64,000 nt of DNA from Amoebophrya sp. A120 (taxonomy: Eukaryota; Protista; Dinoflagellata), in contig CAJINV010000007.1 in assembly GCA_905178155.1 (NCBI GenBank), forward strand, positions 3,019,151 through 3,083,150, in the 5' to 3' direction. The translations under genes and the position numbers were made by a program. A model generated the notes under the pieces. That model saw nothing but the letters and a program-made list of their open reading frames with translations. It did no database searches and was not told where the DNA came from. Shown one piece after another: positions 1 through 64,000 of this stretch (its first letter is position 1; every line of letters starts with the position of its first letter).

Positions 1-1056
1 CTACTAACTCCCTTTCCACACTTTTGTTCGCACTCCTTTTCACACTTCTCTTTCCAGCGGCGCCTGCTTAATGTGGCAATGGGGGTAGCCACAGCAAGCG
101 ATGGATAGAGTGTCTTGCTTGGGGGTCTTATTCGGATAGTTCCTTTTAGGCATGTGTCGTCATCCGTAAGGACGCAGGCTCCTGCTCTCGTTTTTGCACC
201 TCCCTGACTCTTCCGTTGCAAGAGCCAGAAGGCAGCAAGTACACGCAACAGGGTAGTCTGTCGCCAAACGGGAAATAACGCCATGCCTGCTCATCGGTGC
301 AAAACCCCACGCAGAAAAAAAACCGAAAGACGTGCGAGGAAGTTCAAAACTCCCGGTGCACGTCGTTCACGCTCTCAAGCAGCCCAGGCCCGAAAAGAAA
401 GTTTGGTGGAGATACAATATTTACTTTAGTTTGATGATGCTCAGGCTTCTGATTCAAAATGCATTATTTTTCGTTTCAAGAGTGCTACAATGTTGGCGCA
501 AGAAAGAAAACAAATTGACAGCAAAATATCTAATTGTGGAGTCCGTACAACATACTTTAAATTGCAAAAAAAATTCTTCAAATTTTAGTCAAACAGTTGT
601 GAAAAGTCGTTTGTATATGAGTGTGTGCACCTGAAAGTTTGATGATGCTCCATAGTAGTAAACCCTGAATAAACCCGATAAAAAAAAACCATTAAACCCG
701 ATAAAACCTTAGTCTCTGCTTCGCTCCGGCCGGCGCCGGAGCGCTTTGGTAGCGCTTTGGTAGTAAACTGTCCTCTTCAGCAGGAGACCGGGCGCGACTT
801 AGAGTCTCCTCACTTCGTTGCTCTACGTCGCGCCTCCTTGCTCTTCATGATGAAATACTGCAGGTCTGTCGAGCTGAAAAAGCTTGCTTCCCATCCCCAC
901 TCCGACTCCTGGACATCAAATTATTAGTTTTCGCTTCGTTCTATTAAGTAACTTTAACAACACTCCCTGTAGCAGATAGAATCCTCGATATTCCCTGGTG
1001 TATTTTGTTGCCCTCGGCTTTCTCACAGAAATGGGGAAGATGAAAGCAAGTCTTTT

Positions 1057-2703
1057 TCATTTGATAAACACCGCTTGCTCTTCCTCCTCCGCGCTCGTGT
1101 CGGTCGCTGCGGCCGTGGGATCCGCTGCCGAAGCCTCGAGGCTGTCCGCGTCAACCGTGGATGGCTGGATGCGTTCCCCGCCCCCCGCAAGAGCGGCCTT
1201 CGAAGCGGAGGCATGCGGATAATTCGTGGCACTTTCCTCCTCCTCCAGCTTGGACTGGGTCTTACTCCCCGAATCGTTGTTCACGACACGCTTGGCAGAA
1301 CGAAACGACGTACACAGTCCTCCCGAGAGGATGTACAGAAGTACGGAAAGCAGGAAAAGGGCACCAGAGCAGTAGAGAACATTTTTCACCACAATGTTGT
1401 CCGGCCAGGCTGGAAAAGACGGCGACGTGTCGGCGAAGGGTTGTTGTTTTTCTTCCGTCTTTGCAGGAACATCCGGGTTCGATTTGAGTGCACCCTCCGA
1501 ACCATCCTCAGCTGGCGGAAGCGGAACAGGATCTGGCAGGATCGCAGGCTTCCGCCGCTCCGAGAACTTCGTCGGCGCGGGTGCGAGAGATTCGTCGTCG
1601 ATCAGTGGAGCAGTCGTGGCGGCGGGTAGAGCGACGGGTGGAGCGGCAGCAACGCTTGCATCCAACGGAGCGGCGTGGTCCTCCGGCGTTGCGGTTTCAA
1701 GAAACCCGGAGATTGTTGCCTCGCCGGGGTCAGATGTGGTCTTCGCCACGTGCGCAGGCTTGCGCGGGCCAAACGTAAGCTTCACGGCGCCCGCACTGTT
1801 ATAGTAAATGCTCAGAACAAATGATAATGCATGCCCAGCGGGTATTTCGAGCCTATCAATGAAAGTGCAAACCTTGTAGAAAAGGATGACTTCTGTAGGA
1901 ATACTAAGTTTATCCTATTCTATCATGTTCCTCGAACATTATTTGCAAATCAAGAAGAAGCTTACTTACCCAGCTTGACCACCATTCCCACTGGACTGCG
2001 TCACGATGCCCGTCAGGGTTTTTCGCCTCGCATCCGCGTCTATTATGGGATCTTGCAGCACAGCCTTTGCCTTTTTGAGCCTGGAGAGCTTCTGCGCCTC
2101 TGCTTCTTCCGGAGAGCGGGGAGGTTCATTTTTCTCTCCATCAACACCGTCCTCTTTCTCTCCATCAACACCGTCCTCTTCCTCTCCACCAACATCGTCC
2201 TCGTCCTCTCCATCAACGTGTTAAGCATCATCGTCATCATCGTCTCCATTTTTGCCATTTGCTGTCGCAGCCTTGACCACTGCCGGCCTTGGCGCAGTCT
2301 CGATCGCTGCCCCTACCTGCTTTGTGAACCACTTAAAAAATCGCTTATCTTCTTGCACACACGAAATGTGGCTGTGTATCAGCGAATTGGGTTCTCTGAG
2401 CTCCTTTCTGAAAGCGCCCAACCCATCGAATAGGGTCTGCAGCAGGTACTGCAACGCGACATAAAAATCTGCGCTACGATGTCCTCCTCCATCACCGTCG
2501 GTCATTGGTAGGGCATCGACGTCCAGAGAAAAGATTGACCACGCTTTGTCCCCTGCGCCCGCCAACCATTGAATTTTATCGCCCTCCGCTAGGTCCGCTA
2601 CATCCTCCGCTAGATCCTCCGCTAGGTCTCCGGGAGGCAAGCTCAAACGCAGCATCGCGTCATACACGAGCAATTCTTCAATCTTATCCCAGCTATAAGC
2701 CAC
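1057..2703 (-). pseudogene. Decayed gene for an acidic, Pro-rich single-pass membrane protein
   Basis: ORF 2221..2703 stops at TAA (2221-2223) inside an acidic run that continues in frame (HVDGEDEDDVGGEEEDGVDGEK). A frameshift near 2030-2045 is needed to reach the GTAAGT...ACAG intron (~1797-1970) and ORF 1057..1785, which has a TM segment (VLYCSGALFLLSVLLYILSG). Confidence 0.45.
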
Positions 2704-2966
2704 TTTAACGACCGTGCATCACAGGGGGATACAACTGCTGGCGTTGCAGCAAGATACCTAAACAGGTCACACCTCCAAACTAATTAATATACGAAGCAGA
2801 CTCGATTATAGGCGGAGATCCGGTTCCGGTCTCAAGCATAATCTCGTAGCCAATTTCTGTTTCATGACAGAGTAAAAAGACAAACGCTTGCACTTCTACT
2901 ACTGTGGCTACTACTCGCTGCGTGAGCGAGGTGGCACTGTGGTTACTCTATTGACTCCAGCAGTTT

Positions 2967-4878
2967 TCATCGGTTCCATATCGGTCGCATCGCCGTCACG
3001 TATGCGATCGCCTCCGAAACAGTTGGCTTTCGAGGTACTTCTGACGACTTGTCCGTCACACTGCCGTACTTCAGCAAAAAAGCGATCACAGCCATGCCCG
3101 AACGGGCCATCCCAGCCTTGCAATGTACATAGGTATTCTTCCCTTGCTTCAAAAACGCGTAGATCTGGTCCGCCGCTGCGTCCAGCATCAAGGGCGGAAG
3201 AGGTTTGTGGAAGGTATACACAGGAAAGACTGCACAAACACCATTCCAAGCGACGCTATCGCACCAAGGCAACACCAGCGAGGCTGAGTCTGTGTGGCTG
3301 TAGTGTACACTTGCTGTTTCTCGGTATTTCGATTTTGGATCAACACAGAGCCACACTGAACAACATCGATACCAGACACAAGGGCTCCTACTTTATGCTT
3401 AGTGTATTGACGAGCGTCGTTAGCTACAATACTGCAACGTCAATGTAAGTTGTAGCCCTGTTCATGCTTGCTTCGAGCATCTGTCGTAACCGTAAGACGC
3501 GTCCATTATCATTCAATTTTCATGAGCTGCCTACGGTACTTCTCTGCCTCATGCCCCCCAAATCAAAGTGCAAAAAGCCAAACATCGAGCCTTGTGTAGA
3601 TAGAGCCCCTACTGGAAAATGTTGCGCTGCGCCTTTCCATTCCGTATTCTCTGATACAGAACTGCTTGTGTGAAATCTTCACTTTCATCTCGCCGCCCGT
3701 GTCTACGATGTCCTCGTCTAATTTCTCGTCTAATTTCTCGTCTACGTCGTAGCACTGATGGTCCTTGTCTAATTTCTCGTCGTGTTGCGCCTCCAAGAAA
3801 TCGTCGTCATACGTGACAACCTTCAAACCCGCGGGAGTTTTTTGTTCGTTGCACAATTTTTCCGGAGCAGGACTGGACGATTTCCACCCCGGCCAACTCC
3901 AACGCGACTCTTGCAGTAACAGATTCCTGTCCTTGTACAGTCTAGCCCACGGCGTGTGGGGCGTTTCAGTCTGCACATTGCTGAAAGAAACAACGGCACT
4001 GATTTCCTTTCCCGAGGAAGCTTCCGGTCTGATCAACTGTCGCCACATGGGACGACAAACGGGCAACACAGAACGCCCAATTTCGTACGACACTTTATCA
4101 GTCTGCGGCATCACGCCGAGGTACAGCTTGGGTGGCTGCGACAGCCCCCCTTATTCCGGCAAAGCCCTGAGTGGAGTGAAACTGAAAGTGGACACTTGCG
4201 CGGCATCATGCCAGAGCTTGACGACGAACGCAATCTGTATCTGTTCAGCTTATTTATGCGTTAGATTATGTCGCGACTGACTCCACCCCCTTTGCGTCTC
4301 ATCTCTTGTAATCGTCGTATAAATCGCAGCTGAGTAGGAATTCTTCCCCGTCAGAAATACAACTCATAGTCATACTCCTTCGCATACCACAATTCCGGCG
4401 CAATAATATCAAGGCCGACAGTACTAGCAAGCCGATCTTCTGAGAAGTCTTATAAAGGCACCCATGATAGCATATGATTCCTAAATGTCGACCACGGGCA
4501 CGGTATCAGATAAGTACCGTGCCCGTCGTCGACATTTAGGAGTCTTCATGCACATCTGCAGCTCAGGCAAACTTTGCATTTGCTTCACTCAGGGCCTCGT
4601 TGTCTGGATACACTGCGATCTTCCCGGACTTCGCTGGTGTACCTTTGCTTTTCCCCCGAAAGCGCAATTTCGTGATACGGATTTTTCATCGGATTTTTCT
4701 TGCACTTGCATTTTCCATTCTGAATTCTCCGAGCAACTACAGAAAATTCTTGGACTTTCTCCGTGACCTTTTTCTTTCCCCAACTCCATATCTCTTTCGC
4801 TGCGGCCCAGGCTTTGCCGACACGACCAAGAGTGAAATCGGCTTCCGACCATTGGTGATCGTATCCTTGTGAGACCAT
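2967..4878 (-). pseudogene. Disrupted dual-specificity (PTPMT1-like) phosphatase, apparently with tandem DSP-like segments
   Basis: CX5R catalytic loop YVHCKAGMARS and EAIAYVTAMRP in ORF 2967..3356. DSP N-terminal-like segments (KLYLGVMP...EISAVVSF near 4130-3975; WTRL...YNLH*...KVGALVS near 3510-3375) are separated by several stops and frameshifts. Confidence 0.6.
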
Positions 4879-7414
4879 AAGTCATGTCTAACGGCAGCAC
4901 GATTGAAGGAAAAAAAACCTGGTGACCCTCGAATTACCAGCACTTTGTATCCTTTTCTAGTACGATGCACTTATCGATGCATCGCAATTTATTATGTCAT
5001 TGTTGCGAGGTACCGAACAAGTCGTATGGTGGATCACGACGCTCATCTCCAACGACATGACAGAAATGCGCACACACAGTTTGACTTGACTGAGGCTTTT
5101 GTCTCGATACTTTTTGGTCGCTTTCGCCAACGGCCGTGTCACGTCGTTGTCGTTCGGCGGAGTGAAGCACTTTTTTCTCTTCCTGTACTTTGTGGGCTTG
5201 GGCTTCCTTTTTCTTACTTTCCCCCGTTTTCGTTTTCTCCTTGCTGAGCGATTCTGGTCTGATCCAGCCAAAAAGTACTACTCCAGGTCCAGAACAAGAT
5301 GCGTATTTCATCGGCTCTTACTTATATGCAAGTGTCTTGTGCAAAAATCGTTCAGTTCCTAAAACATTCTGTTTCTGTCACGCAACATGATTTTCTGCAA
5401 AAATATAAATAATGCGTGGAGTATCTGAACGCATTATTCATTATATGCGAAGATGAAGAAACAGTGGCCCGAACAACGTGCATCATCAAGGCCACGAATG
5501 CAACATTACGCAAAAACGTTCAACCCTTGCCATTCACACTTTTTGGTCGGATAAACACCGCTTCACGACGCCCATACACAAATCGAAACGTTGAAGTTAA
5601 GATACCACCTGGCAGCTGGCAAAAGAGGCGGCACAACAGCCCATTGGCGCCATCGCACGCAAAAGCTGCATCAGTGGGGCTTGCCGACCCGTCGTCGTCA
5701 GCGTTTCATTTCGACACAATAAAAATCAAAAACACACAAAAGTATTATCAATTTGAATTTGCGATTCCATTGCACAGACACCATGGATTATCAGCCACGA
5801 CCGCTAAGGCTTATGCAACTTAGCCACACACTGCTACCTACGCTGCCTACTTTCCTGCAAAGATTCTATTGCCTGCGATTTGTCGCCGTATCTTCGACAC
5901 AAGTATCCCTCTGATGCAGTTTCATTTTCCGGGATAAGTGGCTACAGCCGAAAGGTAAGAGAGCGCCCGCAGAGGAAAGCGACCGCAACCCGATGCTTGT
6001 CGTGCACGTGCAGTGCCCATTTTTCTTGGAAATTGCAAGAACTCAATCTCAAGATGGGTTGAGTTATAGTTTGGAGATGAGGAAGGGGATGAAGAGCTCA
6101 AACTTATTATCCGCGTTTGTTGTTTTCTCTGTCTTTTTGTAATTTGCTTTTTCACAACTCTAAGATGATTCGGTGGTATCTATTGCAGAAGCTTCGTCGA
6201 GCTTGTTTTACGACTTAGGTTTGAATTCGATTCAGCAAGACCGGTGGGGGCAATAGAGAACACGCAGACACGAAGACCACGAATACGCGGATCAACTTGC
6301 CTATTTACCTGTCAGGTTCTGTATGAATCCTTGTAATCATGCGAGCGGGGACGTGTGTGGTACTTCTGCCTTCACACAGCGACAGGCATTTCCTTCAACC
6401 TTGAAAGTATGCGGCCCCGTGTGTGCTTAAAAGAATGATGTGCCGCATCGTAAGTACGGCTACGCCTCACAAAGAACACACCTCTCATAAAGAAAAAAAA
6501 ATAAGAGCCAGACCGACAGTGCGGAAATACTTTGAGAGCAAGAACCGAAACGCCAACGCGGACCGGAAAGAAGAAACCGACATGGGAAAAGGAAAACGGA
6601 CAAACCGAATTTTTTTCTTCTTGTTTTTTTTTCACGAATTCGCACTACAAAACTCGAATCTGCTTTGCACGACGCACAATGAACGGCACCGAAGCAATAA
6701 AGCGATTTTCCTATTTTCTTTCCTTTTGTGCACGAGAACCTTGACAAAGAGACACTCATGTACCGATCCATCTCTCTTGCTACGTTTACTTCCACACCGA
6801 GTACTCCGAGACACGAAAACGAGCGAAGCCTGACGACGCATATCATCAAGGCTTTAGAATTCTGTTCCTTCACCTACGTGGCAGGCCATAATTGCTCCCT
6901 TTCAGCACATGCAATGAATTGCAAGCCACAAAAGCATACTAAACAGGAACAATTCCAAACACAATCATACTCCCGAAGGGACGGGGCACGACCTAACTTT
7001 TCTCTAATTTTCAATGTCACGGCTTTGCAAGAAGTCCAAAGAAAACTCAGACTTCAAAAGATCATCGAGGTCTCTGGTTTTTCTTTCCCAAGCAAATGTC
7101 TTCTTGGAACATCACAGGAAAACAAACAGGAAAACTACGAAAATAACTGCGAATAACATCACCGTTATGAACTTTCAAATCAAGAAGCAACGGCACATGT
7201 GTGTCCAGACCTTCGATTTTTCCTGCGTTTCCAAATGCAGAAGGACAATAACTCTTGAATGAGGTTTCCAGCAGGAACGCCATCACGGGAAAGGTGGCCT
7301 GCAATCGCCGGATCTTCTTCCAGCTTTTGCTTCATGGCCAAGGTCGTGTGTTTCGTGTTTTTAACACCTAGAAGTAGGAGTAGCACTACAGCACAGCATG
7401 ATCTTTATTTACCG

Positions 7415-10400
7415 TCATCGCCCGGGACCGCCATTGTTCCCCATCATGTTCATCATGTTTTGCATCGCCTGGGGATTGTTCATCAAAGCTTGTATCTGCG
7501 GATCATTCATCATTTGCTGCATGGCCTGCGGGTTGTTCATCAGTGCCTGCGCCTGCGCCGCCATCTGCGGGTTGGAGGCCATCATCTGCTGTGCCTGCTG
7601 CGCCATGCCGGGCGGGATGTTCCCCATGCCGCCCGGGGGTGCCCCCCCGCCGGGCGTACCCATACCGGGCATCCCGCCGCCGAGGTTGTTCAGGAGTGGA
7701 TTTGTCATCCCGCCGGTCGCGCTGTGTGGTTGAAGTTGAACCAAGTAAAGGAACAATCTTCGATGATTCGCGTCTGGCGGAAAATAAATGGCGAACTCAG
7801 GACGTTGTCTCTAGCGTACGTCGTACTTAGAGATGAAGCAAAATAGGGAAAGAACGGTAGTACCTCATTGGCGCAGCAGCTCCCCCGAAACCTCCTGCAG
7901 TATTCCCAGCTGCACCCGGGAACTATCAAGTGGAAAGAAGCTAGCTGCATAAGTACATGATAATTGTGGAGTGGGCAAATTACCCTCTGCTACGCCTACA
8001 ACATCTGCGGCACCTGCAAGGCAAACGCAAACCTTTTGCAGCAGTTCCGGTTTGATTATACAAATAGCAAACATACACATTTCCTTGGATGCTACTAGCT
8101 CACTTTCAGTCGATAAGAGCTGCTGGGGCCTGGGTGCGGCGGGGAGTTTGGATTCCGCGGCGGAGAGCTTCGAGCAGCAGATGCGCAGAGCGTCTATCGG
8201 CAGCCTCGACGGATCGTAGACCCAGTAGTCCACCCCCTCTATCTCCTCGGGCGCGAACCCCATGGCGAGAATGCACTCCGTCCCGCCCAGACACTCCGCG
8301 ACCTTTTTGTTGAAAGCCGGGTTCTCCATCTTAATCTTTCGGAACTTTTCCTCGCTCGGCTTGTCCACGATGTTGCTGCACATCTTGTTCAGCGTGGAAA
8401 AGTATGGATTGCAAAAATGTCTGGGTCTGAAAGATTCTGAGACTTGTCATGCATGTTTTGCATAAGCCCTGATGTCTGTGATGCATGCCCTAGCATAACA
8501 GATTTGTTGAGGGCTTCTTGATGCCTATTCCGCATGACAAATGCCCTCTCCGCGTAGCAAAAATTGCATTCCCATTGCTGCTCATGCAATAGAGATTTTT
8601 TTGGAACCCAAATGCAGCATCACAAGTTGCATTCTTCCAGACCCAGACATTTTTACATTTGATAAAAAGCAGGCCCGCTTCTGCTCCGCGTCCGACAGGC
8701 TGCTCACCTCGGACAACGCGCGATCGATATGGATTGCAAAAATGTCTGGGTCCGGGAGAGTCATGCTGTTTCTGCATGACACGGAAGGTCTGGCATGGAA
8801 GCTCTAGCATCACAGGTTTCGAGAAGCTTCCGCAATGCCGAACCCGCATGACGAATTCCCCATTTTGGTGACAGAAAGTGGGCAGCTTTTGCTGCCTATG
8901 CATGAGAGATTTTTGCGTGTTCTGAAATGCGCATCACAGGTTGCATCCTTCCAGAACCAGAGATTTTTACATTTGATAATCAAAATCGTCAAACGACACG
9001 GACGCGGTGGAGGAGGTGGCCTGAATAAATTATTCATCAAGTCTTTGACAAGCAAACCTTTGCAACTACTTACGAAATGCAAGCCTCCAGTGCGAAGATG
9101 AATACATCTTCTTGTTATGGCTTAGCTTTTTCTTTTACCCCAAAAAAAGTACGCGGAAAATCTATCACCATTATACATCACGCAACATGATCCTGCTTAA
9201 CATGAAACATACCGGTGCTGTCCCGGGCACAACTCCTGGTGTTGGCACGGAGCTGCTCGTATTTCCGAATGGGTTGAAGGTATTGGCCGCGTTATTCTGC
9301 CGCATTTGGGTCTCGAAACCCTCGATCAAGCCGCGGAGCTGCTGGCCTTGCGGTGTGGACAAGGCTTTTTATAAAGTTAAAAAACCTCAACATCGCAGCC
9401 GTTGTAAGTAGTTATTTCTCCTTCGCAAAAATTCAAGTACCTAAATATGTAAAGACAGTGGATAAGCTGCATACTTAGCAAATTCATTCGCTTTGCCTCG
9501 TGCAAAAAGAGAAATAAAATCATGCATGGGATGTGAACCGCGATGATTTTTCTTCCAATACTTCGTCCGCGACGTTCACTATGCGGTCGGGCACAGGAGT
9601 ACCTGAAGCAGTTTCGTCAACGTTGTAAACATTCTCTGTAATTATGACTCGGCGCTCAGCGGTTCATAGACGGCAACATCTTTAAGTAGCATAGAAAAAG
9701 CAAAAAAGATGGAAAAAATTGTGTACACACAAAGTCGTCGAAAACAAATCACGATACCGCAGAGAAACTTCGACACTTCGTTGGCGAAGTGATTGCAATT
9801 GTGCTTCAGCAAGTTGTAGGTCTGCTGGGTGAAGCGGGGCGAAATTTCCGCCAAAAAAGCGTTCAGTTCCGCTTCGGTTTTGGTCGCTTCCCCGAACTCC
9901 AGCACCTCGCACGGCCGCATGGGAATGGCCTGCCCCGCGGCTGTCACGCAAACACCGCCGCCGAAAAAGTATTCTTTCGTGGTATGGGACGGAAAAAGAA
10001 AAAGGGCCCCCCCGTGGCTCTGCTAAGTAACAAACGACTATCCAGTTAGATTCCAGAGACAGTCGCAGGGTCGCAGCGCAAAAGGGTATCACATTTCCGT
10101 TGGTTTGAAACTCAATAAACACAAACTTTGTCATTGCAAAACACATTACATTCCTTCAACCAAAGGCCAGGAGGGCACTTTTCCTCTTGATAGCCGAAGC
10201 AGACGATTCCCGTGTGGGGGATGATGTCAACCTGACAAGTGGTGAAACGATTGAAATTCGGAAAAAATTTTTCAACCACAAACAATAGAAATCGATATTG
10301 AAGAGCAATATCAGTTATGCATGCATGACAAAACGTGGACATCGCCTAGCAAAAATGAGAAGTTCTTCTACCTGCTTTCCCAGCAGCGGCATGCTCATCA

Positions 10401-10763
10401 TCCTCGCCATTCCCTGCGGTGTGAAATGGAAAAAACGCCCCTACCCCAGATGAGAGAGCTAGTGATTGTTAACATGCGAACAAAAAATATGTTCCGTGGA
10501 GACAGCACGTGTCATGCCTTTTGCGACGTGCTTCAGCAGTAGTACTACACATTTCCAACTTTGTACTGCACGGAACCTGTTGTTCGTCATGTCTCTGGAC
10601 TGGACCGTCCTTGAAAAAGAACGTGGCTTTAGCCCTTCATGCAAGGAAGAAAGTTTCCCATTCAAAGCTGCGCAACAGCAAAAAGGATTCTCAACTCCGT
10701 GGCCTGGACGTTTTGCGATCTCATATGTGAGATGTCATACACATAACACTGAACGCGCGGCAT
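7415..10763 (-). CDS. PPPDE/DeSI-family isopeptidase with PUB domain and C-terminal STI1-like (NP/DP) region; 11 exons
   Basis: Reconstructed MPRVQCYVYDISQGMARMMSMPLLGKQVDIIPHTGIVCFGKEYFFGGG...YNLLKHNCNHFANEVSKFLCG (catalytic His and NCN Cys), then PUB (CFSTLNKMCSNIVDKPSEEKFRKIKMENPAF...ILAMGF), then MMNDPQIQALMNNPQ. Needs 4 GT-AG introns and 6 TIR introns. Confidence 0.85.
7924..8115. mobile_element. Degenerate introner (192 bp)
   Basis: TIRs TATCAAGTGGAAAGAAGCTAG / rc TATCGACTGAAAGTGAGCTAG; flanks GGAAC/AGAGC. Removal plus 5 nt gives in-frame QQLPGAAGNTAGGFGG. Confidence 0.7.
8403..8664. mobile_element. Introner family 1 (262 bp), TSD AAAAG
   Basis: TIR TATGGATTGCAAAAATGTCTGGGTCTG...CAGACCCAGACATTTTTACATTTGATA; perfect 5-bp duplication at 8398-8402 and 8665-8669. 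Removal restores AEQKRACFSTLNKM in the PUB domain. Confidence 0.95.
8728..8978. mobile_element. Introner family 1 (251 bp), TSD ATCGA/ATCAA
   Basis: Family-1 TIRs; 4/5 TSD. Removal restores SFDDFDRALSEV. Confidence 0.92.
9370..9560. mobile_element. Degenerate introner (191 bp)
   Basis: Ends TATAAAGTTAAAAAAC...TTTTTCTTCCAATA; flanks CTTTT/CTTCG. Removal plus 5 nt gives VADEALSTPQG, whereas the nearby GT-AG pair would frameshift. Confidence 0.7.
9983..10192. mobile_element. Degenerate introner, family-2-like ends (210 bp)
   Basis: TATGGGACGGAAAAAG...CTTTTCCTCTTGATA; TSD largely decayed. Removal plus 5 nt restores the PPPDE motif IVCFGKEYFFGGG. Confidence 0.8.
10420..10725. mobile_element. Degenerate introner (306 bp)
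   Basis: TGTGAAATGGAAAAAACGCCC vs rc TATGAGATCGCAAAACGTCC; flanks TGCGG/TGTGA. Removal restores YVYDISQGMAR. Confidence 0.72.
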
Positions 10764-12321
10764 TGTTCTGGGAGGATTGATGTATTCTGTTCCGTTAAGT
10801 AATTTGTATGAATCAGAAGCGAGAAGCACCTCAGCCTCAAAGAGAAAGAGTTAAACTTGATGCTGGCTGCACATTACTCGGATTCAAATATCTCTAGCTA
10901 AATGGAAAGCAAGCTTTCGGAATCTACTTCAAAGATAACGTTCTTCTTTTTTCGCACTCAGGCTACTAGTGAATTCCCTGGCTCAGCCAAAAAACTGTCG
11001 GGGAGTAGAACCATATCAGGGGGTAGCAATTGACTCTTCTGGGATGATGGCTGTTGTGCAGGGGAGTAAATTTCTCTTGTCTTCTACATAAATTAGGTGC
11101 GTGTTTGAGCGGTTTTTTATTTTGATGTTCTCGTTAAGCGCTTATTTCTTTCACTCCGTATTGATTCGACACTCTTAGAAGCCGTAGGCTGCTTTTGCGA
11201 AATCTGTATACCTTTGCAGCTGAAGAACAGGACATTAAACTGCCAGGTAGACTGCTGCTTTGGAAAGATCTTGATTATAATGCCGCACTCTGCTCGAGCA
11301 CTCGTTCTGAAGCTACAAGCTACACGCGTGCTGTCACGAACACCGGGTTGTACAGACTGCACAAAACGAATTCCGTGTACCTGCGTTGTGGTTTACGGAA
11401 GCCGTCAATGGGAAAAGCTCTGCAACCTTGTTTTATCCATCGGTGCAGCGCAAAGGCACGCCACACATCACTTACTTGTTTTGAATAAGGTGGGAACACA
11501 ACGTCAAGAACAGGAGCACAACGTAAGTGAGTCGCATGACTCAGCAAAAACGCTGCAATTAGCAAACAAGTTTTGATGCATGAGGAATTTGCATTTATTT
11601 TCCAACACTTTTTTGTGCAACTGCAAAGCCCGAGGGTCCAAACTTGTGTCACCGCAACACCAGCGTTGCTTCGTCCAACCATCAGGCATTTGTACATTCA
11701 TTTAGTTAACAGGAAGACCGCACACAATGCTGCAGAAAGAACGCAACATCGAACCAGCGACAACTTCGAAAAAAAAATGCGGATGTTTGTCCGAGAACAT
11801 TTTGAAAAAAAAAATGGCACTGGCAACGAGCATAGTTGTACACAAAAAAGTTGTAGCTGTTCGGGGAGAGCTTCTGATCTGCCTAGGTAAAACTCTGTGC
11901 ATCATATCAACACCAAGTTGATGCGCACCAGAGATACTAAAACGCTCGCTACTTCTTGTGCTTTTTTGCAAGTGTTTGAAGATGATACTTTTCCACTTCG
12001 CTTCTTCGGGATCGCTTTCCGCGAACTTGTGGTGGACACTTCTTTTTGATTTCTTATTTAGTCGCTTGTGGCACCACCATTCTGAAGAAAAAAAGCGCAT
12101 ATCTGTTTCAACAACTAGAACTACATCGGCCTAGTACTAGATATCAATTTGGTTATAGAAAAAATTTCTGTGCAGCACCTGCGCAACCACTGGCGGCGGC
12201 CGGGCGAAAAACTATCGCTTCGCATCCAGCAGGTCTATCCGCGTTCTACTTCCGCAGACCCTTTACCCAAAAACTCCTGTTTCATCGCGGGTGCGAATAC
12301 TAGAGCCTTTTTATTTACCCA

Positions 12322-15300
12322 TCACCTGTAAAACCCACCCACGCCCCCGCCGGCGCCGTTATCGCCACTGGTCACGTTGCTGTTGTTTCGTCGCGCTTTC
12401 TGCGGCGAAATGTCGTAGTAATGGTCTAGGTGTACGCTGCTGCCCCGGTGGAGAGACGACGACGCCGCGCGCACGTGCTGTGGCTGGTCAATGGCGGAGG
12501 TTGTGCGCAGGTGCTGTGGCTCCCTCTGGTTGTTTTTTTGCTGCTGAGTAGAGGAATCCGAGGAATGCGCGGAATTAGGCCTACTGTTGTGCTGCACCAG
12601 CGGCTGTTGACTGCTTTCTGTGTGGTGGTGTCCTCGCTGTGACGGCCTTCTGGGTGTTGTCGCGGTTGGAGCTGCACCCGCGCGTTGCTTACTTGTAGAA
12701 TATTGTCCGGTGCAAAAGAGGTGTAGTGCCGCAAATATTTTAATAACCAACGAGCGACGACCTGACCAGCACCTGACATGATCATGGCCGTATATCTTAA
12801 CGGTTATCAGACCTACAAAGAACGGCCGTCCTTTGATGTCAAAAATGCATTTCTTAATGGAGGTGCACCTGGTGCCCGATATTAGGTAGAACAAGCTTTT
12901 GCACTGGATACAGCACCATTTGCTCCACTCGGGTCGACCGTTGCACTTCCGTCGCCTGGTTCATTTCCGCTTGCATTCGCCAGTGCGTTGCGCAGATTCC
13001 CGCTCACGTCGCGCCAGGTCAGACTACCGCACTCCGAAATCAGGTCGTGCAGTACCGACATCAGCACCGACAAGTAGCACCAATCCGGATCCGCTGCGCA
13101 GCGCTGCGAACACTTTTGGAGCTGCGCTTTTAACCGGGTTACGTTGCTGGCGGAAACCTGGGAAACGTTCTCCTTGCAGAATTGCTGCTTCAGCTGCTGC
13201 CAGTCCTTGCCCGACGTGCCCTTGAATGTCGCGAACAGCTGCTGCCAGATCTGTTGTTCGATTTTATTCATAATGGTTGTGGGAGGTAGGTAGGTAGGTT
13301 TACTCAACTACGGAGTTCTAATAGTCTATATTATTTGATGCTTTTATAGACTATTTGGTGGCTGGGGTGCTGCCAGATCGTTCATGTCTGCCTCCTGGGG
13401 TGGCGTTGCCTGCTTCTTTCCTTTGCAGGTCATCTCATGTTTCTGCATATATAAGCGGCAATGAGTTGACGCGGGCGAATAAATTATTTTACCGATGTTG
13501 AAAACCAAAACGCAACAAAGAGTGGTGGTAGAGAGGATGCACAGCAAGATCGCTTGAGGTGCCGGAATTATATCGCTGTTCTTCACGAAAAAATTTTACG
13601 AATCTTACTCTCGTCGCGTCTCTCCAGTATTGCTTCCAGGCATCGTATACATCCAGGATCGCTTGCGCTAGCACGGAGGACGGACAGTCTGTGTATCAGA
13701 GTGCACAAATCCGATTCCCCCACGACATCAACCTGAAGTGCTACTACCGCAAAAGACCCAAGAGCACAGATGCACGCTCTCCTGCATGACCATTGTTCCA
13801 CGGAGGTCGCACTACAGTAGAGGGCTTTTGTCACAATGCAACCACTGCTCTGAGGCTATGACAAAGTGTAGATTTTCTGGTCATCATAGTATGCACATAG
13901 AAAAGAATCGCAGTGGAGGGAGTAGTTGTGCACTCATACTTCAGACTCCGGGTTTAGCGAGTGCGATGAGGAGGTTTTGGAGCTAGTTCTGGACGCAGAA
14001 TTCAAGCCAGTTCGCGAAGATTCCTGTTCCTCCACACGATCGCAGAGATGGAACAGAAGCTCCATGCAGGTTATGCCCATCGCGAAGTGGTCCAGCCGAG
14101 TGCGGTACTGGCGGCAATCGTCCTTGCTATTCTGGAGGTACTTCCAGCCGTACAGGAACTGCTTCCACGAACTCGGCGGCCAGTACTTGCAGTCGCCGCT
14201 ATCAACTGTAAAAATGTCTGGGTCTGGAAGATAGTGACACTTGTCATGCACGTTTTGCGTGAGCCCTGATGTCTGTGATGCATGCCCTAGCATCACAGAT
14301 TTTTTGAGAGGAGCTTCTTGATGCCTAGTCCGCATGACAGATGCCGTCTCCGCGTAGCAAAAATTACATTCCTTTTGGCACTCATGCAATACAGATTTTT
14401 CTGGAATCCAAACGCAGCATCACAAGTTGCATTCTTCCAGACCCAGACATTTTTACATTTGATAGCCGCCGATGTCGAACACTTTCCACATGCCGTCCGC
14501 CCCCTCGTCGTGGTGCGTGGGGAACATGGACCGGTTGGGCGCAAACTGGTCTCCCGCGCCGAAGTACAGACCGCCTGCGATAAAAGTGCACGTTTTTATC
14601 TTCAGGAAACTTCGCCAAAAATTGCAACTGGGCAGCACCATATTGGTATATATCAAAGTAAAAGCTACAAATTCCATGCCTCCAGTACCACATCACTGAT
14701 CGCAATCAACTACTTACCTCTGCCACAGCGGCCGTAGTCCCGTCCCCTCCACTCCTTCGCGTTAACAGCCAGTCCGAAGTCAATCAGCCAGAAATCCATG
14801 CAGGCTGCCGCCCCCAAAGTGTCCTCCATGATGAGGTCTGCGCTGCTACCCGCGGGAAGTACTGGTCCGACGGCCCCGGCAGAAGAAGAGCCGCTGGAGG
14901 ACGAAGAAGAGCCGCCATTTTGGTGTTCCTGTTGCTCGCCCTCTTCCGCCGTCGTGCTGTCCATTTCTTGCTGGCCCGTGGTGCGCGCAGAACTCGAGTT
15001 TTCAGCACCGTCCTGGTGTTGACTACTATCACCCCTGCTGTTCGAGGAGGACATGGACGTCGTGGCCGCGGTGCAGGAAGAAATCAGGATGTTGTGCGAG
15101 TTGACGTCTCGGTGCAGCGCTTTCTGCTCCACCTGCTCAAAGGTCGGCGCCAGCTGCGCCAGCAGCCGGTACGCCAGCCGGCTGGACTCCGCAAAATCGC
15201 GCCAGAACCGCCCGCGCCGGGGGGACAGGCGCTCGGAGCCCCGGGCCCGCTCGATCCAGCTGTCCAGCGGCTCCCCGGGGAGCCGCGACATTACCACCCG

Positions 15301-16677
15301 GATCCGCCACTCGTCGCGTTTTACCTGCCGGACCTCGTACTCTTCGCACAGGGGGGCGCGCACGGATTTCTTCCCCAACTGCCGCATTAACTCCACCTCG
15401 AACTGCGCCTGGCGATACCTTTTCGGGTTTTTGATGGTATGATGCCACCTTTTAGTGATATAGGATTTTAGAATGAATGTACTTCAAATCATTTTTATGC
15501 AGAAACTGACGCATGATGCGTATCGAAACAAGAGGAAAAACATACGCCTTCTCGCCGATGCAGCGGATTTCTTTGAGCGCAAAATCCCTTCCGGACGGCC
15601 CGGTGTCCAGCGCACGTTTGATTTGCCACACACAGCCGAAGGAGCCCTTTCCGAGGGGGCGCAGCACGCGGTAGGTTTCGCTCCGGCCTCCCCGTCCCAG
15701 AATCTCGATCACATTTCCCTCCGCCAGAGAGTCTGAGATGTTGTTGCCGCTCTGGGAACTCGGAATCGTCAGCTTCGTCCTCCCCTGTTGCTGGTGTTGA
15801 AATTTAGTGCTACTACTACTCCCTTGCTCCGCGTTGATCGCCTGATTTGCTGTACCTGCTTTCGGCGGTGCAGAAAACTGATTGATCTTATTTATCCCCG
15901 CTTTACTATTATTCCCATACGCATGATGATGCCCATGATGACCTTGACTGGTTCCACCCCCGACAATCGGTCGCGTGGAGGTCGCAGACGCGGTACCATT
16001 TGCATTTGCACCAGCACTGTAGATCTGCTTATAGCCCGGCATCGAAGAAGAGGAGGAACTGCTTGAGGACGTGCCCGTTTCGAGTTGCGGAACCAATGTG
16101 GCGGCCGACGGATTGGGCGAGTAGCGGTAGATGCCGTTGGAACTGCTGCCTGTACTGGAGGCTCCATTTTGTTGCACGACCAGCCCGTGGTTTTGCACGG
16201 GCTGGATCCGGGTCCCCGCTTTTTGCTGGACCAGTATTGCCCCGTTTGAAGCATGCGGTAGGTGGCTGGAGGAGGATCTGATTGATGTTCATCGATGAGT
16301 AGTTTCTTCCTGGAAAACCTTCATGCTACGGACGCAATTATTTGTCTTTGTTTCATTACATATCGATATTTGAAGAACTTTGCATGTAGTCTACTGTAGC
16401 ACTACGTATTGCTGCATCCCTTTCATTTCCTGAGGACATCAAAATGAAAATGATTCACTGTGCCCCGACAGAGCAGTCAATACGATGTGCTTGGATGCGG
16501 GTGGCCCGCCGGACCCGCACCCGGCTTTAATCCCTGGTTGGCACCACCACCGACCACCACGCCCCGAGTGTTTGCTTGCACGCCCAGAGTGGGGATCTGC
16601 AGAACCGGCTTCAGTTGCGGTCGGTACAGCGGCGAGGGGCCCTGGCTCGACGCAGTTTGCCAGTTGGAGGTCAGCAT
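12322..16677 (-). CDS. Ser/Thr protein kinase with low-complexity N- and C-terminal extensions (multi-exon)
   Basis: LGKGSFGCVW, FALKEI, FEVELM, LHRDVNSHNILI, IDFGLA, and GGDCKYWPP (only after removing the 14200-14464 element), then LDHFAMGITCMELL. The 3' end is uncertain. Confidence 0.85.
12701..12886. mobile_element. Probable introner with an irregular end, direct repeat TAGAA
   Basis: Starts TATTGTCCGGTGCAAAAG; perfect TAGAA flanks at 12696-12700 and 12887-12891. Removal joins AKACST to SKQRAGAAP in frame. The right TIR ends GATA followed by 5 extra nt. Confidence 0.55.
13694..13938. mobile_element. Degenerate introner (245 bp)
   Basis: TATCAGAGTGCACAAAT...GTTGTGCACTCATA; flanks CTGTG/CTTCA. 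Removal plus 5 nt gives ESEDCPSSVLAQAILD, whereas the GT-AG alternative hits a stop. Confidence 0.75.
14200..14464. mobile_element. Introner family 1 (265 bp), TSD GCCGC
   Basis: Family-1 TIRs and a perfect TSD. Inserted in the kinase activation segment (DIGG|DCKYW). Confidence 0.95.
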
Positions 16678-17835
16678 GGTTTCTCAAATGGTTTTCGCGA
16701 TCTGTTGCTTATTTTGCGAACTACTCGTGTCTTCACCGCGAGAAAAGACAGCGTTAGCCCTTGAGTAACGTCACAACACGGCGGGAAAATGAAACTCGCG
16801 GCTGGATCAAATTCTGCGCGAGAGGAAAAAGTGCCGTGTGATGTTGTGTAACGCCACTCTCCTGCGTGCGACGACAAAAAGTATGCCTTGAACGGTGTTT
16901 CTGCGGGACCGAGTTGCTTGTCCAGCAGGAAATCGCGGTGCTGCGCTAGCGTTGCGGCTCCACAGCTGTAATTCCTTTTCCAAGGAAGAAGAAACAACCT
17001 TGGAAATGAACAAGGCGTTTACTCTTAGCACGACAAGCTACTCACGTTCGTTGCCTTTCATCTTTATTTTTGCACGAGCTACAACTCGAGTTCGTTCTTG
17101 CACAACAGCATTACTTACACCAACCACCGCCTGAGTTGCGCTATTGCAGCGCCGCCTACTTCTTGAGGACTTAATATTTTTATCCATGAGCACGAGAAGC
17201 ATGAGGCACTGCTCAAAAACGGCAACGAGACAGAAAAAAGTTCTTCCAAAAAACTTACTCCTTAGCTTAGCCCAACGAACCACATTGACAAGATCACAAC
17301 AGAATAATACAGTATTTTGCACATCATTGTGAAGACCATATTCAACACCACCAAGTGCTCCCGCCCGTCTGATTTTTGACTTTTTGGCCACGTTCCGAAG
17401 ATACGGGCTCACCATTTTCATTTTTCCCACAGCGCATACTTATTTCCCGAAAGGAACAAGAGATGAAAGAAGAGTCTCACTGTAGCATTTTCTGTGGTAT
17501 TCAACACAACAACGTGGATGCTTCGTCGATTTTTCTTCGTCGATTTTGTTTTTGATGATACTTATGACCTGGAAGCCCGCCCAAACCGTCTTAAACGATA
17601 ACTACGCACATCAAAGCCACACCTTCGCAAGAACAACTAGTTATGAACGCGGAAGTGATGTGTCAGCTAACAATTGGACACGACGTCTTGCCACGCCCGA
17701 CATGGAAAGACGGAGAAAAGTTGTCGCCAAATGTTGAACAAGCTCCCATTATACAGATTGCGCAATAAACGCGAGGAGCACTTTGACTTTGTGCCCGTCC
17801 TCTATGTTTTCATTTCACGACAGGTAAATCCACCT

Positions 17836-20800
17836 TCATTGGAGGCGACAGGGACAGGACAGCTGTCGAGAGACATCATTTTCTTGTGTGGACGATGAAT
17901 TCGTGCTTGGCAAAGGAAGCAGAAAATGCACAATCCTTATCCTGTAACGGCGAACGCGCACAAATTCACCTCCGCTTGGGCCAAAAACACAGTCGCTCCG
18001 GTCTTCAGTGTCGTACACAACATCAATTGGCCTTCTGAAAATTAGTATTAGGAATAGAAATCTGCGTCGATTTGTATATTTGCTGGAGTCGAAGTCTGGC
18101 TGGTACATCTCTCATCAATACGACCAATTCCTCGGCCGTTCCTCCTCCTCTCCGTTCCCTGCCGCCGCTTGTTCTTCCTGCTCTTTGACCTCCGCCGCAA
18201 ACTCTTCGGGCAGTTGCATTTTCAAGTAGTGCAGCGTCTCGCGGTTCCGCTGGTCTACTTCCACGCTCTTTGGAGGAGGGGCAGCTGGCTCCTGTGGTGT
18301 TGCTTCTTCCTCTGTTTGTGTTTCTCTTTTCTTGTCGTGACCAGAACCGGAAATAAAGCGCTCGTCTGCTTTTGGTGAAGCATCTGCTACTTCCTGAGCA
18401 AGCGGTGCTTCCTCTTCGTTCTTCGCAGGATCATTTTCTTCCTTGCCCCGGGCCGCACAGAAATTTGGTTTGTCGTTTTTGGACGAGCTGCACAAATCGT
18501 CGACAACTTGAAGGCACGCTGAAGATTCTTGTCCCGATTCTTTCTCACCAAAAGCTTCCTTGCCCTTATGATCTATTTCTGCTTGTTTCTGCGGCTTCTG
18601 TCCGCGTTTCGGGCCTTTTTCATCATCTGCCGTCGGAAACTTTTCTCCGAGCGCCAAACAAGTAAAGGCCTCCAGCAGAAAATCGGGCTCCGTCTCGTCG
18701 AAGTCATCGCCAAAAAGCTCCGCGTCGTAGTCCCTCCAGAAACTACTCGCTTGTCCTTCCACGACCATTTTCCGTGTGACCCGGACGGCATTCCCGTCCA
18801 GTTTTCTCGCTAGCAACAGCAAGTCTTTCCGCTGTCCAAGGCTTTTTAGCAACTGCGGGCTGAAGCGATGAAAATCGGACACGACATTTGCAAGTTTCCG
18901 AGCGGACAAGTCTTCGCCGTAATCTTGCTTGATTAACGCTTTCAGCACCTGTTTCTCGTCGTACTCAAAAGAGTAAAGTTTCTCCATCTCCTGGTCAAGA
19001 ACCTGCAACCGCATGATCCTCTCGCGGTATAATTGTCGCTCGCTTTGCAATCTCTGTAGGTTATAATTTGGCGCTTTTTCATAATCTTCGTGCCGTGGGA
19101 TGAAGTCGTGTGATGTGAAGGGGGTGCTGTGGTGTTTTTTGTGGATTCGATCCATGGCGAAAAGGCTGTCGCCAAAATAGTGCAGGTCGTCCGCAAAGTC
19201 CAGCAGATTGCCGTCGCTCAACACCCGCAGCTCCGCCGTGCAGGGAAATTTTTCGCGCTTATCGAGGAAGGACGGAACTTTCGAATGCGGTGTCCTGTTC
19301 TGCTGATGTAGTCCTGCCGGAAGAATAATAGAGCGGCTGCTCCCAGTGTCGTTGCAAGAACTACTCTGTGCAGGTTTTGTGAGACGACCCTGGGTGGCTT
19401 TCATATTCTGTCCTCTTGTATAATTCTGATCTGTCGCTTTACTATCATTTCTCTGTTGCGTGGAATGCGCAGAGGTCGTAGTACCTGAGGTCGATGCGTG
19501 TAATTTGCCCTGCTGTTGTTCTACTTGATACCTTTGTTTATCCCGACCCTCCATTCGCTTCATCATATCGGAGAACAAAGAATGCTGCTGCGATTGTGAG
19601 TGCTGTTGTTCCTCCTGACCGAGGTCGTCGTGTCGCTGCTGCAAAAATTGATGTGGGTTTGGCCCCGTCGCTGCGAAGCGCTTGTTCCCGTTCTGGTCAT
19701 AGAACAACCTTGAAGATGTGCCTTCTCGTCCAGTTGTATTACTGCTGGCACTAGCACTTGACGTGTGCGGTTGGTGAAAGGCCGAATGCAAATTCTGCCG
19801 CAGGGACGGTTGTATACCCAGTTGCTCTGCTCCGTGCGACGTTCTACTTCCCAAAAGCTGCGGCTGCTGCTGCTGCTGCTGCGCTGAGGAGGCAAAGCTC
19901 GCTGTCGAAGGAGCTGCTTCTCCAGCTGCTAGTGCAACCGTACTGGCCGTCTGCTGCGAGAGATTTCGATTTGCATTTGCTGCTTGTTCTGCATGAGGAG
20001 GCTGTGATGATGTTGTAGTTCCCCAGGAGGACCAATACTGCGATTGCTGCTGGTGTTGTTGCTGCTGCAAATTTTGTTGCGAGGACACGTATGGTAATTC
20101 GTAGTGTTGGGCGCCAGAGGAGATGGCAGTACTTGTGACCCCGTAACCTCCCGCCGTCCCAGAGGAATTATCATAGCCCTGGGTCGAATAAAACGCCGCT
20201 GCACCCTCGCCCTGGGGCCATCGATCGTTTTGTCCTTGCGCATGCGAACCGCCACTGTGCAACCTCATGTCTCGACGATTCTCCGCTCGCGGCCCAGGCA
20301 TGAACGACGTCTGCTGTGGCGAAGCTATCACATCTGGGTAACTGCCGAAAGCGTTCTTTCGGTCTACTCCTCCCGAAGAAGAGGAAGAAGAACCTCTGCT
20401 TGTTGTTGTTCCTGCAACAGGATGGGAGGAACTCCCCGGGACAAAAGACGCGGCCGAAATTTGGGCGGTCAGGAAAGAGGACCCCGGCGTCGTTGTAGTT
20501 GTGTGACTGCTGGTCAGATCAGTGCTCAGACTGCTGGTTCGATGCCCGCTCTCTTGATAGACGCCCTTTAATATGGCGGCGGCCGACGTTTCAACATCTT
20601 TACTTTCCTCGGGCCGCGCGAACAACCCCGCACTGTATGATAGCTGTCGGCGTTGTCCGTCTTGTCCGGCGGATGTTGAAGTAGCACAACTAGAGCTGCC
20701 TGTATTCTTCTTGATATTGGCACTTGCATCAGGAGCAGCGTCATTTTCGCCTTTTCCCGTGTCACCGCGAAAGTGCCACACAATATCAGGCTCGATGTTG

Positions 20801-22520
20801 ACCGAAAAAGTTGCAACTTTCTCCCGTGTCAGTTCTTTCGTCGTCGTCCGCGGCTGCGAAGACGACATCTGAACATGAGGATTAGTGCTTCTACCCGTCG
20901 TTATTGGCTGCAAAGACGTCCAAGCGAAAGGTGACGGCGCTGCGGAAAAAGCACTTGCGGAAGTTTGCAACGGGGACCAGACGGGCTGTGTGGCGTTCGA
21001 GCCTCCTTTTCCGGAGGGTACGGCGGAAGCAACTACCAAATTTCGATTTACTACTGGTGCACCCGCCCCGGGCAGCTGCTGCGCTTCTATACTACTGCTT
21101 TCCTTCCGCCCCGGACGAAGATGCTGATGAAGATCCCCGCCTTTACCACTGCTCCCCACGACTCCACCCACTCCAGAGGAAGAACTGCCTGCAGGAGTCG
21201 CAACGGGACCAGCAGCCTTCTTTGTGTCATCCGGCAACCGGAGTTCCCCGGCACCGAGCGGGATGTTGTCCAGTTTCAGCCGGTCCCATTGGTGCTCCAG
21301 TTGGAACAGAATCACCATCGGAATGTCCTGCGGGAGTTTCTGCAGCGCCTGCGCGTAGTCGAAGTCGCCGTGGGCAAACCCGAGGTCTTTCAGCAGGTAC
21401 CGCCGCTTGTTGTTCTGGAACGAGGTGTCCCGGTCGCTGACGATGCGAAACACGTTATCAAAAGGAAAAATCCCCCCGCCCCATATCGAAAAGAAGTGTC
21501 TGATGCTGGATTTCAGTACACAAATCAGATGTCTCTTGCAGTAGAGGACTGCAGGCATATGCCAAGCCTGAGCCGAGAGGTTTTGGCGTAGGCTCCTAGC
21601 ATGAAAAACAAAAACGTCGAGGGTGTAGGCCCAACAGCATCACAAACCGCCTGCATAATGCGGCGGATTCTGTGGATTTGCCTTCATGCAAGACAGACAG
21701 GATTTGTGGTCACAAATCTGCATCATAGATTTTCAGAAGGATGCACTTTCAATATGGGGAGGGGGGATTTTTCCGCACGATACACGTCCGCCTTTTCCAG
21801 GTGCCACTGCCCCTCCTTCCGGTAGTTCCCCCACTGGTCCAGGCTCCAGGACGGCGGGACGCGCTTCGTCCGCGCGGACCAGTTGGGCACCGTGCGGTTG
21901 CGCACCTCGCGGAGCTTGTCGTGCAGCTTCTCGTCGAACCGGTGGACGTCGATCATGTTGCCGTTCACGCGCAAATACAACGACTGCACACAGATCTCCG
22001 TCTGGTTGTAGTGACCACTCGCGAGGGCGTGATTCGTGCGGAACGTGACGCGCGGGTACCAGGGCAGCACCGCGATGGCACGGAGCACGGAACGGAGCCC
22101 GAATTCCGTGATGTAGTTGTCCGATAGGTGAATCTCGTGCACGGGCGACCGGACCGCCTGCAGGTAGTCCACCAAGGCGTCCATGGCGGCGTCCGCGAGT
22201 TGATTCCGGTAGAATTTGAGCACCTTGACCGAGATGGTGAACTCGCGCAGAAAGCAGAGAAGCGCATCGAAGCCCTGGTTCCCGATCTGCTGCTTCGACA
22301 GGTCAACTTCTTCCAGGTGCACCAATCGGGGTTCGTTGGCGGCGACGCGGTCCAGCAGCCCCTTGCGCCAGTGCGCCAGCTGGCTCTGCAGGCCCTGCGA
22401 GGTCACGCGCTGCGCATAGTGCGGGTGCTGGTGGGGGGTGGAATTGTTCGGTTTAAAATCCGCCCGGATCACGCCCTTCGTCGGGTCTTCCGTCGCCACG
22501 TGCAACTGCGCCAGGTACAT
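17836..22520 (-). CDS. RI-like leucine-rich-repeat protein with a long Ser/Gln/Gly-rich region
   Basis: LEEVDLSKQQIGNQG, VKVLKFYRNQLADAA, VHEIHLSDNYITEFG. Joined in frame to ORF 18115..21558 by removing 21456-21782. Probable last GT-AG intron at ~18036-18120; the start may lie further upstream. Confidence 0.7.
21456..21782. mobile_element. Introner family 2 (327 bp), TSD CACGT
   Basis: TATCAAAAGGAAAAATCCCCCC...GGGGGGATTTTTCCGCACGATA; perfect TSD; restores EKADVFRIVSD. Homologous along its length to 54951-55271. Confidence 0.95.
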
Positions 22521-23513
22521 CTTTCGCCTGAGGGGGGATTTTCTTCCGTTTACTACTATTATAATCCGACAGTAGCCCTTCTCCTCACTTCACCCCGCCG
22601 CTGCTCTCAGGCGGTTGTACGGGGTAGAAGTATCACCATAATGTCGATACCAGCGCCACACTACACTCTTGTCCCGGGCAGCGCCGCATCTTCGCTTTCT
22701 ACCTCGTTTTTTCCCGTGTCGTTGCGGTCCCACCATCTCCGGCAGTCTTCATGCCGGCCTGAAGTTGTTGCGGGGAAAGCAGCATATCATGTACTGCAGC
22801 TGGGGCAACGTCGCCCTCGCTGACGCTTAGTAGTAAGCACATATGCGTCGTGTTGAAAACAAACTTCTTTGACAACTTTCATTTCTAGTGCTGACTAGTG
22901 TACGTTTAGTGCCAAAGAGCGAAAGCGTCCTCGTGTTATTACCTGAGTCAGACCTACAACTACAATCAACTACTTCGAAACGGACTACATTAGTGTGACA
23001 AATACTCCTCGAAAATGTCAAAAACGAAGTGGTGACCTCCCTAGTTCAAAATTTCGCTAAAACTTACTGGTGTACTGTCCCGAAAGTTGTCAACATTAAG
23101 TACTAAATTCTAGCAGCTGTACTGCTACAGAGTACGATGTTGCAGTCGCATAGCAATGCCTACTCCGATTTCATGTTCAGAAGTCCTTGCATCTTCACCT
23201 TTACATCACGAATTGACTATCGATTTCCAAGAACGGTACTGCTTCTGGCGAGAATTTTTTCTTCACTACAGCTCTTCGCAGGGCCCATCGGCTTCGCCCG
23301 GGTAAGATCTTTCAGGCGTAGAACATTAGTAGCAGTAGAACAAAATGATCTGCAGACACAAACTACTTCCCACCAACTCGATTAGCCGAAGCAGGAACTG
23401 CAGCTCGGGCCGCGCCGGGAAAGAAATTTTTTTGTCGAAGCAAGGTGCGAGCTTCTGTTTCATGTTCTTGTGGAATACTTCTCCTCGTGCGTACGTCGAT
23501 GAATCATCGTTTT

Positions 23514-26500
23514 TCATCGTCTTTGAGCAGGGTTTTGTAGCTGGTGACTCCTTGGCACGACCTCGTGGTCGGCGAGCTGTTTGATCCAGATTTCTTTGGG
23601 CCCGTCCACGGACTGCGTGGAAGAGACGCCCATCGCCAGATACTGCCCATTCGCGGAGAAACTCAACGCGGAAATCTCGTCGTCGAATTTCGACGTCTTC
23701 CATATTCGTTTTTTCGCCTGCCCGTCCCACATGCACAGCGTCCCGTCGCCGCCCACGGTCGCGAAGGTGTGCCACCTGGAGGGGATCGGTTGATAAAAAC
23801 TGGCGATTGTATGTTGCTTCGCGAAAAACGTACAAATGTCCGGTGTAAAAAATCCGTGGCGTGGAAAAAAAAAATGAAGCAAGACAGAGTCTTCATGCTA
23901 GATCACAGCAGTATCTATACTTCGGGTGAAAAGCTATGTCGTGGACGGGAAAAATGTGCTCCATCCCATTCTCTGTCTGCTCCCGGTGGCACTTGAACGC
24001 GAGCGGATCGAGTGAGAAAAATGAATGTATCTGCCTGGGGGGCGGGAGAAGTTAAGTCTTATTGTCCACGCAAGCCTTCTACGCGGTGTTTGTCATGATC
24101 AAAGCCTTCTTTGCACCACAGCGGTGTTTGCCATGCAAGCTTTCTAACATCTAACGTTAATGAGACGCGCCGGGCCGATCTGGGACTATTACAACCCTGT
24201 TCGATTTTTACCCCGCACAAAAAATGCTATCCGTGCACTTTTGTTTTTCCCGCCCCGGTGAAGCAAGTAGATACTTTTTGTGCAAGTGATAAAATTTCTT
24301 CTGTATCATGTCCGGTTCGAAGTAACTGTTAATGTTTGTTTGGTGATACTATGGGACCGAATTTCGTTTGGAATGCATCGCATCAGAGAACTGCAGTCGC
24401 TTGCGGTGCCTAGAAATAGCACCACATAGACTCTTCTTGTGGCTACGCGAGTGAGGACAACATCGATTTTTTTCCTTCAGATAAATCTCTTTTCGAAAAA
24501 CTTTAGCCGCCATTCCAACAACGATGTGCTGCCGGTACGGAAGCAAAAAAGTTATCATCCTGTCAAATAATTTGCTGCTCAACTACGAAACGCTAATGGT
24601 ACTTCTTAACTTACGGTGAGATCTCCAACTCTGTAGACCACCTGTGAGGTAGAATTCCCCTAGGTGCATCGCTAGAGCCTTTCATGAAAGAGCAAAATCA
24701 GTTAAATCTCTTTTCGACATTAAACTTTAGCCGCCACTCCAACGAACGTCGGTACGGAAGCGTAAATTTTTTCATCACGATGGCTTGCATTTCTGTCTTC
24801 GCGTGCCAAGCCGCGACTCAAGCGTCGATACACAGCGATCGTTCATCCGTTTACCAGTGCGCGTCAGGTAAATCTCTTTTCGAAAGTTGTTGCCTACCAC
24901 ATGCCCCGTGCATCACTACACAAGGGCGCGTCTAGCAAAGGAAGAACTGCTCATCACGAAATCGGCTTGCGCTTGGTAGAAACATTGATCCGGTTTCGGG
25001 AAACATAGACGCCGCTGACGAACGGGTCGCACGCAACAAGCTTCAGAAATATGAGACATTCTGCGCAATTAGTTGAAAAATAATTAGTAAATTTCATTTT
25101 TTGATCTCAAAGAGGCTGCATTTAGCAGCCTGTCAGCTCCGAGGTGAGCCCGAAACTGGAACCCGAAACCGCGACCGGAACTGGAGACCTTGGCACACCT
25201 GCTTCAATAGCATATGAAACTAGGCTCCAATCTGAACTAGCTACTTTAAGAAGCAGGAAGCCAGTCTGCGGGAGGAGCCCAGAAGGAAGCTGCGTATTAG
25301 GGTTGAACGGTGGGTAGAGCCGCCTCCTTCAGCAGCTGGTAGGCCGCCAACCGTCGCCGGGGCCCCGTCTGTGCCAAGGTCTCCAGTTCCGGTTGCGGTT
25401 TCGGGTTCCAATCGCGATGCTATGCTTTGTTTTCCACCGTACCGTCGGGGAACGCCGTTCACGACCCCCCCAGATAGGGGGTCCAGGAAGCCCCCTCCGC
25501 GAACCTCTACTCACGATGGGTATCTGCGTTCCGGGAGGGGTCATTCTGAGGCCCTTTTTTTGCCTCTCGAGTTGCGCCAACTAATTGCAACTTGCCGAAA
25601 ATCATTGCTTTTTCGCGTTCCAGTATAAGGAATTGCTGTCAAAACTGCTCAACTCATGCTGACGGGGCCCCGGCGAAGGTTGGCGGCCTACCAGCTGCTG
25701 AAAGGGCGTGACTCAAGTCGAGATAGACGGGGCCGCGACGCTGGCTCCCTGGCTTCTTTAGAATGGGGTGGCCACCACCTTAGCTAGCTAGTTCAGATCG
25801 GAGCCTGAGTAAGTACATGATCAGACCACTCCAAAACATACCTTACCAGAAACCGGATCCACTACAAGTACAGGTCAGGTACTGGAAAAGCAGCATTCCG
25901 CCGACGGTACGGCGCCTCTCCACAATCAAAAAATACATTTTACTAATTATTTTTCAACTAATTGTGCAGAATGTCTCATAAGAAAGTTAAGCTGACATAA
26001 AAAGCCTTCATCTTCTAGCTGCATAAAACGAAATTTATACTCCCAACTGGCCCTCCCCTCTACGCTTCCCTGCACGTAGCCCAAGCCGTCGGGCATGCAG
26101 GCTATGGCGCGTAGCTGGTACTTGAGCGCGCTGTCCTCCTCCTTTATCTTCGCGATCGACCCGCCGCGAAGCTCGAACACGTGGATTTTCTTGTCGTGCC
26201 CGCCGACTTATCCTGTGCAAAAGTATCGTACTCGCATACGTATTGCAATTTGTTAAGGTAAATCCGTATTACAAATTTTATTTCTCATGCTGAGAAAATT
26301 TGTAATGCATTTATACGAGTACGATACTTTTGCAGTTCATACGACTACCAGCTTTCGGCTGGACGAGGAGCTGGAACTCCCGTTGTACGCGGAGGGCGCG
26401 TATCGAGTGCAAATATGTCTGGGTAGTCTGAATGGATGCATACTTGTATTGCAGAATTTCCACGTCCTACGGTGTCCGTTATGGATGCCCTAGCATCACA

Positions 26501-27413
26501 GATTTTCTGAGGGCGCCTTGATGCCTATCCCGCATGACAAATGCCCTCTTTTCGCCGCAAAACCTGGACTCCTCTTGTTCCTGCTCATGCAATACAGAGA
26601 TTTTTTAGAATCCACAGGCAGCATCACAAGTTGCAACATCATTCCAGACCTCCCAGCCATATTTGCAATGCATAGCGCTGGCACTTCGGGCGTGATGTCC
26701 TGACAAAACACCTTCGCGCTGACCGGCGCCGTGGCGGTGTTTTTCATGGACCGGATGTCGAACTGCTTTACCTTCCGGTCCCACGACCCGGTTATGATCG
26801 TCCCGTGGTCCACTCTCGACACTATCAAATGTAAAAATGTCTGGGTCTGGAAGAATGCGCGATTTATCATGCAGCTTTTCCATGACCCACGAAGCCTGGA
26901 ATGCAGCAGGACCTAGCATGACAGATTCTTTGCGATCTCACTCATGCCTATCCTGCATGAGAAACTCCCTCCCGACTTGGTCAAAACTGGACGACTTTTG
27001 GTAATCATGCAACACAGATTTTTGCATGCTTCAGATTTAGCATGACGAGTTGCATTCTTCCAGACCCAGACATTTTTACATTTGATAGACACCGCCCGAA
27101 TCCCGTTGTCGTGCGCACGGTCCAACTGTGCCACAATCTGGCTGGTCCGCGCGTCCATGACCGTGATCCGCGCGTCCAAACTGGTAAACACCACTTTGGT
27201 ACTGTCCAGCCAGCAGCAGTCGGTCGTGGGAAAGGGACACGTAAACTTCGTTTGCATCGTGCCCTGGTCGGCCCGGTAGATGTACGCCTTGCTGTCCCAC
27301 GACGCGACGGCAAAAGCGCTGGAATTCTCATCCGGGGAAAACCGAATCGCCGATATGTTGTCAGCTGGCGGAATGGGGATGCGCGTCAGGTTCTGCGCCG
27401 AACTGGACGCCAT
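23514..27413 (-). CDS. BUB3: Mitotic checkpoint WD40 protein BUB3 (7 exons)
   Basis: Reconstructed PPADNISAIRFSP...VASWDS...ITGSWDRKVKQFDIR...LVVGGHDKKIHVFELR...SALKYQLRAIACMP...GSVEGRASWDYFEPDMIQKKFAFKCHR...IFPVHDIAFHPKWHTFATVGGDG. 4 introner introns plus GT-AG introns 23776-23920 and 24326-26040. RAE1 is the less likely paralog. Confidence 0.9.
24006..24291. mobile_element. Old introner (286 bp) with almost fully decayed TSD
   Basis: GATCGAGTGAGAAAAATG vs rc TATCACTTGCACAAAAAG; flanks GAGCG/AAATT. Removal plus 5 nt restores the BUB3 motif QKKFAFKCHR. Confidence 0.78.
25050..25980. mobile_element. 931-bp non-autonomous TIR element, TSD AGAAA, nested in a BUB3 intron
   Basis: ~56-bp TIRs TATGAGACATTCTGC(G/A)CAATTAGTTGAAAAATAATTAGTAAA; perfect AGAAA flanks at 25045-25049 and 25981-25985; several internal inverted repeats; no transposase-length ORF. 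Confidence 0.92.
26209..26341. mobile_element. Short introner family 3 (133 bp), TSD CGACT
   Basis: TATCCTGTGCAAAAGTATCGTACTCG...CGAGTACGATACTTTTGCAGTTCATA; perfect TSD; restores KLVVGGHDKK. Confidence 0.93.
26401..26674. mobile_element. Introner family 1, diverged (274 bp), TSD GCGCG/GCGCT
   Basis: Family-1 core (CCTAGCATCACAG...CGCATGACAAATGCCC); restores EVPAPSAYNG. Confidence 0.9.
26823..27087. mobile_element. Introner family 1 (265 bp), TSD GACAC
   Basis: Long perfect TIR TATCAAATGTAAAAATGTCTGGGTCTGGAAGAATGC and a perfect TSD; restores GIRAVSRVDHG. Confidence 0.96.
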
Positions 27414-28092
27414 TTTGCTCGAATATAAATGCTATATCTATTGTAGTACTCGTCTTACTTGCGTGAGTTATCTTAGCGAATGAATACTGACAGGCTTTTT
27501 AATAAAGAAAATCACTTTGATGTCTACATGCGGAATAGGAACTCTTGAACTTCATCGCTGCTACAAAATAAGAAAGTCCAGTCGTCAAGAAGTAGATGGT
27601 GACAGTCATAAAAAAGGTCTTGTCCACAAGATCACTGGCTCTAATCGCGGTCGTGGTGCTTCACGTTTTTACCAAGATCGACAAAATTACTGCAGAGGAT
27701 CGGCACGTACGGAGGGACGGCGCGGCACAGATTACAGACTGTTTGTCCATCACACTTTTCATCTCCCTAGAGCGACCACGGCGCGGCAAAATTTGCAAAT
27801 TTCAAGTAAGTATTGCCACCATGTCGAGCAGGCCAGCACTGCACTCAAACAAATACGATGCCAGTGAAGCAGTGGTCACCAAGAGACCCAACTCGGTGGG
27901 GCCATTAAATCTTCGCGAAAGCATGAGTACAACTTCTACTCCGACGTACAAGTACTAGAAATTCAATTGTGGCTCGGAGGTGGTAACAAGAAACTAGACG
28001 TCGGGCCCACTCATTCTTCGAAGTGATGCCCGATCTATGAGCATGGACTGTGTGCGCCGGTCGCTGAAATTTCCTGTCCCCAAGAGAACTGA

Positions 28093-30576
28093 CTACATCA
28101 GCGGCGACGACAACGGAAAAAATGGTTCTGCACTTGTGTCTATTTCGACGAGATCATTTGCTCGAACAGGACCTCCCCTTTCCTGCCGGAAAAACGGTTT
28201 TTCCAGGAGCCATTTGTTGAAAAATCCGTTCAACTGCGATTGCTGCGTCTTCTCCAGCACGATCTCTTCCCTCGTCGCGTACACCGCAGCCAGCTCGTCC
28301 ACCAGCGCCCGCAAGCGGTGAAACAGCAACGCCTGGATTTTTCCGTCGGTTTTGTCCCTGTAGCTGTACTGGTGGAGATCGCATAATTCACGACTCCCTT
28401 CTTGTGCGACAAGTTGATGATCCGCATCGAGTTGAGGCAGGTTATTTCTAGGTTCATCTCCTGCCAAAGAAAGAACTACGGGCGATGAGCAGGACCATGA
28501 TGCGGCAGCAGTATCAACATCTACTGCGGTGGTGTTTAACATTTTCAACCCCCCTAGATGAAGTCCTCCTTGTCTTTTTTCGCTTTCGAAGAACGCGGCA
28601 ATCTCCTCCAGAATCCGGTCTGCCGCTTCGCAAAACAAGATTAGTTCCCCGACCCGTAACTTCAGAGCCTTTTTCCGCACACACTCTTCCACTAGCCACA
28701 GCCGCTTCGGCAGATCCAAATCTGCGTGGCGGAGACAGAGCAACGCGAGCTTCGGCGTTTGTGCCAACCTTTTCACGGACTCCCCTGCGAGCTCGCGGAA
28801 GCAGAGGAAGGTGGCCGGCGCTCCTGCTGTAGAAGTTGTTGCGCTGTGGCTGTCAACATAATTTTCAGCTTCTTCACGAGGCCTCTGGGGAACATGTGGC
28901 TGCGGCTGGAATGACGTCGTCGAAACTGGTGTGCAACTTTTCAAAGAGGTTCGCGTTGCCAATTTCACCATCAGAACCAGCAGTCTGGTCCATTTCTTGA
29001 AAAACTGGCTTTCCAAAAGCATAGCTTCCCTCCCCGTGTCCAAAATCTGCTGTTGTAATAGGGCAAGACTAGTCAAAAAATCCGGACCCGGGACTTTCTC
29101 TTCGTATCGAGCGAGCCATTTTCTCTGCTTCGCCAACTCATGCCGAAACTCCCGCTGGGACTTGTTATTCGGAGGCGTAAGTAGGGTCTCCGACGCGGAA
29201 ATAGCGGGGGCAGGACGTGATAGCAGGCTCGACGGAAGAAAAGCACTCCCGGAGGATTCGCAGGGAAATTTTCGACGAAACGCGAGCTTCTGTTGTGCGT
29301 CGTACGCGTTTTTCAATAGCAACTCCGCCTCCAGCACATACACCCACGCGGTGAATGGAAGTGGCTTGAGTCTATCTATATGTTGTGCCGTCGATATAAT
29401 TCCAGAAGCGTTGTCCTGAAATTCACTTCTTGTTCTTCCAAGTGAGCCTCCGCTTTTTGTAGCCGCACTATTCTGCGCAGGAGGTACCACGTGCAACACT
29501 TCCTGTAAGATTTCCATTGCTCCCCGCACGTACCCGAGAAACGCGAAACTCCGCACGATTGAAGCGAAGTGTGTTTCTTGTACAGAAGAAGCCGCCACTG
29601 TCCTGCCAGGTGCCGCACAACTACTCGCAGCCTTGGCGATTTGCAGAACCCGCACGCACATCTGTCGCAAATGAAGGAGGTCCGCCCCCGGCGAGTCATC
29701 CTTTATTTCACTGTTGCAAGCACTTCCGCCAGTCGCTAGATATGACGCGAAAGCGAAGGAGTTCTTGGCGCCGTCCGCCAGGAGGTCCTTTTGACGCTGC
29801 CCTGGTCTACCAGTCCGAAGGTTCGGGACCCAAAAATACAGCTCCAAAACCCGTCGGAACTGTGGTAGCGAAAACGAAGTAGCGTGCGTGGCCACATATC
29901 TTGGGATGGCTTCTGTCAGAAAAGGCGATAGAAGATCCACTCCTTCATCCAGACCAACTTTTTGATTTTGTTCGGAAAAAATCTTCGAGGTTCCCACCAT
30001 CCCACTTCGCGCCAACGCGGTGAGTGCCGTGCACAGATCGGCGAGTTGCTGCGGGGAGGCGAATGAATTTGAGATCGGCAGAGCGTTGCTGTGCAGCGCT
30101 AGATGTTGGTCGCAATAAGCACCTCCTTGGGCGGCTTCGATCGCTGCTCTCCCGGATGCCAGTGCCGTCTCGAGCAACGGACGCAAGTCGAGAAGATGCC
30201 GGAGCTCCGTCAGTTTTGGACTAAAGCGTCGGTTGTGATGGAGGGGTGCCATTTCTATTTCATCTGGTTCTCCCTGATTTGACATTTCTCGCCGCCATGC
30301 AGCTTCCTCGCAGGAGCTCTGCGGAAACTCCAACGCCTCCTCGTCCCGCGACACCACGCCGGAGTCCACGCTGTGGGCGAGCGCTTCCACAATTTTCTGC
30401 GCTTCCTCCGTCGATATGACGCCACATACCGCCCTGGAATTCAAGTGCGGCGCGATCCTGCTCCACGTGAAGGTGCTGTTGATAGGCGGGCCTTTCTTGC
30501 CCGCGAACAGCTTCAGCAACGCTTCCGCACGGAGCGTGACCGCGTTCGCCGCGAGCTGTCGTTTACTTTGGGACAT
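28093..30576 (-). CDS. Hypothetical alpha-helical protein (827 aa), weak HPR/OPR-like repeats
   Basis: Long uninterrupted ORF; motifs PQQLADLCTALTALA and ETHFASIVRSFAFLG resemble degenerate helical repeats. Confidence 0.7.
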   Translation of the reverse strand: MSQSKRQLAANAVTLRAEALLKLFAGKKGPPINSTFTWSRIAPHLNSRAVCGVISTEEAQKIVEALAHSVDSGVVSRDEEALEFPQSSCEEAAWRREMSNQGEPDEIEMAPLHHNRRFSPKLTELRHLLDLRPLLETALASGRAAIEAAQGGAYCDQHLALHSNALPISNSFASPQQLADLCTALTALARSGMVGTSKIFSEQNQKVGLDEGVDLLSPFLTEAIPRYVATHATSFSLPQFRRVLELYFWVPNLRTGRPGQRQKDLLADGAKNSFAFASYLATGGSACNSEIKDDSPGADLLHLRQMCVRVLQIAKAASSCAAPGRTVAASSVQETHFASIVRSFAFLGYVRGAMEILQEVLHVVPPAQNSAATKSGGSLGRTRSEFQDNASGIISTAQHIDRLKPLPFTAWVYVLEAELLLKNAYDAQQKLAFRRKFPCESSGSAFLPSSLLSRPAPAISASETLLTPPNNKSQREFRHELAKQRKWLARYEEKVPGPDFLTSLALLQQQILDTGREAMLLESQFFKKWTRLLVLMVKLATRTSLKSCTPVSTTSFQPQPHVPQRPREEAENYVDSHSATTSTAGAPATFLCFRELAGESVKRLAQTPKLALLCLRHADLDLPKRLWLVEECVRKKALKLRVGELILFCEAADRILEEIAAFFESEKRQGGLHLGGLKMLNTTAVDVDTAAASWSCSSPVVLSLAGDEPRNNLPQLDADHQLVAQEGSRELCDLHQYSYRDKTDGKIQALLFHRLRALVDELAAVYATREEIVLEKTQQSQLNGFFNKWLLEKPFFRQERGGPVRANDLVEIDTSAEPFFPLSSPLM

Positions 30577-30961
30577 TGTTTTTCTGTTACATGGTTAATG
30601 CAAATGACTCCGGGAGGGCTGAGGGGTTTTTACTGCCAGATCATCGGATGAAGATCTCGCAGTTTCTGTCTGCCTTTACCGAATCGGATCTTGTGTGCTA
30701 GCGGAGGCACAAGAACTCGCCTGAAGATCGATGATGCTCATGCTCCTTCATCCAAGAGACCGAATCGCACGCTTTTCTGACCTGCCTGATGATCTTGGAA
30801 GCTGATCTTTTTTTCCAGTTCCTGCAAAATTGAACACGACCGATGTCGGCGTATGCAACTTAACCCAAAAATGTTGCAGCACGTAAGCCGTCGCTGAAAA
30901 AAATCAATCTCATCCTGACGATTTCGCTATTAGGAAGTTCTCCATCACATTTTGGTTTTCA

Positions 30962-31570
30962 TCATATCAGCACTTGTTCTCTCTCCCTCCACACCCCAGT
31001 ATGACCAGGCTGCGGTGTTTCTTCCTTCCGCCAAAGCAGCTCTCGGTGTTCTCTCGTCGTTCGGGACTTTCGCCGCCAGTCTCCAATTCCTGAGCAGCCG
31101 GCAAGCGCCGTTTGATGTTGAGAACTGTGATCATCACGATCAACGTCTGACTCAAAATAATTCTGGTGTTCCTCTATTCGATCCTCGTCTTCCTGCCCCT
31201 CCGTTCCATCGCCTCTGTCCACGATACCAAGCGGAAACCGAACACAACTGCAGCTCGACGGCGCCAACACCGCGGCTCCGAGGAATACTGCCGTTTTTGT
31301 GGCTGAGGAAGCGTGCTGCAAATCCAGACCCTCAATGCTGACCCGTATCGTGTCCGTCTGGTAGGGGTCCCCGCCGGTGGTCGGCTCCGCCCCGGGCATA
31401 AACACGCTCGGGCCGTTCCAGATATCGGGGACAATCCCCGGATTCTGGACGGGCGTGTCGAATTTTCGCAGGTAGCTGTTCTGGCTCGAGGGGTGCGCCA
31501 CGGAAACGCTCTCCCACGCCGGGGGTTCCGGGTGCAGAAGCCCAAGGGTATTCAGTGCGGCGCGGAGCAT
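30962..31570 (-). CDS. Small hypothetical protein, possibly mitochondrial; exon structure uncertain
   Basis: GC-rich coding-like 5' part MLRAALNTLGLLHPEPPAW...; the 3' half may be intronic. Confidence 0.4.
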   Translation of the reverse strand: MLRAALNTLGLLHPEPPAWESVSVAHPSSQNSYLRKFDTPVQNPGIVPDIWNGPSVFMPGAEPTTGGDPYQTDTIRVSIEGLDLQHASSATKTAVFLGAAVLAPSSCSCVRFPLGIVDRGDGTEGQEDEDRIEEHQNYFESDVDRDDHSSQHQTALAGCSGIGDWRRKSRTTREHRELLWRKEETPQPGHTGVWREREQVLI

Positions 31571-32109
31571 GATCTAATAAGTACTTTTGTGCTGGCCTTA
31601 GGGTGCACTGGTCTTATTCGTTAGCCATGGCTTTGCGGAAGGAATTAAGTGTGAAGATTCATCCGGTTCTGCTGTTTTGGAATTTAAACACTGATCCAAG
31701 GAGGCACAAGAGAACGGATAGATATCCATCGATCACGATCACGTCAATCATCTATGGGAAAATGACTGTCGGAAAAATTTCTTTGTCTGACGTGTACTTC
31801 TGCAGTGTTCCGCAGCCTGCGATCTCGCTCGTCGTCTCCGTTAGAAGTGAACCTCACTCACACACAGAGACTCAGTTTCGGTCACGATCCTCAGAACTGC
31901 TTTTTACTTGGTCTGGCACGGTCGAACATCCACTCAAACGAGGTAATATTAAACGAGAAGAAACATGGGAACACGCTGTGCCTCGCGACTGTTGTCTACA
32001 GCAAAACCGATAGCAGCACGCACTGCGTTGTAAGTAGTTATATCACAATGTCGTGGGGTGCCAATTTTATAATGCGAAGCACTGCGAATTCTTGGTTGTG
32101 CGGGTCTCA

Positions 32110-35100
32110 TCAGCCACTGTCTCCCTTTTTTTTCTTCTTCTTTTTTTCTTTTCTTACCTTTTTTCCTTTATCCACTTTGTCAAACTTACCCCGGAGCCGG
32201 ACACAGTCGCCCGAAAGAATCGCCACCGAATTGCTGTGCTTCCAGAGCACGCGGACGCGCTCTTCTCCATTTTTCTCTATCACCTTCCCAAGGTGGTCGC
32301 ACTTCTTCCAGTTTTCTTCTTGCTGACAGTACCCCCAGAGCCTTGTTTTTGACGCGGAACCACCCGAGGGCGCCACAAGTTCGGCTGAAGGAATTGCATT
32401 TTTGCTCTCCTCAGAACTGCCCGTGGACGAAGTCCTCGTGGCTTCAACGTTGACGGTCGCGGTTTTAGTAGAAGCTGCGCCACCTGCAGACGGCGTTACT
32501 TCAGCTGGGTCTTCGAGGACCTTGCGTCGCTTCCGGGCGGGCTGGTTGGTGACATCCTTGCCGACACTTTCACCGCGCGAAGCTTCCTTTTGCTGTTTCC
32601 CCGCCACAGTCGCGGTTTTCGTCTTTGCGGATGCTCCCCGCTTGAGGTCTTTCTTCTTCTTTTCCGGAACAGCGGATGTTGATGATGTTGCGCCTCCCCG
32701 GCGGCGGTCTTCGTCTATTGTGTCCAACAAAATCTGGTCCAGGTTCTTCTCGGTTCCTTCGCAGGAATGGGCGCCGATTTTCTTCTTCCGCAGCGCGCGA
32801 ATCGCCTGCTGCATGTCGATCCCGGTCTTGTTTTGCCGCTGCACCTTCCGACCCACCTGCAACGCCAGCGGGCTGTGGAGCGCCTTTGCCTTTTCGCGGG
32901 ATAACTCCACGATTCGGCCGGACCGATTCAGCATCTTCCGCTCGAACACCAGCAGCGCCTTGAGCAGCCCGGCCGTGATCTGGCTTGCAGGTGAAGAAGT
33001 ACTAACATCATGACCACCATCTTTGCCCGGCGCTGTTGTACACAAACTAGTCGCCCCCGCCCCAGCTAGTACACTGGGACTACTACTTCTACTTTCGCGC
33101 AGGATGCTCTCCGCGAGAGTCTCCGCCAGCAGTGCGGCGTCGGACAGCGCTTGGTTGGCGCCCTGGGCGCGAAACGGCGTCATCGGGTGCGCCGCGTCGC
33201 CCATCAGCGTGACCGGAGATAGCGACTCGCTCCCCTTCTTCGGGTCGACGGTACTAGTTGCCGCGGCCCGCAACACCTCCGGCTGCAGCTGGTCTCGGTC
33301 GTACACCGGGTAGCCGGCCATATTTTCCAGTTCCGTCTGCGCGAGCAACTGCGGGACCGGTTGGTGCCAGTGTAGACAGCGACGGAGGATTTCCTTCTTC
33401 AGCAACGCCGGGTCTTTGCTCCATTTTTTCGCGTCCTCTTCGCTGGAGGGGAACGACAGCTGCCACATCGTACTGCTGGTTGTGAAAGGCATGGCGTAGA
33501 TCCGCGTGGTTCCGTCCATGGTTTCGAAAATTCGCCGCTCCGCGAGCTTGCACGGTTTGTGGACGATGCCGAGCACCACTACTAACCCGCAGTAGTTCAG
33601 CCGGTCGTTTCGCAGCTTCATTTGCTTGCGCACGGTGGAAAAAATCCCGTCCGCGCCGACGAGTAGATCCGCGGTTAGGACCGTTTGGTCGGTCAGCGTC
33701 ACCGAGACAGTGCCGGGGGCGGGTCGGTTGCTGGCGAGAGGAGAGTTGCTGCTTTTTTTCGACGTCCTTTCAGAAGTAGAAGATGCAGAACCAGAACCAT
33801 CATGAAGATTCTCCCCAGCAGCTACTACCTCGAAGCTCTGCAACTTACTGCCCCACCGAATCACCCCCGGCTGCACCTGCTCCAGGATGCGCTGGCGCAG
33901 CTGCTGCCGCGGAATGTGGACGAACCGCTTCCCGTCCGAACAACCGTTACCACCTTGTTGTTCCTGGGACAAGAACTGCTGCTGCTGCTGCTGCGCACTA
34001 CCCGAAAAGGCCTCCCCGTAGAAGCCCAGAATGTTGCCCGCGCTGTCGAAGGAGTAGTGGCTGGTGCTGGGGGCGTCATCCTTTTGCAAATTGATGTTCA
34101 TCACCTGCAGCATGTCCTGCCGTTGGATGGTCAGCCCGTAGCCCTGTTTCCGGCTGGAAAAGCTCTTATCCGTCTCTAGCACCGTAACGTTTCCCAGCCC
34201 GTAGGTCTGCAACGCCACCGCCAGCGCGGCGCCGCCAATCCCGCCGCCCGCGACGAGGATGTGCGGCCCCTTGTTAGACTTGTATTTTTCCCTGGCCGCC
34301 GGGGTGTTGAATAATTCTTGGAGTCGGGCAGAGATCTCCGAAGGCGAGAGTTGTGCAGCTGCTGCTGATTTTGTACACGACTTTTTACCAAGGATATCAT
34401 GATCATCTTCCGCAGTGGCACCAGAGCCCACACGAGAACCACCTCCGTCCGCGTCGTCCTGACCACCGGCCAGACCACTTTTGCCCGCCTTTTTCCGGAA
34501 CAGCGCTACTACGTCCGCACACTTGCGGCTGTTCGCGATTTGCGCGAAGGCCCACTCCACATTCTTCAAATCATCTTCGCCAAACTCGGTCGCATACTTG
34601 GCAACGGGCTTCGCGAGGGTTTCGAACAGATTCTTGTCTAGATAGTTCGAGTTCGCGAACTGCCACGCGAGGTTGGCCAACTCGGACGGCGTGCAATTTT
34701 CGACTTTCTGCATCGTCGCGTCCGCGAGAGCGGAAAAGACTTGCTTGTAAAGTTTTAGTTTGATAGATTCCGTGCTCTTTATTTTGCTACAGCTAGAAGT
34801 GGCAGAAGTTTGCTTCTCCTGCTTCCGCACCTCGCAGAAAGCCCAGGTGAGGTTGGAGATCTGGGGGGGCGTCAGTGATGAAACGAGAGAAGCTGTTGTA
34901 GGGGGAATAAGAGTACTGGCGGTAGTAGAGACCGCGCTCTTTTCGGGTTTCTTTCTGGTGATCTGGTCCGCAACAGTTTCGAAAAATTCCGGATGCGGGT
35001 GGCCCACTTTGGCCAAGGCCCAAGCCGTGTTGGTCAAGTCCTGCGCGTTGAATTCGTGGATCCGAAGCACGGCGTGGCGCGCAATCAGTTCCCACAATTC

Positions 35101-36498
35101 GGCGTCCTCCGTGTGGCAGGCCTTCGCAAAACCGTAGGCCGCGTTAGCCAGATCCTGCGGGTTCCATGTAGAAGAGGTGGAAGTCGTTCCAACAGCCACA
35201 GTATGTTTTGCCAGCTGCAGCTTTGCGCGTTTGCCCAGCTTCTCAAAGAGCGGGGCGTCGAGGTGCCCCGACTTGGCGAAGGCCCAGACCACGTTGCTCA
35301 GCGATTGCGCGGGGAAGGTATCCAAATGCCAATCCACCTGCTTGGCCAGCTCGTGCAGCATCGCGTCATCCAACTGTCCCAGTTTCGCGAACGCCCGGAC
35401 AAAAATCGCGTAGTCCAGCGGGGCGAAGTCGTCCAGCGGTTTCCACGTTTGCTCTTGCCCCTGCGGTGTCAGCAAGTGTTTCCGCACGGCGGGAAAGAAC
35501 TCCGCGTCGGTGACATGGTTCATTTTCGCAAAAGCCTCGGCCAGGTTTGCGATACCCTGCGGCGTGAAGTAATCCAGGATCGGCAGCGCCGCTTCCGCCA
35601 GGTAGCTGAAAAATAACCGCTTGTCGCCGGGAAGGTTAATACTACTATCGCTGACATCTTTGCCGTGCCCTGGCTGCTGTGCTGCTCCGTCAAGAAACCC
35701 CTGTCGTGTGGCGAAAGACGACGCTAGATTCGTCAGCTCCTGGGCCTTCACGTCGGTGATCTTTTTGTCCCCCTGGACGAAGCCGGTCTTTACGGTCTTC
35801 GCGATCTTGGCAAACAGCGCCTCGTCAAAAAAATCCGTCCTTTGGACGCACGCCCAGGCCAGGTTCGCGAGCTCTTGGCTGGTGCAGTCCTGCAGCTTTG
35901 GTTGCACCGCCGCGATGATCGCTTTCATTAGCTGGACTGAAAATAAGTTCTTTTCCGAGGACGACCCTGGTTGTTCCAATCCCTGACAACTCTTGGCCAC
36001 TCCGTGCGCGATGTTGCAGAGCTGTCGAGCCTGAATTTTCGTCGAGTTCTGCACGAGGTCCAGCGTTCGCGAAACCAACTTACGAAGCTGCTGTTCCTTA
36101 GTGGTTAGAGAAGAATCCTCTTGTTCTTTTGCCCCACTATCCCGTTCCTGGGCAGCAGCACCGCCGGCCTGAGAATCACTACTCGACGCACTGGACGACG
36201 ATTCGACCAGCCGTCCCAGCATGTTCCACATCGCCGACAAGTGGATGTAGTCCAGCACCGCCTCGTGTTTCCCATAGATCTGCAGGATCTCGTCCACGCT
36301 CCACGCATTCTTGATATAGCTCGTTAGCATCGCTGCGTTGGGCTGCCAACTGGAGGTTGATCCACTACTTGCTGCAGCGGACGAGCCTTTCTGTACAGCT
36401 TTCGAAGCTGTTCCTTTCGCTTTGCCTCCGCCTTTCTTCCCTGCTCCAAAGGGCGCCTTCCCCAAGCCTCCCTTGAATCCGGACTTCTTCCCCTTCAT
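32110..36498 (-). CDS. Helical-repeat (HPR/OPR/FAST-like) protein fused to an FAD-dependent monooxygenase; intronless, 1462 aa
   Basis: Repeats SQELANLAWA, AQSLSNVVWAFAKSG, PQDLANAAYGFAK, AQDLTNTAWALAKVG. Monooxygenase fingerprints VAGGGIGG, ADLLVGADGIFSTVR and VTLMGDAAHPMTPFRAQGANQALSDA. Lys-rich termini. Confidence 0.9.
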   Translation of the reverse strand: MKGKKSGFKGGLGKAPFGAGKKGGGKAKGTASKAVQKGSSAAASSGSTSSWQPNAAMLTSYIKNAWSVDEILQIYGKHEAVLDYIHLSAMWNMLGRLVESSSSASSSDSQAGGAAAQERDSGAKEQEDSSLTTKEQQLRKLVSRTLDLVQNSTKIQARQLCNIAHGVAKSCQGLEQPGSSSEKNLFSVQLMKAIIAAVQPKLQDCTSQELANLAWACVQRTDFFDEALFAKIAKTVKTGFVQGDKKITDVKAQELTNLASSFATRQGFLDGAAQQPGHGKDVSDSSINLPGDKRLFFSYLAEAALPILDYFTPQGIANLAEAFAKMNHVTDAEFFPAVRKHLLTPQGQEQTWKPLDDFAPLDYAIFVRAFAKLGQLDDAMLHELAKQVDWHLDTFPAQSLSNVVWAFAKSGHLDAPLFEKLGKRAKLQLAKHTVAVGTTSTSSTWNPQDLANAAYGFAKACHTEDAELWELIARHAVLRIHEFNAQDLTNTAWALAKVGHPHPEFFETVADQITRKKPEKSAVSTTASTLIPPTTASLVSSLTPPQISNLTWAFCEVRKQEKQTSATSSCSKIKSTESIKLKLYKQVFSALADATMQKVENCTPSELANLAWQFANSNYLDKNLFETLAKPVAKYATEFGEDDLKNVEWAFAQIANSRKCADVVALFRKKAGKSGLAGGQDDADGGGSRVGSGATAEDDHDILGKKSCTKSAAAAQLSPSEISARLQELFNTPAAREKYKSNKGPHILVAGGGIGGAALAVALQTYGLGNVTVLETDKSFSSRKQGYGLTIQRQDMLQVMNINLQKDDAPSTSHYSFDSAGNILGFYGEAFSGSAQQQQQQFLSQEQQGGNGCSDGKRFVHIPRQQLRQRILEQVQPGVIRWGSKLQSFEVVAAGENLHDGSGSASSTSERTSKKSSNSPLASNRPAPGTVSVTLTDQTVLTADLLVGADGIFSTVRKQMKLRNDRLNYCGLVVVLGIVHKPCKLAERRIFETMDGTTRIYAMPFTTSSTMWQLSFPSSEEDAKKWSKDPALLKKEILRRCLHWHQPVPQLLAQTELENMAGYPVYDRDQLQPEVLRAAATSTVDPKKGSESLSPVTLMGDAAHPMTPFRAQGANQALSDAALLAETLAESILRESRSSSPSVLAGAGATSLCTTAPGKDGGHDVSTSSPASQITAGLLKALLVFERKMLNRSGRIVELSREKAKALHSPLALQVGRKVQRQNKTGIDMQQAIRALRKKKIGAHSCEGTEKNLDQILLDTIDEDRRRGGATSSTSAVPEKKKKDLKRGASAKTKTATVAGKQQKEASRGESVGKDVTNQPARKRRKVLEDPAEVTPSAGGAASTKTATVNVEATRTSSTGSSEESKNAIPSAELVAPSGGSASKTRLWGYCQQEENWKKCDHLGKVIEKNGEERVRVLWKHSNSVAILSGDCVRLRGKFDKVDKGKKVRKEKKKKKKKGDSG

Positions 36499-37837
36499 GA
36501 TCAGACAGATGGTATACCAGACACCCAGGGGCTAAACGTAAACTCTACTTCAGGGTATAATTTCTAAAATGAAGAAAAAACAAAACTACTTACACCCTCA
36601 TTGTCAACGCCAACTACTTTATCACGAATATCCCACCTTTCTTTCTGTCGCCTGGGATAAAAAAATCCGCATAGTGAACAAGATCGATCAACTCATGGGT
36701 CTAGCAGCCAGCCCTTGTCGTGGAGGACACTAGCTTATTTAAAAGAAGCACGACGAGAAATGATCTGGTTTGCATTTCCCTCAGGAAGAGGGTTTCCGGG
36801 CCACGACACCAGTCCGTGCAGTTAAGAATCACTTGTTTCAAGAACAGATCTGATTGACTTCCTTCCATCGCTGATCCTCGATAAATCCATTGTACCGGGG
36901 ATCCTCTAGATGGTGCTGCGGATCTTCTTGTTATGCTTCGTTCTGTGACCCTTCTCCTTTCGAACTTGCTCACTTTCGAACTGTGTGTATTCCTCATCGA
37001 TCTTGTTCGACTTGTTGTTTTTAAGTGAGTAGCAGAGCAAGCCTCGTCACCTCTGGATCTGGTCTCGTTCATTTGCCAAAAAAATCAAGTATAAATTCTA
37101 CGGTGATCATCGACGCCTCAAAAGCCTGATCTTTGTTTTCCTTCTGCTGACCTTCAAATTCAACACAAGCGTGCACACAACCAGACATCTGCACGAATGT
37201 ATCCTATATTGAAACGAGAATGCAGGCAGTAGCAAATTCACTTGCATCACAAAATCGTTCCTAACTCCTTAATGAAACATCTTTTCCGCGCGATTAGGAA
37301 GTTAGTTCGTGGTCTTATCGATCAGCGACAAGTTCCGTCCGGTCGCCGCTTCTTCGGTCCGTTCTATCGCTTCACCTCTGCCTGACTAAAGTTGCGAAGT
37401 TATTTCTACTTGGTACTATTGCTCCTGAACCTGGAGCAAGGAACGTGATTATTGTTCCGCTGGCAAATAAAGTATTCGCTCTTGTATCTGCTTCAGCAGT
37501 ATCAAACAAAATCGAAATTAGCAAGGGGTAAGATTGTAAGCTGATTGATCAGAAAACCTCTGCAAAATTATCATCTTTTTCATCTTGGGATGCAGAAACA
37601 ACAAACAAAAGCTCGCTCTTCTAGCTCTGCAGAAATAAGGAAAATACGGGCGGAATCTTGGTCATTTTCCGCTTTGCTCACAAATTGTAATGTTGAAAAG
37701 CTCATCTACTCGGTGGACAAACAACAGAGACGGTTTAGTTGTATTGGTTGTTAGTACTGGTGTGTCATGGTACGGCTTCGCACAAAGCAGGACGGTGCTG
37801 TAGTGCGTGTATCAGTCTCCTCCTGTCATTCAAAAAA

Positions 37838-39136
37838 TTACATGAGGATGTTTTTCGGGTGCAACAAAGTCCCGCAGTTCGGGATCGGCACCGTTGGGTT
37901 CATGAAAACCACCTTCCCCGTTCCCAGCAGACAGAACCACGACAAAGTCATCTTCGCCAGCTTTTTCCCGGTTTCGTACCAGACCGGGCGGTGCTCCGGG
38001 CTCATGTCCGCCAGACACAACGACATCAAGTACCCGCCCAGCAGCCCGCCCACGTGGCCCCACATGTCCAGGTGCGGCGCCAGGTTGCTCATCACCACGA
38101 GGGCCAACAGCATCCCGCCGAACCAGAAGGACAGTCGTCCCTTCGACTCTTCGGACAGCAAGTGCCAGGTCAAGTGCACCTCCGAGAACCAGACGCCGAG
38201 CAAACCGAAGGCGGACGTAGACGCCCCCACCGCGAGCTTGTAGGGGTCCACCAAAATAGACACCAGGTTGCCGAAGTAGCCACAGAAGAGGTAGAGAATC
38301 ATGAACCTTTTTTGATTTTTTTTTTGTCGATACGAATAGCCTGTAGTTGTTCATTATTCCGAATACATTCTTGGTTTTTGTGCTTGTTGAAAATGAATGC
38401 ACAGACTTTGTTGAACATTTTCATTCTGTTACTTTGTCGGAGGTGCCATCTTCCCGTCGTCCCGCTTGGATCAAATACAAATTGTTGAAAATAATTCAAC
38501 AATAAAAATCAACTCTAGAAGTACTTCTTCGTGCCCAGTTGCTGCTCGATGCCGAACCCAACGCGGCTCTGGAAGAAGAGGTTAAAGAAAATGTGCAGTC
38601 CGTTTGCGTGCAGCATCATGGGCGTCAGCAGCCGCCAGATCTGCCCTGTGGCGATCGAGGGGCCCCAGGAGGCGCCGAGCAGGTACAGCGAGCAGGTATT
38701 CGGACTCAGGGCGAAGTTCGTGCCCATCAGCTGCGCCGCGGGGGAGTTGGCCGCGTTGGAACCCATCGTAAGAAACAGCGACCCAGCGTACTCCAGGAGC
38801 TGCAAGATGCAAATGCGCTTCAGAAACGTGTCGTGCTTGAAGGCGGGAAACAGACTCTCCGTGATGGTTTCCGCAACGGAGGCTTGGACTATCGTACAGA
38901 AAAAAAGTATGAACTAGCGAACTTAATATATTTGGTTGCGCACTCTATTTGTGATGTTGTTGACATGACAAAATCGCCGGAAGGGTGTCGCTCTTCTTGC
39001 GGCAGTGGCATGTCAATCTTGTAGAATGCAGACGACTCGGACGTCACAATTACAGAGCTTTGCATGCCTATGAAACTACTGTGCCAGCATTTTTCTGTTG
39101 GATACGCCCGCTTGCCGGCGCTGGGGGCGGCGTCAT
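37838..39136 (-). CDS. Rhomboid intramembrane serine protease (ROM1-like)
   Basis: GQIWRLLTPMMLHANGLHIFFN, VGASTSAFGLLG (catalytic Ser), DMWGHVGGLLGG (catalytic His). One GT-AG intron (~38307-38522) and one introner; the N-terminus may extend into ORF 39068..39961. Confidence 0.9.
38890..39104. mobile_element. Degenerate introner (215 bp)
   Basis: TATCGTACAGAAAAAAAG vs rc TATCCAACAGAAAAATG; removal plus 5 nt joins PAPASG to QASVAETITESLFP in frame. Confidence 0.72.
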
Positions 39137-39961
39137 CAGGAGTGAAGCTGTAGGGACGACGAGGATAAGATGAGGGAAAAAATATTCTACAAAAAATGAA
39201 TTGGGGACGAAGAGAGACTGCTCTAGTAAGCGCAAAAAGAGAAGAACCAAAACATCGTCAACAAGCAAACCCAACGTATCTATACCTCCACTGGCTTTGG
39301 CGCCGAAGAGCAGTTTCCCGTAGAGAAAATAGGACGAGGAAAGAATTGCGGGCACGAGGAACATGGGCAACGAAATTTTCTCAATCTCCTCCTCGATAGG
39401 TTTCTGTGTGAGGACCGAAATGACGTTTTTTTTCACTGTTCTGGAAGAAGAAGAGGTTGGCGACTTGATGGACGTGCACCTGCTGCTCCCGTTCAAAAGT
39501 CCATCAAGTAGGCTGATCCAGCAAGAATTATAACCCTCTACTTCTCCTGCTTCCGCGCTGACGACTCGCTCGATCTCCATCTCCTCTCCTTGTGCGACCT
39601 CGGCCTGGAAGCATTGGTCTTGGTCTCCACCACGACCCCCGTCAGCACAAGAACTCTCCTCCGTCGAATCGAAATCCGCACCGCAAAACAACGCCCGGTC
39701 TTCCTGGCGCTCGACTTTCGCAGCAAACCGCTGCAGCACGACGCGCCGCAACCTTGGCGTCGCGGCGGCCGTGGTGGTACTTGTTTCGTCGATCGCTGGT
39801 GACACTGACGACAAGTACAGTTCACCTTGGAGATGGGACGCCCGTCGCCGTTCCTGCCGCAGCATTCGCCGGGTGCTGGCCGGCAGCGCGGCTTCGGCCC
39901 CGTCAAACAGGAACCAGTCGGCCCGCGCGCGCCGCTCGGGCTTGGAAAAAAGCGTCACCAT
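39137..39961 (-). CDS. Coding-like ORF in frame with the rhomboid (N-terminal extension or separate gene)
   Basis: Part of the 297-aa ORF; GC-rich 5' half; no recognisable domain. Confidence 0.35.
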
Positions 39962-41015
39962 GGGCAGCGGCGGGTGCGTCTTTTAAGATTCGCAATCAGC
40001 GGTTTTTTCCCGGTCGCGTGAGCTTCTTCATTTTGACGCCTTGTTCATCCCCTAACCGGATGTCTAAGTTGATTCTTCTGCTACAATGTGAAGTAGATGC
40101 AACTCATGTACAACTTTGAAATTCTTTAGTTTACGACGAAATTATATCAAGCTCCTCCTCCTTCCTCACATCAAAATTTGAAGTTACTCAAGCGAAATCG
40201 CACCACGACAAGAAGCGATTTTTTTCTTCTCTGTTTTTCTCTCTCCTCGATTTACATATCCCGAATATCGACTTTCGAGCACCCTTCGAAACAGAGCTAT
40301 CGTCTGCAATTCGTTGCAACACAAAGAGTTACTTACATTGGCTCACGAATTCTATGCCTTTCGACATTCCCACGGCAAAAGGCAGTCACCGCCAACTTTC
40401 CATGCCCGAAGTGATGGTGTAGCGTCACAAAGGCAACTGCCTCTAGTTTCAGCTCATTGGACCTAAAAGGGGCGCCGCAAAATGTTGATAATCCTCTCTG
40501 GGATACTAGGACGATTACGCATTCGAAAAGGAAAGGAAAATAAATTCCGCCCTGTTCGCGCGAAGTTCCAAACTCCCGACACTGTTGATGCGTCTGTGCA
40601 ATTGATTTCCGTATCTGCACCGAGCTACCCACGCGTTACAATTTGAGCCCAAGAAAAGTAGCTACAGCTAGCCCTGTGTACTATATTGTTCCTATGCGAG
40701 AAGGCGTACTCGTAGTATGTATGATTGTTTTTCGTAGCTCCAGTGGCGCTGGCAGGCTGCAAAAGTGTTGGTCTCTTTACTGACTAAATTTGTACATGTT
40801 TACTTGTCCTCCAAAACCGTGTGTGTTTACTTCTCCCCGCGTTGAGATTTAAATTCTTGATTGTAAAAGTTTGATTTTTTGTTTCTGAATGAAGATCTGA
40901 AGCTAAGCAAATGGCTTCTTGGTCTTTTGAGTTTTACCTGTTGATTAACATTAAGCAGCTCAGATGTTCTACAACTTTAGCTCGTTTCTTGAACTGATTA
41001 TTCGTCACAACTCTT

Positions 41016-44000
41016 TTACCGCAGCACACTTTTTGATCCGCCCCCCAGACTGGACCTTCGCATGTCAATGATCGGTCCCCCGGCGTTGCTGCCGGCGTAC
41101 CCCTTCGAGGGTCTTCTTTTGACCGGCAGTGCGTGCTTCACGCAACGCCCCTCCGGGGCGGGCAGCAGCGTCCACGTGACGCCCTTGTACAGCCGCTCCC
41201 GCAGCGCTTCTTCGTACTGGCTCTGCAGGTTGGGGTCCTTCTGCGCCTCGATGGATTTGGCCACTTCGTGGGCCGTTTGGTGCTGCGACGACATGGTGTT
41301 GGTTTGGATGTACTCCAGAAACAGCAGCTCCCCCTCGGCCTGCCGCTTCGTCAGCTGCCGGTAGTCCTCAAACTGCATGGGAACCAGCTGGCAGAGCAAG
41401 CCGTGCACTTCCGCCACGATCATGTGGGTGGGGTCCGCGTTCCAGTCTTCCAGTTTGATGGCAGTCAGGTCCTCGTCAACCTCTTCGTGGTACTTGTTCC
41501 TCTTCCTCCCGTTGTTCGGAAACTTCGGCTGCATGCTGCCACCTGGAGAAGATTGCAGAATTTGAATTTGCAATACAAATATGAATATCAGAGCGGCAAC
41601 ACTAGAGAAAAAAAATGCGGCGCGGCGAGGCCGCCGGACATCAGATCAATCATTTTCTAAACGGGTGGTGTAAAACCAGCACCAAAGATTATGAAAATAC
41701 GTTTCAACGGCACCGCGTTCACAACATAGACGTGCGTGCTGCCGCTGGCGCGGTCTGTGTTCAAATCCTTCAGCACTTGCAACGGCCGGCGGTCGTTCCA
41801 GGTCAGAATCAGGGACAGGTCGACGAAGATCTCGAACAGCACGCAGAGGAGCACCAGAAGACTGCCAAAAAAACCCACCATGTCCTCCTTCATCAGGTAG
41901 TCGACTGGCGTCACCGTCCCCGCAAACAGGTAGAAATAAAGCGGGTACCTGAATCATCATGATGACGTCAGAGGCCTGTTTACCAGCATAGCTCGTAGTT
42001 GTTCTCATGCTATTAAACAGGAGTGCGACACACTCTGCTCGTAGTTGTAATGCATGGCAGTTTATTGCACCTCTCACTCTGTTGTGCTGGTGCAACAATC
42101 AAGCTAGAGGAAAATAGATTCATAGATAATACCTCAAAAGCGCGGTGAGTGGGCGGACGTAGTTGAAAAAGTGCGGCACGTTCCACCCGATCGAAACGAT
42201 GAGGCAAAAAACCAACACCACGTCGGCTGGTATGGAAACAAACGTAGAGGCAGGGAGTGCCTTTTTTCTTTGCGGAACTCGTATTATACCAACGTAGAGT
42301 GGCCTTTTTACTTTTCTGTTTTATTATTGCGCCGAAGTTAATATTGCCCTGCTTCTACAAGTCTGCATTTGCATTTGACCAAGAATTCCTGCGATGCAAG
42401 ATGAAGAGGTGGTACCACCAAGTCTCGCACGAGCAGCACTGTTGCCCGTTTGTTGTATGCCCATCCCATAACAATGAGCAAGGCGAAAAACTGCTGCGTG
42501 AATGCCATAAAAATGATCATGAAGAGCATGGAAACCGCCGGACTCAGGTTCGTCATCTGTGGCAGATACGATTCCTGCCACCTGGTTTGAATTCATGTGG
42601 TTTGAAAAGTCACTAAAAATAGGTCCTTTTTCGTACTTTTGTCGGCTGACATCAAGCACGTCGAAAATGTCTACCACATGTTCTGCACCAGCTTCTTCTG
42701 TTCAGTACGAAACTCTAAGTACAAAGTCAGGGCAAAGAAAAAACGCGACAAGAAAATCAGTATACGGAGTAATGTCTTTTCGAAACGGGAGCGGCACTCG
42801 CAAGGCCTCCTGAATACACTCCAGGCGGGTCTTCTCGTTGCTGCACTCGTCCCAAATCTGGTGGAAAAGCCAGGTCCGCATCAGCAAGGGTTTTGGCTTC
42901 ATCAGGTAGAGCTCCTGGCACAACTCGTTCGGCAAGCCACCGATGATTTCCCGCTCGGAAAAGAGATCCACGAGGTGAAAGTCCGGAATTTTTTCCAAAT
43001 CTTGCTTTCGCTGCAACAGCCGCTGCTTTTGTGCGTGCCGCACCTCTATCAAATGCAAAAGTGTCTGGGTCTGGAAGAATGCAAGATTTGTCATGCATAT
43101 TTCTCATGACCCATCATGCCTGTAATGCTTGACCTAGCATCGCAGACTTTTAGAGGGCTTCCTGATGTACCTTCCGCATGAGAAATGCCCTGTCCGTGTA
43201 GCAAAAACCGCACCCCTCTTGCTGGTCATGCAATACAAATTGATGTAGAGTCCAAAAACAGCATGACAAGTTGCAATCTTTCAGGCCCAGACATTTTTAC
43301 AATCCGTAACCTCCGCGGACTGCTGCTTCTGTTCCAGCTTCTGGAGTAGCAACAGCTCCTTCGAAACTTCGACGGTCGACCTCGTCAGCTCCAAGTGCAC
43401 CCGGCCGGTGAAAGGGCACCGGTGGCTTCTCCCGAGAAGCGGATCCGGGATGGAGGCGACCCATCTGCGAAACTCCAGGTACATCGGCGACCGCCGGATC
43501 TTACTGCGCTTGTTATGGTTGGGAAGTCTTGCGAAACTTATTTTTCGAGAGAAAATCCGTCTTCGTCATGCACAAATTATGCGTATGCGAGGACCTCCTG
43601 CACAGAAATCGCACTACGCACTGTCCGTGCGCATCGCGATTCCGCCATACACAATAACAGTTCGCGTCTTGGTCGGTTGCTACATCGGACGGAGGGAACA
43701 TGGTTTGACGCACAACACAACCCTTCCCAAGTACAGACACACTTTCGTTCTCAAGACCACTAGGCGTGTTTGCCCAGATACTGTCGCTCTGCTTTGTTGA
43801 TTGAGCTTGACCTGCGGTGTTCAAATGTTGACAGTTACATTCGCCTACCAAGGGAAACAAAGGCAAGAAAATTGAAATTGACATCGATAATCAACGACCT
43901 ATCGAAATATGAAGTGTCATCCGATAAGTAAACCCAGTTCCGAAAAAAATGTACCAGCTCCGCCGCCTGGCTGGGTCCATGCTGACGGATCCCCGCGCTT

Positions 44001-44375
44001 TCGAATTACGCCGGCTCCCTAACTCCATCGAGGCAGTAATACTGCTTCGTCGCCGGAAAGTTCACTTATCCCGGCGAAATGATTCCTGTGCCAGCGACAC
44101 CGGGTCCTCAGGGTGTGATTCTACTTTTCTCGCTACGTTCTACAAACTTAGAACGTAGCGCAACGTATGCAAAGCCAAGCAAGTCAACTTGGCGATTGTT
44201 GCACAAGAAACGCTGGAGTACTTACTTACGACAAGGTCATCTCTACTAGATCCCTTGTTCCATACAAGACAAACACAATTTCACCAGGATAGCGGACCAA
44301 CTCGGTATTGAAATTTGCATTCAACAGCTGCGAATCCGCCATTTTCGAAGCACGACCTTTCGATTTATTCGACAT
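41016..44375 (-). CDS. Uncharacterised multi-pass membrane protein (multi-exon)
   Basis: Exons join in frame via GT-AG introns (LKR|GSMQPK, LLR|YPLYFY) and via removal of 43047-43308; several hydrophobic helices. The 5' exons are uncertain. Confidence 0.6.
43047..43308. mobile_element. Introner family 1 (262 bp), TSD ACCTC
   Basis: Family-1 TIRs (right end CGTA) and a perfect TSD; restores QQSAEVRHAQK. Confidence 0.93.
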
Positions 44376-45323
44376 TTGCCATGCAAAAAAAACATTAGCA
44401 CTACATCGCAAAATACGATTTGATATATGATAGATTGCACAAAATCAAGCTAGAACGGAAAAAGAATCGTACGTCCGGTGCTCCCTCTGCGTTCGGAAAA
44501 CGCCTTCAAGTATGGAAGTGAATAAGCAACCTTTCTTCAATTACCATCAGCGGTCAGTTTCATGCAATTGCACGCCATGCTCATGCCGACGCCGAATTGT
44601 GTCAGCTGCATAACTAGTTACATGTGTACTTAGGATGTATTCGCGCATGACAGGAGCAGTACCGCTTTCTTACGAAGAAAATTGTGACTTTCACATGTTT
44701 CATAACGATCCTCCATCGTCCATAGACCGCCGCCGGACGGCGTCTAGGGATCGCCGTCTCTCCTCCATGGCTCGTCCTCACGTCGAAAGGCTATTGACAC
44801 TAGAGGATCACGACTGCCGGCACACTGCGTCTTGGATTTACTTTCACCCCCTGGTGTATTGGCATCTTCCTGGATTGATGTGGCTGCCGCGCCTCATCTC
44901 ACTCTAGCAGCGCAGGTAGTGAATGATCTGCTAGTTAGTCCACCATTCAAGTCAGCTGTGGCACATGGAATTAATATAGAGCGATATGCACAGTTGAATC
45001 TCAACAGTTGTACGAAAACTCTTGATTATTTCCGCGGGCCTCCTCATAGCTACACTTCCCGCTCTCGTATGTGGCCGGCAAAATCCGTTCAGAAAAAAGC
45101 TCGCGGACGCTAGATGCTTTCTTTACGCAGCTTCAGTCTTCTCGCTCTCTTGTCCTCTCGATGTCCCAGGAGATTCCTGAGAAAAAAGACAAACACTAAA
45201 AACGACTCAATGTCTTGATAACTGCCCGTGGTCGTTTGCGCCGCGATGACCTTTAACACGACCGCTGATACATTTGCGCTGCGTCAGACAATGGTGTGAA
45301 ATTTCAAAGGTTCCTAAGTGACG

Positions 45324-48300
45324 TCAAAAAGTGTCATCGGAGTGCTCGTCCGGCAACAGCCCCCCGTGCTCGTGTCGCTTCTTCCACAGGGGCTTCTCCT
45401 CGCTGCCGCTTGGTTCCGGCGTGTAGTGAAATTCTTCTTTGATGTTGTGCTTCACATTTTTCCCACTTTCCGAACCATCATTCTCCGACTTTTTCTTATC
45501 CACCTTCTGTCGCTTCGCGCCCGGGTGGCTGCTTTTCTCCAAGTCCAGCAAGCCGCCAGACAACCGCTTCAGCGTTCGCCGCACCGGGCTCATCAGCTTT
45601 TGCACCAACGACTGCCGCGACTGCTGGTCTGGCCAGTGGACCTGTTTTGATGTATGGCGTTGGAGTTTCCATGTTCTGAAGGGTGTCTTGCATGACAAAC
45701 ACCATGCTATGAGAGGATATGTATCTTGCATTACAACCAAGCAACTTTCCCGACCGATTTCGGCGTCTGGCCCGGTGTCTTCTGTCCCTTCTTCCGCAAG
45801 GCGCTCCGGGGCGTGGCCTTCTGCGCCTGCCCGCCGACTCGGCCACGCGAGCGCAGGTAGTCGAAAACCGTTACCGTTTTCGCGTCAAAGGCTTCCCGCT
45901 GCTCGGCGTGCTTTTTCTTCCGGGTTTGCAATTCCTGCAGTTGAGTGTCGTAGCGGTCGAGCGTGGCTTTCGCCTGCTGCAAAGCGAGGAAATTCAGCTC
46001 GTTTTTGCGGGATAAAACGTCCAGGTCGGACTGCAACTGGTCCTGCTCGGCGCGGGCCTCCTCAATTTGCTCTTCCACGCCTGAGTTTCAGGTTTTTTTT
46101 TCGCGTGCGGCAGCGCATAAATCGATTCAATAAACGAAAAGCACCGCGGCCGTGGCTCAAGTGCTTCATCTTCGCTTCTTGAATGCTTCGCTTAGCGCGT
46201 GCTTTAGCTTTGCTTCAGGCGAGCTGCTTCGCTTGAGTCGTGCTTCGCGTAAGCAGTGCGTTGTTCCAGCCGTGCTTCGCTTAAGTGGTGCGCTACTGCT
46301 TAAGTAGTGCGTCGCTTAAGTCGTGCGCCGCTTAAGTAGTGCGCCGCTTACGTCGTGCGCCCCTTCAGTAGTCCTTCTCTTCAGTGGTGTGCATTAGTGG
46401 CGTGCTTCAGAGCTTCGCTCAAGTGCTTCCCTTAAGTGCTTCGCGTAAGTGCTTCGCCTAAGTGCTTCGCGTAAGTGCTTCGCGTAAGTGCTTCGCTTAA
46501 GTGCTTCGCTTAAGTGTTTCGCTTAAGTGTTTCGCTTAAGTGCTTCGCTTAAGTGTTTCGCCTAACTGTTTCGCCTAAGTGTTTCGCCTAAGTGCTTCGC
46601 CTAAGTGCTTCGCTTAAGTGCTTCGCGTAAGTGGTTATGTAGTTCGGTTAAGTAGTTCCCCTAAGTAGTTCACTTAAGTAGTGCGCTAAAGCGATACAAA
46701 AAAAGCGTGACAGCGGCAAGAAACAAAATAAAAAAAGATGAAAATATACGTGTGGCCATCTCCCTTCGCATGTTGACAGCGGCTTTATCCTGCTCGACTT
46801 TCCCCTCGAGTTTCACTACTTCGGCTGCCAGCAGGCATGGTATCAGATGGACAGAACTGGAAACTCAAGTGCTTTTATGTCGCAGCGACAACATCTATTT
46901 GCAGTTCCGCCCCAAGTAAAAATATGGAGTCTTGTGGTAAAACGGTTCCTCCATTACGCTCTAGGAAGTCGCATAAATCACAAATAGAAATAAGTATCTA
47001 TTTTGTAATAGCGCCCTACTGGTACTTCTTGTTCCTACCTCAATGTGTTCTTCACATCTGATACCTTGTGCTTGCTCATAGGCTTTCTCGAAAAACGCGC
47101 CCCTTGGGTTCTGCAACGCTTCCCGTAGACTCTTGTCCGCGCCAATTTCGACCAACGTGGCTTGTGCCTTTGCTTTTCTGGCTTCCAGAGCAGACGGGGG
47201 TAGATTCACACCAGCTCCGCCGCTGTTGCTTCCGCTTGTAGTTTCGGGATTTATTTCTTCGGGTACAGCAAGAGCAGGCTGTTGTTTTTCTTCGTTTTTC
47301 TTCTCTCCACTGTTATTCTTCCAGCTGCAATCATCCGGTTGGGCTTCGTCGGCACAGGCAGCCGCTGGTCCCCTTCCGGTGAAAACCTCGGCGCCATACT
47401 GCTGCACCTCCTGCAGGCTCCGGAGCTTCGTATGCATTTTTCAAAGGCCTTTTCTGTGCTCCTGGTCCTGCTCGTAATTGACTTTGCATCACCTTTTTGC
47501 CTCCAACGAGAAAGAAAAGCTCAAGTACTTACTTATGATCTGCAAAAATTCTTATAACAGTACAGAAGACTTTTGCATTGCAACCCATACTTCTCCCGAC
47601 TCGCCGCAAGCTGCGCGTCTGCGGCTTTCTGCCCCGCGCGGCAGTGCTGCAGCGTCTGCTCGTGTTTGACGAAGCGTCGCTGCGCGTCCCCCAGTTTGTC
47701 CTGCGTCGTGGCCTCTTCGGCTAAGGTTTCGTTTTTCCTCTCTGCCGCCCACTGCAGGCTTTGAGCGGCATCAGCGCGGAACTTCTCGCACACTTCGACG
47801 CCTGGAGGTTTGTTGAACAATAAATCGATTCAATTATCACACCAGCATATTTTGACACAATGTCGCTAGTGGTGCACTTTGATGCAGAAGTAAGATTCAT
47901 TATCATCATCACCATCTCCGTCTTCACAGCCAAACCACAGGAAATACGGCGCGCCAGGTCCTTTCCATTAGCCACCAGCAGCGCGGTTGCAGTCTGGATC
48001 AGATCTCCCACACTTTGGGTTTTGTGCAAGGCAAGCCTTGTCGCTCAAGAAAAGCAGATTCTTCTAAAAAACTAAAACAGAATGATCTTCAGGCGTCTTT
48101 CTGATTTGCACATAAATCTCTACTGCTGTTGTACGCAAGCCCAATGCAGCAGTTCCTTGCCATTGTCTTGCTTTCGCAAGCCTTGGTTGGAGCGGTCGAT
48201 GTTAAACTTTTTTGCGGCGGAATCGAGATGACAAACTCCACTCCCCCCTGGATACAAAACCTCGTGGTGGGATTGGTGTCGCGCTCCGTAAGGTAGTGCC

Positions 48301-49187
48301 GCGGACTCCGGAAACACGGACCTTAGCAGCTCCAGCAACGCAGCACTGGGAAGCTGCGAGGAAGCGGAGGACTGTTCGCCACTGGACGTCGAAGTAACTA
48401 CTTTCGCGCCCTTGGTACCAGTATTCGACGAAGTGGATGAACTGCTGGCGGCAACGGTGGGCCCCGCTATGGAACAAGACGCAGAAACCGGCAGCAAAGA
48501 ACTTGCTCCTGTACAACCACCTTCTTCCGTCACTGCGCCTGCCGGCAGGGCTGTTCCGGGCTGCGACCCGGCCGCGACAAAATCTTCCTTCGAGGATTCG
48601 TCCCGGGGAATGGCAGCCACTACGGCATCCTTGCCTGGAAGCTGATTGTTGCTTTGATCTCCATTTCCTTCCGACGGAGGATGTTGAGCCGCCGCCGGGA
48701 TCTCTTCATCTTGAGCGCCGCTATTGCTACTCCCCTGGTTCATCTCATGAATACAACCCGCACTTTTTACCGGCTTCGGTACTGGTGCCAGCTTTCCCCC
48801 AACTTGCACCGCAGCACAGGTAGACCTGGAAGACGAGGATCTGGTCGCTCTGTAACTGACCAGAACCTGGCTTAGCACGTCCAAAGCCTCGCGCGCCTGG
48901 TCTTCGAACTGATTCTGCCACTTGCCCCGCTTCGCGGAAGGAGGAGCAGGTGCTGTCCCAGTGACGTCACCGTCAGCATCGGCATTGGCGTCTGCAAACT
49001 CGCTTTCGTCTTTCCTCGGTCGTTTCGCGGCCGGTTCTTCAACTACTTGCGGCGCACTCCTTCTACTTGAAACTTCTTCACGATCTTTCTTTGCTGAATC
49101 CGGCGGGGCGCTTCGGAGCTGCGAAGAAATTTCCGGCGACTGCAACGCAATCGCGTCGGGTTTCGTCGGGGTGCACACCATCCTCAC
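45324..49187 (-). CDS. Uncharacterised coiled-coil/low-complexity protein with NLS-like motifs (multi-exon)
   Basis: Exon joins SREK|LRSLQ, EQAQG|LLAAEVV and EMATR|VEEQIEE; PAAKRPRK and AKRQKV motifs. The start is uncertain. Confidence 0.6.
46412..46632. repeat. 13-bp minisatellite G(C/T)TTCGCNTAAGT x17 inside a GT-AG intron (~46081-46748)
   Basis: 17 contiguous units counted; degenerate 16-bp related units at ~46225-46370. Confidence 0.95.
46841..47063. mobile_element. Degenerate introner (223 bp)
   Basis: TATCAGATGGACAGAAC vs rc TATCAGATGTGAAGAAC; flanks CATGG/CCTTG; frame restored. Confidence 0.75.
47431..47589. mobile_element. Degenerate introner (159 bp), TSD CTTCG/CTTCT
   Basis: TATG...CATA ends and a 4/5 TSD; restores SREKLRSLQEV, whereas the GT-AG alternative frameshifts. 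Confidence 0.7.
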
Positions 49188-50163
49188 ACTACGGCTATGA
49201 AGAAAATGGTGCTAGAAGTACTCAGAATAGCAGATCCAAGTGGTTTGTGCACCAAAGTAAAACCTTGAAATAGTGCCAAATCTTGCTTCCAAACACGACA
49301 ACCACAACAGTGTTTGCAAGCGACGCGAATTACCTCGACGGCGCCACGCTGGGAGAAGAAAGGTACATGACAGGCAGCAGATTTATTTTCCAGAAAGAGT
49401 ATACTGAGTGACAAGATTGCAGACGATTCAACCGAATTTATTCAGACAGGATTACCGTGAGTCACAACGATTTTGCTTAATTGCTCACCTCTTTGTTGCT
49501 ACGAAGAAGCTTGGTGTTGATGATGCTGCCAATTTGATTCATTGCGCAACGTAAAACGAATTTATCCTTGACGGCAACTTTTATTGTATCCTACTCTCCA
49601 GACGATGATGGGCACTGCAGTGTGATGTTGTTAAAAGATGAAGTAGTCGGGGTGAAAGCTGACACAGGTGTTCAACTTTCAATTCCTGGCGCTGTATGAA
49701 CAAAGCAGAAGCGGTTTTCAAGACGACGGCCAGCCGCGTCGTTTTCCCGCTCCGACTTGCTCGTTGTATCTTGGTAGACGCATGCGATGTGGATTGCAAA
49801 AAAAGAGTCGATGATGATGTCTATGTCGCGATATTTATCCTTATTTCTTTCTGGCCGAGTCCATTTTGTTGTAGTAGAGGAATGCAGGCATGATGATTGT
49901 TGATTGATTCTGCGAATATCAAAAATATAGAAAGCTTCATCTCACAATAGTGCCACTGCACTGTCTTTGACGATGTACAGAAGGAGCACTTGTACATTTA
50001 TGTCATATGGCATAACATGGGATTTCTATGTCTTCACAAAATTACTACAGTTAGGAACAAAAAAGTAGCGACTAAACAAAGTATTTCCTAATTCATTTTT
50101 CCTTTTTCCCTGTCCGGAAAATTTTTGTAATGCCGACATCTTACTAGCCCGATCAGATGCTCC

Positions 50164-51374
50164 TTACGCCGCCTTCGCTTTTTCGCCACTCATCTGCTTG
50201 TCCTTCTTCGCCCCAAACGTTTTCGCAATCCCCTTGACGATTTCCCGGCCCCAGTAGGCATTCAAAAACGAGAACCCAATGTAGCACGCGGCGATGCTGG
50301 TGCTGATGGGCTGAACGGCTGGGGAGGAATTGTACACGTATTTGTCGACTAACTCCGGCGAGAACGCGTGGATCGATCGCAGCAGGCCGTGCGCCGTGGG
50401 TAGAATCCGGCACAGGAGAAACGCGAAGGCGAAGGCCAGGCCCATGCCGATCCGGAGCACCGCCGGGGTGGGCTTGCCGGTTTCCGTCGCGTGCAATCGC
50501 AGCAGGTTGCGGATGTGGAGAAAAATCGTGGAAAATTCCGCAAGAAAAACGAACCTGATTTGTTGAGTAGGTATTGGTTTCCTCTTCTACAGCGCAAATT
50601 GAAATTCTTCCTCCCGCCAAGTCGTGGCGGCAACTGCATCACAAACGCCAGCAGTTTATCTTCAGAAAAATAGTACATGAACAAAAATCGTACCGGTTGC
50701 AGAAGTGGATATCCGATAGAAGCCGTGCCTGGACCTCGTTCCCGGAATCAACGCTCGGAACCTCGGACAATGGCAAGCCGTTCAGCTGCTGAAAGAGGAA
50801 GAGGGGCGGCAACATGCCGGCGATACCCAGAAAGTGGTGGTAGTATACTTGGTAAAAATACGCCGGTATTTTTTCGCCTTTGCGCAGGTGTTTGTAGATG
50901 TCCAGCGGCATGTAAAGGAGGGAATCGACGACGCAAATGCTCATCATGATGCACCAGATGACGCTAAACGCCAAGAGCTCCAACTGCCAGTGCCGCAGTT
51001 GGCCTGTTGTTATTTTTCGGGTTAGTTGTTGGCGGAATGCCTCGTGGAGAGCACAAGCGTTTCTCAATTACCATCGAAGAAGAGAATTCTTCTTGCGGTG
51101 CAAAAACAAAAACCACCGATAAAGGAAAAACAGTCCTCGTACTCTTATTTCCCCCCGCTCCTTCCAGCGGCACAAGTGAGGGGTAAAACAGCAGTCCGAG
51201 TTCCAGTGTGGACGCCGTCAGCGCGACCCCGAGGTACCAATACGAAGCTGGCTTTTCTCGCCACCCGGTCATCCACAAGACGGCGGCGAACGCGGCGCTG
51301 CAGCCGCCGGCCCCCGCAAGCAGCACGTGCTGGTCGATCCGCCCAGCCGGAAACTGGGCGACCACAGCGTCCAT
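50164..51374 (-). CDS. TLC (TRAM/LAG1/CLN8) domain membrane protein (multi-exon)
   Basis: YYHHFLG, AEFSTIFLHIR, FAFAFLLCRI and FLNAYWGREIVK motifs. Confidence 0.8.
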
Positions 51375-52897
51375 TTTATTAAAATTCAGTTTTTACTCGT
51401 AGGAAGGGAAAATTCACAATGTCCTGGGACAGGTTCTCGAAAAGAACACTACTAGGTGGTCGCGGTCTACGAATCTAGTATTATACGACCTCCTAGTATC
51501 TTCGGAGACGTGTTAACACAAATGACCATTTGCAGCATGAATACATCTACGACGCCCATCTGTAGAAAAGTTAGCTGTCTTTTGGGATGCTACTGCCAGA
51601 TGCGGCATGGTGGAAGAGCAAGGTGACCTAAAAAAGAGTACTTGGCCCTCCAGCTCGGCTCTCACGCGCGCACGCAGTGCGAAAAATTATCAACGAACTT
51701 TTCTTCAACGTGCTTGAGAACGAACGGACATTGCAGGAGAGCTTGGTAAGACGAGAAACAATTGCGCGTCATCGGTTTTATTTTTGCTATTTTTGAAATG
51801 GCTCTCGTGGAAAAGAATTTGCGGTAGTGACAAGCGTGCTAGTCTCAAAATTCTCGCGAGTCAATCGGTCTAGGCCGGCGAAACGGCAACGCAAAACCAC
51901 ATGCATAGCGTCACGCCGCGGCACTACTTTTTTCACCGGATTCCGGCGACCAAAAACAATGGCCCGCTCGCGCAAGCTGCTTTGGCGAGCTCCTGCACGT
52001 TTCGAAAACGGCGCACTATCCGGTTGGCCCGTATTTGGCCGACCCCAGGCCGCGGGTTAAGGCGCAAAGCCGCAAGGACGCCGCCCCGCGGCGCTGCTTC
52101 TTCCTGGCCATATCAAGAAAACTGGTGGCCGCAGCCTGCGGAAGACAACGCGGCGAATTTTCGCGATTTCCAGAAATCGAGAGCGCCACCACCGGCGCAA
52201 GCCGCATCACCTTGGCCGAGTAAAAAAAGGACACATGGTCAACCGGCGTTATCCTCCGTCAGGTTCCGGGCGGCAGCCGACGCAGCCCGCACCGGTGCCC
52301 TCGCGGCGAGCTTCCGGAACCGGCCGGGCCGGGTGTTGCGGGCCCGGCGTTTGAAAAGAAGCACTATGCCTACAGCGGTTGCCGGGCGCTGGTCAAAGCA
52401 GCCCGCCGGTGCGAATCTTACACACCTTTCTAGAAGGCCCTACATCGGACGTCGGGGTCCTGTGGCCGCGGCCGCCCATGCGCTCTGCTACATATTTTAG
52501 GAATTCCTAAAAATCGACCCCAAATCTGCCCGCGTTTCTCTGCTCGGCTTTCCGTGGTCGGAAGAGGATGGGCATACCTTAAAAGTGCTCCACACAGTCT
52601 CAGAAGCGGCCGCACTTCTAAGCCGGATCACCCCTATAAGTATGGGTCTTGTTGGTAAAATTTCCAAATTTTGTAAAATTGGGGAAAATACTGCTCCAGT
52701 GGGTCCAATCGAATTCGGCCGATTAAAAAGGATCATAAAACTATGCTACATACATCTGGTCTCAATGTATTTTACATGTTGGCTTTGTTTATTGACCATA
52801 TTGAAAAATTGGCAATTTTTTGACTTTTCCCAATGTGTGAAATTTTCCAGAAATTGCCTGTGCAATTCCTTGGAATCTTCACAATTTTAGGCAAATT

Positions 52898-53040
52898 TAA
52901 CAATTGTGATGTTGGTGGGGTGCACACCACCAGCGTCACAAATTGTGATGTCTGCGCCTGTAAGAAGATCGATTTTACAGGCGCAGGCGTCACAATTTGT
53001 GGCGCTGGTGGTGTGCACCCCAGCAATACCACAATTGTTA
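52898..53040. repeat. 143-bp near-perfect palindrome in the divergent intergenic region
   Basis: ~66-bp arms (TAACAATTGTG...GGGGTGCACACCACCAGCG...GCGCCTGTAA and its reverse complement) with an ~11-nt loop. Confidence 0.92.
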
Positions 53041-54591
53041 TCAACATCACAAACGAACAAATCAGACTAATTAACTTAGTTGGGACAAAGAACCTTTGTC
53101 CATTTGCAGACTTTTCGTGTTAATTTGTAACCATAATAAGTTTCAGTATTTTTTGATTTTTCGGAATTTTCAAGAATTTGCATTGTGTCACAAAGATTTC
53201 CCGCATAAAATGAAAAAACTGCGCAAATGCATTGTAAAAGGTGTCATGACTCTCATACTTTCTTAATTTTTTTGGAATATCCACTATGTGGTAGGCCGCA
53301 TCTCCCAAAATTTATTTTAATTTTTTTCCAACATGTAGGGCATTTTGCCACAATTTAAGTGGAAAGGAGTTGTGTAATGTCAGGAGAGGATAAAACTATG
53401 CAAATGGATCCAATTTATGCTCGTTTTAGATTGGTTGCGCTGGTCGTTCATAGCGAGCCACTTAGGAACAAAGTTTCATGATTTTACCCAAGGCAGTCTC
53501 TTTTTCATGTGGGTGGTTGTGATTGGATCTGGGCGATGGAAAACCGCTGGAAAACCAGTGCTAGGCTGTTTATCAGTGTTATTCTTTGCCAGCTTTGGGG
53601 GCCTGGGCACCGCCGCCGCCGTCCGTGCAGGCCTCCGGTTTTCGGAGGTGGTGCTGGCCGTGACGCCGCGCGCCAGGCCTTCGCGTCCTGCCGCACTAGC
53701 TTGCGCCCGATGCCCCACGCACTTCCAAGGGGCGGGGCTCAGCCACCCTGGCTCGCCTTCGCATCCCCCGAACGCGCGGCCATTTTTGACGCGAATTGCA
53801 CCGCATCCCGCAAGGGGAAAAGGGCGCGGCCCGGCTGAAAAGGCGCCGCGCTTTGCTGTTTTTAACTGCGCTTCGCTTGCGAGCCGCCCTTGTGCGCTCT
53901 CGGAATTCGCCAAACTGAGCCCGGCGCCCTAGAGGCGGACCTACCAGGCCTCGGCCGATGAAAAAAAGACGCAAAGCAACTGGGCAACTGGGGGCGCGCG
54001 GGGAATCCTTCAAATTGCGCGCCGCCTAGCCAAAAGTGGCGGCGCCGATTGGTCCCCGCCCCACGCCGCAGTTCCGAAGGCCCCGCGCGCCCGGGCGCTA
54101 CTCCCGCCTGCGCCGCCCCCGCTCTGCTTCTCGGGAAGTTTTAGAGTTGGGAAGGCGGTGCGCCTACGATCGGCCTCCGGCGCTTCAGCGAAGGCACGGC
54201 CCAGTAATATCGGCGGGCCGCGACGCTCTTTCGTCCTAAATTTTGGCCTGCCCTTCTCGTGGCGCCGGACGCTTGCGCGCCTAGTTCCGCCACAGCTTTG
54301 CGGTGCGCCCGTGCGTGCGCGAAGCAAGGGCGAGGCCCTCGTACGGTCGCGCTTCGCCGGCTTGCGCGCGCCGCATTTTTTCCCGGGGGCGCAGACAAGT
54401 GATCTGCTTCAGCGCCCTGCTTCCGCCATTCGAAGCGCACCCGCAAAGTTCGTGGCGTGGTGCGGTGTCAAAGCCCTTGTATTCTGCCGCCGCCTTCCGC
54501 TCTATCGGGCAGCGGGCTCCCCCGTTCGGTAGAACCGGGGGAACGCGAGCCACCTCCGCCTTGTGTGTTCCTGTTCCTGCGCTGCGTGGCA

Positions 54592-57500
54592 ATGCTCAAA
54601 CCCCCGAGGGTCTCCGAGTCGCTACACTGCTACCTGATCCAAGAGCTCTGTGAGCGTGTTGCACGCATTCCCAAGGAGAAAAAAAGTATACTACTAGTTC
54701 CCGGCATCGGTATGAAATGTATCCGCGCCCGTGCGACTGCAAGAAGAGAGCACTCACGAGCAGGAGGGGTAGCACAAATAGCTTCTGCACCGAAGGTAAA
54801 AGATGGATCACATATATGCGGCAAAACAAAACTGAATGGCACCATTGCGCAACCCCCGCCGGGAAAACTCGCGCGCGTGCCTTGGCAGAGCGATCGCGCG
54901 CTCTTGGAGAAAGTCGCAGGCGCACTCGGACGTCTGGGTTTCACGCACCGTATCAAAAGGAAAAATCCCCCCTCCCCATATCGAAACGAAGTTTCTGATG
55001 CTGGATTTCCATACCCAAATCAGATTTGTATTGCAGTAGAGGAGTGCAGGCATATGTCAAGCCTCAGTCGAGAGGCTTTGACGTAGGCGCCTAGCATGAC
55101 AAACGTGTATGCTCTAAGCCAAACAGCATGACAAACCGCCCGCAAAATGCGGAAGGCTTTCTGGACTTGCCTTCTTGCAAGACAGACAGGATTTGAGGTC
55201 ACAAATGCGCATCACAAATTTTCAGACGGATACGTTTTCGATATGGGGCGAGGGGATTTTTCCTTTTGATACACCGCCCCCGGATTTCAGAGAATGGCAT
55301 TGTCGTTGCACGCAGTCCCCGGCGCGTCGCCGCGGTCTTCCGGGTCACATCCGTCGCGGAGCCGAAGCGCCGGGTGCCAGTTTCGGAGCTCGAGCAGTGC
55401 TTCTCGCATTCAGGAGTGGCGGAAAGTGGAACGCAGCACGGCCTGGAAGGTTTCCGAGACGACCGAGCCTGCCCAAGGGGTTCTACTTCAAGCTCTGCCA
55501 GTACTGCTCCCGATGAATCTGCCGTCACCATTTGGGACTGCACCGTTGCGGCTGATCGCGTGCGGTACTTGTCTTCGGGCGAATTGCAGCTCTACCTCGC
55601 GGCCCACCTGCGGCGGGTGTTGCACCGTCGAGGCCCGGGTGCGGCGGAGCAGGATTTCGGAGTTCAAGCGAATGCGGCGCCAAACGAGAGCACGCCGCGG
55701 CCCGAAAGCGCAGTTTCAGTACAGCTTTTCGGTTCAACATCTGCAACAGACCTCACGCCGGCACGCACTGGCCAGTCGTTTCCAGCGCGACCACCCCGTT
55801 CTAGTGGGACCGAGCAAGAATCCACGGACCCAGCGCCCGCGGTCGCAACTGCCGCGGACCTCGTCCGGCGTCTGATCGGCGCATCCGCGACCTGGCGTGC
55901 AAGTGCGGATGAGCTCGCCGCTGTTGAGAAATCTTTTTCGAGAACGAGGGCAGAGGGACGAGACGCATGTGGTTCTTTCGCCGCGATCAAACAAAAGATC
56001 GGTCGACGGTTGGGTCTCTTTGAAGCGGCCAACTTGCCTTATCGAAACCGGCTCAGCTGCCGGGACGCAGCGAGAGTGCTCGATTGCCTCGCGCGAAGAA
56101 GTGTTGAAATAGATGCGCAAGGGGTTTGCGACCGCGCACTTCTGTCCGCCCTGCAAGCGGAACTGCTGTTTTCCTTCCCCAAGCTGCGACCGCAGGAGAT
56201 CGCGAACGTGTTGTGGGCGACGGGAAAAGTACCGAGCCTCCACGAAAACGCACGTCTGGTCTTCCGCCACGCCTTTCTCGTGGTTTTACCCAACGTGGAG
56301 GTTTTTCAGCCGCGGCACCGTATCTCGGAGGAATAGAGGCAGGCTTGTGCTACGTACTTTATCTTCTATCATGCAGAAAAATGAAAATTGCGAAAAATAG
56401 TTTGCGTATGCACGATCAGGCAGCATCCCAGCACGCGAGACAGAGTCATCTGTTGCATTCTGCATTGTCGCATTTTACATACTGGCCTTTTCCTGAAGGA
56501 TACACGTGGCCAATATCTTATGGAGCTGCGGGGCGGTGCAACACTTGGATCAGCAAGTTTTTCAAAAAATTTTGAACCGGCTGAGGGCATGCTACGACGT
56601 CTCGCAGGAGAGAACAATTACGGGACCACCACCACTTATGGCGTCCGAGGGCAGGAGCGACTTAGATCCACGCTCACGGTGGAACAAGGAGGACACCAGC
56701 TGTCACAAAAACGCAAACTTGCAGGACTTCGCTAATGCCTGCTGGGCGTGCGCGCGGGTGAACCACTTTGATCACTCGTTTTTGAAAGCTGCGCAGCAGA
56801 TGTACCTGAAAGAAGCACGAGGAGGAGCTGCGCCGGTCACAGTTGCTACCTTTCCACTTTCGCCACCAGTTTTGCGAAAACGTGGAATTGCTTCATCGTC
56901 GTCGCGCGGCGCAAGCCTCCAGGAAGCCAGCTCGATCTGCTGGGCGGTAGCGTGTTGTGGTAAAGTCGACGACGAGTTTTGGGTTCACAAGAGGTCACTT
57001 GCGACCCCGGTGCCGGATTTTGTTGACACATCGTTCTTCAGTAGTGTCGCGGATGCACTGGTGCGGGAAGCGCGGCTGGACCGTCCTTCGCTGAATGATC
57101 CTGGCAAGTGCGGCTCTGCAGCTACTGTTATTTTACAAAAACCTGTTATCATCACTCTCCACGCCTTCGCGACGCTTGGACTGTATCACAAACAGTTGGT
57201 TTTCGAAGTCCTGCCGCAGCTAAACGTGGACACCTTCTCACCGCAGGACGTCGCAAACGTGGTCTGGAGCTTGGCGTATTTGATGCAACAAGATGCGGGG
57301 ACGAATGAAAATTCGCGGTGCGCGTGGTCTAATGCAACTTCTCAGGCAGATGTATCGGAAGCTGGTGGGCCAACTGCGTTCAGCGAGCATGGCAGTGAGG
57401 AAGAAGAGAACACAAGACGTTGGCTCCGACCATGGCTGGATGAGTTGGTAGAGCACGCAAGGAAGAGGATTTTCGTCCTGCCACGATGCGAAGAACGCCT

Positions 57501-58404
57501 TGTTTACGTTGCTCCGGGGTTCTGCAGCCAAAAAACCGCGGTCGACGCAAATGCCAACGCCTTCTCGAGTTCGCAGCTGTGCAACTTTCTGTGGGGGCTC
57601 AGTGTGTTGACGGTTGTTGTGCGGAAGAGTTCTGCCACAAACCGGCCTATTGAAAAAAATTCGCTCCCGAACAAACTACTATCGGAAGAGCACTTGGTTT
57701 ACTATCACGATTTGGTGCAGACTTTGCATCAACAGGGAAAATTTTCTGACACGGACCTCGTCGAGCTTTTCTGCGCAGCAACCGTGTTTCCGGAGCTGTT
57801 AGCGTCACGGGCAAATGGCGGCGGAGAAATTTCGCGGCTGCGACGGTGCGCGGAGACTATGTTTGAAAAGTCCCGGACAATCGGCAGTGATTCTCTGCTG
57901 GAAGAGAAAGTGAAGAAAAAACTCGAGGACATCGTTTTGGAACGCTTGCCCTTGCGCAACATCGAGATGAGAATGACTCCAGCTGTGACAATCAAGCGGC
58001 AGTATCGCATCCCGGGAACGCACTTGGACGCGGATTTTTTGGTTTCGTGGAACGAGGGCTGTGCTGCCGCCGGCCCGTCGAATCATGCAACCGGTACTCA
58101 AAATACGCAAGGAGGGATGTTGTCGCGAGAAGCTGTAGTTCTAATTGAGGTCGATGGCCCCTCGCACTTTGTCTACGATTTAGAAGAGAAGACGTTCAGC
58201 CCAAACGGGGTCACGCAATGCAAGAGGATCTTGTTGGGGCAACACTTGGTGCACGTTGCGCGCGATAAGTTTTGCGGAGAAGCTGGAGGGCCGGCGAGCG
58301 CAAGAAGTGGCAGAGTCTTGTCTATCTCGTGGCTGCAACTTGACAACGAGGAGGAAGCGCGTATGATTCTGGACCGAATTATTTCGCAGACGAGAAGACT
58401 GTAA
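54592..58404 (+). CDS. RAP-domain protein with FAST/HPR-like helical repeats
   Basis: PQEIANVLWA, LQDFANACWA, PQDVANVVWS, SSQLCNFLWG and C-terminal RAP (ADFLV...VLIEVDGPSHF...TQCKRILL). Two introners removed; the start is uncertain. Confidence 0.85.
54951..55271. mobile_element. Introner family 2 (321 bp), TSD CACCG
   Basis: Perfect 20-bp TIR TATCAAAAGGAAAAATCCCC and a perfect TSD; restores LGFTHRPRISENG. Confidence 0.96.
56321..56502. mobile_element. Degenerate introner (182 bp), flanks CACCG/CACGT
   Basis: TATCTCGGAGGAATAG vs rc TATCCTTCAGGAAAAG; removal restores the repeat FQPRH(L/V)ANILWS. Confidence 0.8.
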
Positions 58405-59169
58405 GCAAAACATTTTCGAAGCAGTGGAAAATCTAACGAAGTTTGTATGCCCAAATTAGAAGTGGCTGCGCGAACTGTGAAGACTAAAATGTACAACGAT
58501 TGCGCGAAAATTTTCGGATGCTCACATCTAATGAAAAATAATGTAAGAACAACAAGAGAGTCGACAAGTGCGCAGCCATCTTACAACACGTCATTGGATT
58601 TGCGCAGTTACAGTTGCAAGTCGCTGTTCGCGAAAAACAATAATGCATTGTGCATAGTCCAACACCAACAGTACTTGTCGGTCCAAAAGGAAGTTAGCTT
58701 GTCCTGTCAGCGCAACATACAGGGTCGGTGACAAAAAACGAAACTAGATGTCGGTTGAGGTACTACTCTACTACGTCTCTATGGTACCCCCTGTACTTCC
58801 CCATCGTTTTCGTTTTTTTCCTCTGCATCGAGAGTCAGATGCTGCCCTTCAAAAAGGCGCCAAATTGATACTATCGCTTGTGCTCTCATCAACTCGTCCA
58901 TTTCGTTCTCACTTTTCACAGGGCCCCTTCCCAGTTTCGTTGTGTAGCTGTAGTTGACACATGCAAGTAGGTTTCTGTGCAAACTTTTTTTCCCCTGCTT
59001 GTGCAATTTTTTTGCAATGGAGCTATGTGGTCTTTATGTAGTTCTTTTCCATCATCTTAACATGTGCAGTATCTATGCTCTTGCTTACATGACCTAACCG
59101 TTGCAGTATAGTAGAACTTTTTTTCATTTTTCCCTTACTTTTTTTACGGATCGGCATTTTGTTGCTATC

Positions 59170-62100
59170 ATGTCGTTTCCATTTTTCCTTTTGCGGACGT
59201 CAGTAGCTTATTTCTACCCTGCTTTTCTGTTTTCTTTTGTGTGCAGTAGCAGCAGTAGTCAATATCATGATATTGATCCCAGTAGCGGAAAAATTAGCGA
59301 TGCTGCCTTATCGCATCATCGAGTACAACTAGTTACTGGAGTTGAAAGAGAAGAAAATGGAAATCACTACGGGCACGACCAGCAAAAAACCTTCCGCGGC
59401 GTCCACCAAGCAATCGACGTTGCCGCGCACCAACAGGGTTCAAACCATGCTGCCGAACAAGACGCACGCTCCCCCAGCGCGCCGCTCCGGCGGCTTCCCG
59501 GCCCCGCGAAGGGCGGCACGCCGACATACTACTCGCCGACGCACTGCGGCTACACGTGGTCCAGCTGGAGCGCGTGCAGCGGGGGCACGCAGTCGCGGAC
59601 GTACATGATCCACACGTACCCCGCGAACGGGGGCACCGCCTGCCAGTACAGCAACGGCGCGACGCAGAGCCAGGCGTGCGGTACGAACTGCGTGGGGAGC
59701 TGGGACTACACCACCGCGCAACTGCAGGCGCAGTGCGCGGGGAACGGGGAGCAGCGAACCCGGACGTACACGCACACGACGGTGGTGGCGAACGGGGGCG
59801 TGGATTGCACAACCTCGAACGGCGCGACGGAAAGCATCACCTGTCCCACGACCACCACGCCGGCGCCCACGACCACCACCACCACCACGACGGTCACAAC
59901 CACGACGACGTTGACGACAACCATCACGACGACGACCACGGTTACCACAACGCTGACGAGCACCACAACGTCGACCAGTACGACAACGTCGACCACCACG
60001 ACAACGTCCACAAGCGCCACCACCGTCACCACGACCAGCACGTTTACGACAACCTCAACGCTCACCACCACCACCTCCACCACTACCACCAAAGGCGATT
60101 GCGACGCGGTTGACTGCGTCGGGGCGTACGGTGCCTTTTCCGCCTGCTCGAACGGCCAGAAGAGCCGCACCTACGCGATCAGCGTGGTGCCGTACTGCGG
60201 CGGGTCCTACTGCCCGGCCAGCCACGGGGACGTGAACACGGAAACGTGCGGGACGCCGTGCAATGGCAGCTGGAGCGCGTGGAGTAGTTGCACTGCTGGT
60301 AACGGCGGCACGGCGCCCACCCGAACCTACACGCGGACGCAGGAAGCAGCGGACGGCGGACTGGAGTGCGCGTTTGCCAATAACCAGGTGGAGACCAGCA
60401 CGGTGTTGTGCGCGACCAGCACGACGACAACGACGACGACGAGCACCAGTACGTCGACTAGTACAGTGACAGTAACGCAGGCCATGCTCACGACGACCAG
60501 TACTTCGACAACGACGACCACGACCACTACCACGAGAACTTTGACCACCACAGTTACCACGACCGTGACAGTGACGACAACCACGACAGTCACCACCACC
60601 GGCGCCACCGTTGTCGAAACAGCGGAGGTGTTGGCGTTGAGCCCGGAATTTTCGATGCAACTCTCCCCGGACGTGAACGTGGCGTCGCTAGCGGAAGACA
60701 CGGACTTCACGAAAGCGATGTGCGATTCCATGCTGAGTTACTTGAGTGCGGAGCTGGGGAGCGACACGACGTGCGAGGTGGTCAGCGTCTCGGTCGGAAG
60801 TGGGAGTGGGCGGAGGAAGTTATTTCGCGGCCGTGATGATCGTGGAAAGGAGAGCTGGAGTCATGCCGGGGCTAGGACCAGTCAGGACGGGGAAGGGTAT
60901 TGGTCTCCTGATGTAAAAACGAGCAGAAGAAGTCTGCAGGTGTCCACTTCTGTCGTCGTTGATTTTGAATTTGCGATCCCCAGTTCATCATCATCTCCAA
61001 CTGCGGCGGGTGGAAGTAGTGGAACCGGCAGTACCGGCAGCTCCTCCTCGTCCTCCAGCATCGCTACTGTCGCGGCCAGCCTGCAGGCAAAGTCCCTGGA
61101 CAGCGCGGCGATCGCCAGTCTCGCGAACACCCAGATTAGCGCGGCGGGCAAGGCGAGCCTGATTTCCGTCCAGGAAGTGAAGACCACGAGCCTCGCCCCG
61201 GTCGAGCGCAAGGTGCTCCGGTTCGACTGGAGCGGCACGAGCTACGTGAACCACGACGAGTATCAGTAGGTCACCTGCGACAAGGGCGAGCGGTTGCGGT
61301 TCGTGTGGCCGGAGAGCAGTAATTTAAGTTTGTACGCCCTCCAAACCGAGCAGGCCTACATCGCGTGTAGCTTCAGCGAGGGCGTGAACGGGAGTAAACG
61401 ACCAACGATCAAAACACCTGCGCAAAACAGCGTCTCCTTCCTCCGTTCCGATTTTGACTGCACCAGCCAGGGGAGCTATTTGTTTGCTTCGAGTGAAAAG
61501 TGCAATTCCGGGCACCGCTTACGGGTGCAGGTGACGGACCTGTCGCAAACGGCTAGTTTGCGGGCCATGTTCAACCCGGAAACGAATAGGAATCACTACA
61601 CCTACGCCATGATCGCGAACGACTACATGATCCGCGCGGCGTACAACAAGGGATTTGCCACCGACCAGGAGGCGGACGAGGCGCAGAAGTATCTCTGGTG
61701 TGTGGAGCCGCACACGCCCGATTCCTGTTCTGACTGGTACAAGGCGAGTGACAACGTGGGGAACACGTGCCTCGCGCTGGTCGAGTCCGACATTGGGTAC
61801 GCGTTTCGAAAGAGGCCGACGCCGAATTTTGCAAAATCGCTGGAGTACTACGACAAGGCCCTGGCCTCGTTCCCGAGCTTTTGCCCGGCGCTGAGCTACA
61901 AGACGGAGCTGTTCTTGCAGATGGGGGAGAGTGCGCAAGCGGCGGCGCTGTTCCCGCAGACGTGCTCTAGTTGCGGAAAAGACAATTTGGACATGTACCA
62001 CGTGCGGAAGGCGTTTCGGGAGAAAAATGTCCAGATGCCGTGCGGGACCGCGTGTTTGGAGCCCAGCGACGCCTGTCTGGTGTACTCCGGAATTGGTACT

Positions 62101-63413
62101 ACTAATAGTGGTGCACTTGTTACAACCAGCACGGAACAAGCAGCACAAGCCGACTCCGCATCCGAAGCGGGTGGCAGCATGACGTTTGTGTTTGTCGCAG
62201 CGGGGGTCGGCGCGCTAGCCTTGCTCCTGGCCTCGGGCTACTTCATCAACAAGCGGATGCGGGAGCGGGAAACGGAGAAAATCTCCAACAGCGACGACGA
62301 CGTTGTGTATCAAATGCAAAAGTGTCTGGGTCTGGAAGAATGCAAGATTTGTGATGCAGGTTTTCCATGACCCATGAGGTCTCGATGCGAGACCCAGCAT
62401 GACAGATTCTTTGAGGTCTCTATCATGCCTTTCCTGCATGAGAAACTCCCTGTCAACTTGGTCAAAAGCAGACAGCTTTTGGCACTTACGCAGCACAGAT
62501 TTTTGCATCATTTAGATTTAGCATGACGTGTTCCATTCTTCCAGACCCAGACATTTTTACATTTGATATTGTGGAGAGAACCGCGATGGGGGTGAGTCCC
62601 AAGGCAAACAAAGAGCAGATTCTTGCCGGAAACATCAAACAAGGGGCGCAGCAGCATCCGAAGTCCGAATTTAAAAACAAGAAGGCCGCTTACGAGATCA
62701 TGGACGACGCGTACGACAACGGTTGCCTGGTCAATGTTCCGGACGACGAGGACCTGGCTGTTCATGCCAAGTCCTCGTCAACTACCCAGAAGACGACCGG
62801 AAACAGGAAGAAATCCGGGTCTTCGGGCCGGAATGGAACAGCATCAGCACCTCCGGACCCGGCGCAGCAACAGCAGCATGAAAGCTCTATGGCCCAGAAC
62901 TCCCGGGCCATGTTGGAAAATTTAAAGCGCGAGCAGAGGGAAATGAATGCGGCGCCGTCGCGCGGTCGGGATCGCGGCGGCCGGAACTCGGTCTTCGACG
63001 GTTCAAGCCGAGGAGCGGGGGACGGGAGACAGCTGAATGTGCACCAAAGTGGCACCAGTGGAGGGGTACCGGCACCCCCGGTCGAGCGGGTCCCCTCGTC
63101 GATCAGCGGCGTGACGCCGGTCCTAGCAGGGGGAGAAATAATTTCCAACGGCAAAACGTCGTCGCACAGCAAGAAGCCGCGCACAAAGAAGCCCTACGCA
63201 GACTACCAGCAAGAGATGCAAAACACGGTCCAAAAGCCGACCGGGGGTTTCACTAAGCCCAGCGAGCAGGGACGAAACAGCGGCAATTCTAGGGCGAATA
63301 GCTCTTCGTCCTCTTTCCGAGCCGCGTCGCTGGAAGTGCTGGCCGACGACAGCACCAATCTCCGATCGCCCGGGGCCTCCATCAAAAAACCCCCGAAAAA
63401 GGGGCGGAAGTAA
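59170..63413 (+). CDS. Type-I membrane adhesin-like protein: signal peptide, TSP1 repeats, Thr-rich stalks, SEA-like, cupredoxin-like and TPR-like segments, TM, long tail; one in-frame TAG
   Basis: WSSWSACSGGTQSRT and WSAWSSCT TSP1 motifs; poly-Thr; GERLRFVW...AYIACS...YLFASSEKCNSGHRLRVQV; TM FVFVAAGVGALALLLASGYFI. ORFs 59101..61269 and 61294..62370 share a frame, and the tail joins after removing 62308-62568. Confidence 0.8.
62308..62568. mobile_element. Introner family 1 (261 bp), TSD TTGTG
   Basis: Family-1 TIRs and a perfect TSD; restores SDDDVVERTAMG. Confidence 0.95.
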
Positions 63414-64000
63414 GTGGAGGTCAGGCTGTGACCACTCCGCACCTCAATTGAGTTTTCTTTTCTGGTCCAAACACTTGTCAAAATTTTTCGGCTGAGCTTC
63501 TTCGAAAATTTCAAGAATTTCCACTAACTCGGTTTTTTTTTTGTTTTTTCGTGCACGAAATTTGAACTGAGCTGCTTACTTAATGACGTTACGATAAGTA
63601 CGTAAATTTTTTGCAAAGACGAGCATCCAGTTGCTCACATGCACCTTGACTCGATATCAAATTCATTTTCATTTTAGAAAGTTGTCAATAGAACCACTAC
63701 CTACTTGTCAATATTGCGATGACCTCAGCGGATTCCCGCCCGGTCCGCTTTTTTGCGACCTCAATTTGGTTTCGCCGCAGGACTACTCTCATGCGGATCT
63801 GCCTTCGCAACATTGAGACTTAATACTTTTAGCCCTTGAATCATTTACACTTGTCAGTGAATTTTTTTTTACTAGTAAGCTAATATTCATCATGTCCCCG
63901 CATCAATAATGCTAATCGAGGAACACCCAGTGGCAGGCGTCGCCATTTACTCGAAAATAAAAAATCTGTGTGCAGCAATATGAACATTTTGAGTAGTCGT

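What the first reader, a model, noticed from the sequence alone, without database searches (positions are those of the whole stretch)
7924..62568. About 21 introns are miniature TIR transposons removed without GT-AG signals
Seen: elements of 133-327 bp with TAT-N7-AAA terminal inverted repeats and 5-bp duplications interrupt conserved coding motifs (kinase activation loop, PUB domain, BUB3 WD repeats). Deleting the element plus exactly 5 nt restores the frame each time. Eight regular coding copies have perfect TSDs, all of different sequence, so no shared splice dinucleotides exist. Known: invasive introner elements with inverted and direct repeats and non-canonical borders are reported for Amoebophrya, and as far as I know how they are spliced is unresolved. 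Inference: a structure- or TIR-guided RNA excision system operates alongside ordinary GT-AG splicing within the same genes.
Basis: partly seen in the sequence, partly recalled or inferred. Interest (0 to 1): 0.9.

Follow-up and report, generated by a model that had tools for sequence, protein, structure and literature searches.

The report
Amoebophrya transposon introns, fixed cut register
These inserts are the already published transposon-like introns of the marine parasite Amoebophrya A120; spliced transcript assemblies lack each one that could be checked, together with exactly five flanking bases and at one shared position, likely because a modified spliceosome reads the element's ends instead of the usual GT-AG signals.

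Summary
Observation confirmed; the element class is published. I count 22 elements (133-327 bp, TAT-N7-AAA inverted ends), 8 with perfect, all different 5-bp duplications. The window's BUB3-like WD40 exon is 100% identical to an Amoebophrya sp. A120 protein, and Farhat 2021 describes this end motif and 5-bp repeats for A120 introners.

Spliced contigs skip 7 elements directly and 2 by exact length, always element+5 nt. Decayed duplications leave one common register: 1 nt before the 5' TAT and 4 nt after the 3' ATA. The intron therefore starts N-TAT, like the local GTA(T) donors, with U always at +2. An AG one base further on is not used (2 RNA-supported cases). A stable terminal hairpin is not predicted for 3 of 9 RNA-supported introns.

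Best reading: a relaxed major spliceosome (0.6); rival: a separate Euglena-like system (0.3). The register was not in the passages I read, but the paper's Table S4 hints at it and this scan has noted it in six other windows of this genome. RNA evidence is assembled contigs of one sample; only one junction fixes the register alone.

The parts
7924..8115 (-). TIR element, singleton, decayed duplication (GCTCT/GTTCC); intron 7920-8116
   Evidence: RNA-type contigs skip 197 nt = element+5 in 4 of 4 runs of one sample; registers -1/+4, -2/+3, -3/+2 fit
8403..8664 (-). TIR element family 1, perfect duplication CTTTT, in PUB-domain region
   Evidence: skip of 267 nt; family scores
8728..8978 (-). TIR element family 1, duplication 4/5
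   Evidence: skip of 256 nt
9370..9560 (-). TIR element, singleton; GT at -1 and AG at +4/+5 available but the AG is not used
   Evidence: skip of 196 nt = element+5, not 197
9983..10192 (-). TIR element, singleton, duplication 1/5; the one junction that fixes -1/+4 alone (intron 9979-10193, CT..AC)
   Evidence: skip of 215 nt with 0 ambiguous letters
10420..10725 (-). TIR element, singleton, 3' end ACA
   Evidence: skip of 311 nt
12704..12910 (-). TIR element in kinase-like gene, duplication 1/5
   Evidence: contig pieces skip 12700-12911; -1/+4 or -2/+3
13694..13938 (-). degenerate TIR element; GT..AG one base longer is not used
   Evidence: predicted 445 and 3964 nt equal the observed contig lengths; GT-AG gives 444 and 3963 and a shorter frame
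14200..14464 (-). TIR element family 1, perfect duplication GCGGC, between FDIGG and DCKYWPP
   Evidence: contig length arithmetic
21456..21782 (-). TIR element family 2, perfect duplication
   Evidence: sequence and frame only
24006..24291 (-). degenerate TIR element in WD40 gene
   Evidence: removal reproduces deposited protein P0001
26209..26341 (-). TIR element, 133 bp, perfect duplication
   Evidence: P0001 match
26401..26674 (-). TIR element family 1, duplication 4/5
   Evidence: P0001 match
26823..27087 (-). TIR element family 1, perfect duplication, 15/15 TIR
   Evidence: P0001 match
38890..39104 (-). TIR element upstream of rhomboid domain exon
   Evidence: sequence and frame only
43047..43308 (-). 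TIR element family 1, perfect duplication GAGGT; the only copy with an equivalent GT-AG register
44067..44291 (-). TIR element, singleton, duplication 1/5
   Evidence: sequence and frame only
46841..47063 (-). TIR element, singleton, duplication 3/5
   Evidence: sequence and frame only
47431..47589 (-). degenerate element, weakest call, duplication 4/5; GT..AG one base longer available
   Evidence: frame only
54951..55271 (+). TIR element family 2, perfect duplication; opposite orientation to 21456 relative to its transcript
56321..56502 (+). TIR element, singleton; -1/+4 gives FQPRHLANILW in a FAST_1-type repeat protein
62308..62568 (+). TIR element family 1, perfect duplication; antisense to the other six family copies relative to its transcript
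   Evidence: frame only
7300..10979 (-). host gene: PPPDE (PF05903) + PUB (PF09409) protein, 6 element introns and 4 GT-AG introns
   Evidence: one contig in each of 4 runs; 454 codons stop-free
11638..17167 (-). host gene: kinase-like protein, 3 element introns and 4 GT-AG introns
   Evidence: 3964-nt contig; 931 codons stop-free
23480..27413 (-). host gene: WD40 protein identical to Amoebophrya sp. A120 P0001, 4 element introns and 2 GT-AG introns (lower coordinate approximate)

Best explanation
These are Amoebophrya A120 introner elements, short inverted-repeat inserts that spliced contigs lack together with five flanking bases, likely cut by a relaxed major spliceosome at one register set by the element ends. 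Steps: (1) inferred: non-autonomous DNA transposons insert with a 5-bp staggered cut; no empty site or transposase was seen. (2) shown for 7 elements, and by length for 2: the mRNA lacks element+5 nt, also where the duplication has decayed. (3) shown by intersecting 7 junctions: the only common cut is 1 nt before the 5' TAT and 4 nt after the 3' end, so the intron reads N-TAT...ATA-NNNN. (4) inferred: N-UAU is read as a donor that has lost G+1 but keeps U+2, A+3, U+4, like the local GUA(U) donors. (5) inferred: the 3' site is measured 4 nt from the TTT-N7-ATA end, whose U-run may stand in for the pyrimidine tract, not chosen by AG. (6) inferred: because both ends carry the same motif, either orientation works and any target sequence is restored, so the elements can spread through exons at little cost.
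For: Identity: P0001, Amoebophrya sp. A120, 100% over 106 aa; Farhat 2021 section 11 gives TAT + 7 nt + at least 3 A for A120, Fig. S19 legend gives 5-bp repeats. RNA removal. Register: intersection {-1/+4}, predicted in note before the test. Spliceosome-like: canonical donors GTA 8 of 8, GTAT 4 of 8; G at the first intron base in 11 of 22 against 31% G in flanking exons (suggestive only); all 9 'predominant' A120 non-canonical classes in Table S4 have T at +2 and many are hybrids such as GT-AC, CT-AG; A120 keeps 83 of 89 spliceosomal proteins and U2, U4, U5, U6. Polarella class 12 introners (5-nt duplication NNAGG) use this same geometry with GC-AG ends (10.1101/2020.10.14.339549, passages). 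Tunicate spliceosomes with divergent U2AF handle non-AG ends (PMC13326754, passages).
Against: No lariat, branch point or spliceosome binding was tested; I found no convincing branch motif by eye. U at +2 follows automatically from a -1 cut on elements that all start with T. Only one junction (9983) separates -1/+4 from -2/+3, and it reads GT..AG on the opposite strand; without it both registers fit. An AG one base further on is not used at 9370 and 13694, which an ordinary spliceosome would favour, although those products would be frameshifted and may be degraded. U1 snRNA was not found in A120. Variable TIR positions 4-10 pair more than shuffled partners even in 13 singletons (48 of 91 against 32.8, p 0.00045; one element end was off by one base in that run), which fits a hairpin role as well as descent. 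Table S4 classes may carry aligner bias. RNA evidence is contigs of one sample whose RNA status is inferred from skipped GT-AG introns.
Confidence: 0.6

Rival explanations
1. A separate, non-spliceosomal machine (endonuclease plus ligase, or an unknown RNP) reads the paired or motif-bearing element ends and cuts 1 nt before and 4 nt after them, as proposed for Euglena nonconventional introns.
For: No shared first or last dinucleotide (14 different 3' dinucleotides among 22); adjacent AG ignored; excess complementarity at variable TIR positions; Euglena has a fixed-offset inverted motif, N3CDG...CH'GN5-6|R, and its authors suggest distinct factors (PMC12501133, passages); U1 snRNA undetected in A120.
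Against: The cut leaves U+2 A+3 U+4 as in local donors. Hybrid GT-x and x-AG classes are the commonest in Table S4, whereas Euglena's case for two systems rests partly on rare hybrids. Terminal pairing is predicted at 0.05 or less for 9370, 9983 and 10420, which are removed exactly.
Confidence: 0.3
2. The cut is not single: -1/+4 and -2/+3 (or nearby registers) are both used, and selection keeps the fourth base of the duplication identical so that both give the same mRNA.
For: In 14 decayed duplications position 4 still matches in 11, against 5, 5, 7 and 7 at the other positions (Fisher p 0.034 before correcting for picking one of five). Farhat Fig. 3 and S23 legends call the splice sites variable, 1-5 nt from the repeats.
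Against: At 9983, where position 4 differs, only -1/+4 is assembled in 4 of 4 runs. The excess is not significant after correction.
Confidence: 0.07
3. The elements are excised from DNA in expressing cells, so no unusual splicing occurs.
For: Element+5 nt loss is what precise excision would leave; the RNA status of runs X3-X6 is a guess by the tool.
Against: DNA-type run X1 has single difference-free contigs through 7924 (7300-8428) and through 9370, 9983, 10420 and 12704 (8887-13311), at even depth of about 44. The cut lies asymmetrically with respect to the transcript, not the element. The same contigs also lack GT-AG introns. Contigs drop rare variants, so a small excised fraction is not excluded.
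Confidence: 0.03

Closest known systems
Introner elements / non-canonical introns of Amoebophrya sp. A120 (Farhat et al. 2021, PMC7789003; read: abstract, sections 11, 12, 16, passages of 10 and 32, supplement passages with Table S4 rows and figure legends; figures not seen)
   Same: Same organism, same end motif (TAT, 7 nt, A-run), 3-5 nt direct repeats with a 5-bp example, families plus singletons, mixed with GT-AG introns in one gene, RNA-supported, MITE-like, mechanism open.
   Different: [quoted passage not shown] Here all 7 junctions share one register, -1/+4, with U at +2. Its Table S4 already shows T at +2 in 9 of 9 top classes, and unseen figures S19-S23 may show the register.
Polarella glacialis class 12 introner-like elements (Roy et al., 10.1101/2020.10.14.339549; passages; the 2023 Curr Biol version not seen)
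   Same: 5-nt duplication; donor made from the last duplication base plus the first element base; acceptor at duplication positions 3-4: the same -1/+4 geometry.
   Different: Needs G and AG in the target (NNAGG), gives GC-AG introns, and can use another frame. The A120 elements need neither.
Euglena nonconventional introns (PMC12501133; abstract and passages)
   Same: No GT-AG, inverted motifs at fixed offsets from the cut, direct repeats that blur junctions, suspected MITE origin, coexisting with GT-AG introns.
   Different: Different motif and offsets (N3CDG...CH'GN5-6|R), hybrids rare, unrelated lineage; tested genetically there, untested here.
Fritillaria borealis non-canonical introns (PMC13326754 passages; review PMC11282704 passages)
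   Same: Transposon-derived introns with TIR and duplication, removed by an adapted major spliceosome.
   Different: Preferred ends AG-AC / AG-AT and duplicated U2AF subunits; no such adaptation has been tested in Amoebophrya.

Membership tests
Amoebophrya A120 introner elements | lies in the A120 genome | tested here: met
   window exon 100% identical to a protein named Amoebophrya sp. A120; whole 353 aa reproduced
Amoebophrya A120 introner elements | 8-20 nt inverted repeat starting TAT + 7 nt + at least 3 A | tested here: met
   weak in 13694 and 47431
Amoebophrya A120 introner elements | 3-5 nt direct repeat at the exon/intron boundary | tested here: met
   8 of 22 perfect 5-mers, 14 decayed; 103 of 120 family-1 ends in other contigs
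Amoebophrya A120 introner elements | RNA-supported removal with non-GT-AG ends | tested here: met
   7 direct, 2 by length; 21 of 22 lack a GT-AG, GC-AG or AT-AC register; 13 not tested with RNA
Amoebophrya A120 introner elements | repeated (family) sequence | tested here: met
   families of 7 and 2 copies; 26209 has relatives in 30 of 130 fetched loci; the other 12 are singletons, a class the paper also lists
MITE (non-autonomous TIR DNA transposon) | short, non-coding, TIRs, fixed-length target duplication, many copies | tested here: met
   133-327 bp; duplication exactly 5 (0 of 120 with 6-8); 96 different targets among 103
MITE (non-autonomous TIR DNA transposon) | empty orthologous site | not testable with these tools
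   no genome held; no exon overlap among 130 fetched loci; handles not held
MITE (non-autonomous TIR DNA transposon) | cognate autonomous element with transposase | tested here: inconclusive
   longest family-1 copy found, 972 bp, has no stop-free frame over 86 aa; search limited to 3 kb flanks
U2-type spliceosomal intron | GT (GC) ... AG ends | tested here: not met
   21 of 22
U2-type spliceosomal intron | U at +2 and donor-like +3/+4 | tested here: met
   T 22 of 22, A 22 of 22, T 21 of 22 in the -1/+4 register
U2-type spliceosomal intron | branch point and lariat; dependence on U2/U6 | not testable with these tools
   needs experiment or raw reads of this strain
Euglena-type nonconventional intron | N3CDG...CH'GN5-6|R signature | tested here: not met
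   ends are N-TAT and ATA-N4
Euglena-type nonconventional intron | terminal pairing needed for removal | tested here: inconclusive
   excess complementarity, but pairing 0.05 or less in 3 of 9 RNA-supported introns

The most novel reading that the evidence does not exclude
Amoebophrya runs a second intron-removal machine that needs no exon or boundary sequence at all: it binds the transposon end motif on RNA, cuts 1 nt before and 4 nt after it, and rejoins the exons, ignoring even an adjacent AG. That would be a portable, sequence-blind excision code covering tens of thousands of introns.
Probability: 0.25. Interest if true: 0.85.

Novelty: already known. Interest (0 to 1): 0.4.

Why it matters
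The elements are published, so the finding is not new as a class. What matters is the rule: over 60% of A120 introns are non-canonical and how they are cut is open (PMC7789003). A fixed N-TAT...ATA-NNNN register turns that into a precise test: it says where lariat or linear ends must fall, which bases to mutate, and how to re-annotate genes. If a spliceosome does it, it has dropped both G+1 and the 3' AG yet cuts to the base, a wider relaxation than in the tunicate and Polarella cases I read. If not, it is a second splicing chemistry. Either way it would explain how a transposon can insert anywhere in exons without harm.

Tried and rejected
The first lay mixed in a DNA-type run whose repeat contigs flooded the joint table (15 of 694 rows shown), so junctions there come from the piece table only. 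No listed run was on record as RNA holder. Dropped candidates: 47534-47589 (replaced by 47431-47589), 23837-24219 (spans an exon of P0001), 867-1066 (outside the finding, no open frame across it), TAT-N7-AAA hits at 14597, 36556, 39183, 49384, 50657, 50844 and 57129 (no partner end). Genes dead or elements retained: rejected for the 3 genes tested. Distant cryptic GT-AG sites: rejected for 9 of 9 RNA-supported elements. Branch-point motif: looked at by eye only, nothing convincing. Transposase: none found. Empty sites: could not be tested. Literature: six searches listed no paper on the mechanism or register of Amoebophrya introner splicing; the library lacks most subscription papers, and supplementary figures are not held.
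Full report
Observation. Motif and profile scans plus reading of frames gave 22 elements between 7924 and 62568, 133-327 bp long, with TAT-N7-AAA at both ends read inward. The list is hand-curated; about 40 weak end pairs were not followed, and the dropped candidates are named under Tried and rejected. Eight have perfect 5-bp flanking duplications, all different, against 0 in 12 simulated windows; 14 have decayed duplications. Seven copies form one family and two another. Of 148 ends examined, 120 closed into complete elements, 103 had a perfect 5-bp repeat, none a longer one, and 96 targets were different (some elements counted from both ends; 60 of 68 unique ones perfect). I cannot tell whether those contigs are another strain. 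The duplication is thus exactly 5 bp and the target nearly free.

Identity. The first exon of the WD40 gene matches one protein, 100% over 106 aa, named Amoebophrya sp. A120. Farhat et al. 2021 (PMC7789003) state that A120 inverted-repeat motifs start with TAT, followed by seven less conserved bases and at least three A (section 11), with direct repeats of 3-5 nt and a 5-bp example. They report 29,850 repeated introns in A120, call them introner elements, compare them with MITEs, and leave the splicing mechanism open. The class is therefore known.

Removal from RNA. Contigs of four runs from one sample (X3-X6; RNA by inference, since they lack GT-AG introns) give one 1.9-kb path through the PPPDE + PUB gene that skips four GT-AG introns and six elements, by 197, 267, 256, 196, 215 and 311 nt, each element+5. 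The joined path is stop-free for 454 codons. A 3964-nt contig of the kinase-like gene skips 12700-12911, again element+5. Its unlisted part is 445 nt; removing 14200 and a degenerate element at 13694, each +5, predicts 445 and a total of 3964, with 931 open codons, whereas one base more or less does not fit. For the WD40 gene, removing four elements and two GT-AG introns reproduces all 353 residues of the deposited protein, which is an annotation and may rest on the same RNA data. Nine elements have no RNA test. DNA-type run X1 carries five of the elements in unbroken contigs, which argues against common DNA excision. These runs may be the data behind the window's assembly, so they are not independent confirmation from a second strain.

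The register. Perfect duplications hide the cut, decayed ones reveal it. From 12704 alone the cut was -1/+4 or -2/+3 (bases removed before the 5' end and after the 3' end, transcript sense); I noted -1/+4 as the prediction before laying the second region. The seven direct junctions share only -1/+4; 9983 fixes it alone, and without 9983 both -1/+4 and -2/+3 fit. The 9983 junction reads GT..AG on the opposite strand; I take this as chance, because the same contig has four minus-strand GT-AG introns, but it is a caveat. The intron is then N-TAT...ATA-NNNN. Only 1 of 22 elements (43047) has an equivalent GT-AG reading, and at 9370 and 13694 a GT..AG one base longer is present yet not the assembled form. 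All nine 'predominant' non-canonical classes for A120 in the paper's Table S4 have T at +2, which agrees, while its text says no clear signature and its Fig. 3 legend says variable sites.

Mechanism. The eight RNA-supported canonical donors start GTA, four GTAT, so the element's TAT supplies positions +2 to +4 of a local donor and only G+1 is free; G is still the commonest first base (11 of 22 against 31% background, suggestive only). Polarella class 12 introners use the same geometry with GC-AG ends, and Fritillaria shows that a major spliceosome can give up the 3' AG. A120 keeps most spliceosomal proteins and U2, U4, U5, U6 but U1 RNA was not found; a U1-70K homologue is reported for A25 (PMC12787238, passage). 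I therefore favour a relaxed major spliceosome whose 3' site is measured from the element end (0.6). The alternative is a separate end-guided machine as proposed for Euglena (0.3). Hairpin evidence is mixed: variable TIR positions pair above shuffled partners (90 of 154 against 66.8 for all; 48 of 91 against 32.8 for singletons), yet predicted terminal pairing is 0.05 or less for 9370, 9983 and 10420, which are removed exactly. Descent from TIRs explains the excess without any role in splicing. Both families occur in both orientations relative to their transcripts, but the inverted copies rest on frame only. That 5-bp duplications and TGT..ACA end variants point to an integrase-type transposase is recalled knowledge, untested; Gozashti 2025 reports TIR-flanked A120 introners with Copia/Gypsy homology (PMC12130899, passages).

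Verdict. Real, RNA-supported and already described as a class. The fixed register is a refinement that I did not find in the passages read or in six searches; figures S19-S23 and the 2023 Curr Biol paper were not seen and may hold it. Six earlier notes of this scan on other pieces of the same genome report these introns, at least five with a fixed cut; I saw them after my own test, and they are not independent evidence. Interest 0.4: not surprising to a specialist as a class, but the rule makes an open question directly testable.

Noticed in passing
window, 14 decayed duplications: The fourth base of the duplication still matches in 11 of 14, against 5-7 at other positions. In the -1/+4 register this is last exon base = last intron base. 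Unexplained; p 0.034 uncorrected.
   Followed up: partly
window 8403, 8728, 14200, 26401, 26823, 43047, 62308: All 7 family-1 copies point the same way on the + strand, although six sit in minus-strand genes and one in a plus-strand gene.
   Followed up: partly
window 24326-26040: 1.7-kb GT-AG intron of the WD40 gene holds nested long inverted repeats (67-nt arms at 25050-25116 / 25914-25980, 41- and 42-nt arms inside): probably other, nested transposons.
   Followed up: no
window 61267-61269: An in-frame TAG interrupts the long plus-strand ORF of about 59300-63400, with coding-like sequence on both sides: sequencing error, readthrough, recoding or two genes. Read by eye.
   Followed up: no
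window 51500-54600: Strand-switch region between minus- and plus-strand gene blocks, with an AT-rich core, a 66-nt-arm hairpin (52898-53040) and GC-rich flanks; candidate divergent promoter or origin region.
   Followed up: no
window 46200-46690: 13-bp tandem array inside an apparent GT-AG intron.
   Followed up: no
window 867-1066 and 5333-5553: Further degenerate TIR-like pairs upstream of the finding's start; no RNA test.
   Followed up: partly
window 9603-9757, 10232-10371, 15419-15545: Some GT-AG introns have 4-5 letter junction ambiguity and GTAT starts; they may be old elements that became canonical. The paper reports repeats in 15% of A120 canonical introns.
   Followed up: no
L026 3001-3972: 972-bp family-1 element with perfect duplication and an inner TAT-N7-AAA at offset 209; no long ORF; possibly nested.
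   Followed up: partly
window 27001-27087, run X9: A 2026 RNA run that lacks the exons has over 100 reads on a 90-95% alike family-1 end with other flanks, so a related element is present in its RNA.
   Followed up: no
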